Notes under the pieces: model-generated
What the model saw: only the letters and a program-made list of their open reading frames with translations
Told to the model about the DNA's origin: nothing
Database searches by the model: none
Part shown: positions 1 through 64,000 of the stretch, piece by piece
Layout of the letters: each line of letters begins with the position of its first letter
Numbering within the stretch: position 1 is the first letter of the stretch
Assembly (NCBI GenBank): GCA_965644315.1
Contig: CBFFRQ010000032.1
Location: forward strand, 1-64,000
Length of the DNA stretch: 64,000 bases
Direction: 5' to 3'
DNA from: Caecitellus pseudoparvulus
Taxonomy: Eukaryota; Protista; Bigyra: Bicosoecida
Position numbers and translations under genes: made by a program

Positions 1-3000
1 CCACGCCCGTGCCATCCGAGAGGAATCTCCATGGCCACTGAAGAGCTACACGCCACGCTTCAATGCCGCAAGGATGCAATGCGGAAGTGCACGAGGCTTG
101 TGAAGAAGAAGCGACATGTCACTCTGTCCAGGATCCGAGCACGCTTGAGGGAACTCGCTGTCACGGATCCCTTCACTGCCCACCAACACATCAAGCGCCT
201 GTCAGGTCGAGGTCGTCGAGCCTCGTCGAGCTCCCATCAGGTCCGTGAAGTCCATGCAGGGAGTGCTCATCTCCTCCCCTGATCTGGTGAAGGAGGAGGT
301 TGCCAAGCAGATGTCTGGCATCCTGAGTCACAACAAGCCCAGGCCAACATCGCTGAAGTACGGGCTGGCAAGGTTCCTTCCCTCAGCCCAAGAGTCCTTC
401 ACCCCGCCAGTGACATGGCTTCCCTCCAAGAAGCAAGTCAAAGTCCTCATGGGATCACTCAGCTTGCATCGACACCCAGGCTCTGGCAAGTTCCAATCAG
501 AGCACATCAAGTATGCTGGGCCAGGCTTCCAAGACATCTACTCCCAAGCCGTCATCCAAGCGTTGCAACACGGCACCTGCCCGCCAGACTACCATGCAGT
601 GCATTGGGTCACTCATCCCCAAGAAGACGAGTGAAGCTGGGCGGCCTCGCACATACCGCTTGATTGTATGCCGCCCCCCTCCTGCGAAGCTCTTCTTCTC
701 AGTGGCCGCTGCATGCCTGGAGTCCTGGATGCAAACATGGGTGTCGAAGGAGCAGGCTGGCTTCACTCGACACCGCAACACGCATGAGCACATCTTGGCT
801 CTCCAAGAGGTGATCAAGGGCCACCTGCGACAGTCAACAGCGCCAGTGCAAGTCCTGGTACTCTTCGTGGACTTCCGGGGAGCATTCGACTCTGTGAGCC
901 ACGCAGCCATCACAGAGATCCTTGAGGCTGCCTCCCTCCCTGCGCCACTCCTGGCCGTCATCAAGGAGTACATGTCCAAGGCGACGGTCTCCATCAACAC
1001 GCGCCATGGTCTTTGTCGCCCCCTTCCTGTCAGCAATGGTGTCCCCCAAGGAGGAGCTCTGTCCCCCTCCTCTTCAAGGTTGCGATAGATGTGCTGTCGC
1101 AAAGGCTCCACGAGATGCCCCTCCAAGGCATCCAGGGAGTGGGCATCCCAACACCAGCAGGCCATGTCACCCACACCCTGTATGCAGACGACCTGGCCTG
1201 CATCGCAACGTCTGCCACGGCCTTGCACCGAATCTTCGTAGAGGTGAAGGCCATCGCTGCCCGGGTTGGCCTTGCCATCAACCCGTCGAAGTCCGGGGTC
1301 ATGATCCTTGCCAACTCCGTGCGAGGCAGCCGGACACCAGTCAGTGAAAGGAAGAAGTTGGTGTGGCGCTCGGCTGCCCTCAAAGCGGGCAGCATGCTGA
1401 AGGTTGGCACCAAGTCCATCCAACGGGTGGCCGAGTACACCTACTTGGGTGTGCCGATGTCCGAACATCCTGCCAAGACCCGTGCACTTACCCTGCAACA
1501 AGCTGGGCTTGCTTGCATCCAAGCCGGGTTCACTGCGGGCGCGCTGCTCAGTGCCACCTGGCTCGATGTGCAGCAGCGGCACCTGGTTGGGTATGCCACT
1601 GTCACGTCAGCCGCCGACTACATGCTGTCCACCCAAGCCAACAGTTCCCTGCTTCCGCTGCGCGATGTTGACCGCGGCGTCGCCCTCGCCTTGGACAGGA
1701 CCCAAGTCGGCTCGCAGAGTGCACTCATGCGCCCCCACAGCTACGCCAAGCTGGCTCTATGCGGAGTCCTGCCTGCCCACATCCGCTCCACGCAACTGCG
1801 GACTGGGATGTTTGTCAAGGCTCTCCGGATGCTGCACTCGGACACCCCTCTTGCCCGAGCTCTGTGCCTGACCATCCCGCAGGCCCTTGACCTTATGCCT
1901 GCTTCGATGTCGACGACCTTCATCGTCGACACCATTGCTGATGGAGGTCGACTCCGGGCTGCCAGTGTCCCTGCTCCGTGGGCACTGCATGCCCTCTTGG
2001 ACCTCTGGCTCATGGGCTGCATGCCAGACCTTGCACAGCTTCGGCTTGCATGTGCACCTGGCTCTGAGCATGCTGCCACAGCCCTTGCCCAAGTCCTTGC
2101 CGGACTTAAGACCACCCCGGGCCTCCACAGGTCTGCGGTGGTTGGGGTGGCTGCCAGCGAGACGTCGTCCATGGCCGAACCCCCGGCCTTCACGGCAGAC
2201 ACCCCCTGGGCCCTGCGTCGCCAAGTCCTCGCGTCGTATCTTCATGTAGCCCAGGCAGTGCCGAGTGCAGCTGCCCACTACACCACCGACAGCCGAATCC
2301 CCCAAGTGCAGAAGCCCAGGCCGTATCATCTTGGGCCTGGTGCGCAGCACTTCGTGTGGCTACATCCACTGCCACACGGGGTGAACCCTCTTCTGGGTCT
2401 GTCCTGATGACAGGCCCACCAGAGTGATGGTCCATCACTTCCAGACCTTACAGCTTCTTCATGGGGGGGACAGTGCCACTCTGTACGAGTGCTGTCCGAT
2501 TTGCGGACTCAACACCGATGTACAGCTGCACGTGCACATCCTGCTGCACTGCACCCACCACGAACTCACCATGGCACGCCAACACACGATGACCAAGTTC
2601 AGAGAACTGGCCAACAGGTCAGCTGTGCCCGAGTCCGCGGCGGGCCAAGTGCAGTGCCTGCCCATCCCCCCAAGATCTGCCACGCCCTCCTTCGTGCCCC
2701 CGACCCAGAGCCGCGAAGCCTGCGGGACCTCGAGGTCCTCCACAGGCTCCTGCTCTGCGGGCAGTGGCCTCACCGGTGGGGGCTGGCCGACGAAGAGCAG
2801 CTTGTCTCTATGAAAGAGGCGGCTGTCCTCTCCCACCCCCACCTCGTCCACCGTGCTGGTCCTTGCCGTGTCCGTGCCCCAGCTGTATGGCAAGACATCC
2901 TGCGCAGCGCGGTTGAGTTCACAGCAAAGGCGTGGCGGGTCACAGTCACTTACATGTTGCGTATGACCGATGCCCACCACCTTGCTGTCCAGAGGCATGC

Positions 3001-3273
3001 TGAGTACCTGTGGTGGGCAGTACATGGGCGCGGGGCGCCGCTGCCTGGCCGCACGCAGCCAGTGCGGTCAGCGGCCACGCGGCACACGCGCAGGCCCCGC
3101 ACTCGCCGCAGGGCACGCACCTTTTCCCTGCCAAGGCTGGCCAAGTGCCGTCCACGGAGGGCAAAGGTCCAGAGGACGCTGCAGCACTTCATGGGGCCTC
3201 AGCCAGCCCATGCAGACACTGCAGTGGTGAGGGGGAAGGGCCCGATGGTTCCTGTGAAGAGAGCGAGGAGTAA
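1..3273 (+). CDS. RT/CCHC part of family A polyprotein, with several 1-3 nt indels (probably sequencing errors)
   Basis: ORF fragments carry FVDFRGAFDSV, GVPQGGALSP, LYADD and YTYLG. Stop TAA at 3271-3273 matches the copy 2 stop at 10890-10892. Confidence 0.85.
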
Positions 3274-4101
3274 GGCGGAACGCAGGCGTGCGGGCGGGGA
3301 GTGGAACAGCCACGCTTGTGGCCGCGTCTACCCTCCACGAGTGTCCTGACGTGATGAACCTGTGTGAAGCGTGGTGATAACCACGGTAGCCCGAAGCAGA
3401 TGCCCAAGACCTTACCTTTTACTTGCTACATAGCCTGCGAGTAGCAGTGGAGTGAGCGGGAGCGTGCCTCGGGCCGCGGCGCTGTGCAGCCGCAGTGCTG
3501 CACGGCCGCGGCCCGGACGGCTGCTGACGACGAAGCAAGCTCACTCACCACGAAACCAGGGCGTGACGGGTTGAAGAAGAAGGTCCTTTTCCTTTCTGTA
3601 TCCCCCTTGATGCGCGCGATGCGCTCTGTGGCGCGGGCGCGTGTGTGCGCACGGGTGCTGGTGTGCGCGATCGAATTCCGCACCACGCACCCGGCCGAGT
3701 TCCCGCGCAGAGGCGGAGCACACACCTCATGAAGGGCGCAGAGAGGCCTATGCGAGGGCCACAGAGGAGGTGGGTGAGGAATTTGGATTATGATCTGTTG
3801 TCAAGACTGCGCGGATGCCTGGGTGTGCTCTGGTGTGCCCCAGGTGTCTGGCGCTGGCGGAGCAAGGGATGAAGTGTAGCGGAGGAGGGCCAAGATGATG
3901 AATTGGAGCGGGCAGGGACCTGCCCTAGCAAGTGGCGGCAGATATAACGGGTGCAAGCCTGTGTTTGTTGCGAATCCGCGCCAAGCGGTAGCCGCTGTGG
4001 CGTCCTACATGTGCAGAGGTGCATTGTGGGGCGCCCGTGTGACGCTCAAGCTGTACGGTGCCAAGCTGTGCCGAGGTGAAATGCATTGTGAGTTGCTAAC
4101 C
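1..4101 (+). mobile_element. Non-LTR retrotransposon family A, copy 1 (3' part, cut by window start)
   Basis: Near-identical to 7620-11719 (offset ~7620). Contains RT motifs and the 3' UTR, ending ...AATGCATTGTGAGTTGCTAACC. Confidence 0.95.
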
Positions 4102-4106
4102 CTAAC
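4096..4106 (+). repeat. Telomeric C-strand repeat junction CTAACCCTAAC
   Basis: Read directly between the 3' end of copy 1 and the 5' end of copy 2. Confidence 0.9.
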
Positions 4107-7100
4107 TTTCCAAATGTCAACCTAATCATAGGTTGTGCATTGCTAACAATGCCTAATCCAGGCGCTCGTGCACCCAAGTGTGGTGTTGCACAGCGCTAGT
4201 GCATTGCATTGGGTGCGCGGGTGAGCAGCAGTGCGATTTCCGCACGCCACGCTCCCCACGCAGTGCTAAGTGCGGCTCCGGCTGGACGCTGCACCACTGC
4301 TTGCCCGAAACCATTGCTTCATCATCATGTCATCCAAGGCCAGCCAAGTCCTCGGCGTGCTCTTCGCGGACAAGTGCCTGGAGCAGCGTGTGTCAGGGCG
4401 GCCACGAACAGGCGTGCTGACTGACATGTCACGCCGAGGGGCAGCCCGGACTTTCCAGCTCGGTGGCATGGACATTGACTGCACGGATGGCCAAGATGCA
4501 TCATTTTTCGTCCGCAAGTGGCTTGGCATCTTCGGAGATGAGCTGGAGGCCGAGTTTCCTGGAGCTGCTCCTGTGATGGTGCGCGCTAATTCCGCGCTGA
4601 AACAATCCGCACCAGGGCAGACCATTCTCCTTGTCACGCTGCCGAGTGACGGTGAAGGCCCCGCCATTGCCAAGTCCCTGCGCGTTGCTGCTGCTGTGCG
4701 AGAAGACTTCATCATCATGTTGAAGGGGGGCGGCTCTGTGGGCGTGGTGTACTCCAACACGCGGCAGTTCACGTCAGAGCGCGCCAGGGTCAGCGTGATC
4801 GCCCCTCCCTCTGTAGTGAAGGTTGCTCAAAAGATCTCTGAGGCAGCAACCAACATTGCCTGTGAGAGTGGGGATGTGTCCAAGATCTTGAAGCTTGTCC
4901 ATGCCCATGTCACCAACACTCACTCCATCGCCAAGCGTGCTCCAAAGCCTGTCGGACACTCCGTCTCTCCAGAAGATGACGCCTCTGTCGACAAGCTGCC
5001 AAGCACACTGCCAAAGCCCCTTGCTGAAGGCGGTCCCAAGAAGAAGAAGACACGGAGGGGCAAACGCAAGCCATCGACAAAGAGCTCTCCTCCTCGGCGC
5101 TTTGCTGAACTGTTCAAGGAGGGCGTCGTGACTACTCGCCCCACAGCGCCCTCCCCTCCATCTGCACCCGCCGAGTCGTCAGGCCAAGCTGCTCCTTCCC
5201 CTGAACATGTCCCTCTTCCGTCCACCAGAGTCAAGCGCCCGACCTTCAGCAGATGGGACTCGCCCAGCCCACGCAAGAGACCTCCTCCCGTGTCCCCGAC
5301 AGCTGCGGCACTATCGGGCAGCGGGGCACAGCCACCTCTTGCAAGTCCTGCAAACACGGCACCCACTACGCTGCTAAAACTTGCTGACTGCAGTCGCCGA
5401 CCAGCACGGCTTGGACAGGCAAACCTTGACTTGGGTTCCCCCTTGCAGCAACTCCTCGCCTCTGCGCACGCGTTCCGCAATAAGGACCAACGACACTGTG
5501 TCCAGGCCTGCTTTGAAACAGCAGCAGGAGAGCCACTCTTCAATGACGATGACCTTGTCCTTCTTCAACACGCAGCCACCATCCAAGCGGCGCAGACATC
5601 CTTCTGTGCTGTGTTGAAGAAGAGCAGCGCGCGTCACCCTGGCACACCAGACTCGGAGGTCCATGCTGTCTGTGAAACAGAACCTTCCATGCCGACCACC
5701 GAGCAAGACAAGCTTGACCTCTTTCAATCGTTCCTGTACCGACATGCGCCTGATGATGCAGCACTCACCAGTGCCTGTCCACCTGTGCTCCTCCCTGGTC
5801 TTCATCTCTTGCTCACGCGTATCAACGAGGGCCATCGGGAACTTGAAGGCGGCACAGTGTCTGGACACTGCCTGGTTGATGTCAAGGCAGAGAAAGAGAT
5901 GACCTCCGAGGCAAAAGTCTTTGCTGGGGTGTACTTCGCGTTTGCTCTCAGCTTGGTTGACACTGGAGGTGTCTCCCACCTTCAGCTCATTGTCGTCAAC
6001 GCTGAGAAGTCCACACTTGTACTGTGGAACCCTGACGAACCCTTCAAGAGCACCAACATTCCAATCGACGGCTGCCTGAACACACTCGACTCGATGGGCA
6101 TTGAGTCTGTGTACCGTGTCTCATCCTCCCCGCTGAGTGGCAAGCCGATTCCCTTCAAAGACAGAGTGCGGCTGGCCATGCTGTCCCTCAGGTCTGACTT
6201 TCCCCCACTCCCGTTCGTAGCTGAGGACGAGACTGTCTACCCAAAGACTCTCATCACTGGCAAGACAACACGGGTGTACCTCCCTGTAGGCCGCACCACG
6301 CGCCAACAAGCAGCTGCCGATGAGAGAGCCAAGACGGTTGACCCCATACTGTCACTCATCCCAACATCTGTACAAGTCGCCGACCAGATCAGTAGCGATG
6401 CACCCCATACCCCTGTCGGCCGCGGAAGACACATGACACTCGCACTTGCTGCTTGGAATGTGCACGGCTCCTGCGGCCAGTGTGTCCACGATGTCGTCAC
6501 CTGTGTCCAGTCTGTGTGCAGTGCGTCGTCCATGTTGGCACTCTGTGTCACAGAGCCTGGGGGGCACGGCCTGCTCGACACGGAAGTCATGGGCCTTGAA
6601 TGCTTCCGCCCAAGCCCGCCTGATCGGCCTGTCGGGCGGAGTGAGGTTGCCTTGCTGCTTGATCGAAGACTCAATGGCTCAGTGATCCCGGGCCTCGACG
6701 TTGATGGTCGCTGCATAATTGCTTGCTCGATCCCTGCAAGCCCACAACCCATCGCCATCATAGCCACGTACGTACCCAACTGGCACTCTTGGCAGCGAAA
6801 GAAGCCAGTCGCTGATCCGGACACGAAGCTTCCGTACCGGCAAGAGGTTTGGCGGCAGCTTGAGTCTGCTGTTCAACAGCTCCGCCTCACCCACATGATT
6901 GTCATCATGGGTGACTTGAACACTCATCCAGGTGACGAAGGGGTAGGCACGTGGGGAGCAGATCACTGGGAGAACCGGACCGGCATTCCCGAGCCCACTG
7001 AAGACATCCTGCAGATGCAGCTCCTCTGCGAGCAAGGCCCACTGATCCCAGCCGGACTTGGTGGCCTGCCAACGCACAGGTATGGTCGGGCTCTGGACCA

Positions 7101-10100
7101 CATCCTGATGACTGAGGACCTCCACAGTATGTTGAGCAGACCACTGCACATCACAACAACGTTCTCCAGCGGGACGAAAAAGAGTGCCGCTCGACTAGTC
7201 CTCAGTGACCATCATCTTGTTGCAGCAGAAGTCCGAGTGAAGCCTGCCAAGCGAGTGTGGACATCATCCAAGAGCCCCCATGTACAGGCGGTGCCACCCT
7301 GGTGGACCTCAGCGACAGAGGCTGGGCTGGCAGCGCAAGCGATGTTTCGAGGATCCCTCAGCTCGCGGGCCACCGCGCTCCAGACAGGCAGCGCCGCCCC
7401 GAGCCTATCCTTTCTCAACGGTGCTATCGAAGCTGCGGCTATGGACACACATCGCAAGGCCAAGACCCCACGTGACCCTCTGCCCCAGCTGAAGATGGAC
7501 ATCAAGGCGGCCAGCGGGCTCAAGAAGTCCATGACTGCACGCGTGTCCAAGCTGCGGAAGACCATTGCCAAGCTGCACCGGAAGCTCGCACTTGCCACCG
7601 GTCGGCATCCTCAGCCAGACCACGCCCGTGCCATCCGAGAGGGAATCTCCATGGCCACTGAAGAGCTACACGCCACGCTTCAATGCCGCAAGGATGCAAT
7701 GCGGAAGTGCACGAGGCTTGTGAAGAAGAAGCGACATGTCACTCTGTCCAGGATCCGAGCACGCTTGAGGGAACTCGCTGTCACGGATCCCTTCACTGCC
7801 CACCAACACATCAAGCGCCTGTCAGGTCGAGGTCGTCGAGCCCGTCGAGCTCCCATCAGGTCCGTGAAGTCCATGCAGGGAGTGCTCATCTCCTCCCCTG
7901 ATCTGGTGAAGGAGGAGGTTGCCAAGCAGATGTCTGGCATCCTGAGTCACAACAAGCCCAGGCCAACATCGCTGAAGTACGGGCTGGCAAGGTTCCTTCC
8001 CTCAGCCCAAGAGTCCTTCACCCCGCCAGTGACATGGCTTCCCTCCAAGAAGCAAGTCAAAGTCCTCATGGGATCACTCAGCTTGCATCGACACCCAGGC
8101 TCTGGCAAGTTCCAATCAGAGCACATCAAGTATGCTGGGCCAGGCTTCCAAGACATCTACTCCCAAGCCGTCATCCAAGCGTTGCAACACGGCACCTGCC
8201 CGCCAGACTACCATGCAGGCATTGGGTCACTCATCCCCAAGAAGACGAGTGAAGCTGGGCGGCCTCGCACATACCGCTTGATTGTATGCCGCCCCCTCCT
8301 GCGAAGCTCTTCTTCTCAGTGGCCGCTGCATGCCTGGAGTCCTGGATGCAAACATGGGTGTCGAAGGAGCAGGCTGGCTTCACTCGACACCGCAACACGC
8401 ATGAGCACATCTTGGCTCTCCAAGAGGTGATCAAGGGCCACCTGCGACAGTCAACAGCGCCAGTGCAAGTCCTGGTACTCTTCGTGGACTTCCGGGGAGC
8501 ATTCGACTCTGTGAGCCACGCAGCCATCACAGAGATCCTTGAGGCTGCCTCCCTCCCTGCGCCACTCCTGGCCGTCATCAAGGAGTACATGTCCAAGGCG
8601 ACGGTCTCCATCAACACGCGCCATGGTCTTTGTCGCCCCCTTCCTGTCAGCAATGGTGTCCCCCAAGGAGGAGCTCTGTCCCCCCTCCTCTTCAAGGTTG
8701 CGATAGATGTGCTGTCGCAAAGGCTCCACGAGATGCCCCTCCAAGGCATCCAGGGAGTGGGCATCCCAACACCAGCAGGCCATGTCACCCACACCCTGTA
8801 TGCAGACGACCTGGCCTGCATCGCAACGTCTGCCACGGCCTTGCACCGAATCTTCGTAGAGGTGAAGGCCATCGCTGCCCGGGTTGGCCTTGCCATCAAC
8901 CCGTCGAAGTCCGGGGTCATGATCCTTGCCAACTCCGTGCGAGGCAGCCGGACACCAGTCAGTGAAAGGAAGAAGTTGGTGTGGCGCTCGGCTGCCCTCA
9001 AAGCGGGCAGCATGCTGAAGGTTGGCACCAAGTCCATCCAACGGGTGGCCGAGTACACCTACTTGGGTGTGCCGATGTCCGAACATCCTGCCAAGACCCG
9101 TGCACTTACCCTGCAACAAGCTGGGCTTGCTTGCATCCAAGCCGGGTTCACTGCGGGCGCGCTGCTCAGTGCCACCTGGCTCGATGTGCAGCAGCGGCAC
9201 CTGGTTGGGTATGCCACTGTCACGTCAGCCGCCGACTACATGCTGTCCACCCAAGCCAACAGTTCCCTGCTTCCGCTGCGCGATGTTGACCGCGGCGTCG
9301 CCCTCGCCTTGGACAGGACCCAAGTCGGCTCGCAGAGTGCACTCATGCGCCCCCACAGCTACGCCAAGCTGGCTCTATGCGGAGTCCTGCCTGCCCACAT
9401 CCGCTCCACGCAACTGCGGACTGGGATGTTTGTCAAGGCTCTCCGGATGCTGCACTCGGACACCCCTCTTGCCCGAGCTCTGTGCCTGACCATCCCGCAG
9501 GCCCTTGACCTTATGCCTGCTTCGATGTCGACGACCTTCATCGTCGACACCATTGCTGATGGAGGTCGACTCCGGGCTGCCAGTGTCCCTGCTCCGTGGG
9601 CACTGCATGCCCTCTTGGACCTCTGGCTCATGGGCTGCATGCCAGACCTTGCACAGCTTCGGCTTGCATGTGCACCTGGCTCTGAGCATGCTGCCACAGC
9701 CCTTGCCCAAGTCCTTGCCGGACTTAAGACCACCCCGGGCCTCCACAGGTCTGCGGTGGTTGGGGTGGCTGCCAGCGAGACGTCGTCCATGGCCGAACCC
9801 CCGGCCTTCACGGCAGACACCCCCTGGGCCCTGCGTCGCCAAGTCCTCGCGTCGTATCTTCATGTAGCCCAGGCAGTGCCGAGTGCAGCTGCCCACTACA
9901 CCACCGACAGCCGAATCCCCCAAGTGCAGAAGCCCAGGCCGTATCATCTTGGGCCTGGTGCGCAGCACTTCGTGTGGCTACATCCACTGCCACACGGGGT
10001 GAACCCCCTCTTCTGGGTCTGTCCTGATGACAGGCCCACCAGAGTGATGGTCCATCACTTCCAGACCTTACAGCTTCTTCATGGGGGGGACAGTGCCACT

Positions 10101-11719
10101 CTGTACGAGTGCTGTCCGATTTGCGGACTCAACACCGATGTACAGCTGCACGTGCACATCCTGCTGCACTGCACCCACCACGAACTCACCATGGCACGCC
10201 AACACACGATGACCAAGTTCAGAGAACTGGCCAACAGGTCAGCTGTGCCCGAGTCCGCGGCGGGCCAAGTGCAGTGCCTGCCCATCCCCCCCAAGATCTG
10301 CCACGCCCTCCTTCGTGCCCCCGACCCAGAGCCGCGAAGCCTGCGGGACCTCGAGGTCCTCCACAGGCTCCTGCTCTGCGGGCAGTGGCCTCACCGGTGG
10401 GGGCTGGCCGACGAAGAGCAGCTTGTCTCTATGAAAGAGGCGGCTGTCCTCTCCCACCCCCACCTCGTCCACCGTGCTGGTCCTTGCCGTGTCCGTGCCC
10501 CAGCTGTATGGCAAGACATCCTGCGCAGCGCGGTTGAGTTCACAGCAAAGGCGTGGCGGGTCACAGTCACTTACATGTTGCGTATGACCGATGCCCACCA
10601 CCTTGCTGTCCAGAGGCATGCTGAGTACCTGTGGTGGGCAGTACATGGGCGCGGGGCGCCGCTGCCTGGCCGCACGCAGCCAGTGCGGTCAGCGGCCACG
10701 CGGCACACGCGCAGGCCCCGCACTCGCCGCAGGGCACGCACCTTTTTCCCTGCCAAGGCTGGCCAAGTGCCGTCCACGGAGGGCAAGGTCCAGAGGACGC
10801 TGCAGCACTTCATGGGGCCTCAGCCAGCCCATGCAGACACTGATGGTGAGGGGGAAGGGCCCGATGGTTCCTGTGAAGAGAGCGAGGAGTAAGGCGGAAC
10901 GCAGGCGTGCGGGCGGGGAGTGGAACAGCCACGCTTGTGGCCGCGTCTACCCTCCACGAGTGTCCTGACGTGATGAACCTGTGTGAAGCGTGGTGATAAC
11001 CACGGTAGCCCGAAGCAGATGCCCAAGACCTTACCTTTTACTTACTACATAGCCTGCGAGTAGCAGTGGAGTGAGCGGGAGCGTGCCTCGGGCCGCGGCG
11101 CGTGTGCAGCCGCAGTGCTGCACGGCCGCGGCCCGGATGGCGGCTGACGATGAAGCAAGCTCACTCACCACGAAACCAGGGCGTGACGGGTTGAAGAAGA
11201 AGGTCCTTTTCCTTTCTGTATCCCCCTTGATGCGCGCGATGCGCTCTGTGGCGCGGGCGCGTGTGTGCGCACGGGTGCTGGTGTGCGCGATCGAATTCCG
11301 CACCACGCACCCGGCCGAGTTCCCGCGCAGAGGCGGAGCACACACCTCATGAAGGGCGCAGAGAGGCCTATGAGGGCCACAGAGGAGGTGGGTGAGGAAT
11401 TTGGATTATGATCTGTTGTCAAGACTGCGCGGATGCCTGGGTGTGCTCTGGTGTGCCCCAGGTGTCTGGCGCTGGCGGAGCAAGGGATGAAGTGTAGCGG
11501 AGGAGGGCCAAGATGATGAATTGGAGCGGGCAGGGACCTGCCCTAGCAAGTGGCGGCAGATATAACGGGTGCAAGCCTGTGTTTGTTGCGAATCCGCGCC
11601 AAGCGGTAGCCGCTGTGGCGTCCTACATGTGCAGAGGTGCATTGTGGGGCGCCCGTGTGACGCTCAAGCTGTACGGTGCCAAGCTGTGCCGAGGTGAAAT
11701 GCATTGTGAGTTGCTAACC
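4105..11719 (+). mobile_element. Non-LTR retrotransposon family A, copy 2, essentially full length (~7.6 kb)
   Basis: ~220-nt 5' UTR starting ACTTTCCAAATGTCAA, one long ORF, ~830-nt 3' UTR ending CTAACC (11714-11719). No poly(A) tail and no LTRs. Confidence 0.95.
4327..10892 (+). CDS. Single-ORF retrotransposon polyprotein (~2188 aa): basic N-terminal region, putative Josephin-like protease, AP endonuclease, reverse transcriptase, CCHC zinc knuckle
   Basis: APE motifs AWNVHG, TEP, TYVP, MGDLN, LDHI and SDH (~6440-7220). RT motifs at ~8480-9070. CPICG...HILLHC at ~10113-10172. The apparent frameshift at ~8292 lies in a C-run that is one base shorter than in copy 1, and the region is read through in the intact 15294-20897 ORF. 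Confidence 0.92.
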
Positions 11720-14656
11720 GGCAAGGACTTTCCAAATGTCAAGCTAATCACAAGTTGTGAAGTGCTAACATTGCCTAATCCAGGCGCTCGTGCACCCAAG
11801 TGTGGTGTTGCACAGTGCTTGCTGGTTGGGTGGTGCGCACCGGGGCGGGGTAGTGCGAATTCCGCACACCATCGCACCGTGGCTCCCAGTTTGCGCCCTC
11901 GGTCGGGGCATGCACCTGGGATCGACATCAAAAGCATCATTGACAAGCATCATGAACGCCCAAGTGGATCAAGTCCTGGGGGTCCTCTTCGTGGAGGGGT
12001 GCCTGAAGCGCAAGCAAGTGCTCGGCCCCAGAACAGGTGTCTTCACTGACATGCCACGTCGGGGTGCCGCACGCACCTTCGAGCTTGGAGGACCCCTGCC
12101 CAAGACTGATCATGATAGTTCATCTTCGGCACGGGACATGTGGCTCGAGGTCTATGGGGAAGCCGCCGAACGGCTGATCCCAGGGCTGAGTGCGGAATTC
12201 GGCAACGCCAATGCGGCCCTGCGCCAGGGACCCACCGGATCGCCAACCATCCTCGTCACGCTCGGAAGTGAGGGTGATTCACCAACAGTGGCACGTCAAC
12301 TTCGCATTCTTGCTGCTCAAGAGGACGACTTCGCCATTCGAGTCGGCCAAGGTGGGTTCGTCGCCGTGGCCTACACCAACACCAAGCAGTTCGCATCGGC
12401 GAAGGCGAAAGTGAAGGTGAAGGCCCACCCCACCGCCATCCAAGTGGCCCACCAAGTGACCAAGGAAGCAACCGAAATCGCCTGCCAGTCAGGTGATGTT
12501 GCCAAGGTCATGTGCCTCGTTAGGTCCCACTTCGACCATGGCCCCGTGCCAGCCCAAGCCGTCCGTCCCAGTGTCAGACAATCCGTCCCCTCCGAGGGTG
12601 ATGCACCTGTCGACACCAAGACACCATCGACCTGGACTGACACTCAGCTCGACAAGGCACCGAAGAAGAAGAAGACCCGTCGAGGCAAGCGAGGAAAGGG
12701 CAAGTCAGCCGGACGATCCCTCACCTTCGAGGACGTCTTCATCAAGAACGTCCGGCCACCTGCACCTCGACCAACCTCACCACCTGCCACCCAAGGCTCA
12801 CCCAAAGATACCGTCACCACCCCTGTGGTGCATGCCATGTTGCCTTCATCAAGGGTGCAGCGGGGCGTCGACCGCAAGTGGCCGTCCCCCACCCCGTCGG
12901 GCGAGGCAAGCCCCGAGGTGCACCGGTATCGGCCGTCTGCAGCAGCAGCATGGGAGGTGATCACAAGGGTGGTGCCTCTTCATGACAGTGTGCGGACACC
13001 CGAGCACCTGGCCGAGTACCCCATCAAGCCTGGCCCTCTGGCCGACCTGCTGTCATCGACCCACGTGTACTCTAACGTGGGGGGCGGGCCTGTGTCCAGG
13101 CCTGTCTCGAGACGGCAGCAGGGGAGAGGGTCTTCGAGGCTGGGGACCTCCTCCTACTCCAGCATGCAGCCACCATCAACGCTGCCCAGCTTGCCTTCAA
13201 GCACATGGTCAGGCAGCTGGAGGGGGTGGTCAGTGACTCGTCCAGCTCGGACATCATGGACGTCGGCCAGAAGCCACCCTCCCCCTTCCGCTCAGACGGG
13301 CAACGGGTGGCCGTCTTCCGCAACATGCTGCACCAGCACTCGCCGGATGACACCTTCCTGGCCCCAGGTACACCACCAGTCCTGCTTCCCGGCCTGCACC
13401 TGCTCATCGACCGCATCAACCAAGGGTACCGTGCCCCAGCCGGGCATGATGACCTTGGCCAGGCCGGCGTCGACCCCAGCCAGGTTGATGAAGAGGGTGA
13501 CCAAGAGGGGCACCTCGACGGAGTGCTGTATGCCTTCGCACTTCGAGAGGTGTGGACCGACAACACGGCCCATCTGCAGCTCATCCTCGTCGACCATGAT
13601 CGAGGCAAGCTGGTGCTGTGGAACCCCGACATCCCTGACCTCCATGACGAGCTGCCCCTGCACAAGTGCATGACCCGGCTGGCAGCCGAAGGCATCAACG
13701 TCTTGTACCGGATCTGGACCACACCCGAGGCGGGCAGTCCAGCACCCTTCCGGGACAGGCTTCGAGGGGCACTCCAGTCTCTCCGAGATGACTTCCCCCC
13801 CCTGCCTCACAAGGCCACCGACGGCACCGTGCACCCCCAGACCCTCATCGCTGGCAAGGGCACAAGGGTGGCCATGCCTCATGGGCGGATGACCCGACAG
13901 CAGGCCGCCACCCTGGAGGCTGAGGTCAAGGACCCCCTCAAGCGGCTGGTGCCTGAAGACGGCGAGGGTCGCCTGCCCAAGGTCAAGGATGTGCCCCACA
14001 TCTCGATCGGGCAGATGGGTGGACGCCTGATGTAAGTCACCTGTGGGGGCATACTCCCTGTGCCACACATGACTGAAGCTTTGTGTCGCGACCGACGCAC
14101 ATAGCTGACATCGGACATTGGAAAGTCCAACCCAACCTCACCATCACCAACCCAACATCGATACCAACACATCAGGACTCGGCTCAGTGGAAGGGGAAGG
14201 CACTTGCAGCAAGATCTGTGAGGCCGCCCCCAAACCTGAGCCGAAGGGACAGCCGGGCTGGGTCGTGTGCTTGCATCTCAGCAACACCCAGTCCGTGTCG
14301 AGTCCATATCCTCCAGCCCACACCGCCACCCAAGCCAAGCAAGTCGGGTCTCCACCCCTGGACATCGGACCGAGACGGACGAGACTGGACTGGACGGACA
14401 AGACAAGAGTGGACCGAGACCTGGACCTACACCTCAAGACCATCCCACCGGGGCGGGCGCTGAAGCGCCAAGACAGACGGCGACTTATACAACGGACACG
14501 AGTCTGTGCTAGTCGCAAAGCCGTGCAAGCGGTGCCGTCGTGGTGTCTGTGTCACTGCATTCTGTTGTGGCGCAGGTGGCACCACATGTCCAAGCCCAAG
14601 CTGTACCATGATGTAGCCTGCATGGAGGCAATCTGCAATGCATTGAGTAGCTAACC
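11720..14656 (+). mobile_element. Non-autonomous partner element family B (~2.9 kb)
   Basis: 5' UTR homologous to family A. ORF homologous to the N-terminal third of A only. Distinct 3' UTR ending in the shared terminal structure and CTAACC. Confidence 0.85.
11952..14035 (+). CDS. Family B protein (~694 aa): basic N-terminal region plus putative protease domain, no endonuclease or RT
   Basis: Aligns with A (QVLGVLF, RTGV.TDM.RRGAARTF.LGG, PKKKKTRRGKR, PPVLLPGLHLL, HLQLI.V, LVLWNPD, SLR.DFPPLP). Adding one G to the G-run at 13079-13084 joins ORFs 11790-13673 and 13205-14035 and restores CVQACLETAAGE. Confidence 0.85.
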
Positions 14657-14662
14657 CTAACC
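14651..14662 (+). repeat. Telomeric repeat junction CTAACCCTAACC
   Basis: Read directly at the 3' end of element B. Confidence 0.9.
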
Positions 14663-14772
14663 TGTAGCGCTCCTGGTGTGCCTTGTGCACAGCAGCGAAC
14701 GCTACATGTGATGCCCAAGCTGTATCGCGTGCAAGCGTGAAGGCGACATGCAATGCATTGAATGAACTAACC
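14663..14772 (+). mobile_element. ~105-nt 3'-terminal remnant of another subfamily (D)
   Basis: Contains GATGCCCAAGCTGTA-stem-AGGC...AATGCATTG...CTAACC, like the other termini. Confidence 0.8.
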
Positions 14773-14800
14773 CCTAACCCTAACCCCCTAACCCCTAACC
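14767..14800 (+). repeat. Short telomeric tract, irregular C3-5TAA repeats
   Basis: CTAACCCCTAACCCTAACCCCCTAACCCCTAACC. Confidence 0.92.
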
Positions 14801-15267
14801 GGCAAGGAGTGTGTGCGCACGGGTGCTGGTGTGCGCGATCGAATTCCGCACCACGCACCCGGCCGAAAGACCACGCAGAGACGCAGCAGGAACCTCATGG
14901 AAGGCACAGAGAGGCCTATGAGGCCCACAGAGGAGGTGGGTGAGGAATTTGGATTATGATCTGTTGTCAAGACTGCGCGGATGCCTGGGTGTGCTCTGGT
15001 GTGCCCCAGGTGTGTGGCGCTGGCGGAGCAAGGGATGAAGTGAAGCGGAGGAGGGTCAAGATGATGAATTGGAGCGGGCAGGGACCTGCCCTAGCAAGCG
15101 GCGGCATGTATAACGGGCGCAGGCCTGTGTTTGTTGCGTATCCGCGCCAAGCGGTAGCCGCTGTGGCGTCCTACATGTGCAGAGGTGCATTGTGGGGCGC
15201 CCGTGTGACGCTCAAGCTGTACAGTGCCAAGCGGTGCTGAGGTGAAATGCATTGTGAATTGCTAACC
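14801..15267 (+). mobile_element. Family A-type 3' UTR remnant (E) preceded by GGCAAGGA
   Basis: 14809-15267 aligns with 3641-4101 with scattered substitutions and ends CTAACC. Confidence 0.9.
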
Positions 15268-15274
15268 CTAACCC
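15262..15274 (+). repeat. Telomeric repeat junction CTAACCCTAACCC
   Basis: Read directly. The final CCC overlaps the first bases of the truncated downstream element. Confidence 0.9.
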
Positions 15275-18200
15275 ACGCAAGAGACCTCCTCCCGTGTCCC
15301 CGACGGCTGCAGCACTCTCGGGCAGTGGGGCACAGCCGCCATCTGCAAGTCCTGCATGCAAGGCACCCACTACGCTGCTGAAGCTTGCTGACTGTAGTCG
15401 CCGACCAGCACGGCTTGGACAGGCCAACCTTGACTTGGGTTCCCCCTTGCAGCAGCTTCTCGCATCTGCGCACGCATTCCGCAATGAGGACCAACGCCAC
15501 TGCGTCCAGGCCTGCTTCGAAACAGCAGCCGGAGAGACCCTCTTCAATGACGACGACTTCGTCCTTCTCCAACACGCAGCTACCATCCAAGCTGCCCAGT
15601 CATCCTTCTGTGCTGTGCTGCGGAAGAGCAGCACCCGCCACCCTGGTACACCAGACTCGGAGGTCCATGCTGTCTGTGAAACAGAACCCTCCATGCCGAC
15701 CACCGAGCAAGACAAGCTTGACCTCTTCCAGTCCTTCCTGCACCGACATGCGCCTGATGATGCAGCACTCACAGGTACCTGTCCACCTGTGCTCCTACCT
15801 GGCCTTCATCTCTTACTCACGCGTATCAACGAGGATCATCGCGAACTTGATGGTGGCACAGTGTCTGGGCACTGCCTTGTTGATGTCAAGGCAGAGAAGG
15901 GCGTCACCTCCGGAGCGGCTGTCTTCGACGGAGTGTACTTCGCGTTCGGGCTCAGCTTGGCTGATGCTGCAGGTGTGTCACACTTGCAGCTCATTGTCGT
16001 CAACGCTGAGAAGTCCACACTGGTACTGTGGAACCCTGACGAACCCTTCAAGAGTACCAACATCCCACTCGATGACTGCTTGACCACACTCGCATCGATG
16101 GGCATTGAGTCAGTGTACCGCGTCTCATCCTCCCCACTGAGCGGAAAGCCAATCCCCTTCAAAGACAGAGTGCGGCTCGCCATGCTGTCTCTCAGGTCTG
16201 ACTTTCCCCCACTCCCATTCGTAGCTGAGGACGAGACTGTCTACTCAAAGACTCTCATCACTGGAAAGACAACGCGGGTGTACCTCCCTGTAGGCCGCAC
16301 CACGCGCCAGCAAGCCGCCGCTGATGAGAGAGCTAAGACGGTTGACCCATTACTGTCACTCATCCCAACATCTGTACAAGCCGCCGACCAGATCAGCAGC
16401 GATGCACCCCATACCCCTGTCGGCCGCGGAAGACACATGACCCTTGCACTCGCTGCTTGGAATGTGCACGGCTCTTGTGGCCGGTGTGTCCACGACGTCA
16501 TCACCTGTGTCCAATCTGTGTGCAGTACGTCGTCCATGCTGGCACTGTGTATCACAGAGCCTGGGGGACACGGCCTACTCGACACGGAAGTCATGGGCCT
16601 TGACTGCTTCCGCCCAAGTCCGCCTGATCGGCCTGTCGGGCGGAGTGAGGTTGCCTTGCTGCTGGATCGAAGACTCAATGGCTCAGTGATTCCGGGCCTT
16701 GACGTTGATGGTCGTTGCATAGTTGCATGCTCGATCCCTGCAAGCCCACAGCCCATCGCCATCATAGCCACGTACATACCCAACTGGCACTCTTGGCAGC
16801 GAAAGAAGCCAGTCGCTGATCCGGACACGAAGCTTCCGTACCGGCAAGAGGTTTGGCGGCAGCTGGAGTCTGCTGTTCAACAGCTCCGCCTCACCCACAT
16901 GATCGTCATCATGGGTGACCTGAACTCTCATCCAGGTGACGAAGGGATTGGAACATGGGGAGCAGATCATTGGCAGAACAGGACCGGCATCCCTGAACCC
17001 ACTGAAGACATTCTGCAGATGCAGCTCCTCTGCGAGCAAGGCCCACTGATCCCAGCTGGACTCGGTGGTCTGCCAACGCACAGGTATGGTCGGGCCCTGG
17101 ACCATATCCTGATGACTCAGGACCTCCACAGTATGTTGAGCAGACCACTGCACATCACGACGACTTTCTCCAGTGGGACGAAGAAGAGTGCTGCTCGACT
17201 AATCCTCAGTGATCACCATCTTGTTGCAGCAGAAGTCCGAGTGAAGCCAGCCAAACGGGTATGGACATCATCCAAGAGCCCCCATGTACAGGCAGTTCCA
17301 CCCTGGTGGACCTCAGCGACAGAGGTTGGGCTGGCAGCGCAAGCGATGTTTCGAGGATCCCTCAGCTCGCGAGCCACTGCACTCCAAACAAGCAGCGCGG
17401 TCCCTAGCCTGTCCTCCCTCAATGGTGCAATCGAGGCTGCGGCCCTCGACACACATCGCAATGCCAAAACCCCACGTGACCCTCTGCCCCAGCTGAAGAT
17501 GGACATCAAGGCGGCCAGCGGGCTCAAAAAGGCCATGACCGCACGCGTGTCTAAGCTGCGGAAGACCATTGCCAGGTTGCGCCGCAAGCTCGCTCTCGCT
17601 ACCGGTCGGCATCCTCAACCAGACCATGCCCATGCCATCCGAGAGAGAATCTCCATGGCCTCTGAAGAGGTACACGCCACGCTTCAATGCCGCAAGGATG
17701 CAATGCGGAAGTGCACGAGGCTTGTGAAGAAGAAGCGACATGTCACTCTGTCCAGGATCCGAGCACGCTTGAGGGAACTCGCTGTCACGGATCCCTACAC
17801 CGCTCACCAACACATCAAGCGTCTGTCAGGTCGAGGTCGCCGAGCCCGCCGAGCTCCCATCATGTCCGTGAAGTCCATGCAGGGAGTGCTCATCTCCTCC
17901 CCTGATCTGGTGAAGGAGGAGGTTGCCCAGCAGATGTCTGGCATCCTGAGTCACAACAAGCCCAGGCCAACATCGCTGAAGTACGGGCTGGCACGGTTCC
18001 TTCCCTCAGCCCAAGAGTCCTTCACCCCGCCAGCGACATGGCTCCCCTCCAAGAAGCAAGTCAAAGTTCTCATGGGTTCACTCAGCTTGCATCGACACCC
18101 AGGCTCTGGCAAGTTCCAGTCGGAGCACATCAAGTACTCAGGGCCTGGCTTCCAAGACACCTATGCCCAAGCCGTCATCCAAGCGCTTCAGCAGGGAACC

Positions 18201-21200
18201 TGCCCGCCAGACTACCATGCAGGCATTGGGTCACTCATCCCCAAGAAGACGAGTGAAGCTGGGCGGCCTCGCACATACCGCTTGATTGTGTGCCGCCCTC
18301 CTCCTGCCAAGCTCTTCTTCTCAGTTGCTGCGGCATGCCTGGAGTCGTGGATGCAATCATGGGTGTCGAAGGAGCAGGCTGGCTTCACTCGACACCGCAA
18401 CACGCATGAGCATATCTTGGCTCTCCAAGAAGTGATCAAGGGCCACTTGCGACAGTCAACAGCGCCAGTGCAAGTCCTGGTACTCTTCGTTGACTTCCGA
18501 GGAGCATTTGACTCTGTGAGCCACGCAGCCATCACAGAGATTCTTGAGGCCGCCTCCCTCCCTGCTCCACTCCTGGCCGTCATCAAGGAGTACATGTCCA
18601 AGGCGACGGTCTCCATCAACACGCGCCATGGTCTTTGTCGCCCCCTTCCTGTCAGCAATGGCGTCCCCCAAGGAGGAGCTCTATCTCCCCTCCTCTTCAA
18701 GGTTGCGATAGATGTGCTGTCGCAAAGGCTCCACGAGATGCCCCTCCAAGGCATCCAGGGGGTTGGCATCCCAACACCAGCAGGCCATGTCACCCACACC
18801 CTGTATGCCGATGACCTGGCCTGCATCGCAACGTCGGCCACGTCCCTGCACCGAGTCTTCATGGAGGTGAAGGCTATCGCTGCCCGGGTTGGTCTCTCAA
18901 TCAACCCGTCGAAGTCGGGCGTCATGATCCTTGCCAACTCCGTGCGAGGCAGCCGGACCCCAGTCAGTGAAAGAAAGAAGATGGTGTGGCGCTCGGCTGC
19001 CCTCAAAGCGGGCAGCATGCTGAAGGTCGGCGACAAGTCCATCCAACGAGTGGCAGAGTACACCTACTTGGGCGTACCGATGTCCGAACATCCAGCCAAG
19101 ACCCGTACCCTTACCCTTCAACAAGCGGGGCTGGCCTGCATCCAAGCCGGGTTCACTGCGGGCGCGCTGCTCAGTGCCACTTGGCTCGATGTGCAGCAGC
19201 GGCACCTAGTTGGGTGTGCTACTGTCACCTCAGCCGCTGACTACATGCTGTCCACCCAAGCCAACAGCTCCCTACTTCCGCTGCGCGACGTTGACCGCGG
19301 CGTTGCTCTCGCCTTGGACAGGACGCAGGTGGGCTCGCAGAGTGCCCTCATGCGCCCGCATAGCTACGCCAAGCTGGCGCTGTGTGGAGTCTTGCCTGCC
19401 CACATCCGCTCCACACAACTGCGGATCGGGATGTTTGTCAAGGCTCTCCGAATGCTGCACTCGAACACCCCCCTTGTCCGAGCACTGTGCTTGACCATCC
19501 CGCAGGCGCTTGACATCATGCCCGCTTCAATGACGACTGCCTTCATCGTGGACACCATTGCCGATGGGGGTCGGCTCCGGGCTGCCAGTGTCCCTGCTCC
19601 GTGGGCACTGCATGCCCTCTTGGACCTCTGGCTCCTGGGCTGCATGCCAGACCTTGCACAGCTTCGGCTTGCATGTGCACCTGGCTCTGAACATGCTGCC
19701 TCTGCCCTTGCCAAAGTCCTTGCCGGACTGAAGACCACCCCTGGTCTGCACAGGTCTGCGGTGGTAGGGGTGGCTGCCAACGAGTCGTCGTCCATGGCCG
19801 AACCCCCTGCCTTCCCGGCTGACACACCTTGGGCCCTGCGTCGTCAAGTCCTCGCGTCGTACCTGCACGTAGCCCAGGCAGTGCCGAGTGCAGCTGCCCA
19901 CTACACTGTCGACAGCCGCATCCCCCAAGTGCAGAAGCCCAGGCCCTATCATCTTGGGCCTGGTGCGCAGCACTTCGTGTGGCTCCATCCACTGCCACAC
20001 GGGGTGAACCCCCTCTTCTGGGTCTGCTCCGATGACAGACCCACCAGGGTGAAGGTGCACCACTTCCAGACTCTTCAACTTCTCCACGGAGGGGACAGTG
20101 CCACCCAGTACGAGTGCTGTCCGATCTGCGGACTCAGCAATGACGAAGAGCTCCATGCGCACATCCTGCTGCACTGCACCCACCACGAACTCACCGCGGC
20201 ACGCCAACACACGATGGCCAAGTTCAAGGAACTGGCCAACCGGTCAGCTGTGCCCGAGCCCGCGGCGGGCCAAGTGCAGTGCCTGCCCATCCCCCCCAAG
20301 ATCTGCGAAGCCCTTGTCCATGCCCCCGACCCAGAGCCGCGAAGCCTGCGGGACCTCGAGGTCCTCCACAGGCTCCTGCTCTGCGGGCAGTGGCCCCACC
20401 GGTGGGGGCTGCCCGATGATGCGCAGCTTGTGTCCATGAAAGAGGCGGCTGTCCTGTCCCACCCCCACCTTGTCCACCGTGCTGGTCCTTGCCGTGTCCG
20501 TGCCCCAGCTGTATGGCAAGACATCCTGCGAGGTGCGGTCGAGTTCACAGCAAAGGCGTGGCGGGTGACAATCACTTACATGCTGCGGATGACTGATCCT
20601 CAACACCTTGCTGTCCAGAGACATGCTGAGTACCTGTGGTGGGCGGTGCATGGGCGCGGGGCTCCTCTACCTGGCCGCACGCAGCCAGTGCGGTCAGCGG
20701 CCACGCGGCACACGCGCAAGCCTCGCACTCGCCGCAGGGCACGCACCTTTTTCCCTGCCAAGGCTGGCCAAGTGCCGTCCACGGAGGGCAAGGTGCAGAG
20801 GACGCTGCAGCACTTCATGGGGCCTCAGCCAGCCCTTGCAGACACTGATGGTGAGGGGGAGGGTCTCGGTAGTTCCTGTGAAGAGCGGGAGGAGTAAGGC
20901 GGAACGCAGGCGCGCGGGCGGGGCGTGGAACAGCCACGCTTGTGGCCGCGCCTACCCTCCACGAGTGCCCTGACGTGATGAACCTGTGTGAAGCGTGGTG
21001 ATAACCACGGTAGTGCGAAGCAGACGACCAAGACCTTACCTTTTATTCCCTGTATAACCTGCGAGTAACGGTGGAGTGAGCGGGAGCGTGTCTCGGGCCG
21101 CGGCGTGTGTGCAGCCGCAGCGCTGCACGGCCACGGCCCGGATGCTGCCTGGCGACGATGCAGGCTCACTCACCATGAAAGCATGGCGTGACAGGTTGAA

Positions 21201-21724
21201 GAAAAGAGTCCTCGTCCTTGCTGAACGTCCTTGATGCGCGCGGTGCGCTCTGTGGCGCGGGCGCGTGTGTGCGCACGGGTGCTGATGTGCGAGATCAAAT
21301 TCCGCACCACGCACCTGGCCGAAAGTCTGTGCAGAGGCACAGGATCCACCTCATGGAGGGCTCAGGGAGGCTCCTGAGAGCCACAGAAGAGGTGGAATGT
21401 GCTTTTTGAATTATGGACACTTGTGAAGACTGCACGGATGCGTGGGTGTGCTCTGGTGTGCCGCAGGTGTCTGGCGCGAGAGGAGCAAGGGGTGAAGTGA
21501 AGCGGAGGAGGGACAAGATGGTGAATTGGAGCGGGCAGGGACCTGCCCTAGCAAGCGGCGACACATATAACGGGTGCAAGCCTGTGTTTGTTGCGTATCC
21601 GCGCCAAGCGGTAGCCGCTGTGGCGTCCTACATGTGCAGAGGTGCATTGTGGGGCGCCCGTGTGACGCTCAAGCTGTACAGTGTCAAGCGACGCTGAGGT
21701 GAAATGCATTGTGAATTGCTAACC
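15272..21724 (+). mobile_element. Family A subfamily 2, 5'-truncated copy (~6.45 kb)
   Basis: Begins at the position equivalent to ~5268 of copy 2. Many synonymous-looking substitutions versus copies 1 and 2. Ends TTGTGAATTGCTAACC (CTAACC at 21719-21724). Confidence 0.95.
15294..20897 (+). CDS. 5'-truncated but uninterrupted polyprotein ORF (protease-like, APE, RT, CCHC)
   Basis: 1867-aa open frame with all APE and RT motifs. Shows that APE and RT share one ORF with the upstream domains. Confidence 0.9.
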   Translation: MSPTAAALSGSGAQPPSASPACKAPTTLLKLADCSRRPARLGQANLDLGSPLQQLLASAHAFRNEDQRHCVQACFETAAGETLFNDDDFVLLQHAATIQAAQSSFCAVLRKSSTRHPGTPDSEVHAVCETEPSMPTTEQDKLDLFQSFLHRHAPDDAALTGTCPPVLLPGLHLLLTRINEDHRELDGGTVSGHCLVDVKAEKGVTSGAAVFDGVYFAFGLSLADAAGVSHLQLIVVNAEKSTLVLWNPDEPFKSTNIPLDDCLTTLASMGIESVYRVSSSPLSGKPIPFKDRVRLAMLSLRSDFPPLPFVAEDETVYSKTLITGKTTRVYLPVGRTTRQQAAADERAKTVDPLLSLIPTSVQAADQISSDAPHTPVGRGRHMTLALAAWNVHGSCGRCVHDVITCVQSVCSTSSMLALCITEPGGHGLLDTEVMGLDCFRPSPPDRPVGRSEVALLLDRRLNGSVIPGLDVDGRCIVACSIPASPQPIAIIATYIPNWHSWQRKKPVADPDTKLPYRQEVWRQLESAVQQLRLTHMIVIMGDLNSHPGDEGIGTWGADHWQNRTGIPEPTEDILQMQLLCEQGPLIPAGLGGLPTHRYGRALDHILMTQDLHSMLSRPLHITTTFSSGTKKSAARLILSDHHLVAAEVRVKPAKRVWTSSKSPHVQAVPPWWTSATEVGLAAQAMFRGSLSSRATALQTSSAVPSLSSLNGAIEAAALDTHRNAKTPRDPLPQLKMDIKAASGLKKAMTARVSKLRKTIARLRRKLALATGRHPQPDHAHAIRERISMASEEVHATLQCRKDAMRKCTRLVKKKRHVTLSRIRARLRELAVTDPYTAHQHIKRLSGRGRRARRAPIMSVKSMQGVLISSPDLVKEEVAQQMSGILSHNKPRPTSLKYGLARFLPSAQESFTPPATWLPSKKQVKVLMGSLSLHRHPGSGKFQSEHIKYSGPGFQDTYAQAVIQALQQGTCPPDYHAGIGSLIPKKTSEAGRPRTYRLIVCRPPPAKLFFSVAAACLESWMQSWVSKEQAGFTRHRNTHEHILALQEVIKGHLRQSTAPVQVLVLFVDFRGAFDSVSHAAITEILEAASLPAPLLAVIKEYMSKATVSINTRHGLCRPLPVSNGVPQGGALSPLLFKVAIDVLSQRLHEMPLQGIQGVGIPTPAGHVTHTLYADDLACIATSATSLHRVFMEVKAIAARVGLSINPSKSGVMILANSVRGSRTPVSERKKMVWRSAALKAGSMLKVGDKSIQRVAEYTYLGVPMSEHPAKTRTLTLQQAGLACIQAGFTAGALLSATWLDVQQRHLVGCATVTSAADYMLSTQANSSLLPLRDVDRGVALALDRTQVGSQSALMRPHSYAKLALCGVLPAHIRSTQLRIGMFVKALRMLHSNTPLVRALCLTIPQALDIMPASMTTAFIVDTIADGGRLRAASVPAPWALHALLDLWLLGCMPDLAQLRLACAPGSEHAASALAKVLAGLKTTPGLHRSAVVGVAANESSSMAEPPAFPADTPWALRRQVLASYLHVAQAVPSAAAHYTVDSRIPQVQKPRPYHLGPGAQHFVWLHPLPHGVNPLFWVCSDDRPTRVKVHHFQTLQLLHGGDSATQYECCPICGLSNDEELHAHILLHCTHHELTAARQHTMAKFKELANRSAVPEPAAGQVQCLPIPPKICEALVHAPDPEPRSLRDLEVLHRLLLCGQWPHRWGLPDDAQLVSMKEAAVLSHPHLVHRAGPCRVRAPAVWQDILRGAVEFTAKAWRVTITYMLRMTDPQHLAVQRHAEYLWWAVHGRGAPLPGRTQPVRSAATRHTRKPRTRRRARTFFPAKAGQVPSTEGKVQRTLQHFMGPQPALADTDGEGEGLGSSCEEREE

Positions 21725-21986
21725 TCTGGCTCAGCCGACTGAGCCGAGAGGGCGCGGGAGGGACAGTTCAGCACGTATGGGCGGGCGCGGGCGCGCCCTA
21801 GCAAGCGGCGGCTTATACAACGGACGTATGTCCGTGATGGCTGCAGACCCACGAGAGTGGGAGCCGCTGTGGTGCCTACTACAGTGCATTCGTGTGCTGT
21901 GGTACGCAAGGCACCACGAGTGATGCCCAAGCTGTACCGTGCAAGAGTGTGCGGAGGCAAGTTGCAATGCATTGAGTGAGCTAACC
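21725..21986 (+). mobile_element. ~260-nt 3'-terminal remnant of a further subfamily (C), innermost unit of the array
   Basis: Shares GCCCTAGCAAGCGGCGGC..TATACAACGG and GATGCCCAAGCTGTAC...AATGCATTGAGTGAGCTAACC with the other termini. Confidence 0.85.
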
Positions 21987-22892
21987 GCCCAGCAGTGAGC
22001 AAGTACTTCGGGTCGTAGTCGCCGGTGGCTGGGTCCAGGAGGGGCCAGTGCGCTGTGAAGTTGTTCAGGCGCCCTGGCAGCAGCTTTGCAGTGATGTGCT
22101 TGGCCGACTTCAGCCACTCCGTTGTGGCGCCTAACGGCTCGGCATCAAGGTGGGTCAGTCGCCACGGCACGATGGACTTCGATGCAGTCTGCACGAAAAG
22201 GGCTGGCTCTTCCCCAGTGGAATACCGCTTCGTGCTTTGGACGAGCGTTCGAGCATCCATGAAGCACCTGCCGTCCTTTCCTGTCATCGAAATGTCCAGC
22301 TTCTCCAGCCTGACGGGAACGGGCTCGTACCCTTCGCCAGGCGGCACGCTCATCTCACCCGAAAATCCTGGCAGGTCGCTTTCGCCTGAGTCCGCAACAT
22401 CCGCGGCCGAACCCTGCACTTCCACAGGGGCGAAGTCGCCCTCCACACGGTCGTTGGAGATGTCCCACACACAGACACCGACCTTCTCAATGTCCACCAA
22501 AGCCACTGACCGCGCCTCGTACGTCTCTCGTTCAGCACGGCACAGAGACTTGACTGCTTCGCCCTCTGTCTGCACGCCATGGCCCAGCTCTTGGATGTAC
22601 TGCAAGCCGGCATACACCTGCCGCACACACACAGAGCCTCGGGAGTCGCCTGTCACGAGACGCAAGCAGGCATACCCTCATCTGAAGACGAGTTCCGGAT
22701 GAAGGCGGCGGCGATGATGCCTCCCAGGGTGGCCACAGACGATATCGGGTGTGGCACAACAAGGTGTGGCACGATGCTGCCACCGCAGCGCTCATCGACT
22801 GCCCTTGATGTTGCAATGCCGTGAATGTCGAACAAAGCCGTGTTGAAGTCAATGGCTTGACATAAAGCCCGCAGGCGCTCAGGCGCCTCCAC
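21987..22892 (-). pseudogene. Hypothetical gene, 3'-truncated at the retroelement array junction
   Basis: Frame 22665->21628 reads as plausible protein to ...YDPKYLLTAG and runs without a stop into element C. Upstream ORF 22653-22892 may be a prior exon, with GT/AG sites near 22675 and 22618, but phase is uncertain. Confidence 0.5.
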
Positions 22893-24079
22893 TTCCTACA
22901 CAGGCACATTCATGAAATCCCAACGCCAACACCTCTCCCACAGCGCCCTCACATTCACGGCGGTATGCAAGGCGGAGGAAGCAGCTTATACCAGCATGCA
23001 TCCTGTCATGAGCATGCAGCGGTAAATCCATCGCTCTACCATATCCCCCTTGCATACCAAGCCAACACCACTGCCCTTGCGAGCCACCTCCACCGACAGG
23101 GGCGAACTTCCCACCCGCTGCAGCGGGACCAGGAAGAGCCCCAGCCTTCATGCCTCGCAACAGACAGTATCTCTCAAGTATTTATGTGTCAAGCATGGCA
23201 GGCGTCCCAACCTCGCGCCACCCTCACTTGAATCGCCACCGCGAAGAATGACTAACACAACCGATTTCCGCAGCGCCGTTTGCCGCACTGCGCAGCCCCC
23301 TGGCTGCCTATCGCTGAGTGGTGGCTAGCAAGTAAACCTTGACACAATGAAGATTGAAGGAAGGCTTGATTCTGGCCACCCTTCCATCCTATTCCTGCGC
23401 TTCAACCACTGCCAAGCCGCTGAAGCCCTTTCGCTGGTTCATCACAACTGCAGCGTCAGCTGTAGAAATGCACTGCCCACAAATACATGGTTGATCAAGA
23501 GCAAAGATAGCTATTAAAGGCAATCAACGCCCCAGAATATTTGACCAACTCCTGACATGTTGCCTGGTAAAGTGTTTTGGCGGCTCAGCCTCTGTCCTGA
23601 GCGAGGTGGACTGGAAGAGAGGAGCAAGTTCGAGGTGGGACAGAAGTGAGGAATGCGTCTGGTTTCCATTTTTCTGGATATTCCACTCATTTCGAACGAA
23701 GAGGCTTGGCGTACTAATTGCTGGATGATCTGAGTTGCATTCTTCCGTGCGAGACCACTGTAGCGAAGTGACTTGCCTGGTCGGGAGCTTAGGAAACTTC
23801 GAGCAGAGTGTCTTCCACAAATGATCTGATGTGGTGCTTTCTGTTCTTGTGCCGGGGCTCATGGCGAAGGCCTGATTCCACGTTCCGCCAAGTACGATGG
23901 TCTGCCAACCGTGAATAGGTTCGCGGCTCGTCAAGTTGCGGCTGCCCACGAACCATCATGCGCGTACGTCAACCGTTGACCTTGTTTCACTCAGCGACAT
24001 TTCTCCCAGCACCATTGTGTTAGTGAACACGTTTTTGTCTCAGTCTAGTCTCTGACACAACCAAGCGATGGGCATTGTC

Positions 24080-27000
24080 TTACTCAGCAGACGAGTACAG
24101 GAAAGGGGAAGACAGCTCCTCAATCATAGGCACGCTTTTTGACGGTCTTAACATGGAAGGGGGCAGGTAGTTCTGTCCGAAGACACCAAAGAAGCCTGGA
24201 ATGTCAGCTTGGTCTAGTGTGTGACTGTCCTTGTCTTGTGCCTTGGGTGTGCAATACACGAAGAAGAGGTCAACGTGTTCCGTACCAGTGATACGTTTCG
24301 TGAGGGGAATCGGAGACTTGTCAATGATGCCATCTTTCTGCGCGTCTGCTTCGGCAACCTGCTCTGCTTCAACGACCATGTCATCAGAATGCTCGGTATC
24401 AGAATCTGCACTCAAGGGGTCCACAGACATGCCTGCATGGCTCTCATCCTCAGCTTCCCGAGTCCCAGACGCACCTTCTGTCACATCATCCTCATCGGCC
24501 CCAACACTGGCAACCTCCGCGCTCGGATCCACCTTTCGTGGTGCAGGCACTCTGGGCTCATCAGGGAGTACGCTCAGTCGCTTCGAAATCATCTCCTCGA
24601 GTTCTTTCCGAGGGGCCTCTTCGAGCAAAGCCGGTGACATGACGAGCTTGGAAAACTTGCCATCGCTGCACTCGACTTTGGCATTGAGGTCAATGGGGAT
24701 GCCAAAACTCCACAAAATCGAATTCGCCATGCTCGTTTTCTTCTCGGCTGGTTCTTTCTCGGAGTACCTGAACTTCACTTCAAAACCCTTGAGTTCAGTG
24801 AAGTACTTCATATTGAAAGCAAGGCTGGCGATGTCTTTCAAAGTTGGTGGGATCTCCACTTCTTCACTGTCCTCGGGGCTTGTACCGGCAAAGTTCAGGC
24901 TGGACGGCGTCTTATTCGCGCCGTGGACCTTAAGAGACGATATTGTGGTTTCGATGAAGGCCACCTGGAGGTTGGCCTTGCCGCCCTCCTCTGCGAGAGG
25001 GCGCCTAAATACAACGAAGTCCACTGTCGGGAAAGAGTGAGGCGTGCGCACAACGTGCACTTTTCCAGGAGCAAGGGTTTGTACTTCCCGCACATCGGCG
25101 AGGGACAGGCCCGCGCCGGTTGCGTCAGAAAGAACCTTTGCCTCTGGGAGTCGTGCAGCATCTCTCATGAAAGAGTGCCTCAGAAGCATCTTGAACGGTT
25201 TCTCACTTGGCATTCCTGAAAGAGGTGTGTACTTGGACCCAAACAAGCCCATTTCAAGCAATGTTGTCACGGTGTCCTCAAACTGTTCGCCAGTGCCGAT
25301 GTGACCAGCTTGAGACAGTAGCCTTTTCCAGGCATTCTTCCTCTTCGGGTCGGTGCCCTTTATGGCATGGGTGTGGCATTTGAAGAGCGCTTGCATGTAC
25401 GCATGCCGTGCAATGTGTGACGAAAACTTGGAATTGGTACTCAAGCTGAGTTCGTCTGGGTTGGTTCTGGAGAGAATGGAGAGTGCGGCCAAGGAATGGT
25501 CCAAGAAGATGGATGTGCCATCTGCTTGCTTGGCAATCTCGTCGCTTGTTGCTTCACCCAGGCGCTTCTCACACTTTGACTCTAGAAGACGTAGAGTGTG
25601 CAACCACCCTTTCCCCAATACTTTCCTAAACCACGCCACGTTCTTCTTCGAGGGTGTGGCTTCCTCAGACATATTGACCACCACACGCAAATCCCGAGGA
25701 ACAACTCCCAAGGACACTATCACGTTCCACAATTCTTCTCTCAGCTCGTCGTCGCTCAGCAACTGCACCACTGCGTGAGGAAGCTGAAGAGATACGTCTT
25801 CACCACGCCCCACACCCTCCACTTCACCCTCATCTTTCTTGCCACGTATGTTCAAGGGGTCGTCAGAGGCTTGCGGCCCCATCATCAGTTGGAAAGCGAG
25901 CCTCGCACTGTAGCGTTCCAGCTCGTAGAAGGGGTGAGACAAGTCCTTCGATGACTGAATGTCGAATGTCTCTTGCACCCCCTTCAGTTCGTTCTTCTTC
26001 AACTGGGAAGCGTGAAAGTCAGGGGAGAAGGCAAAAATTTTGCCTGAGGTTTTTTTCCAGCTAAACAGGCTCCTCAATTGCTCCCACCACTCAGCAGGCT
26101 CCTTCAAGATCTTCTTGTCTGTAAACATTTTCTGGAGGCGGTTTGCTTCGTCGATAATCAGGGCGCCGAACGGGCCTTTTACACCTTTCTTTTCCTTCGT
26201 GACCCCTTGATTGAAGAGTGTTTCGGAAGACAAGAACATGCTCTTCAGGGCTTCATGCGCATCAGACCCGTACATGTCAATTGCAGCCATGTCACGGAAG
26301 AGTTTGGGGGTGCAAATACTGTCTCCGCATGACATGGAGAGACCACCTTGCATGAGTTGGTTGGGGAGTTCACTGAAACGAGTGGATCCGGGAGCAAACA
26401 CTTCAGACCCTGGCAGATACATGACATTGCCCCCAGCTCCGACGCTGAAGACCAATGCGAGGGTCCTGAGAGTTGCTGACTTCCCAGTCCCGTGCACTGC
26501 GGTGGTCATCACACCAAGCCTGCTCGATTCTCTCGCACGGATTGTTTTCTTGAACAGCTTTGACCGCCCACGAGTGAGCACGAATGTGGTCATTTGCAAC
26601 TTGTGCGTTGGCCATTTTGATTTTTCCACATCATGGAACCCGTGCACTGCAGGCCGCAAACCATGTAGGGTCAGATCGTTCACTGGCTTCTGAATCAACC
26701 CAGTCTTATCATCGGTGAAGAGAAACGGCTGATCCTCCCAAATCGGCAACCGAAGCACCACACCCTCCAAAATATTCTCCACGAAAATGGGATGGCAGCC
26801 GGTGGACCACTTGATGCCTTCTTCATCATTCAGCTTGTCCGCTGCCCATCCTTCCTCCAGAGCGCGCAAAACGCCCCAACTAGATCCGTCCCCTTTGTTG
26901 ACAGCGTCCCCTGCATCAAGAAGCCAGCCAAAGTTCGCATCTAGGATGCTACTGTGGGTTTCGCCCGAGTTGAGTACGGTCTTCATGAAATCTTGATCAG

Positions 27001-28287
27001 TGACGCCCACGCTCTCAAGTTGCGCCTTGGCTGCAGCCTCCTCTCTCCTTGCCCTCAGCAGCATTGAGCGAAAAGGGACACCGAAGTTTACCACATCTCC
27101 TTCTCGAGTCCTTTCGTTGAACCAAGCCGAACGAATTGCCTTTTCGAGCTTCTTCTCAAGGTTCCTCGCCAAAGAGTGTGGAAAATCTTCCGGAATCACT
27201 CTTGAACTCAGGCCTGCGGCATCTTCTTGTGCCAGAGCAGCGACAGACAAGTCGCTGAGCTGGCCGATCACACTGAGCCCGTGTTCCGGATTTGACGTTA
27301 CCAAACAAACTCGAATGGTGTCTACAACTCCACAGCCTTTGAGAATGCCCCACAATTCAGGACCGGCATTGACCTGTGCAAAGGTACAGGAGACGCCAAA
27401 GTACAACGACTTCAGCTAAGGGGTGTATCAAGCACGCAACTCACTTCGCACGCTTTTAAAGCACTCTTTGTTTCTGCAATTTTAGTCAGCTTCTCCCGCA
27501 CTTTCGCTTCCAGCGCCTCTTGCGTCTTCACTCGCTCAGCTTCCTCGGCTAGTCTGCGTCGCCTAAGTTCACCTTCAAGTGCTTTGTCTGCCTCGATTAG
27601 CTCCGTGAAATGCTCCTTTGCTTCGGCCAGAAACTGTGGCAGATCTTCGGCCCAAACCTTTGAGCTGGAAACCGCCAACTTGGCAACGAAACCTTCGAGG
27701 TGTTGGTCATCCTGATACAACTTCAGAGAAGCATTGATCGGAACAGAAAGCAAAGAGGAGAGAAGTTCAGCTTGCACGTCTATGGCATTCGCCTCCACCC
27801 GAAGACCGAGGTCGACTTGAGCAATGAAGCCGCTTGAGACGAATGCTCTCAACAGATTCGCATCAGGGGGATCCTGAGAAGGCGAATCCAAGTGCAGGGT
27901 GAAGCGCCTCGCACAGGCGCACCTCAAGGGCAAGCTACGTACCTCCAGCTTCTCGAGGGCAGCAAGAGCCAACTTGGCAACCCGTCCTTGTGGGTTCAGA
28001 CCATCAAAAGCCTTCAGCAGCTTCTTTTGATGGCTCTCCTCCATCACAGTCCACCATTTTGTGTTCGGAAGCACTTCACTGGCCTTTCGAGGCTCCGCCG
28101 CCGCAGCACCAGCTACAGACGAAGCATGGCGCAGCAGGCTGGGTGCCTGGGGCGGCTTGGGTGCGCGCGGAGGAGGCCAGAGTACTGAAGCAGCAGCAAA
28201 TTCCGCCCCAACACCGCGCAACGCCAACACAGGCCGCACTGACGCCCCCACAGCACGAAACAAGGTCGATGCAGCCTTCGAGCTCAT
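24080..28287 (-). CDS. Crinkler/RHS-like P-loop NTPase plus putative PD-(D/E)XK nuclease protein (~1355 aa, two introns)
   Basis: Walker A-like AVHGTGKS, Walker B ALIIDEAN, C-terminal PHSFPTVDFVVF...VAFIETTIS. Phase-0 GT-AG introns at 27942-27874 and 27444-27374 join ORFs 27412-28287 and 24080-27406. Confidence 0.7.
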
Positions 28288-28968
28288 AGCGCCTTGCTTA
28301 GGAGTGCAGTTGCTGCAGGTGCGCGCTGACTACTCAAGGCTGCGCTGGTGCGGAAATGTGCGCAAGTCTGCACAACGCAGAGCTGCACGAAGCTCCGAGG
28401 TGAGGCAAGCTTGAACACAAACTGTCGGATGAACACCACACACTCCACACCAGGGCGTGTTCATAGGGCTGTGATGTTTTTGTCTTCTGCGTACCGTCGT
28501 GCAGCTTCGGCGAAGCACACGAAAGCTGTTTTTAGAGATACGCGAATGATGCAAAAATATGTCACACGCTGCTGAAACGGGAGTGTCACACACAAAATGA
28601 AGACAGGAGCTCGCAGTGCCTGGACTTGCAGACAAATCTGACAATACACTCAATGAAGTTCTAGAAATCACTGTCCTGTGGCCCGCTCCTGCCACCTACC
28701 GTACAGAGCGAAAGTCGGATCGCATCTCACCGCCCGTCAGAGCGACCCAGTGGCAAACAGCACTGAGGCCATCCACGAATCCATCAATATGATGTGCAAA
28801 GTCTTTCAAGTGTGACCTTCAACAGTCACTACAATGTGCAGCTAGCCTTCGTGCCACGCGCTGTGGGCTTCCCGCAAGCAAGGTGTACCTCGGCGCGCCC
28901 AGATTCCCAGGCAAGCTGTGTGAATTCAGCACGATCACCAGACCACAACTCAACAGAATCTGCCTCCT

Positions 28969-31818
28969 TCATGAAACAGTTGTTGGAGACATCCGAGTTT
29001 TCTGGGCGCATGCAGCGCTTGCGATGCCTGACTGGGCGTCCCAAGGCGCGTCAGCTGTGAAGGTGGGGCCTGTGGCCTGCGTGAACGCCGCAGCGACCAG
29101 AGACCCCTCGTTCAGCTGGGTGCCTTGGGCTGGCACGAATGCCAGCTGCCCTTCCACGGCAGAGGGTGCTCCTCCAAGGACAGACGCGGCAAGAGAGTGC
29201 AGCACACGGGCCAGAGCCCGCTGGTTGTGCACTGTGCCCTGCCAAACGCCATCTGCATCCAGGGTGCTGCTCGCCGCCAGCGCCATGGACAGCGGCTGCT
29301 GCACTGGCGCACTCCAAGCTGCATCCACAGTCACACCCACGTTGGAGGCGACATTCGTCCAGCCGTCACTGGACTGCACGTGGAGGTTGGGAAACACCTG
29401 TGAGCCACTGGCGAGGTGCAGGCCAGCCACCAGCAGCTCGCCTTGCAGGGCCTGCAGCTGGTCCAGCGGAACTGGCCGTGTGCCTCGCAAGTCTCGCAAG
29501 CCTGGCTGGGAGCCAAGGGAGGTCTGCACAGAGTGCACAGGAGCCTGAGAAGCCACAGACCACTGCACAGCCACGGCAGTTGTGTTCTGCTGGAAGCAGC
29601 ACAGCTCACCTGCACTGTCTCCGGCAGTCAGCGGCACAGGTGCAATGGAGCCTGAGAAGGCGGCCTCTTGCCCGATGAAAATGCTCCCACTGCTCGTGCT
29701 GGCAACGTTCCCAGCGCTGTCCGTCGCCCTCACCGACAGGATCAACGTTTCCTGCCCGCCGCCCAGGGGCAAGAACAGAGTTGTGGCGGAGATGGTGGCG
29801 TTCGTGTCCAGCACAGCTGCAGGCGGGAGCAGCGACACCTCTTGTGCTGTGCCCAGGGCAGTCCACGGCAGCACTGCAGCTCCAGACGAAGCATTCACAA
29901 CAGACACCTCGTACGTCAGGGAGCCTGCAGTCGCCACAGAGTCGTGCCACCGCCAACAGGCGTGCACTGGTGTTCCGACTGGCAGGAATATGTTCTCAGC
30001 AGGCGGAGTGGACCCTACATGCCCCCTGCAGGCAGCAGACCCTGACAGCCAAGTGGGCACAGGTGCTGCCGTGTCCACCACGATGTCGTCTGTGAAGGCG
30101 TACGTCTGCAGGCCAGCGGCGCTGGTCAACACGACCGTTCCGTACAGCACGTCGCCCTGGCTCGGAGCAGAGCCGGGCACAGCAGAACACGTGCCTGAGG
30201 CCAAGCCAGGCAGCGCATGCACGACTGCCTGGGACGCTGGCACGACGTCCTCCGCACCAGGGCTGGTGCCCCACATGCATTGCACGTGCTCCAGGCCAGA
30301 TTCGGCATCCGCTGCGCCCTCCCATGCCAGCGCCAGGAAGTCTGCAGATGCCGTGGCTGCCGCGTCAAAATATGCAGCCAGCTCATCGCTATCCAGGGGC
30401 GCCCGCAGCGAATCCCACACCTGCAACAGGGTGGGTCCATTGGCGTCCACGGCAGCCGTGCGAGCGGTGCTGGTGGTGTACTCGCCAGCGCCATTTGCGA
30501 CAGTAAGGGATAAGTAGGCTCGCTGCCCGTGCACAATGTTGGAGGCCAGGAATGTGTTCAGGGAGTCCAGAGGCACAGCGGCAGGGGGAGCGAGCTGTGT
30601 GCCGCCTTGGGAAGTGCCAGCTGAAACGACCACCACAGCCAGGCCGCTCTCGGCATCTGCAGCGGCATCAAACGTCAGTGCAAAGGCGCCTGCTGCGCCA
30701 GACATGGAGGGCGCGCAAGGAGTGCACTCAGTGATTGAGGCGCCGTGAGTGGCCTTGTACGTGCCCAGGGGGCATGGGGCACAGGCACCACTGGCCGCCT
30801 CTCGGTAGGTGCCTGGGGCACACTGCAGGGTTGGGGCATCTGAAGACACTGGCGGGCTGGGGACGATAATCCCAGTGGCACCCGAGCTGCAGGCGTCACA
30901 GAGGGCGGGGTCGTTGCCCAGCACTTGCTTGCAGGCGGGCACGGCGCAGGGTTGGCAAGACTTGCTCGTCGCGTTCAGCACGAAGCCCGGCTCACGCTGG
31001 CACACTCCTCCACCGTGCGTGAAGTCGGGCACAAATGCAGCATTGTGGTCGGCACAGACACACGTGCTGCGCCCCGCAGGATCCCCGATCCCGAACGCCG
31101 TCAGCAGCAGGGTCTGTGCACTCGTGCCAGCCAGGGAAAGCAGCGTCTCGTCACATGCAAAGCCATCCGAGGAGGCGATGCTGGCGTGCCCCGCCATGTT
31201 CGTGGCGCGCACATTGGTGAATACGGTGCTACCAGGTGTCAACGCCAGACCTGTCGCTGCCCACGCCGTGCGCAGTGCCACGACTGTCCAGGGCATGACG
31301 TCATCCAGCCCTGCCGCGCTGCCCAGCGCAACCTCGTACGCTGCGATGCCAGAGGGGTCCACGAAAAAGTCCCAGTTCGCAGCCACCTGACTGCAGTCAG
31401 CAAAAGAGTCCACGTCGCCGCCCATTCGAGCGCCATCGCGCACGATACCGGCAGTGGGCCCACTTGTGACCAAGGGTACAGGGCGCCCCACTGCTCGGCG
31501 TGCCGGGGCTGCAGCGTTGGTCGCCTTGACGCTGCAGGCCAAGAAACGGCCTTCGGGGAGGGGGCTCGGCACCCCATCGCTCCCGGGGTTGAAGGTGGCT
31601 TGGCCCTCACCTGGTCCCAGGGACAGCACATTGGACAGCGGCACGATGGAGCCGGTCCCGCCCGCCGTCACCTCCACCAGCTCCACTTCAATGCTCACCA
31701 CTGGTGCCTGGGCGTCTTGCACGCCTGCCCATCCACACGTGACCTGCGTCGCATCGCTCAGTAGGGACAGCTTGCTGCCAGTGGCGTCCAGGAAGTGCAC
31801 ACTGTCAATGCCTACCAA
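28969..31818 (-). CDS. Fragment of a large extracellular protein with repeated FN3/Ig-like modules and a Cys-rich (TNFR/EGF-like) segment
   Basis: Recurrent W..x.D.xSG(I/L)..Y...xG(T/S)..G..D modules, and C..C..GTY..C..C motifs. No clear start or signal peptide, so gene ends are uncertain. Confidence 0.65.
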   Translation of the reverse strand: MVGIDSVHFLDATGSKLSLLSDATQVTCGWAGVQDAQAPVVSIEVELVEVTAGGTGSIVPLSNVLSLGPGEGQATFNPGSDGVPSPLPEGRFLACSVKATNAAAPARRAVGRPVPLVTSGPTAGIVRDGARMGGDVDSFADCSQVAANWDFFVDPSGIAAYEVALGSAAGLDDVMPWTVVALRTAWAATGLALTPGSTVFTNVRATNMAGHASIASSDGFACDETLLSLAGTSAQTLLLTAFGIGDPAGRSTCVCADHNAAFVPDFTHGGGVCQREPGFVLNATSKSCQPCAVPACKQVLGNDPALCDACSSGATGIIVPSPPVSSDAPTLQCAPGTYREAASGACAPCPLGTYKATHGASITECTPCAPSMSGAAGAFALTFDAAADAESGLAVVVVSAGTSQGGTQLAPPAAVPLDSLNTFLASNIVHGQRAYLSLTVANGAGEYTTSTARTAAVDANGPTLLQVWDSLRAPLDSDELAAYFDAAATASADFLALAWEGAADAESGLEHVQCMWGTSPGAEDVVPASQAVVHALPGLASGTCSAVPGSAPSQGDVLYGTVVLTSAAGLQTYAFTDDIVVDTAAPVPTWLSGSAACRGHVGSTPPAENIFLPVGTPVHACWRWHDSVATAGSLTYEVSVVNASSGAAVLPWTALGTAQEVSLLPPAAVLDTNATISATTLFLPLGGGQETLILSVRATDSAGNVASTSSGSIFIGQEAAFSGSIAPVPLTAGDSAGELCCFQQNTTAVAVQWSVASQAPVHSVQTSLGSQPGLRDLRGTRPVPLDQLQALQGELLVAGLHLASGSQVFPNLHVQSSDGWTNVASNVGVTVDAAWSAPVQQPLSMALAASSTLDADGVWQGTVHNQRALARVLHSLAASVLGGAPSAVEGQLAFVPAQGTQLNEGSLVAAAFTQATGPTFTADAPWDAQSGIASAACAQKTRMSPTTVS

Positions 31819-32858
31819 GCCCTGCCCACAACGCGCTTCCTGACTCGGCCTACGGCTTGGGCAAGTGTATGATGAGCCTCAGAGCATGCACCGAGAGAGG
31901 ATTGCTATCTGAACAGCGTTTTTTTCCTGGAGTCAACCTTGTGCTCGAAGGGGCGCATGAGGTCTCGCTAGAAGGCTTCCTGCACCTTGACCATGCCTTC
32001 ACGGCGATGCTTGATGAAGAACCCCCACAGGCGAATAGTACACATGATGTGCGCAGTGAGACGTGTCAAAGGGTGAGTCTTGTAATCAACAACATTGGGT
32101 GCAGGTTGCACGTGGCAGAATACGCTGGCAGGGGCGAAGTCGGCGTCATACCGGTTGTACAATAGCTTGGACAGCCACTGTGGGGCTGGAGGGAGCTCGA
32201 TGAACAAGAATTCACCAAAGCATATTCCTTTGAGACGTGAAGAGTGCACCATAGCTGCGATATTCCTGGCAGTGGTGTTTGGGTGGATCGTTCCCCTGGC
32301 GTTCCCAAGCCTTGAAAGTGGCGTTCCTTTGGCGTGGCGTGCCAACTCGGTGCTGGAGACTTTGTCAGCACTGGCTTGGGTCACAGAAAAAGCCTGCCCA
32401 TGCGTCCTTCTGGCATATCCCTTCGCCGCACGTCCCCGCCGGCGTGGCCCTGCCACGGCTTCATACACCAGGCCAAGCTGGACACTCTCCGCCTTTGCAC
32501 AACTCTAACCGAATCTTGCCACGGGCGACGGAAATTCAACCTGGAAATCAGCATGCAATGAAATTCTTCAGGTCGCTATTTCTGTGAGCCTGTCGTTCCC
32601 TGCACTGTGTCAGGAGGTGGTGCGTGTCGCGCTGGCGTGTCGCTTGCCGTTGCGATTTCCGCACCAGGCGCCCTGCCGCATTCTGCGCACAATACCGACA
32701 CGGCCGCTACATCTGCACGTCCACAGGCTTGGCAGCATCATTGTTAGAAGAATTCCCCTGTGGCACATCTGCTGCACTTCTACTCACAATCACAGTGCTT
32801 CACTTGCACGAGCTTGTCTCAGGCATTGGCTCGAACTTCAACGTCGGCCACTGGTATC

Positions 32859-33923
32859 ATGGCGTCACTCACCATGGCAGCATTTGACGGCCCAGCAGAT
32901 CTAAAGGCCCAGTGGATAGCCGCTTGTGAAGAGAAGGATGCAGATCAGCTGTGGCACATCTTGCAGCGAGCAAGCGCTCAGAGCGCCACTTTGGCTGAGG
33001 CCCTGGCAAGTTCTGAAACAACTACTGGATTTGAAGTTGCATGCCAGAAAGGACATTTGACATTGATGCGTGAGCTGCTGCGCCTTACAGGTCGCCTGGC
33101 GGTGGATGTGCACGCAGAAGATGAGGATGGACCTGAGGCCGCCTTCCGAGAGGCATGCGCCAATGGCCACGCAGACATTGTGCGTGAGCTGCTGGCCCTG
33201 ACTGGGGCGCGAGAGGTGGATGTACACGCGAGAGGTTGGGACGGACCTGAGGCTGCGTTCCGAGAGGCATGCGGCAATGGCCACCAGGACATCATGCGAG
33301 AGCTGCTAGCTCTCACTGGGGCGCGGGAAGTCGATGTACATGCAGAAGATGATCATGGACCCGAGGCTGCCTTCCGACAGGCATGCACCAACAGCCACGC
33401 AAACATTGTGCGTGACCTGCTGGCCCTGACTGGGGCGCGAGAGGTGGATGTGCACGCGGCTGATGAGAGTGGACCTGAAGTTGCCTTCCGAGCCGCATGC
33501 ACCAATGGCGACGCAGACATCGTGCGTGAGCTGCTGGCACTCACTGGGGTGCGGGCAGTGGATGTGCACGCGAGGGATTGGCAAGGACCTGAGGCTGCCT
33601 TCCGGTGGGCATGCTACTTTGGCCAAGCTGACATTGTGCGTGAGCTGCTGGCACTCACTGGGGCGCGGTTAGTGGATGTGCATGCGGCGGATGATGAAAG
33701 CCCAGATGCAGCCTTCCGAGTGGCATGCTGCAATGGAAGCACTGACGTCGTGCGCGAGCTTCTAGGCCTCACTGGTGACAGGGACATCCCGCTGCACACC
33801 TGGCGCCACAAAGGTATGTCAATCGTGCAAACTGGACGTGATGCAGTGTGGGCTGGGACCAGCACTCGGCATGGGCGGCGTGCGACGCTCTTGCTAAGGT
33901 CTCGTGGTGCGGGGCATGCGTGA
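32859..33923 (+). CDS. Ankyrin-like repeat protein (38-aa repeats)
   Basis: About seven repeats of VDVHA....GPEAAFR.AC.NGH.DIVRELLALTG. Confidence 0.85.
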   Translation: MASLTMAAFDGPADLKAQWIAACEEKDADQLWHILQRASAQSATLAEALASSETTTGFEVACQKGHLTLMRELLRLTGRLAVDVHAEDEDGPEAAFREACANGHADIVRELLALTGAREVDVHARGWDGPEAAFREACGNGHQDIMRELLALTGAREVDVHAEDDHGPEAAFRQACTNSHANIVRDLLALTGAREVDVHAADESGPEVAFRAACTNGDADIVRELLALTGVRAVDVHARDWQGPEAAFRWACYFGQADIVRELLALTGARLVDVHAADDESPDAAFRVACCNGSTDVVRELLGLTGDRDIPLHTWRHKGMSIVQTGRDAVWAGTSTRHGRRATLLLRSRGAGHA

Positions 33924-34192
33924 GCAGTTTGACCCAATGCAGCTCAGTGGAAGCCACGAAGCCAATTTAGTCTGACGAGCTCTGCATCAAGCCCCTCACA
34001 CGCCAACAACCCAACCTAGAAACTCCTCCACAACTCATCAACTCTCATTTGAAGGGAACAGACAAACCAAGGCAGCACCTCACTTCTTCAGCTCAATGCA
34101 AAGAACAATACATGACTTGCAAACGTGGTGCGTCAAAGCGAAAAATTGTTGATGCACGAACACTCATTCATTCAAAATCTGTGACGTTACAT

Positions 34193-37100
34193 TCAAAGCG
34201 ACTCACGGACCAACTTGAGCGCCCGCGCCGCTCCACCATGCCCCTGCGCTGCCGCCGCCTCATACCACCGCACAGCCTCACCCACATCCTTGCCCACGCC
34301 CCGCCCGTCCCGGTACATGTCCCCCAGCCTGCACTGCCCACCAGCATGACCCTGCTCCGCCGCCCGCCGGTACCACCGCACAGCAGCCCCCTCATCACGC
34401 TGCACGCCCCGCCCATCCCTGTACATGGTGCCGAGATTCACTTGGGCCCCTCCATAACCCTGCTCTGCTGCACGTCGATACCACCGCACGGCAGCCTCGT
34501 CATCCCGTGCCACGCCTTGGCCCACCTTGAGCATGGTGGCCATCCGGTTCTGGGCGCCGGCATGGCCCTGCTCCGCGGCAGCCAAGATCCACTTGGCAGC
34601 TTCAACGAAGTCCTGTGCCACATCCTTCCCATCCCGGTACATCATGCCCAGCTTGAGCTGTGCATCCGCGTCGCCTTTCTCAGCCTCCGCTCGGCATGCA
34701 CGCACCACCTCACTCGCACCCGGTCTTGGTGCCGGTGCCGGTGCTGGGTGCTGGAGCTGGTGCTGGTGCTGCGTTGCTGGCGCTGGTGCCGGCGATGGAG
34801 CCGGGATGCCAGATCACGGACACCCTCCAGCGCCGCGCCGCTCCACCGATGCCCCTGCGCATGCCGCCGGCTGGGCCACCACCGCACAGCCTCACCCCAC
34901 ACTCCTTGCCCACGCCCCTGCCCGTCCCGGTACATCGTCCCCCAGCCTGCTCTTGCCCACCAGCATGACCCTGCTCCGCCGCCCCGCCGGCACCACCGCA
35001 CAGCAGCCCCCTCATCACGCTGCACGCCCCGCCCATCCCCGTAGCATGGTGCCGAGGTTCACTTGGGCCCCTCCGCCAACCCTGCTCTGCTGCAGTGCCG
35101 ATGCCACCCAGCCTCCGCTCGGCATGCACGCACCACATCACTCACACCCGGTCTTGGTGCTGGTGTTGGTGCTGGTGCTGGAGCTGGTGCTGGTGCTGGA
35201 GCTGGAGCTGGTGCTGGCGATGGAGCCGGGATGTCCAGATCACGGATACCCTCCAGCGCCCGCGCCGCTCCACCATGCCCCTGCGCTGCCGCCGCCTCAT
35301 ACCACCGCACAGCCTCACCCACATCCTTGCCCACGCCCCGCCCGTCCCGGTACATGTCCCCCAGCCTGCACTGCCCACCAGCATGACCCTGCTCCGCCGC
35401 CCGCCGGTACCACCGCACAGCAGCCCCCTCATCACGCTGCACGCCCCGCCCATCCCTGTACATGGTGCCGAGGTTCACTTGGGCCCCTCCATAACCCTGC
35501 TCTGCTGCACGTCGATACCACCGCACGGCAGCCTCGTCATCCCGTGCCACGCCTTGGCCCACCTTGAGCATGGTGGCCATCCGGTTCTGGGCGCCGGCAT
35601 GGCCCTGCTCCGCGGCAGCCAAGATCCACTTGGCAGCTTCAACGAAGTCCTGTGCCACATCCTTCCCATCCCGGTACATCATGCCCAGCTTGAGCTGTGC
35701 ATCCGCGTCGCCTTTCTCAGCCTCCGCTCGGCATGCACGCACCACCTCACTCGCACCCGGTCTTGGTGCTGGTGCTGGCGCCGGAGCTGGAGCTGGTGCT
35801 GGTGCTGGTGCTGGTGGTGGTGCTGGCGATGGAGCCGGGATGTCCAGATCACGGATACCCTCCAGCGCCCGCGCCGCTCCACCATGCCCCTGCGCTGCTG
35901 CCGCCTCATACCACCGCACAGCCTCACCCACATCCTTGCCCACGCCCCGCCCGTCCCGGTACATGTCCCCCAGCCTGCACTGCCCACCAGCATGACCCTG
36001 CTCCGCCGCCCGCCGGTACCACCGCACAGCAGCCCCCTCATCACGCTGCACGCCCCGCCCATCCCTGTACATGGTGCCGAGATTCACTTGGGCCCCTCCA
36101 TAACCCTGCTCTGCTGCACGTCGATACCACCGCACGGCAGCCTCGTCATCCCGTGCCACGCCTTGGCCCACCTTGAGCATGGTGGCCATCCGGTTCTGGG
36201 CGCCGGCATGGCCCTGCTCCGCGGCAGCCAAGATCCACTTGGCAGCTTCAACGAAGTCCTGTGCCACATCCTTCCCATCCCGGTACATCATGCCCAGCTT
36301 GAGCTGTGCATCCGCGTCGCCTTTCTCAGCCTCCGCTCGGCATGCACGCACCACCTCACTCGCACCCGGTCTTGGTGCTGGTGCTGGCGCCGGAGCTGGA
36401 GCTGGTGCTGGTGGTGGTGCAGGTGTAGGTAATGGAGCCGGGATGTCCAGATCACGGATACCCTCCAGCGCCCGCGCCGCTCCACCATGCCCCTGCGCTG
36501 CCGCCGCCTCATACCACCGCACAGCCTCACCCACATCCTTGCCCACGCCCTGCCCGTCCCGGTACATGTCCCCCAGCCTGCACTGCCCACCAGCATGACC
36601 CTGCTCCGCCGCCCGCCGGTACCACCGCACAGCAGCCCCCTCATCACGCTGCACGCCCCGCCCATCCCTGTACATGGTGCCGAGATTCACTTGGGCCCCT
36701 CCATAACCCTGCTCTGCTGCACGTCGATACCACCGCACGGCAGCCTCGTCATCCCGTGCCACGCCTTGGCCCACCTTGAGCATGGTGGCCATCCGGTTCT
36801 GGGCGCCGGCATGGCCCTGCTCCGCGGCAGCCAAGATCCACTTGGCAGCTTCAACGAAGTCCTGTGCCACATCCTTCCCATCCCGGTACATCATGCCCAG
36901 CTTGAGCTGTGCATCCGCGTCGCCTTTCTCAGCCTCCGCTCGGCATGCACGCACCACATCACTCACACCCGGTCTTGGTGCTGGTGCTGGCGCCGGAGCT
37001 GGAGCTGGTGCTGGCGATGGTGCTGGTGCTGGCGATGGAGCCGGGATGTCCAGATCACGGATACCCTCCAGCGCCCGCGCCGCTCCACCATGCCCCTGCG

Positions 37101-40100
37101 CTGCCGCCGCCTCATACCACCGCACAGCCTCACCCACATCCTTGCCCACGCCCCGCCCGTCCCGGTACATGTCCCCCAGCCTGCACTGCCCACCAGCATG
37201 ACCCTGCTCCGCCGCCCGCCGGTACCACCGCACAGCAGCCCCCTCATCACGCTGCACGCCCCGCCCATCCCTGTACATGGTGCCGAGATTCACTTGGGCC
37301 CCTCCATAACCCTGCTCTGCTGCACGTCGATACCACCGCACGGCAGCCTCGTCATCCCGTGCCACGCCTTGGCCCACCTTGAGCATGGTGGCCATCCGGT
37401 TCTGGGCGCCGGCATGGCCCTGCTCCGCGGCAGCCAAGATCCACTTGGCAGCTTCAACGAAGTCCTGTGCCACATCCTTCCCATCCCGGTACATCATGCC
37501 CAGCTTGAGCTGTGCATCCGCGTCGCCTTTCTCAGCCTCCGCTCGGCATGCACGCACCACCTCACTCGCACCCGGTCTTGGTGCTGGTGCTGGCGCCGGA
37601 GCTGGAGCTGGTGCTGGTGCTGGTGCTGGTGGTGGTGCTGGCGATGGAGCCGGGATGTCCAGATCACGGATACCCTCCAGCGCCCGCGCCGCTCCACCAT
37701 GCCCCTGCGCTGCTGCCGCCTCATACCACCGCACAGCCTCACCCACATCCTTGCCCACGCCCCGCCCGTCCCGGTACATGTCCCCCAGCCTGCACTGCCC
37801 ACCAGCATGACCCTGCTCCGCCGCCCGCCGGTACCACCGCACAGCAGCCCCCTCATCACGCTGCACGCCCCGCCCATCCCTGTACATGGTGCCGAGATTC
37901 ACTTGGGCCCCTCCATAACCCTGCTCTGCTGCACGTCGATACCACCGCACGGCAGCCTCGTCATCCCGTGCCACGCCTTGGCCCACCTTGAGCATGGTGG
38001 CCATCCGGTTCTGGGCGCCGGCATGGCCCTGCTCCGCGGCAGCCAAGATCCACTTGGCAGCTTCAACGAAGTCCTGTGCCACATCCTTCCCATCCCGGTA
38101 CATCATGCCCAGCTTGAGCTGTGCATCCGCGTCGCCTTTCTCAGCCTCCGCTCGGCATGCACGCACCACCTCACTCGCACCCGGTCTTGGTGCTGGTGCT
38201 GGCGCCGGAGCTGGAGCTGGTGCTGGTGGTGGTGCAGGTGTAGGTAATGGAGCCGGGATGTCCAGATCACGGATACCCTCCAGCGCCCGCGCCGCTCCAC
38301 CATGCCCCTGCGCTGCCGCCGCCTCATACCACCGCACAGCCTCACCCACATCCTTGCCCACGCCCTGCCCGTCCCGGTACATGTCCCCCAGCCTGCACTG
38401 CCCACCAGCATGACCCTGCTCCGCCGCCCGCCGGTACCACCGCACAGCAGCCCCCTCATCACGCTGCACGCCCCGCCCATCCCTGTACATGGTGCCGAGA
38501 TTCACTTGGGCCCCTCCATAACCCTGCTCTGCTGCACGTCGATACCACCGCACGGCAGCCTCGTCATCCCGTGCCACACCTTGGCCCACCTTGAGCATGG
38601 TGGCCATCCGGTTCTGGGCGCCGGCATGGCCCTGCTCCGCGGCAGCCAAGATCCACTTGGCAGCTTCAACGAAGTCCTGTGCCACATCCTTCCCATCCCG
38701 GTACATCATGCCCAGCTTGAGCTGTGCATCCGCGTCGCCTTTCTCAGCCTCCGCTCGGCATGCACGCACCACATCACTCACACCCGGTCTTGGTGCTGGT
38801 GCTGGCGCCGGAGCTGGAGCTGGTGCTGGCGATGGTGCTGGTGCTGGCGATGGAGCCGGGATGTCCAGATCACGGATACCCTCCAGCGCCCGCGCCGCTC
38901 CACCATGCCCCTGCGCTGCCGCCGCCTCATACCACCGCACAGCCTCACCCACATCCTTGCCCACGCCCCGCCCGTCCCGGTACATGTCCCCCAGCCTGCA
39001 CTGCCCACCAGCATGACCCTGCTCCGCCGCCCGCCGGTACCACCGCACAGCAGCCCCCTCATCACGCTGCACGCCCCGCCCATCCCTGTACATGGTGCCG
39101 AGATTCACTTGGGCCCCTCCATAACCCTGCTCTGCTGCACGTCGATACCACCGCACGGCAGCCTCGTCATCCCGTGCCACGCCTTGGCCCACCTTGAGCA
39201 TGGTGGCCATCCGGTTCTGGGCGCCGGCATGGCCCTGCTCCGCGGCAGCCAAGATCCACTTGGCAGCTTCAACGAAGTCCTGTGCCACATCCTTCCCATC
39301 CCGGTACATCATGCCCAGCTTGAACTGTGCATCCGCGTCGCCTTTCTCAGCCTCCGCTCGGCATGCACGCACCACCTCACTCGCACCCGGTCTTGGTGCT
39401 GGCGCCGGTGCTGGCGCTGGAGCTGGAGCTAATGTTGGTGCTGGCGATGGTGCTGGTGCTGGTGCTGGAGCTGGAGCTGGAGCTGTTGCTGGAGCTGCAG
39501 GCGGTGCTGGTGCTGGTGCTGGAGCTGGAGCTGGAGCTGGAGCTGGAGCTGGAGCTGGCGCTGGTGCTGGTGCTGGTGCTGGTGCTGGAGCTGGTGCTGG
39601 AGCCGGTGCTGGAGCTGGAGCTGGAGCTGGTGCTGTTGCTGGAGCTGGAGCTGGAGCTTGAGCTGGAGCCGGTGCTGCATCAACGCTAACTTTGCCAGCC
39701 ATGCATGCGGTGCGATCTTTTGCAGCAGTTTCACCAAGCGCAGCTGCCTGATTGTAGCACTGTTGCGCTTTCGGTGCGTCTTTTGGCAGCCCAATGCCGA
39801 GTCTGTACATGTCTCCAAGCAGCGTCAATGCTTTGCGGTGACCTTGGTCCGCGGCAGCTTTGTACAGGCGAGCGGCTTCGACTACGTCCTTGGGCACGCC
39901 CAAGCCAAAGTGGAACAGAAACCCCAAGTTAAGTTGGGCAGACGCCTGGTCCTGTTCTGCTAGGCCCTTGTATCTGGACACAGTCTGCTGGCTAACAGTA
40001 CACTGCCCCTGCGTGGGTTTGCTACTTGGACTCGCTGTCAGAGCAACTGCCCCCGAGCCGCTTTTCGAGCCCTTGCCAGCATTCTTGGTCCCGTGGCTTG

Positions 40101-40188
40101 TTGGTTGTCTTTGGTTGGGCTGCAAATCAGCGGAACAGGAACAGCATGCGGTACCAGAGTCCTGTACTGCTTGACTGAACCCCAGCAC
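34193..40188 (-). CDS. Sel1-like repeat protein built from tandem ~201-aa cassettes with Ala-Pro linkers
   Basis: Motifs AQ..LG.MY..G.GV..D...A..WY..AA.QG. 1709-aa ORF plus terminal ORF 34193-34708, separated by a garbled segment at ~34710-35110. Start codon uncertain. Confidence 0.85.
34214..39395. repeat. Tandem array of 603/609-bp units with a 1815-bp higher-order period
   Basis: Equivalent positions at 35564, 36173, 36776, 37379, 37988, 38591 and 39194 (spacings 609, 603, 603, 609, 603, 603), plus 34527. Confidence 0.92.
39396..39677. repeat. Hexamer coding repeat (GCTGGW)n encoding a poly(Ala-Pro) linker
   Basis: Read directly. Confidence 0.9.
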
Positions 40189-40666
40189 AAGTACTCGCGC
40201 TTGCCCGCCACGCCAACTGCTAACCCTTATTGGTCACGTGATCACGCCTCCCACTCACCATTGTGTTATCTCAAGGGTTGCCTTGTTAGAACGAAGGCCA
40301 GTGGTTGGGTTCCTGGGCTTGAGACTTTCCCCGGCTCAGCTGCGCCGAGCAGGGCGGTGCAGTGGGCTTCTTCACGCTCAACTCCTGGAGCAAAGAAGTT
40401 CCAAGCGACTCCTTCAACACCATTACAGGGTAGCAAGTAAAGTGAATGAAGATCTCATAGCAAGTGATATGACATGATCACAGTTCTGTTTCAATCGAAA
40501 ACATACGTGCGAAGGGTAGTCGAGGCAACCTGAACCTCTCCGGCAACAAGTCGCACCAAGGCTGTTCACGAGCAAATCCGCCTGTATCATGCCGCAAAAG
40601 GGGTAAAAGCACACGCCCACTCTCAAGCTGAGTCCTGATATGGATCCAGTTCGTACTATCAGCACA

Positions 40667-43030
40667 CTAGTCGTACTGGCCGCTCTGTCCACGGGAGCGG
40701 CGCACCGCTCTGAGGAGCACCATCGACTTTCGAGCATGCCGAGTGCTTGCCCCGCTCCAAACTGCGTCAGCTCTCGCTTGCCTTGCAGATTCGCCACGCT
40801 CATTCACTGCGGCCGCTGGAAGGGCTCTGTCGCCTGTCAACGCAAGGAGTTCACGAACAATTTGGTGGTGGTGGTTCGACCAAGCCCACCGAAAGCCAGC
40901 GTCAGGTCCACTTCCATCATCGGCATGAACGTCCACTTGCCGGTCGCCTGTAAGGGCCAGCAGCTCACGTACAACGCCGACATGGCCGTAGTCGCTTGCA
41001 GAACGAAAGCCAGCCTCTGGTCCACGCCCATCTGCCGCGTGCACATCGACCTTCCGAGGACCACTCAACGCGAGCAGCTCACGGACCACGGCTAGATGTC
41101 CGTTGAAACAGGTCCACCTGAAAAAGTACTCTGGTCCTTCTCGATCGCCGGCGTGGACATCCACCTCACGGCCATCCTGGACAGCGAGGAGCTCGCGGAC
41201 TACGCTCGCGTGACCCTGCAGGCACGCCCATCGAAAGGGGGCCTCCGGACCGAGGCTATCAGCGATGCTGATGTCTATTGTGCGATGCCCTGTCAAGTTC
41301 AGGAGCTCGCGCACGACTGCGAGTTGGCCATTGTGGCAAGCCCAAGTGAAGGCCCACTCGCCCATTGCGTGCACATCCACGGCACGGTCTCCTTCCAGGG
41401 CCAACAACTCCCGAACGACTGCAACATGGCCACCATGGCAGGCGCGGCGGAAAGCGGCTTCAGGTCCCTCCCTGTCTGCAGCATGAACGTCCACCTCTCG
41501 TGCTCCAGTCAGCTCCAGCAGGGTTCGGACGACCTGCACATGTCCATTTCGGCAGGCCAGTCGCAGGGCAGCCTCTGGCCCATGGCGGTCTCCTTCATGC
41601 ACATTCACACTCTGACCATTGCTCAGATCCAGCAGCATTCGCACGATCCCTGCGTGGCCATACTCACATGCAAGCCGGAACGGGGCTTCTGCCCCAGCCC
41701 AATCAGTAGCATGCACGTCAACTCTTCGCGGGCCTTCCAAGGCCAGCAAAACGCTTGCGACGTCAGTTCTGCCGCGCAGACACGCCCAAAGAAAGCCTCC
41801 TTCATCCAAAGCGTGAACGTCCACCTCCCTTTCACCAGTCAGTGACAAGAGCTCATGCAAAACAGACAGGTGGCCGTTGCGGCACGCGCGGCGAAAGGCA
41901 AACTCCTTCGCCGCGTGAACATCGACAAGTCGCTCGCCTCCAAGGGCCAACATGGCGCGCACCACATCGACATGTCCACCTGCGCATGCCAGCCGGAACC
42001 CTACCTCTGGCCCAGCCCCATCGCCCGCGTGCACATCCACCGCCCTGTCACCTGTCAAAGCAAGCAATTCCAGCACGATGCTCAAGTGCCCGCGCTCACA
42101 AGCTGCTGTGAAGCCCCCTTGAATCCCGGCCTTCCACTCAACTTGTCGGTCACCGCTCAGCGCAAGAAGGTCACGCGTGACACCCAGGTGACCATTGCGG
42201 CATGCCCCCCGAAAGGCAGCTTCCGGTCCCTGACAGTCTGGCGCATGTGTGTCCACTTCCCGGGAAGCACCGAGACAGAGGAGCTCTCGAACCACAGCAG
42301 GGTGCCCGTTGCGGCAAGCACAACGATATGCATATTCTTGGCGGGCGTGGACATCAATTGCCTGATCACCAGTCAGCGCCAGCAGCTCTTGCACGACACG
42401 AACGTGCCCGTTGGCACACGCCCACCTGAACCCGTACTCGTGCTGGGCATGCACATCGACTTGGCGGGGCCCCGACAATGCCAGGAGACACTGCACAACA
42501 CCTACATGGCCGTTTTGGCACGCACAGCGAAAGCCGTACTCATGCAGAGCGTGCACGTCCACCTGGCGTTCTCCCTGGAGCTCCAGCAACAGGAGCACAA
42601 CAGGAAGGTGACCGTTCTCACAAGCAGCACGGAACGCGGCCTCAGGCGCATCCCTGTCCCTTGCATGAACATCCACTGAGAGGGAACCGCGCAAAGCAAG
42701 CAGCTCGCGCACTACTTCGGGGTGTCCACTCGCACAAGCTCGCCGAAAGCCAGCCTCAGGTCCAACACCATCTCCAGCATGCACGTCCACCGCGTGTTCA
42801 CCCTGCAAAGCCAGCAGCTCCCGCACCAAGTCCAAGTTTCCTTTAGCGCAAGCCAGTCTAAAAGCCTTGCATCGCTTGGTGTGCGAAGCTGCTGCTCCCG
42901 CACCCTTCTTTGCCAACACCTGGCGCTGCTTGCTGGCTTCGCCAACTTCGCACACAGCCAACTGCGAAACGGCTGACGCTTCACTGCTCGGGGCTTCCAC
43001 CGAAGAGAGGGTGCTACTGGCCGCTGCCAT
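40667..43030 (-). CDS. Ankyrin-like repeat protein (long paralog)
   Basis: Many VDVHA...E..FR.AC..GH..VV.ELLAL.G repeats of 33 or 38 aa. Likely start is MAAASS at 43030. Confidence 0.85.
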   Translation of the reverse strand: MAAASSTLSSVEAPSSEASAVSQLAVCEVGEASKQRQVLAKKGAGAAASHTKRCKAFRLACAKGNLDLVRELLALQGEHAVDVHAGDGVGPEAGFRRACASGHPEVVRELLALRGSLSVDVHARDRDAPEAAFRAACENGHLPVVLLLLELQGERQVDVHALHEYGFRCACQNGHVGVVQCLLALSGPRQVDVHAQHEYGFRWACANGHVRVVQELLALTGDQAIDVHARQEYAYRCACRNGHPAVVRELLCLGASREVDTHAPDCQGPEAAFRGACRNGHLGVTRDLLALSGDRQVEWKAGIQGGFTAACERGHLSIVLELLALTGDRAVDVHAGDGAGPEVGFRLACAGGHVDVVRAMLALGGERLVDVHAAKEFAFRRACRNGHLSVLHELLSLTGEREVDVHALDEGGFLWACLRGRTDVASVLLALEGPRRVDVHATDWAGAEAPFRLACEYGHAGIVRMLLDLSNGQSVNVHEGDRHGPEAALRLACRNGHVQVVRTLLELTGAREVDVHAADREGPEAAFRRACHGGHVAVVRELLALEGDRAVDVHAMGEWAFTWACHNGQLAVVRELLNLTGHRTIDISIADSLGPEAPFRWACLQGHASVVRELLAVQDGREVDVHAGDREGPEYFFRWTCFNGHLAVVRELLALSGPRKVDVHAADGRGPEAGFRSASDYGHVGVVRELLALTGDRQVDVHADDGSGPDAGFRWAWSNHHHQIVRELLALTGDRALPAAAVNERGESARQARADAVWSGASTRHARKSMVLLRAVRRSRGQSGQYD

Positions 43031-43487
43031 GAGTAAATTTATAGATGTTGGTCTGGTACACAGCGCACACGCGGCCCGTCTATGCCCTGCCTGCACAGCC
43101 GTAGGCTTGTCACGTTTGGCGTGGTGACGCAATTTCCGCAGCTTGCACTACTTGCGAGGTGCCCCACAGGAAGGCAACCCGGGCACACAAACCCGGATCT
43201 CTACCGAAAAGATTGATTTATTGTTCTTTGGGGTGTTCGCATTCGTTTGACTTGTCGGGGCGCATTGATTGCCCCTCTCAGCAGCCAACCAACACCCAAC
43301 AAAAAACCAACTCCCACGCAACACACAGTGCCCCTGCGGCACCCGAAAGGCAGCAGTACCGAAATCCAAACACGGTATCCTAAAACGCATGTCTTTTTCC
43401 AGACGCCGCAGCACTTGACTTGGGCAGGCTCTCAATGCTGACACGCTTGGCTTGGAGTGACTAATCCTCACACCCTGCGACGCCAAT

Positions 43488-44276
43488 TCAAGTCATAATC
43501 TCTCGTCGGAGCAACACAATAGCATTGCGTCCTCGTCGCAAACTCGTTCCACTCCATACTGCATCCTTCGCCGGTCGGACAGCCACAGGTCCAGCGCCCA
43601 GCCTTGCCTGCAGCGGAATGGAACGGGCGCCTGTCAAGCCCAGCAGCTCCCGCAGCACCCCAGCATGCATGCCCTTGCATGCCCCACGAAAGGCACCTCC
43701 AGGCCCATCCCTATCCTGTGCGTGTACATCCACCATCCGGCTGCCGCTTAGCTCCAGCAAGGCGCGGACAACTCCCACATGGCCCTTCTTGCAAGCCAGC
43801 TTCAAGCCCTGCTCTGGCCCAGACGCGTCTCCCACATGCACATTCACTGCCCTGTCACCCTCGAGGGCAAGCAGTTCCCGTACGACCCCTTCATGCCCAC
43901 CAGCACATGCCCAGCGAAAGGGCGCCTCATTCCGACCATGCACCCACGACATCCGGCCGCACCACAGGCTCAGCAGCTCGCGCACGACATCAACATGCCC
44001 ATTTCGACACCCCCAAAGCAGGCCGTACTCTAACACATTCCCAGTCCACGGCTGACTTTCCCTTGGCAAGGCCAGTAGCTTCCGCACCAAACCAACATGG
44101 CCGCTCTTGCAAGCCACTCGAAAGCCAGCGACAAGGTGTCCATCCGAAAGCGCCCCTTCTTGCACGCCACCTTGCTCTCTCTGGGTTTCTAGAAGTTCGT
44201 CAAGTGTGTCGGAATCCCTTGCCATGCATGCGGCTTTCCACTGATCCGCAATGGTGACAGCACCCTGTCCAGACAT
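43488..44276 (-). CDS. Ankyrin-like repeat protein (short paralog)
   Basis: Same repeat type and same C-terminal DAVW.G.S.R.GR motif. Likely start is MSGQG. Confidence 0.8.
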   Translation of the reverse strand: MSGQGAVTIADQWKAACMARDSDTLDELLETQREQGGVQEGALSDGHLVAGFRVACKSGHVGLVRKLLALPRESQPWTGNVLEYGLLWGCRNGHVDVVRELLSLWCGRMSWVHGRNEAPFRWACAGGHEGVVRELLALEGDRAVNVHVGDASGPEQGLKLACKKGHVGVVRALLELSGSRMVDVHAQDRDGPGGAFRGACKGMHAGVLRELLGLTGARSIPLQARLGAGPVAVRPAKDAVWSGTSLRRGRNAIVLLRREIMT

Positions 44277-44925
44277 CCACGGATTCGTCCGATTTCCGCA
44301 CCCACAACCACTCCGCAAGAATCCTTGCACGGTATGGCAGCAAAGACGATTAGCACGCCCACAGTCGTCCATAGACAGAGGGTTGCACCTTATATCATCC
44401 TAAAGCCGTTGGAACTACTTTAGTTCTTTCTGAAATACAAGATAAGCTGCATTGTCCAACTTGACGGAGACTTCGTGACGTCGCCCTCGCTGAATGCGCT
44501 GCAGCTCACAGCCCGAACCACTCACCACACGCCTTGCCTCCCATGGCTTCCTACACAAGTGGCGCAGCGTTCACTTGCCTCAAAATTACAGTTGGCAGGC
44601 CAGTCAGCGATCTTCGTTGAAGGAATTCGAAGGGCTCGCAACAAACCAGCGACCCCAAGAGATTCCTTTGCTGCACGGCAGATAATTGTACTTCCACATA
44701 CCCATGCACAGGAATCCAATGCTTAGAAGTTCTCTTTCCGCAGCGAGGGAAGTTCAGCGTGCTTCTTCCACAGCTTTCCCTTTGTCTCATGGAGCGAATT
44801 CCGCACTCGCCGGCTCACATCTCCTAGCGGCGCGCAAAAATTCAAACAGCACTCTGCGAAAGCACACAGTCGAGATCAACGCGTTCCTCCTCTCTTCCAT
44901 TCGCGCGGGATATCTCCACCTTGCC

Positions 44926-46990
44926 ATGACGCTGGCATGCGTGCCGGGGCCACCACGCCAAGCTCGTCGGGCGAAGCTGCCAGCCTTGGCGTTTGTTGCA
45001 GTCGTGCTGGCAGCTCTCAAGGGGCCTGTACGCGCGGGACATGTGTCATCTCAACTCAAGGACGACGTCCATCGCTTGCAGGAGGCGGCACTGTCCAAGG
45101 ACGCGAATCCAGTGTACGAGCGACTGGCCTACACTTGTGTGAGTCGCGTGCGCAGCTTGCCTGGACTGCCTGAGCCCCCCTGCGGCACAGCCCTGGATGG
45201 CCAGACAGCAATGATGTGCCCTGTTTGAACCTATGAGAATGGAGTGCCAGCGCACGCTCTCCTGCTCCAGGCGCACACGGCTGCACGCCTGCCTGGACGC
45301 TTGTTCGCAGGATACGTTTGGACCACGCTTTGCCGGGTCACAGGCGCTGAACGCGGCAGGGGAGTACGTGCACAGCCAAGCCACCAGCGATGGTCTCAAT
45401 GCCACGTTGGAATCGGTCATGGTGCCCCAGTGGGTCAGGGGCGAAGAGTGGGGGCGCATGCTGCTGCCCCGTAATAAGCCGCTGCATTTGGTCGGGCTGG
45501 GCGGCACGGTGCACACGCCGCTGAACGCGAGCACTGGGCGCCCTGGTGTCCTGGAAGCAGATGTCCTGGTCGTGAGCAGCATTGCTGAGATGCAGCAACA
45601 GGCTGCCCAGGTGCCTGGCAAGATCGTGCTCTTCAACGTGCCCTTTACGACGTACGGTGAAACGGTGCCGATCCGGTCTGGCGGGGCCGTCGCCGCTGCC
45701 AAGCTGGGCGCGGTGGCAGCGCTCGTGCGGTCTGTGACGCCGTTTTCCCTGCAAACTCCGCACACAGGGGCTGGCGCTGCGGGGGGCAACATCTCTGTCA
45801 TCCCCAACGCTGCAGTGACTGTGGAGGACGCCGAGCAGATGGCCCGCATGGCGGAGCGAGGCATGCGCATCCGAGTCGCGCTGTACTTGGAGGGGGAGTA
45901 CCGCGGGCGTGTGGAGAGCCACAACGTGGTGATGACGCTGCCAGGAACCGACCTGGCACACGAGTACATTGTGATTGGCGGGCACTTGGACAGCTGGGAC
46001 ATTGCCGAGGGTGCCATGGACGATGGCGGTGGGGCCTTCATTGGCTGGGCAGCGTTGAAGCTCATGCACGACCTGGGCCTTCGTCCGCGGCGAACCATCA
46101 TGGCCGTCATGTGGGTGGACGAAGAGTTCCAACAGACTGGCGCTGCTGCCTTCCGGCGTGCCCACGATGACCTGCTGCCCAACATCAGCTTCGCGCTGGA
46201 ATCGGACGAGGGCACGTTCACCCCGTTCAAATTGGGATTCAGTGGATCCCAGGCGGCCTTTGGCATCTTGCAGGAGGTGGGCGCCAGCCTGCTGACCCAC
46301 CTGGGCGCGGGAAATGTGACGGTGGGAGGGGGCGGCGAGGACATCTCGCCGCTGTGTGAGACGGGAGTGCCCTGCGCTGGGTTTAAGGTGCTGGACCCAC
46401 GCATTGGGCCATACGCAAACAACCCTTGCCTGCCGATCACAGGCGGGCAGGTGCCGCTGCGGTCGACGTGGCCAGGGGGCATGCCACCAGGCGGCATTTC
46501 CAACGGGTACTTCTGGCTGCACCACACTGCAGCCGACTCCATTTCGCACATCAACGACACTCAACTTCGACTGAGCTCAGCTGTCATGGCCACGTGGGCG
46601 TATGCACTGGCTAGCATCGACGCCTCTCTGCCCAGGGATGGGCCGCCTGCCGTGCAGCCCGTGCTGCCCCTGCCGAAAGCGCCAGCCACTGCGGACAGGA
46701 AGTGCATCGAAGACGACGTGCGCATTGACGCAGGCATCGGCGTCGGCGTGCTCGCACTGCTTGCCGTGTCGTGTCTAATAGCGTATGTGCTGGGAGTGGC
46801 TGTGGGCACCACTGCTCCATCCGGCCTCAAACACGCAAGCCTCTGCCGCGTTGCACAGTGGGGGCTGGCCTGTGGCACCTGCTGTGGGAAAGGGAAGGGT
46901 GGCGACTATCGCAATTTGACGGCCAGTGCCGAGAAGCAGGCAGCACAGCCTCCTGCACCGTACGGCGCCACGTCAGCCAGCACCGCCTGA
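44926..46990 (+). CDS. CPQ: Carboxypeptidase Q / plasma glutamate carboxypeptidase (peptidase M28 with PA domain) with C-terminal hydrophobic helix
   Basis: YERLAYTC|DTFGPRFAGS across intron 45139-45310, plus VPQWVRGEE, GKIVLFN, SLQTPHTG, GGHLDSWD, GAMDDGGG, RPRRTI, EE, ALESD and YFWLHHTAAD. Confidence 0.9.
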
Positions 46991-46999
46991 GTCCCCCGC

Positions 47000-48928
47000 T
47001 CAATCACTCTCAAATGCATCTGAATCGTCGCCGAAGAGGGAGGCAAGGGCTGCACCCATCTCCACCTCTGGCTCAGATGCCACACTGCTGGCAGTCGGCT
47101 TTGGCTCTGCTGCCGAAGCTGCTGGCAGCGGAGTCGCCTTCGTGGCACGGGCGTTGCGCAGCGACTCAGCCACCGCGTCTGCCTCATCTTCCCACACCAC
47201 CAGCTCCCGCTCCACCCACATGGCGCCACAGGGGGGGCAGTAGTGGTCTCCGCGCTCGTGCCCTGCGACATCCCCCACCCCGTCCACATACAGCAAGTAC
47301 TTCTCTTCCCACCCGCGCTGGTCGCTGCAGACACAGCACTTCAGCGTGAAGCCCAGCTGGCAGTGGTGCCCACAAAGCTTCTCCCCTGCACTGAGCGTGA
47401 AATCTGGCCCAGGTCGCGGGATGGTCTTGAACTCCCGGGGCGCGGTCTTGTTCTGGCGAGGCGCCCCGCTGGCGCTGTCATCCCGCTGCGCACTGCTATC
47501 AACTGTGTCCCGCACGCCAGAAGTCTGGGCCCACCCCACATCCAGCCGCTTTGAAGGAGTCTCTGGGGATGCAGAGCCATGGTCATGCGCGTCACCCTGC
47601 TCCCCTCCCGCCTCGCCCTGGCGCCCTGCCGAGCGCCGTGCAGACCTTGGTCGCCTGCCGCCCAAGCCTTCCTGTGCAGCGCCGGAGGCAGGCGCGAACT
47701 GCTGCAGGCCTCGCCGGGCGAGCCCGCCCTCCTGTGAGTCGCAGCTCACGCAGCTGTCAAAGTCCAGGGGCGATGCGTCCATGTCTTCGATGATGCCAGC
47801 ATCCACGCTGCGAGAGCTGCTGGTGCTGGGGCCAGACGACACGTGCTGGCCCTGCCCCAGCGGCCCGGAACTCACGGCACCCGCCCCAGGAGAAATGACA
47901 GGAAGCAGCCCGCTCTGTGTCTGTTGGCCCGCTGCGGATGCTCCCGTCGAGAGCCCAGCCGCTGGTGGCGTCCCCAGCGGGCTGTGAATGGAGGGCAGGG
48001 GGCTGGCAACTCGAGCCTCTGCACTGGACCGCAGGTGCCGCACGTGCCCCCCCTCCGGGGAAGACCCCTGGCCCGCTCCTTGAACCCTCTGCATCATTGC
48101 AAAAGCTTCATGTGCAAAGGCGCTCTGCCAGTGTGGCTCACACTTCGCCTCTTGCTGGGGCGAAGTCACTGACCCAGTTGGTGTGGACACAGTCGGCAGG
48201 TGCAGCGTTGTGGAGAGCGGGGACACTGCAGGTAAGCGCTCACGAAGCGGCACGTACACCGACTGCCGTGCCCTGCCCCGAGCCAGGGCCTTGGATATCC
48301 TCCTGGCCCTGTCCGCGGAGTCTGCAGCGTGCCGGTCCAGCTCTGCTCGTGGCTGAGCGGGCTTCACGGCCGCAATGCGGCGGAACACGGCCTGCAAAGC
48401 ATGGCGTGGAACAATGACCAGCGTGTAAGCTACACGAAAAGGACGCAACTTACATTATTTTCACGGGCCATGGCGCTCCGCTCCAGCTTCCGTCGCGTGC
48501 CAGAGAGGTTTTTCACGCGCGGCTCGTCGCGGGGATGCTTGGACCCAGCGACACGCTGCAGCTTGCGTACCAGAAGAGCATTGTCGCGGCGAACTGTTCG
48601 GGCTCTCTCTGTGGCAGTGCACGAGCACACGATGCCTCATAGTTGAGAGGAGCGGGGCAACGTCGAACTGGGAAACCGTGCTCGTTGCGGAAAATGAAAC
48701 CGTGCGCCACGCACCGACTGCTTGTGAACTCGGAAGTTTGCGGGAGAGAAACTCAGGCACAAATGGTTGTTTCATGTCAACTGATGCTTGCACATGGCGA
48801 AGCGTGTCTTGGTGCCTTGAGTACGCCCGCTTCTGCCTCTCGTGCTCGACGATGAAATTCGGGTAGGGAAGCCTGGTGCAGGCGGCTGAAACGCGGGCCT
48901 CGCCCCGCCCGCCGACGCCGTCGGCCAT
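47000..48928 (-). CDS. CFAP97/Hemingway (KIAA1430)-domain-like protein with long low-complexity tail, multi-exon
   Basis: Segments YSRHQDTLRHVQASVDMKQP, ERARTVRRDNALLVRKL and RRKLERSAMARENN...FRRIAAVKP resemble the CFAP97 domain. They are split over three ORFs separated by probable introns. Confidence 0.6.
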
Positions 48929-49140
48929 CGCGAGCTGGCACGGCGATGTGCAGGCTGGGTGCCTGTAGCGAACCCATCCATGCCATGGGCGCAGTTTTTG
49001 TGTTTTGACGACGAGTGGCAGTGTTGCAAGGCACCCCGAACTGCCCACACTCCCATCCCCCGGCCCACTCCCCGTTCCCATCCTCACAGCAAGCTTACAC
49101 CAGGTCCAACTTCAGGACTTACAAGTGGATAGATGCATTG

Positions 49141-52100
49141 CTAGTCGTCTGTGTGAGAAGAGGCGCTGCTGGGGGGGCTTCTGGACAGCTGCTGCGCCCG
49201 GCTCCGGATGGTGGCAGCCATGCCCTCATCCAGAGGCAGGTCCTTCAGCACTGACTCCAGCAGGGAGGAGCCGTGGTGGGGCGTTGGCGTGGGGGCTGTG
49301 CTGGGAGACGGTGTGGAGTCCGCCGCGTGCTCTGGCGTGGGCGCGTCGTCCAGCATGCTCCAGAGCAGCTGCCCGCCTGCCGTGGAGGGCGGCTGAGCCC
49401 GGGCATGGCGAGCTCGCAGCATGGCTGATGCCGCTGGGGAAGTGGGGGGGTTGCTGTGGCCAGGCGTGTCCTCAGGCCCTGCTGGGGAAGGGGGTGTGGC
49501 TGGCTGCTGCAGCATGCCGTGCTGTGGTCGCCGTGGGCCAGAGGCGGTGGACCGTTGGGGGGAGGACTGCGGACTGCGCATGTCCTCGCCAGCCTGAGCG
49601 AGGTCCTGCAGGGTGAGGGGGGCGGGCGGTCGAGCACGCCCCGGTGTGTGTCCTGCGTCTTGCGTCACTGGGGAGGTGGTGGTGGTGGTGGGGGTCGCTT
49701 GGGGGGGGCTGCAGTGTGCCGGCGGGGTGTCCGCCACCTCCACCTCCTTCCACGACACGGACTTGGTCGTGGAGGCCAGCGCGCCTGGGGGTGCACGGCG
49801 CGGTGGGGGCGACTGCCGCCGCAGGGCAGCCGTCCCGACCTCCTGAGCCAGCTCCGAGGCCGTCGCAGCTGCGGCTTCAGCGGCAGAGCGCCCTTCCGCC
49901 AGCTGCAGCTGCACACGCAGCAAGGCGGCGTCAGCTTGCTTGACTGCCAGCTCGTCCTCGCACTGGCGCAACTGCTCATGCAGGTCGTTCACCTCGTCCA
50001 CCTTGCCCACCGCGTCCCCCGACAGACGCACCACCTCGCTGCGGCAAAACTCCAGGTCACGCTCCAGCTCCGCACAGCGCTGTGTGGCAGCCGAGGCGGA
50101 GGTGGTGGCAGCTGCCGCCGCTGCTGCGAGCTCTGCCGCGCGCATCTGCAGCGCCTGCACTCGGCCAGCCCCATCAGCGCCTGGCCTGTCCTCGTCCCCA
50201 GCCAGGCGTTGGAGGAAGAGGACCAGTTCCCGCCGCGCTGCCGCCGCCACCTTGCTGGGCATGGAGTCAGTGCCGAGCCCAGACACCCACGGCGCCTGCA
50301 GGCAGGCAGCCTCCGCTGTGGCCAAGGGGGGGTTCAGCGCATCCAGCAGTGCCGTGCGCAGCACATCCGTCTGGCACCCACACTGTGCCAGGGTGCGCGC
50401 CAGGAGGCCCCTGCTCTCTTCTTCAAGGGAGGGCGGCGGCTGGTCAGGCAGACCGGGCAGCGCCGCGTCAGCCGGCATGGGGAACGGCACCTGCGGCTCC
50501 GCATCGATGCCCAGCATTTCTGGGTCTTCGATGAAGGAGACCTGCTGCGCTGTGGCCTCCCGCGCGCCACGCCAGGCGCCCGCCAGCTCGCCCTGGCTCA
50601 GCAACGCAGGCGCCAGCTGCATCACTAGCGTGCCCAAGGTTGCCCCCATGCACCGACACAGCGCTTGCAGCGCGCCCACATGGCTCTGCAGCGCCGTGGA
50701 GGCAGCCCCCACGCGCAGCATCCTGGCGTCCAAGTACTCCACCTGCTGCCTCAAGTTGTGCACTTCAGCTGCTTTGTGTGCCAGAGCTGCCTTGGCGCCG
50801 TCCACGTCAGCTCGCGTCGTCTCCAGGGACCGCCCCGCCTCGGCCAGCAGGGCGTTCAGGCGCGCCGTGGAACCAGGAAAGGCAACGCCGCCGCCGCCTT
50901 CACCCGCGGCGCCTCCCCATCGGCGCATGGCGCCCGCAACGCTCTCAAAAAGACGCTGCACTGCTGGGGCACACATGCCGCAGGCTTGGGGGGGTGGGGG
51001 CTCCGGCAAGTCACCCCCCTCGCCGCCGCCCCCTGTGCTGAGCGTGTCTGAAATGTCGTCCAACGCGTGTGCGATGCAGGCGAACTGTGCGATGACGTGG
51101 CCAGGCCCTTGAAAGGGCTGCTCGGTGGGCGCCTCATCGCCGTCGCCTGGCGTCGAGGCAGCCGCTGCCTGCAGCCACCCGCGCAGGCGCCCCAGCATGC
51201 TGTCAGGCACACACGCCTCTTCCAACATACCCTCCACTTCCTCTGCCTTCACAGCATCCACATCCACCAGCAGGCTCAACACGCTGCTGGCCAGTGCCTG
51301 CAGCGCAGCGGCCCGTGCGCGTTGTCGCTCGGCTGCCTCGCGGGCTGACTGAATGGAGGCTTGCGCCTCGCTGGCTACAGCCAGAGCCGTCTGCATAGCC
51401 TCCTCTGCGTGCGCCTGGGCAGATGCAGCCTGCTGGTACGCGTGTGAGGTGCCAGCTGGCGGGCTGGACGCCTTGCTCTGCTCGCCAGCGGACCCAGCAG
51501 CAGCCCGCGCCTTGAGCGCTTCAGCTTCGCACCCTTCCTGTACAGCCCACCCCATGGCAGTGCAAGCGTCCAGCGCAGCTTCGCGCAGGGCTTCTTCCCT
51601 CGCTCGGCTCTCCTGCACCTGCTTCTGTGCCGCTGTCACACGGCTGCGCAGCTGGGCCACGGCCTTGGCCAGTGACGACCGCGCGATGTCTTCCACGCTG
51701 AGCCCGACAGCGAGAGAGCCAAGCGTGCGCGCGGCGGCTGACGCGCCCGGCGACGCCACGATGGTCTGCTCTACCTCGTCGTCTGCGGGGGGTGCGGAGG
51801 GTGGCGCCACCTGCCCCTGCCGCGCTACCGCCGCCAGCTTGGACACGAGCCTGTCGAAGGCAGCAGCACTGGTCAGTGCGCCATGCAACGCCACGTCAGG
51901 CAGCTGCGGTGACTTCCCCAGGAGATGCTGCTTCAGCACCACCAACAGGCTCTCCAGCGCCCGAGCACGCCCTGCGGCGTCGTCGCTCTCACTGCTCTCC
52001 TCCGCATCGCCAGCGGCAGCGGCAGCGGCAGCGGAGCTCTGCGCCGCCTTCAGCGCAGCGTCGCTCTCGTCAAGCTTCACTTGCAGCTGTGCCTGGGCCT

Positions 52101-53800
52101 CCTTGGCGCTGGACTTTGCACGCTCCAACTCACCTGCTGCCTCCGCCACGCGCTCATCTGCGCGCCGCTTGGCCTTCGCGGCGGCCTCCTCCGCCTCAGC
52201 CACCCGCCGTGTGGCGGCCCGCAGCTCAGCTTCCAGCGCACGTGAGCGCTGCTCAGCCTGGGACAGGCGCAGCGCAGGGTCAGCTCCCACTGCAACGCGC
52301 CACATTTGAAACGCGCGGGGCAGGTGGGCCACGGTGCGGCGTTGGAGAACGCCGCTGAGCGACGTCACCAGCAGCGCTGTGGCACTGTGTCGCTGCAGCG
52401 CTGACCGCTCAGCCTCCGCCTCCGCCAGCGCCTCGGCCTGGTTCTCACACCGCTTGGTCAGCGCGGCGATTGCCGCTCGCTTGTCAGCTGCGGCATCCGC
52501 CTCGGCCTGTGCCAGTGCGGCTCGCAGCTCAGTGATGGCTTCAGAGGTGGCGTCCGCTTCAGCACTGCGCTGTGCCGCGACGGCACGCGCTTCCCGTGCT
52601 CTGGCGGCACTCAACGCTTCCTGCAGCTTTGCTTCCCGTGCAGCAGCGGCGTCTGCAGCCGCTGCCGCTGCCTCAGTGGCCGATGCCGCCTCCCGCTCCG
52701 CCTGCGTCAGTCGCTGCAGGAGCTGCTGGCGCTGGCCTTCGAAGTTGTCCTTTGCAGCGCGCACGGCCGACTCCAAGCCTTGCAGCTGGGCCTGCAGTCG
52801 GGCGTGGGTGCCGCTGCGGTCCGCGTCCAGAGCACTGATCTGCGCCTTGAGACCCTCCACACGGCTGCAGGCTTGGTCGCGCTCCCGCTTCATGGAGGCG
52901 TGCTCGGCCTCCAGCTTGCTGCAACGGCGCTCCACCTGTGAGGTGCAGGGAGGGTGTGCAAGTGGCTGCGTGGCTCTGCGTGGCACTGCGCGGCAGTGGC
53001 TGGCGGTGCTCTCTGTCACCACTGGGCAGCCCAACTGAAAGCGGCACCGGCGCCTGCAACACCTGCGACAGCAGCTCACGCACCTGGACCAAGGCCGAGT
53101 GCTGCTGCGCGAGCTCCGATGAGACAGCACCGAGTTCCTTTGTCAGCTCTTGCTTGTCAGACTGAGAGGGGGAACGGCGCACAGGGCGTGTCAGGAGGCG
53201 AAGGAAGCCTCGCCCGCCAACGCCCGCACCTGCAGCATGGCACACATTTGCCGCAGCTTCATGTTCGCCTGCACCGCCGCTGCCATGGCTGCCTTGCCCT
53301 GCGAAATGTGGACCTGGCCCCTTCCTTCAACAGCAGCTGCTGTCCCTGCTCGACATGCAGGTTCCACACGCGCTGGAAGTCAGCCAGCCCGCTCGTCAGG
53401 TGTGGGCCAAGTTCCGCAAGTGCAGCTCGAGAGGGGGGGGGTGCCTCGGGCACAATGGGGGGGGGGGGTACCTCGCGCACACCTTGCAGGCACAACTTCG
53501 CAATAATTTTGTGCCGAACCTGTAACTGCAATCAAGCCCGCCAGTCGTGCACGCCACCAGTGCCACAACACCAGGCTGCTGCTGTGCCTGGACGTGTGTC
53601 GACACACACGCCAGACACCAGCAAGTGCTTGTGCCCCCGCACAGCACTCCCAGCCTTGCCCACAGCTGTGTGCTTGTGTTCTTTGCGCCCCAGCAAACGA
53701 CACCGGCATCTAGCTGTGACCTGCGCAAGGCCGGCTCCCTGCCATCGCCAGCTCTTTCCACTCGCCGCACCTAGCTCCATCTGAGCTGCGACATCTGGAA
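49141..53800 (-). CDS. Large Ala-rich coiled-coil protein, multi-exon, 5' structure uncertain
   Basis: 1329-aa ORF with heptad-rich segments. Upstream small ORFs (52673-53245, 53259-53531) look like further exons. Confidence 0.65.
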
Positions 53801-53802
53801 AG

Positions 53803-55742
53803 ATGGCAGCTCCCAGCACTGTTGAGGGCCGCCAGCATCAGCCTGCCAGATTCATGGCAGAGACCACCAGCAACTGCACTGCGGGGGGCTCCGCGGGTGG
53901 GTGTTTCGCCCACCCAGCCGCCGAAGCCGCTGCCAGCTCCACGGCTGAAGCCGAGCTGCAGTATATCCGGCAAGAGCTGCGAGGATCTCTTTTTACTGAG
54001 GCAAGCCGCAGCGGAGCAACGTATCGCGTGCACCGAGGATTCCAGCCGCCAGACTGTCGAGGTACGTGCGGAATTCGACGCCGACACGCCCTGGCGTTCT
54101 CCTGGCGTTCGGGGCTCGTGCACGCGCCGTTCCGCAGGACTTGCCCCTCTGGCCGCTTGCAAAGACACACACACTCGCTCTCCTCCACTCTCAGGCTCTG
54201 AGGAAGCTGTGCAGTATTGCTAACACAGCAGAGGTCAACGTGGACATTCAAGCCTGCACCGGCGGCTCACACTGCCTGGCAGCCACCCTCGCCTACGCCT
54301 CAGACAAGGGGGACATGGTGCGCAGCCTCATGCCTTGCGCCAAATCCGCCTGTCAGTGTGCCGGCATCTGGTATGGCCAGTTCGGCTCTGCCAAGCGCAG
54401 CCTGGTGGTGCGCGTGGACTTGGAGCCCCGCCAAGGCGCCAGCACCGCCCCCCCCGCTGCCAAGGCCGTCGCTGCGTTCAGGGAACTCACGCCCTCCGTG
54501 GACGTCGTGCACGTGGACGTCCAGTCAGGCGCGGAGTGCCACCGGGAGCCCGCCCTCACAGCCCGCGCGCAGTGGCGGTGGGAACCCGACGCACCGACGC
54601 ACAGTGCGGGGGGCCACTGGGAGGTCTCCTGCCGCCCCGGCGAGCGCCTGACCCCGGACGGCACCCTGGCACACCTGGAAGTGCGCCTTGGCTCCTTCAA
54701 CACCGTGCGCACCGCCCCCTTTGAGGTCCGCACCAAGCCGTCTGAGTGGGTGTTGCTGTCGGGACTGCCAGCGTCTGCGGCTCAGCCCGGCGCAGTGCAC
54801 GCGCTGCTGCAGGCGTGTGCCGGGCCCAAGGGCGCCTCCCTGGCTGTGCGCCATTGTGTGTGTGTCAGTGTGGGGGGCAGCCTCAGTGGCAGCCACCACC
54901 ACGCCTTCGTGCAGCTCAAGTCTCGCGCCCAGGCGGGCGCGGTGGTGCTGGGGGCACACTCCCTGCGAGCACAGCTCCCCACGACACCCGCCCCTGCCAA
55001 GCGCCCTGGGACAGGCGCCGCTGACACCGCCGCCGCGGCAACAGCCCTCCTGCAGGCAGTGGCCGTGAGTCCCGGCGAGGCTGGCTCCTTCCCCTCTGCC
55101 TGGGCGGCCGACGGCGGCATGCTGGTGTCGCACATCCCCAGCATGAACAGCGTCATCAAGGAAGACCCCGCCTTGACGGGGGTCCCCGCACCCCACGCCT
55201 CGGAGCGCCTGAACCTGCGCAAGGTGCAGCAGGAGGGCGCGCCCGCCCCCCAAGCACTGCCCTCCGGCGAGCCCGCTTGCCGCCCCTGCCTGCACGGCGC
55301 AGAGGCTGCCTGCCACGAGCCGCAGTCGCCCACTGCCAGCCACGACTCGCTGTGCACTGGCCCAGCGCCAGAGGCACACTCCACGGCCAGCTCGGGGTAT
55401 GACAGCGAGTGGGACACGGGCTCCCTCCGCTCCGAAAGCTTCGAGTGCGAAGAGGAGGAGGATGACGTGTTCATCGCGCTGCCTGCGCCCGTGGCACCCG
55501 TGGCTGACGTCAGCAGGGTGCTGCCTCTGCCTGTGATTGGGGGTGTGAAGCGCCGGCGAGAAGCGGAACCCTCCCCCGCCTGCACGCCCCTACTGCCCCC
55601 TGCACACGCCAGCAGCCTGCCCTGCCCTGACCTCCTGCCCCAAGTCACCGACGTGCTGTCCCCCGCCGCACTGGCCGCCTTGCCCTGGCCACCCCTGGCT
55701 CGCCCCCTCTCCCCCGCCTTCTCACTCGCCAGCGCCCAGTGA
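53803..55742 (+). CDS. Hypothetical protein, probably two or more exons
   Basis: ORFs 53803-54201 and 54066-55742, with a probable intron starting GTACGT at ~54062 and ending CTCAG near 54194. No family recognised. Confidence 0.5.
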
Positions 55743-55772
55743 GGCCTCTGCAATGCATTCCGCGGGACGCTG

Positions 55773-57299
55773 TCAAGCGCCAGGCAGCAACTCCAGGATA
55801 CCCCGCAGTCTGTCCAGGTACGCCATGGGTGTCAGCGCTGTGGGCAGGAAGCCGTGCAGGCCGCCTCGCCCCACGAACTGCTCCGCACAACCCTGCACTG
55901 CGGCAGGATCCCCCACTGGCACTGTGCACAGGTACTCCTCAGGAACGTGTGCCGCCACGAACGGGTGCTGGCTGCCGTACACACCCTGTGGGCCCCGCCC
56001 CGTTCCGTACTGCACATCAACGTACCCGGCCCCCAGCGCCACTGCCTCCAGGGCACTGGGCCCCGCGAGTGGATCGCCCAGGGCCAGCAGGTATGCGCTG
56101 TCCGCGAGCAGGGCGTGCCAGGCAGCAGGCTGCAGGTGCCCAGTGCGCTGCAGGCGGCCGCTGCTCTCCAGAGTGCGCATCCACGGCGTCCCCTGTGCTG
56201 CAGTGGTGCGCACGCCTGCCCCCACGGCCGCCGCAGCCGGAACAGCCCGCTGGGCAAAGGAGCTGGCGAAGTACTCTGTCTTCTTGCCCCACAACACCCC
56301 GTGCTGAGGTGCTGCGGCAGATGCCCGCTCACGGCGCCAGCCACGCGGCACCTGCACCCACCCATGGGAGGCCATGCCAGCTGCACCCTGCGCCAAGGCT
56401 GCTCTGCGCGCGTCGGCGGAGTCACCGTGGTCTGCAGCACCAATGCTGGGCGGGAGGAAGAAGCCGAGGTACGTGTTCCACGGCGGCACATCGTACGCCG
56501 TGAGGAGGTGGGCTGGGGAAATGCCCAGCCCCCCATGCCCCAGGCCCGGCGCCCCGAAGAAGTCCAACACAAACGTGCGTGCTTCCTTCCCCACGAGGAA
56601 GGGGCGGGCAGTGTAGCCAGGCCCGAACACCGTCCAGGGGTCCACGAACACCGCCTCGAAATCGCCAATGTGCTGCCCGGCGCTGAAGAACTCCTCGTCC
56701 GACGCCGCCACAGTGACCTCCCACCCCAAGTGCCGCAAACCCGCCACCAGGCAGGACGTCACCAGGATCTCCCCAGCAGGGCCACCCTTGGCCGCCGCAG
56801 CACCGTACGCCGCAATGGTATCCATCGTGAACACCAGCGCCTGCCGGGCACGCACCGGCGCGGCAGCCTGAGGCACCTGCGCCGCCTCCAATTCCACCAC
56901 GGGTAGGGCGGGCTCCAGCGCTGCTGCCATGGCGCCTGCGCCGGAGGAGCCGTCCGAGGAGTCTGCCTCAGCCACTGGGCTGGCCTTGGGGGGGTGGACA
57001 GCGGGGAGCGCCGGCGGCGCGGGGGAGGGAGCCGCCCCGCGCAGGGCACCACCTTCGTCCCTTCCCTCAGGGCTGGCAGCGAAACGAGCCAGCTGGTGCT
57101 CCTTGCCGAGCGGAGCGTGCAGTCCGCCTGGAGTGATGTGCTGGGCGGGGCGAACTGGCAAGCCGCCCAGCTGCCACAGCATCACGCTGCCCCCCACCAC
57201 TAACATGGCCACGAGGAACACCGCGTACACTGCCATGGTGTTTGTTGTGGCGGCGGCTGGGCGCTGGGGCTGTGCCCTGCTCCCTTTCCAACGCGTCAT
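55773..57299 (-). CDS. Glycosyltransferase family 18 (MGAT5/GnT-V-like), type II membrane protein
   Basis: N-terminal TM helix. GGPAGEIL, VLDFFG, NTYLGF, VLWGK, LG.PL.GPSALEAVALG and SQHPF parallel MGAT5 motifs GGPLGELV, VLDSFG, NSFLGF, VYGK, GFPYEGPAPLEAIANG and SQHPY. Confidence 0.8.
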   Translation of the reverse strand: MTRWKGSRAQPQRPAAATTNTMAVYAVFLVAMLVVGGSVMLWQLGGLPVRPAQHITPGGLHAPLGKEHQLARFAASPEGRDEGGALRGAAPSPAPPALPAVHPPKASPVAEADSSDGSSGAGAMAAALEPALPVVELEAAQVPQAAAPVRARQALVFTMDTIAAYGAAAAKGGPAGEILVTSCLVAGLRHLGWEVTVAASDEEFFSAGQHIGDFEAVFVDPWTVFGPGYTARPFLVGKEARTFVLDFFGAPGLGHGGLGISPAHLLTAYDVPPWNTYLGFFLPPSIGAADHGDSADARRAALAQGAAGMASHGWVQVPRGWRRERASAAAPQHGVLWGKKTEYFASSFAQRAVPAAAAVGAGVRTTAAQGTPWMRTLESSGRLQRTGHLQPAAWHALLADSAYLLALGDPLAGPSALEAVALGAGYVDVQYGTGRGPQGVYGSQHPFVAAHVPEEYLCTVPVGDPAAVQGCAEQFVGRGGLHGFLPTALTPMAYLDRLRGILELLPGA

Positions 57300-57859
57300 G
57301 GTCGCGGCCCTCGAGCCTCGTCAAACTCCGCACTCAGTTTCCGCACTGCCAACTGGCAACTGGCAGCGCCTTCAAGACTTTCCAGCGGCGGTCTTCCCAG
57401 CAGCAGATTGTCCTCAGCAGATACTCCCACGCTAATCGCACAAATCCACTCTTGTGGCGTCGAGCAGGGCCCGCCCCGCCGCACTCGAGAGGCAGCGGGC
57501 AACACGCCAGTGAAGTGCGCACGACGCAAGAGCAAGAGAAAAAAGCTTCCTCTCAAACGGGGTAAAGTCTGTGCCGAGTGCATTCCGTCCAGAGCCGAGC
57601 TTCGTGGAAGCGGTTTCATGTGGCTTTTGTTCATGGACTCTCTCTACGCAGGACGTGACGTTGGCTTCCTGCGCGCTTAGTAGCTGCACAGGTTTCTAGC
57701 AAAATGCAAGCTTTGGCTCTGTTTACCGGCAATTTTGCGTTCACTTCAACTTTTACAGGTCTCACAGCCGACCACTGCACACACTGCCAACACCATTTTG
57801 CCGTGCGACACGGCATCTGCATCCCAGCGGTGTTTCATCGTTGGCGATTGCCTCCCCAA

Positions 57860-60099
57860 TATGTCGCACTCGGCGCGAGCTGCGACTCCACACCACGTCC
57901 AGATGCAGCCGGCGCATGACGAGCTGGCCCCTGCTGCCGTTCTAGGGGCCTTTCTGACCCATCCCAGCAGCACAGCAGCGCACGGCTCAAGCAGCTACTG
58001 GGCCTGTGCCGAGCGGTTCGAGCTTGGCGAGGATGAGCAACAGGATATTGTTGCAACTGCTCTCACGATGCTGAGCCACGGGCGTGGAGTGGTGACGCTG
58101 CAACGCACCGCAAGCAAGCAAGATGTTTCAGTAGGCTGTTTTGTTCCGTCTCCAGGCGCTCCTGCTCTCACAGTCGTGCTGGCGAGCGGGGCGTCCGGTA
58201 GCCTGGCTCAGGTACGAAACGCCGGCGAAACTCTGCTGCACTTGTCTCGCACTGCGCTCCACTCCAATCAAGCAGACTGCCGTTCTGAGCATGGCAGAGT
58301 GGCTGAGTCTTGTGTGTGGACCCTTCTACAAGGACATGCCCTCGAGCTGCGAAGTGAGTGGGTTGCAGGCGGGCGAATGCCCGCAGCACCCTGGACGCCG
58401 TTGACCCCCCTTGTGCAGAGTTGGCAAGGAGTCCTGCGTGAGCTGTGCGCCCTGTGGCACGAAGCATCTTCAGTGGGGAGCAGTGCGCATGGCGTGGTGG
58501 GCGCCAGTGCGTCCCTGTCGCCTGGCGTGTTCCTTGCCGCAGAAGCTGGCGGTACGTGCCTCACTGCACGGGCGGCGGGCGTGGAGTGGGCTGAGCCCCC
58601 CGCGCAGCTGCTGGCAGCGGTGGACGACCAGGTGCGAGGAGAAGCAGGCCTTGTGTATCAAGGCTGTGTCCTGGCCTCCTGTGGGGGTGTGGTCGCCAAC
58701 TCACTGGTCTCGCCGCACCTCCTACCGGCTGCGGGCCTTGCGCTGGCGACAGCAGAGCACGCGGCGCGATACCCCTCCTTGGTACCCACCATGCAAGCCT
58801 CTCTGAAGGTGCACCGCATCAGTGCCACCAGTTCAGAAGGCTGCCATCACCTGACTCAGGTCTTGTATGTGCCCTGCGCCTCCCAGGCGCTCGCTGAGCC
58901 CAGCAGCTGGCAGGCACTCTGGGTGGAACGGACCGCCCCTGCCTCTGGCCAGCCCCCGCACACAGGCGCGGTGCTGTGGGTGGTGTCCAGCAAAGACTCC
59001 ATGGCCGCTGCCTCAGCGATGTCCTGTTCCTTTCCGAGCAGTGTATCTCTGTGAGCCAGGCTCGCGCCACATGCCAGCGCACGCACCGCAACACAGGGCT
59101 CACTCGCTCCGCGTCGCAGGGGACACATGTCGCAAGTGTGCCAGACAGTCCACGCAGCAGTGTTGAAGCGCGCAGCGCCGGCCCTGGCGACGGCACCCCT
59201 CCTGGCCCCCGTGGCCAGCGACACGCTGCCGCCCTCCCTTCACAGTCGGGTGCTGCCCTCCACGGCAGGGCTGCCAGGCGCAGTCGTGCGAGCCGCCTCG
59301 GAAGCTCAGCAGCCTGGCCACATTCTGGCGCCCGCGTTTGCCGCGACGGAGTCCAGTCAATCCTTCTCCACTCAAGTGTGCGTGTTGCGCTTGTGCACGC
59401 ACAGCCCAGCCGCCACCGAATGGGCATTCGATATGCCCCCCCCCTGTCCACAGTGCCACTCGGAGTGGAAACCATTTGCTGCATTTCCTTGTTCTGCAGC
59501 CGGACCTTCGCATGAGAGTGGTACCCCCTATTCCTGCCCACCACAGTGGTCCGCATCCACCCGAATCTGGCAGCGACTTCGTGCACCCGTGGGTGGCTGC
59601 AGTTGAAGCTGCCTTTGCCGAGGCAGTCCCGTGGCTTCAGGCGCAGTTGTCAGCATCAAGTGCGCCAGGCTCTGGCACTTTTGATGAGGGAGGGCGACTC
59701 TCACCCTCCTCTTTGGTGCCGTCACCACCAGCGAGCGTGGCCACGCCGAGTTCGTTGTCGGAAGGGCTGCATTTGAGCGGACCGCCCAAGCAAGTGCGGG
59801 GCGAGCACCAGGGGGCAGGGCAGCCAAGGAGGCAGGGTGAACCCCCAACCTTGTCAGGCGCCCACGTTCAAACCTGCACGTGGCCGGATGCAGGCCCACC
59901 ACCCCCCGCTCGTTGCTTGACCCTGTCAGAAGCCTCCTTGTCGGTTGAAGTGCAGACCCCGGATGGCGCATTCTCTGTGCTCTTCGTCGGTCGCCGTGAA
60001 GCTGAAAGTGAAGGGTCTCCGTCCTTTGTCTTCTTCGCGCTTGATGAGGGGGCTGTGCAGGACACAGCGGCGGTAGCACGGCATGTCAAGGCCGCGTGA
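57860..60099 (+). CDS. Hypothetical protein, multi-exon
   Basis: Consecutive long ORFs 57735-59054, 59127-59606 and 59338-60099. No family recognised. Confidence 0.45.
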
Positions 60100-60526
60100 T
60101 GATCGGCCTGCCCGGCTCGGACGCCACTGGAGCTTGCCGGAGGTCGCGGTGGCAGCGATGCGAAGTGCCGCCGCATGCAACTTCGCCCCGCAACCCTTGG
60201 ATCAGACATCGTTTACGGCGATCTTTTCCCATTCTGGTGGTGTGTGCACAGGTAGTGCTTTGCAGACTTCAGATCTGCTGAGCCTTGCACGTGCCCGTGC
60301 GCCGTTGCAACAACCCCAGCCGGTGGACCTCGCTGGAGACGAGGCAGATGATTCAGCATTGAGATGCAGCTGCCCTGTCAGTTGGTCCCCTCCGGTCGGC
60401 GGAAGGTGCGGCAGCTGGCTGACTTTCCCTGCCTTCGGCCGCCGCGAGGAGACCAGGGCTCGCTCCCGCACACCGCCGGGCCCCAAAATCGATTCCGTGC
60501 CGCGAAGGCGACACTCAACGCTACAT

Positions 60527-63500
60527 ATGCCCACTCCACGAGCACCTTCGCTGTTCTTGGGCTTGCCTGCCTTTCTCGAAGCTTCTTCCGCTGGGTCTGC
60601 GCGACGCTTCTTTCGCTGGCTGGTGGGTGTGAAACGCCGGGTTTGTCAGGCTTGAAGCCTTTCGGGCTTGCCCCGGCAGCACCTGAAGCAAAGCCGCCGA
60701 CTAGACACGACAAGCATGGTGGTTTTTAGGGCATCTGTCACGGTATGGCCGCTTGTGCTGATCCTGGCGGGCTGGTGTGGCGTGGGGGCGCAGGAGGACA
60801 GCAGCCTGCTCCACGTCTCCTTGCCAAGCGCTGTTGGAGCGCTGACAGGGACCGCTTGGCACACCACCGGCATGGCACTGAAGAGCACAAACTCAATCCT
60901 CTTCATGTCTCTGGGGTCAGGGTTCGGCAATGTCTCCCTCGCCGCCTGGCTCCATTCTCCGCAAACGGCCCCAGTTCCACCAACTGCACACTGCACATCC
61001 GCCGGGCCTCTGCCGGTTCCCGGCGACGTTGCTGCCTTCTCAGACGATGCTCTGGGAATGAGCTTTGTGTTGGAGGGAGTTACTGGTGCTGATGCGTCAG
61101 GGCAGCCCTGTGCGGCAGTTGCGGCCCCGGGCATGTGCGTTGGAGCAGTGAGGCTGTGGGCCGTGTCGCAGTTTGACGGCCGTTCCTCTGGCATACAGCT
61201 TGTGCCTGCCAACGGCTCTGTTGGCACTGACCCAGGCCCTGGAACTGGGTTGGCATACACATCCACACCCCTCAATGCCCTCCCAGCGCAACTGCCCCCT
61301 CGACTGTGGGGTGCAGCCGTCGACATCTCCAGGCACTTCGCTGCTACAACGGGACTGGACGTGTTGAACGCTTCCTGCAGCGCGCAGGCGCACACAGTGG
61401 CTGTAATGGCACCGAGGGACGTCCACACTTCCTGGGAATCCGGCCCAGCGTTCGTCGCTCTGCTTGGGCCTTCCCCTGACCAGCATCTCGCAGGAGCCAG
61501 CTCCTGGGGCCAAGCGCTGGCTTCAACTGAAGCCGGCGTAGCAATTGGGTCGCCATTGTCAGCCCACCCAAGCGCAGGGGGTCACGTGGACAGTGGCTCT
61601 GTAGCGTGGGCGTGCGCTGCCCTCCTGGCCACCGCGAACGCGTCAGAGTCATGTGCAGCCACCTTTGCGTCTGGGTGGCAGCATGCTGCGAATGAGACGA
61701 TTGAAAGCCAGCCCTCCGTGATGCAGCCGCTGCAAGTGGCCTCTCAGATCCTTGTGCATCCGACACCCGATGCGGGCCAGTGGTTTGGGTGGTCCATGGC
61801 CGCCATCGATGAAGGCAGCGGAAGCGCACTCATCGTCGGCGCCCCGACCAACGGGTCAAGCTCTGCCACTCCTTCGGTGGTTGTGTTCTCTCTCAACAGC
61901 TCTGGCTTGTGGGACTCACCCACTGTTCTTGAGGCACCAGTGCCATGTGCGCAGTTTGGATCCTCAGTCATGTGGTCCAATGCGTCTCGCACTGTGACCA
62001 TCACTGCCGCCGGCTGCCCCATCATTCGGCAGGGCGCCGCGCCGTCCTCGTCGATGGAGCAACTTGTGCTGGGCAACGTGACCATGCCAGAGTCCACGGA
62101 GCAGCCTGACAGCGAGTTTCTCCTATCAATGGAGGCAGGTGCCCGGTCACCCGCATTCGGCCGACTGCTGGACTTGCCGGGAGGGCTCCACTCTCCCGCT
62201 GGCGGGCCCACCGTTGCCCACATCCCAGCTGCCGAGGCGTCCCTGGGCTTCGCTGACGTACAGTGGACATACAAGGTCGGGGCGGCGGGCTCGGACCCGT
62301 CCGACTCCACAGCCTGGGAGCTGGTGTCGTCCACATGGGAAGAGGACGGCGTCCAAGCTGGCAAGCCCGTCCCTGCTTCCCAGCCATGGCAAGGCAAGGT
62401 GTCAGGGGCCTTGTTGCAGAACTCTGATGACGAGCATGCCATGCAGTCTGTTGTCACTCCGAGGGCTTCCAATGCGTCCCTCTCGTTTTCTTTGGCGCCA
62501 GTCGTTGCGGCAGAGAACTGCAGCGCGGGCTCAGGCACCGTCACGTTCGACCTGTGGGCTGCGCACGCTGGGGACCAAGATCAGGCGACCTTCTTCGACG
62601 CCCATTGCTTCTCTTCATTGGCGTCGGCTATTTCCTTCCTGCAGCTTGCCTCAGCCCAAGCTGCGGGGCGGTCTGCACTGGACACGGCTCCTCACTCTCC
62701 TCAGCTTGTGGGCTCCCTTGATCAAAGTGATGTTTTGTGGAGTGGGGCAAATCTCACTTCTTGTGCTGCCCCAACTGGGGACTGCAGTGTTCGTTTTCAC
62801 CCTCAGCTGATGCAGCGTGCTGCCGTGTTTGTGCATGGGGCAGTCGCTGTTAGTGGCCACGACCCTCTACTTGGAGAAGCGTCGCTCCCTTTCACGCTGG
62901 AAGTGTCTGGCGCCCCAACGTTCCCGACGCACATCAGCCTTCCTTCTTCCGCCGGGTTTTCCACCCTTCTTCAGGAGGCAGGGCGTGCCTTGTGGATTCC
63001 AGCCAGGAACGTGCCACACGTCGCTGGCTCAGGTGGCGCCCTCCGCGAAGTGCATGCCGCAGGCCCACTCACCCAGGCAGTCAAGCAAGCTGCAGAATCG
63101 TGTGGACAGCAGGCTTCGCTTCGCATGCATGCTGTGAATGCCACATCTGCAGGGAGCATTCGCATGCTCTCAGCGGGCAGTGTCTCGCTGACTTGTCTGA
63201 CGCTTGCCTGTGCGAAGGATCCCGTCCTGGCGCTTCCAGGCACTGATACTCTTTCCACTGGAGCCCCACTGGTTGAACTTCGCAACGCAGCATCAGCCAT
63301 TGTATCGAACGTTCTTGTTGTCCTGAATCAAGTTGATCGGCCAATGGTGCACATGGCTCAAGTCGGCCAGGCGGTCGTTCGGGGCATGTCTGGTAATTTC
63401 TCTAGCATCGTCGGTGGGGTTGAAGTCCACCATTCGCGCTCAGCGTTCCGTCAAGTCACTTTTGACCAAGTCGATTCATCTGCACTTGTAGGCGTATCTG

Positions 63501-64000
63501 TTGCCGGTATCAGCTCACTGCCGGCAGCCGCGACGCCTGCTGGGCTGCGCCAGCACCTTGTTGAACAGAGCTCTGGTCTGCCAGGCGTCGGCGCAGGTTG
63601 TATTGCGATCGTAGGCGAGGGCAAGTCGGTCATCTGGGGGATCTCTGCACTTGGATGCACGTCCACTGCTTCTGACGGCGGGGCTCTGCGCGTGTCTGGT
63701 GCTGGCAACCTGCTTATTGCTAGCGTCAACCTGGACTCCAGCCGCGTCGCAGGCGTCGGCGGTGGCCTGCTCGTGTCGGGCGTGGGCTCGGTGTCTGTCG
63801 CTGACGTCCAACTCGGAAACAACGTTGCAGATGAAGATTGTGCTGGAGGGCTCGTGCGCAGCGTGGGGCATGCCAACTTCTTCAACTTGTCCGTCGAATC
63901 CTCTCGTGCTGGGGCGAGCGGCGGCGGGTTCTGCATTGAGCACGTGCAAACCGCCGACTTCTCAGGCTGGACGCGCTTTTCCAACAACTCTGCATTGACA
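60527..64000 (+). CDS. Large secreted/membrane protein with pectin-lyase-like beta-helix (polymorphic membrane protein-type) repeats, runs off window end
   Basis: Open frame to the window end reads ...SDGGALRVSG...GVGGGLLVSG...NNVA...GASGGGFCIE...FSNNSA. Signal-like WPLVLILAGWCGVGAQ near 60745. Exon structure uncertain. Confidence 0.6.

Follow-up and report, generated by a model that had tools for sequence, protein, structure and literature searches.

Introduction

Retrotransposons dedicated to telomeres are known from insects, Giardia, Chlorella, rotifers, one lizard, and two fungi. In Drosophila, HeT-A, TART, and TAHRE lie head to tail with oligo(A) 3′ ends toward the centromere and variable 5′ truncation, and an abundant RT-less partner with only an N-terminal protein (in the Gag-like position) accompanies RT-bearing relatives with an APE endonuclease. 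The Bombyx elements TRAS1 and SART1 (R1 clade) are APE-type LINEs that reside within telomerase-made repeats, with a 3′ UTR structure that is likely needed for RT recognition. The Magnaporthe elements MoTeR1 and MoTeR2 and the Fusarium element FoTeR form head-to-tail arrays with very short TTAGGG spacers and no poly(A) in telomerase-positive hosts, pair an RT-bearing element with a shorter RT-less partner that has common termini, and carry a restriction-like endonuclease (CRE/SLACS-like). Chlorella Zepp, a LINE-like element that gathers at the chromosome end of a telomerase-positive microbe, has poly(A) and nests into itself. SART1 needs a run of at least three telomeric repeats for insertion, and its poly(A) tail must be long (PMC7265360). 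A 2023 catalogue (PMC10088271) contains no telomere-dedicated retrotransposons from stramenopiles or other SAR protists, and a literature search found none from these groups.

Here, we describe a stack of LINE units at the start of a protist contig that is almost certainly a real telomere-specific LINE array. It shares with HeT-A, TART, and TAHRE the head-to-tail order, the direction of the 3′ ends, the variable 5′ truncation, and the abundant RT-less partner that encodes only an N-terminal protein. As with HeT-A, an element is joined directly to a terminally deleted gene, the signature of healing, and we infer the mechanism here from this anatomy. Unlike the Drosophila elements, however, those described here coexist with telomerase and kilobase-long TTAGGG tracts, end in one telomere repeat (CTAACC) instead of oligo(A), and have one long open reading frame (ORF), not gag plus pol. 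The likeness described here is one of anatomy, as is the likeness to TRAS1 and SART1, which comprises an APE-type LINE within telomerase-made repeats, the probable role of the 3′ UTR structure in RT recognition, and, for TRAS, the same relation of sense strand to C-strand. The elements differ from TRAS1 and SART1 in having no poly(A), a single ORF, and evidence for attachment to non-telomeric broken ends. They resemble MoTeR and FoTeR in their telomerase-positive host, their arrays with very short spacers and no poly(A), and their RT-less partner with common termini, although here an APE lies N-terminal to the RT, whereas the fungal endonuclease is restriction-like by published description. 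Like Zepp, they are LINE-like elements gathered at a chromosome end of a microbe that has telomerase, but they lack poly(A), their units all retain the 3′ end, and no host copies are split.

Features otherwise divided between systems are combined in this family, namely an APE-LINE body (TRAS/SART, TART), a 3′ end that is a telomere repeat and lacks poly(A) (MoTeR, Athena), an abundant protein-only partner (HeT-A, MoTeR2), and a healing junction on a truncated gene (HeT-A). Since the host of this combination is telomerase-positive, how retrotransposons come to serve chromosome ends, or to exploit them, can be tested directly in a microbe with a small genome.

Seven LINE units in one orientation at the contig start

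The window is the whole stretch of DNA analyzed, 64,000 nucleotides corresponding to positions 1 to 64000 of contig C32, with position 1 at the contig start. Self-BLAST of the window resolved its first ~22 kb (positions 1 to 21986) into a one-way, head-to-tail stack of seven LINE units (Table 1). Each of the seven termini is formed by a conserved ...TGCA(A/T)TG...CTAACC motif, which occurs seven times on the + strand of the window and not at all on the − strand. An earlier interpretation of this DNA from its letters alone (the sequence-only reading) had placed seven CTAACC ends in a single orientation, and we recovered all of them on the + strand. Its count of eight units has to be lowered to seven, as the DNA from 21987 onward is a truncated host gene. 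Two of the other features it described, the missing poly(A) and the variable 5′ truncation, hold both in the window and beyond it. Every unit 3′ end in the window and at other contig ends reads CTAACC without an A-run, the RNA 3′ end would read CUAACC, one telomere repeat, and 3′ ends are kept while 5′ truncation varies among the seven window units and at ~28 junctions in other contigs. The proposed spacing of one to five repeats needs revision: the spacers contain 0 to ~4.5 telomere repeats, with zero at 21725 and 21987.

Table 1. Features of the array and its base in the window
Feature	Positions	Strand	Terminal CTAACC	Description
U1	1..4101	+	4096-4101	Family A; 5′ part lost at contig start; ends GCTAACC
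Spacer CTAA	4102..4105	+		Less than one telomere repeat
U2	4106..11719	+	11714-11719	Full-length family A, 7,614 nt; ends GCTAACC
Filler GGCAAGGA	11720..11727	+		Non-telomeric 8 nt between U2 3′ end and full-length U3 5′ end; no repeat
U3	11728..14656	+	14651-14656	Full-length family B, 2,929 nt, without RT; ends GCTAACC
Spacer CTAACC	14657..14662	+		One repeat
U4	14663..14772	+	14767-14772	110-nt 3′ terminal fragment of a further family; ends ACTAACC
Irregular telomere tract	14773..14800	+		28 nt; CCCTAA, CCCCTAA, and CCCCCTAA mixed
Filler GGCAAGGA, second copy	14801..14808	+		At 5′ junction of truncated U5
U5	14809..15267	+	15262-15267	A-like 3′ terminal 459 nt; 94% identity to U2
Spacer CTAA(C)	15268..15272	+		Boundary with U6 ambiguous by 1-3 C
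U6	15272..21724	+	21719-21724	A′ element; first ~1.16 kb missing
U7	21725..21986	+	21981-21986	262-nt 3′ end, C-like family; adjoins U6 without repeat
Truncated subtelomeric gene-family member	21987..24000	−		Array base; broken mid-sequence at 21987

U1 and U2 are 99.3% identical, the self-BLAST match of U1 spanning positions 7620 to 11819. In U2, a 5′ UTR (4106 to 4326) is followed by a single long ORF from an ATG at 4327 to 10892, which encodes, in order, an N-terminal domain, a basic patch, an APE endonuclease, an RT, and a C-terminal Cys/His motif, and the 3′ UTR carries a structured domain ending in GCTAACC. The 5′ end of full-length A elements, CTTTCCAAATG, stands directly after (CCCTAA)n in C5 and C111. 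The U2 frame is broken at a run of five C near 8290 to 8294, while U1 (about 672 to 677), C151, and C194 have six C and are in frame. Since the run varies between five and six among otherwise identical copies, we rejected the idea that the frameshift is programmed or shared by the whole family; a read error may account for it. The U3 ORF runs from an ATG at 11952 to 13673 and is followed by a 3′ domain of the same type as that of A, while a ~100-nt unit resembling U4 also occurs in C5. U6, which is 91.7% identical to U2, contains an unbroken 1867-aa ORF (15294 to 20897), its APE lying at ~aa 390 to 650 (Pfam, aa 450 to 641) and its RT at aa 982 to 1261. U7 matches the ends of RT-bearing elements on contigs C105 and C34 at 85% identity. 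At the array base, U7 meets the gene with 2 to 3 nt of microhomology (CC) and no telomere repeat, and paralogs of this gene in C137 and C79 run at least 1.4 kb further telomere-ward. Nested, Zepp-like insertion was considered and rejected, since every unit keeps its 3′ end and self-BLAST found no orphan 5′ halves to the left. A single copy of the 12-mer CCCTAACCCTAA lies in the window, where the expected number is zero.

Element copies are found at contig ends in a genome that encodes TERT

Mapping across the genome contigs located ~30 copies of the family-A RT region, at least 40 copies of B, and at least 46 RT-bearing matches. All copies lie within ~20 kb of a contig start (+ strand) or, for contigs of known length, of a contig end (− strand), and the element 3′ end points inward at every copy found. 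Genome-wide mapping found no element copies inside large contigs, and the 3′-end motif was never found on the opposite strand at the contig ends examined. Contig C32 opens inside U1 and carries no terminal repeat cap. Sister arrays do have (CCCTAA)n caps, of 261 nt in C5 and of 5.2 kb of perfect repeat in C8, and also in C12, C13, and C111, and the genome contains 16,441 CCCTAA 24-mers. The same architecture, in the order repeats-B-repeats-A, is present in an environmental contig from an independent assembly. The confinement to contig ends and the capped sister arrays agree with the sequence-only reading of a telomere-dedicated array with its 3′ ends inward; the mapping of genomic copies that it had called for turned up contig ends only. 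The search for TERT that it had also proposed gave a match to the TERT RBD (79 bits) within a 1389-aa open frame. Since TERT is present, the elements are not a telomerase replacement, and with distal perfect CCCTAA tracts of up to 5.2 kb, the idea of a HeT-A/TART-like substitute for telomerase has to be abandoned.

We catalogued ~28 junctions from about 15 contig ends, ~12 of which have zero or one telomere repeat. Zero-repeat junctions include a B|B join in C12 (GCTAAC|TTTCC) and the end of a B copy in C151 (GCTAA|AGGACG), with others in C5, C8, and C42, and the catalogue also contains micro-units of 15, 18, and 9 nt. Array bases have no telomere repeat in three of the ~6 examined, those of C8 and C42 besides that of the window. 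Elements also occur between long repeat tracts, with 418 nt of proximal repeats in C5 and 874 nt in C79, and likewise in C194.

A LINE group with an RT-less partner and a common 3′ RNA domain

The units belong to an APE- and RT-bearing LINE group that consists of family A, its sister lineage A′, a C-like family, and an RT-less coding partner, B. The autonomous members (A, A′, and C-like) have one long protein with an N-terminal domain, an APE, a LINE RT, and a Cys/His motif near the C terminus. The element RT is of the LINE type: it matches RVT_1 (Pfam, 1.7e-29), and the nearest solved structures are those of the R2Bm RT (6e-17) and human L1 ORF2p (2.5e-12). The APE, N-terminal to the RT, matches Exo_endo_phos at 25 bits against a Pfam cut-off of 24.5; its D-N motif aligns to ExoIII, and all catalytic motifs are present in the translation (WNVHG, ITEPG, ATYIPN, MGDLNSHP, LDHIL, and SDHH). 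No nuclease domain other than the APE was detected in the element protein. The APE region has a dN/dS of 0.09 to 0.13, a constraint equal to that on the RT, which argues that nicking matters. The sequence-only reading had taken the diverged inner copies to be the oldest. Between U2 and U6, dS is 0.26, dN is 0.03, and dN/dS is 0.12, and together with the intact 1867-aa frame this indicates divergence between active lineages, not decay in place.

The element protein has no close relative, with only 24 to 34% identity to anything in the protein libraries and only 8 proteins below 1e-30 among 1.8 billion representatives; a word-based protein search with the APE-RT region returned only 3 weak relatives. 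The N-terminal domain had no Pfam match, an AlphaFold2 pLDDT of 34 (from a 3-row alignment), and Atlas scores of at most 0.88, that is, below 0.9. The contig that encodes the protein P0005 (coral metagenome) has no telomere repeat on it, and the contig of P0007 spans only 930 nt.

B is the most abundant member of the group, with copies that are ~100% identical genome-wide. Over the first ~390 aa it has 39% identity to the A N terminus, and over the first ~145 nt it has 82% identity to the A 5′ end. All that B retains is the 5′ UTR, the N-terminal protein, and the 3′ end, and its RT must be borrowed. Compared with the environmental copy, B has a dN/dS of 0.33 over the first 430 codons. Common to all families is a ~190-nt covarying 3′ RNA domain that ends in ...GCUAACC, the complement of one telomere repeat. 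Its 45 pairs are 97.9% paired, versus 26 to 56% in slid controls, with changes on both sides at 14 pairs, and none of 500 shuffles attained the observed values.

Free chromosome ends as the probable primers

On the reading that we hold as more likely than not, positions 1 to 21986 are the inner portion of an array that a telomere-dedicated LINE group assembled at a chromosome end through end priming. At least the innermost and zero-repeat junctions were likely primed from a free end, not from a nick in duplex repeats. Free-end priming is favored because U7 joins the truncated gene directly, because zero-repeat junctions and micro-units of 9 to 18 nt occur, and because telomerase-RNA-like filler stands at two 5′ junctions. 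The CUAACC tail of the element RNA would pair with the 3′ end of the G-strand (...GGTTAG-3′), and 1 to 2 nt of pairing may be enough on a non-telomeric ...GG-3′ end. The RT would then copy the RNA onto the end, often stopping early, which would generate the 5′ truncations and the micro-units. The new cDNA 3′ end could be extended again, either by another element RNA (a template jump or re-priming, giving zero-repeat junctions) or by telomerase. Telomerase acting on a non-telomeric end would sometimes start 8 nt 3′ of its template, placing GGCAAGGA before the first repeat, and would otherwise keep up ordinary TTAGGG tracts on the telomere-ward side of the stack. Template jumps during a single event may account for some of the stacking.

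The orientation and 3′ register of the units fit end priming and nick priming alike. An alternative is that all units arose as in TRAS and SART, with the APE nicking the G-strand in duplex TTAGGG, CUAACC annealing there, and target-primed reverse transcription following, while stacks and short spacers result from later repeat loss or template jumps and free ends play no part. We judge this account unlikely, but it is the most serious competitor. The sequence-only reading had proposed end priming; the junctions favor it, but an intact APE with all of its catalytic motifs and under purifying selection leaves nick priming some probability. Fixed orientation is what annealing to one strand would give, telomerase ensures that duplex repeats are always available, and the elements lying between long repeat tracts in C5, C79, and C194 fit nicking equally well. 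What nicking accommodates poorly are the array bases where no repeat precedes unique or gene DNA, one of them in the window at a gene that is truncated relative to its paralogs, and the junctions with at most one repeat, in contrast to the three or more repeats and poly(A) needed by SART1 (PMC7265360). The junction at 11714 to 11727, a single repeat plus filler, would demand a nick exactly in a lone repeat.

Exchange between chromosome ends is, on sequence grounds, the source of part of the stacking, because a 9.7-kb A-GGCAAGGA-B block recurs in C151 at 99.94% identity with a different proximal flank. That recombination or break-induced replication between element-bearing subtelomeres, and not retrotransposition on the spot, put together most of the array at the C32 end is a much broader claim, and one we find quite improbable. 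The recurring block, the ample homology offered by near-identical B copies, and the repeated A-then-B order in C194, C42, and C5 all speak for it. The A-to-B junctions, however, differ from end to end: the window has filler, C194 has 23 nt of repeats, C42 has ~20 nt, and C5 has a 15-nt micro-unit, which indicates independent joins. Recombination can redistribute 5′ truncations, micro-units, and the truncated-gene junction, but it cannot generate them. An assembly artefact, in which repeats collapse or break contigs and the assembler produces both the end location and the stacking, is very hard to credit. C32 does start inside an element, many element-bearing contigs are short (10 to 60 kb), and the homopolymer differences between copies resemble long-read errors. 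Breaks at internal repeats would nevertheless give both orientations, and only the inward one is seen; several contig termini are capped by CCCTAA, and the environmental assembly arrived independently at the same order of repeats and elements.

Filler sequences and a candidate telomerase RNA

In a candidate telomerase RNA locus (C13:457601-457861, − strand), CCCTAACC is followed by 8 nt that match the filler GGCAAGGA exactly. The candidate template in this locus, CCCUAACC (8 nt), is complementary to more than one telomere repeat, and the filler matches the sequence just 3′ of it. Apart from the two junctions in the window and the counterpart of one of them in C151, TAACCGGCAAGGA occurs only at an internal locus, C13:457817-457829. 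At the second filler, CCCTAACC, GGCAAGGA, and GTG together form a 19-nt exact match to the candidate RNA; the GTG is also present in A and therefore represents microhomology. Chance alone would give, by calculation, ~0.014 internal sites at which CCCTAACC precedes this 8-mer, and the independent filler events in this genome number only two. We rejected the filler as a part of the elements, since the three sequences that follow it are unrelated and the internal locus has no further similarity to the elements.

The C13 locus has a T6 run ~205 nt downstream of the template and a plausible H-type pseudoknot, without covariation, formed by GGGUGG/CCACCC and CUGGGAUUUC/GAAAUCCCAG with the loop CUUUUCUC; as a control, an inverted repeat of at least 10 bp arose in 43 of 2,000 shuffles. 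The fold energy of the locus is non-significant (MFE z, −1.1), and an Rfam search of it gave no match. No telomere showed read-through past the 5′ template boundary (GCTGAGTCCCTAAC), a shorter filler (CCCTAACC then GG) was found at 4 junctions, which is not above chance, and a metagenome scan with the 16-mer returned 120 matches, all attributable to chance and none in a telomeric context.

The filler was probably copied from the candidate telomerase RNA, and a LINE RT that switched template to telomerase RNA would leave an identical scar. [quoted passage not shown] They differ in that the end extended here is a retrotransposon cDNA 3′ end at a chromosome terminus and that the telomerase RNA here is a candidate. 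More tentatively, with the chances falling a little short of even, the joints may be a fossil record of LINE RT and telomerase alternating on one free end. Telomerase would occasionally start 8 nt too early, leaving a scar that would identify the telomerase RNA gene of this protist lineage (candidate, C13:457601-457861), and the elements would serve to heal ends in a cell that still has telomerase, a condition between that of ordinary telomeres and that of Drosophila. Such filler could provide an inexpensive way of finding the telomerase RNA in a lineage with none described, as well as a sequence-level read-out of telomerase on non-telomeric ends. In another organism, an unrelated contig starts with (CCCTAA)3CC-GGCAAGGAG and continues into non-telomeric DNA.

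Array anatomy

The assembly comprises 30.6 Mb in 215 contigs. The window covers contig CBFFRQ010000032.1 (C32) from its first base to 64 kb, so position 1 is a contig end. We found all seven CTAACC termini where the sequence-only reading had placed them, on the plus strand only, and each carries the motif TGCA(A/T)TG(N3-10)CTAACC. The head-to-tail arrangement and the absence of poly(A) across the array units were likewise borne out, although self-comparison gave seven units, not the eight proposed, and some joints hold zero telomeric repeats instead of the claimed one to five. A nested, Zepp-like insertion would have left the missing 5' parts of truncated units further left; we looked for these in the window and did not find them. 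This model is excluded, because self-comparison of the array revealed neither a unit lacking its 3' end nor an orphan 5' half.

Units of the C32 array by self-comparison, capped sister contigs and the candidate telomerase RNA gene
Feature	Location	Strand	Description	Spacer to next feature
U1	1-4101	+	family A, cut by contig start	CTAA
U2	4106-11719	+	full-length A, 7.6 kb	8-nt non-telomeric filler
U3	11728-14656	+	full-length B, 2.9 kb	CTAACC
U4	14663-14772	+		irregular repeats, 28 nt, plus the same 8-nt filler
U5	14809-15267	+	A-like 3' end	CTAA(C)
U6	15272-21724	+	A', without first 1.16 kb	none
U7	21725-21986	+	C-like 3' end	none (array base)
Contig C5			order: (CCCTAA)n, full A, 15-nt micro-unit, truncated B, 418 nt of repeats	
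Contig C8			order: 5.2 kb CCCTAA, full B, 18-nt micro-unit, truncated A'	
Contigs C12, C13, C111			CCCTAA-capped	
Candidate telomerase RNA gene	C13:457601-457861	-	sole internal genome site matching the junction filler	

The inner, diverged copies had been read as the oldest. However, U6 differs from U2 by 8% (dS 0.26, dN 0.03, ω 0.12) with its frame intact. It is thus a member of another active lineage, and the identity gradient does not date the units. An order in which distal units are younger follows from the model, not from the sequence data.

Genomic distribution of the elements

The telomere repeat is CCCTAA/TTAGGG, with 16,441 24-mers in the genome, mostly at contig termini, and the TERT search that had been suggested recovered a gene in contig C77 (25738-26142; 79-bit Telomerase_RBD match in an open frame of 1389 aa). 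The reverse transcriptase (RT) region of A is present in about 30 copies genome-wide and B in at least 40 near-identical copies, while a protein search returned at least 46 RT-bearing copies; these belong to several families, and many have an open frame 2000-3394 aa long. Dispersal at internal loci would have spoken against a telomeric system; mapped genome-wide, the copies lie near contig ends only. No plus-strand copy is more than about 20 kb from a contig start, and the same distance from a contig end holds for all minus-strand copies on contigs whose length was obtained; there are no internal copies in the 984-kb, 725-kb, 364-kb and 239-kb contigs. The elements are oriented inward only, a pattern that contig breaks at repeats would not give. 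As to whether position 1 lies near a (CCCTAA)n end, C32 itself has no distal cap, but sister contigs do. In one environmental metagenome contig, repeats are followed by a 9-nt micro-unit and a full B, which 11 nt of repeats separate from a full A-like 5' end.

Coding capacity and a shared 3' RNA domain

The open frame of U6 (1867 aa) contains an APE endonuclease and an RVT_1 reverse transcriptase, and the nearest solved proteins are R2Bm RT and human L1 ORF2p. Its translation has all of the canonical APE motifs (WNVHG, ITEPG, ATYIPN, MGDLNSHP, LDHIL, SDHH), and a Cys/His motif lies close to the C-terminus of the RT-bearing protein. Full-length A has a 5' UTR of 221 nt and one ORF from 4327. 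In U2 the reading frame is broken at a run of five C (8290-8294); with six C at the same run, U1 (about 672-677), C151 and C194 keep the frame. Either a real polymorphism or a homopolymer error of the long reads accounts for this one-C difference among otherwise identical A copies (window, C5, C111, C42, C151, C194).

The ORF of B, the abundant coding partner, spans 11952-13673 and has no RT. Its first ~390 aa are 39% identical to the A N-terminus and are followed by the same PKKKKTRRGKR patch, and over its first 145 nt B shares 82% identity with the A 5' end. From a dN/dS of 0.33 over the first 430 codons (against one environmental copy, 97% identical), we judge the B protein to be probably in use.

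When aligned, the last ~200 nt of the A, A', B and C-like units and of U4 fit one multi-helix structure. Over its 45 pairs, 97.9% are paired, versus 26-56% with the partners slid, both sides have changed at 14 pairs, and the observed values were reached by none of 500 shuffles. This common structure, together with the CUAACC tail, is likely the basis for mobilising B in trans.

Probable attachment to free ends

Fixed orientation and 3' register are predicted by both end-priming and nicking, and it is the array base, the repeat-less junctions and the junction filler that favour a free 3' end. At the base, U7 adjoins position 21987 inside a member of a subtelomeric gene family, with 2-3 nt of microhomology. 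Paralogs of this gene in contigs C137 (95% identical) and C79 (89%) run at least 1.4 kb further outward, which indicates that the C32 chromosome was cut back to a point within the gene and that an element was joined directly to it. The array bases in C8 and C42 likewise lack a repeat, and about 12 of the ~28 catalogued junctions have 0-1 repeat (for example, GCTAAC/TTTCC between two B units and GCTAA/AGGACG at another B). Micro-units of 9, 15 and 18 nt are also present. SART1 requires at least three repeats and a long poly(A) tail (PMC7265360).

Nick-primed insertion into repeats is a less likely account of these elements. We keep it as a substantial rival, and as a route that likely co-exists beside end addition, because the APE region is constrained equally to the RT (dN/dS 0.09-0.13) and some elements are flanked by long repeat tracts (418 and 874 nt). 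Template jumping in one event could lie behind part of the stacking. Another part is redistribution between chromosome ends: the A-filler-B block also occurs in C151, at 99.94% identity and with a different proximal neighbour.

Junction filler and a candidate telomerase RNA

The filler, GGCAAGGA, lies at the 5' junctions of both the full-length U3 (11720-11727) and the truncated U5 (14801-14808). In the genome, the 13-mer TAACCGGCAAGGA is found only at those two junctions, in the first junction's C151 counterpart and at one internal minus-strand site of the 984-kb contig C13 (...GAGUCCCUAACCGGCAAGGAGUGGAGC...). The U5 junction matches the C13 locus over 19 nt, including the flanking CCCTAACC and a GTG common with A, and the locus has no further similarity to the elements. 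For internal CCCTAACC sites that the filler 8-mer follows, the expectation is about 0.014 (61 million positions / 4^16). As a candidate telomerase RNA, the locus offers a template (CCCUAACC, 8 nt, then GGCAAGGAGUGG), a possible H-type pseudoknot (GGGUGG/CCACCC and CUGGGAUUUC/GAAAUCCCAG stems, U-rich loop) and, ~205 nt downstream of the candidate template, a T6 run; it has no Rfam match, and its fold energy is not significant.

A contig of another organism, from a different sequencing run (Logan SRR24000141, 1-40), begins (CCCTAA)3CC-GGCAAGGAG and continues into non-telomeric DNA. At the DNA level nothing in the C. pseudoparvulus genome matches it, and the LINE on it shares only 33% identity with the C. 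pseudoparvulus families. The same filler thus occurs at a junction of telomere healing in a second organism, which gives independent support. The non-telomeric DNA after the filler holds a DDE-transposase-like ORF, and a 3724-aa APE-RT ORF reads inward, 7.5 kb from the repeats.

The orientation of the filler suits outward synthesis from a cDNA 3' end (element antisense, TCCTTGCC, GGTTAG), and the filler is probably the trace of telomerase beginning early on bare cDNA ends; a template switch of the LINE RT to telomerase RNA, which would also place it there, is less likely. At 11714-11727, a single repeat lies between the filler and the next element's 3' end, which implies that telomerase and the LINE RT alternated on one same end.

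Comparison with known systems

The C. pseudoparvulus family is functionally closest to HeT-A/TART in its polarity, healing and protein-only partner, and closest to MoTeR1/2 in its telomerase-positive host, short spacers, lack of poly(A) and partner without RT, while with TRAS/SART it has an APE-LINE body in common. However, it fails defining features of each: across the three, it departs in that telomerase is present, poly(A) is absent and there is a single ORF, and, unlike MoTeR1/2, its endonuclease is APE and not the restriction-like type. Among 1.8 billion representatives searched exhaustively, only 8 proteins fell below 1e-30. Neither stramenopiles nor other SAR lineages figure in a 2023 catalogue of telomeric retrotransposons (PMC10088271), and we found no such element from these groups in the literature.

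Subtelomeric surroundings

The gene family at the array base occupies 21987-24000 of the window and recurs at about 15 further contig ends (C137, C79, C147, C19 and C107 among them). Its copies are 80-95% identical to one another, read towards the telomere, lack a Pfam match and are truncated at differing points by arrays or repeats. Between 24080 and 57299, most of the longest ORFs (including 1108, 949, 1709, 821 and 1329 aa) are on the minus strand, towards the chromosome end, and GC skew is steadily negative throughout the window. A tandem unit of 603-609 bp (34218-39471; ~8.6 copies, 94-99% identical) encodes the 1709-aa protein, with ~30 Sel1 repeats (ORF 35059-40188, minus strand), and is followed by a (TGGAGC)n array at 39394-39677. 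Inside another ORF lies a 114-bp tandem repeat (33059-33775; 6.3 copies, 76% matches), and an array 75-78% similar to it sits at a comparable distance from the contig end in C8 (13055-15713), so the subtelomeric layout is common to different ends. In contig C34 (C34rc 9912-10000), some 1.6 kb in from the end, B and five repeats are followed by a very AT-rich stretch, CCTAAACCTATTTTTTTATAAATG..., in surrounding DNA of ~60% GC.
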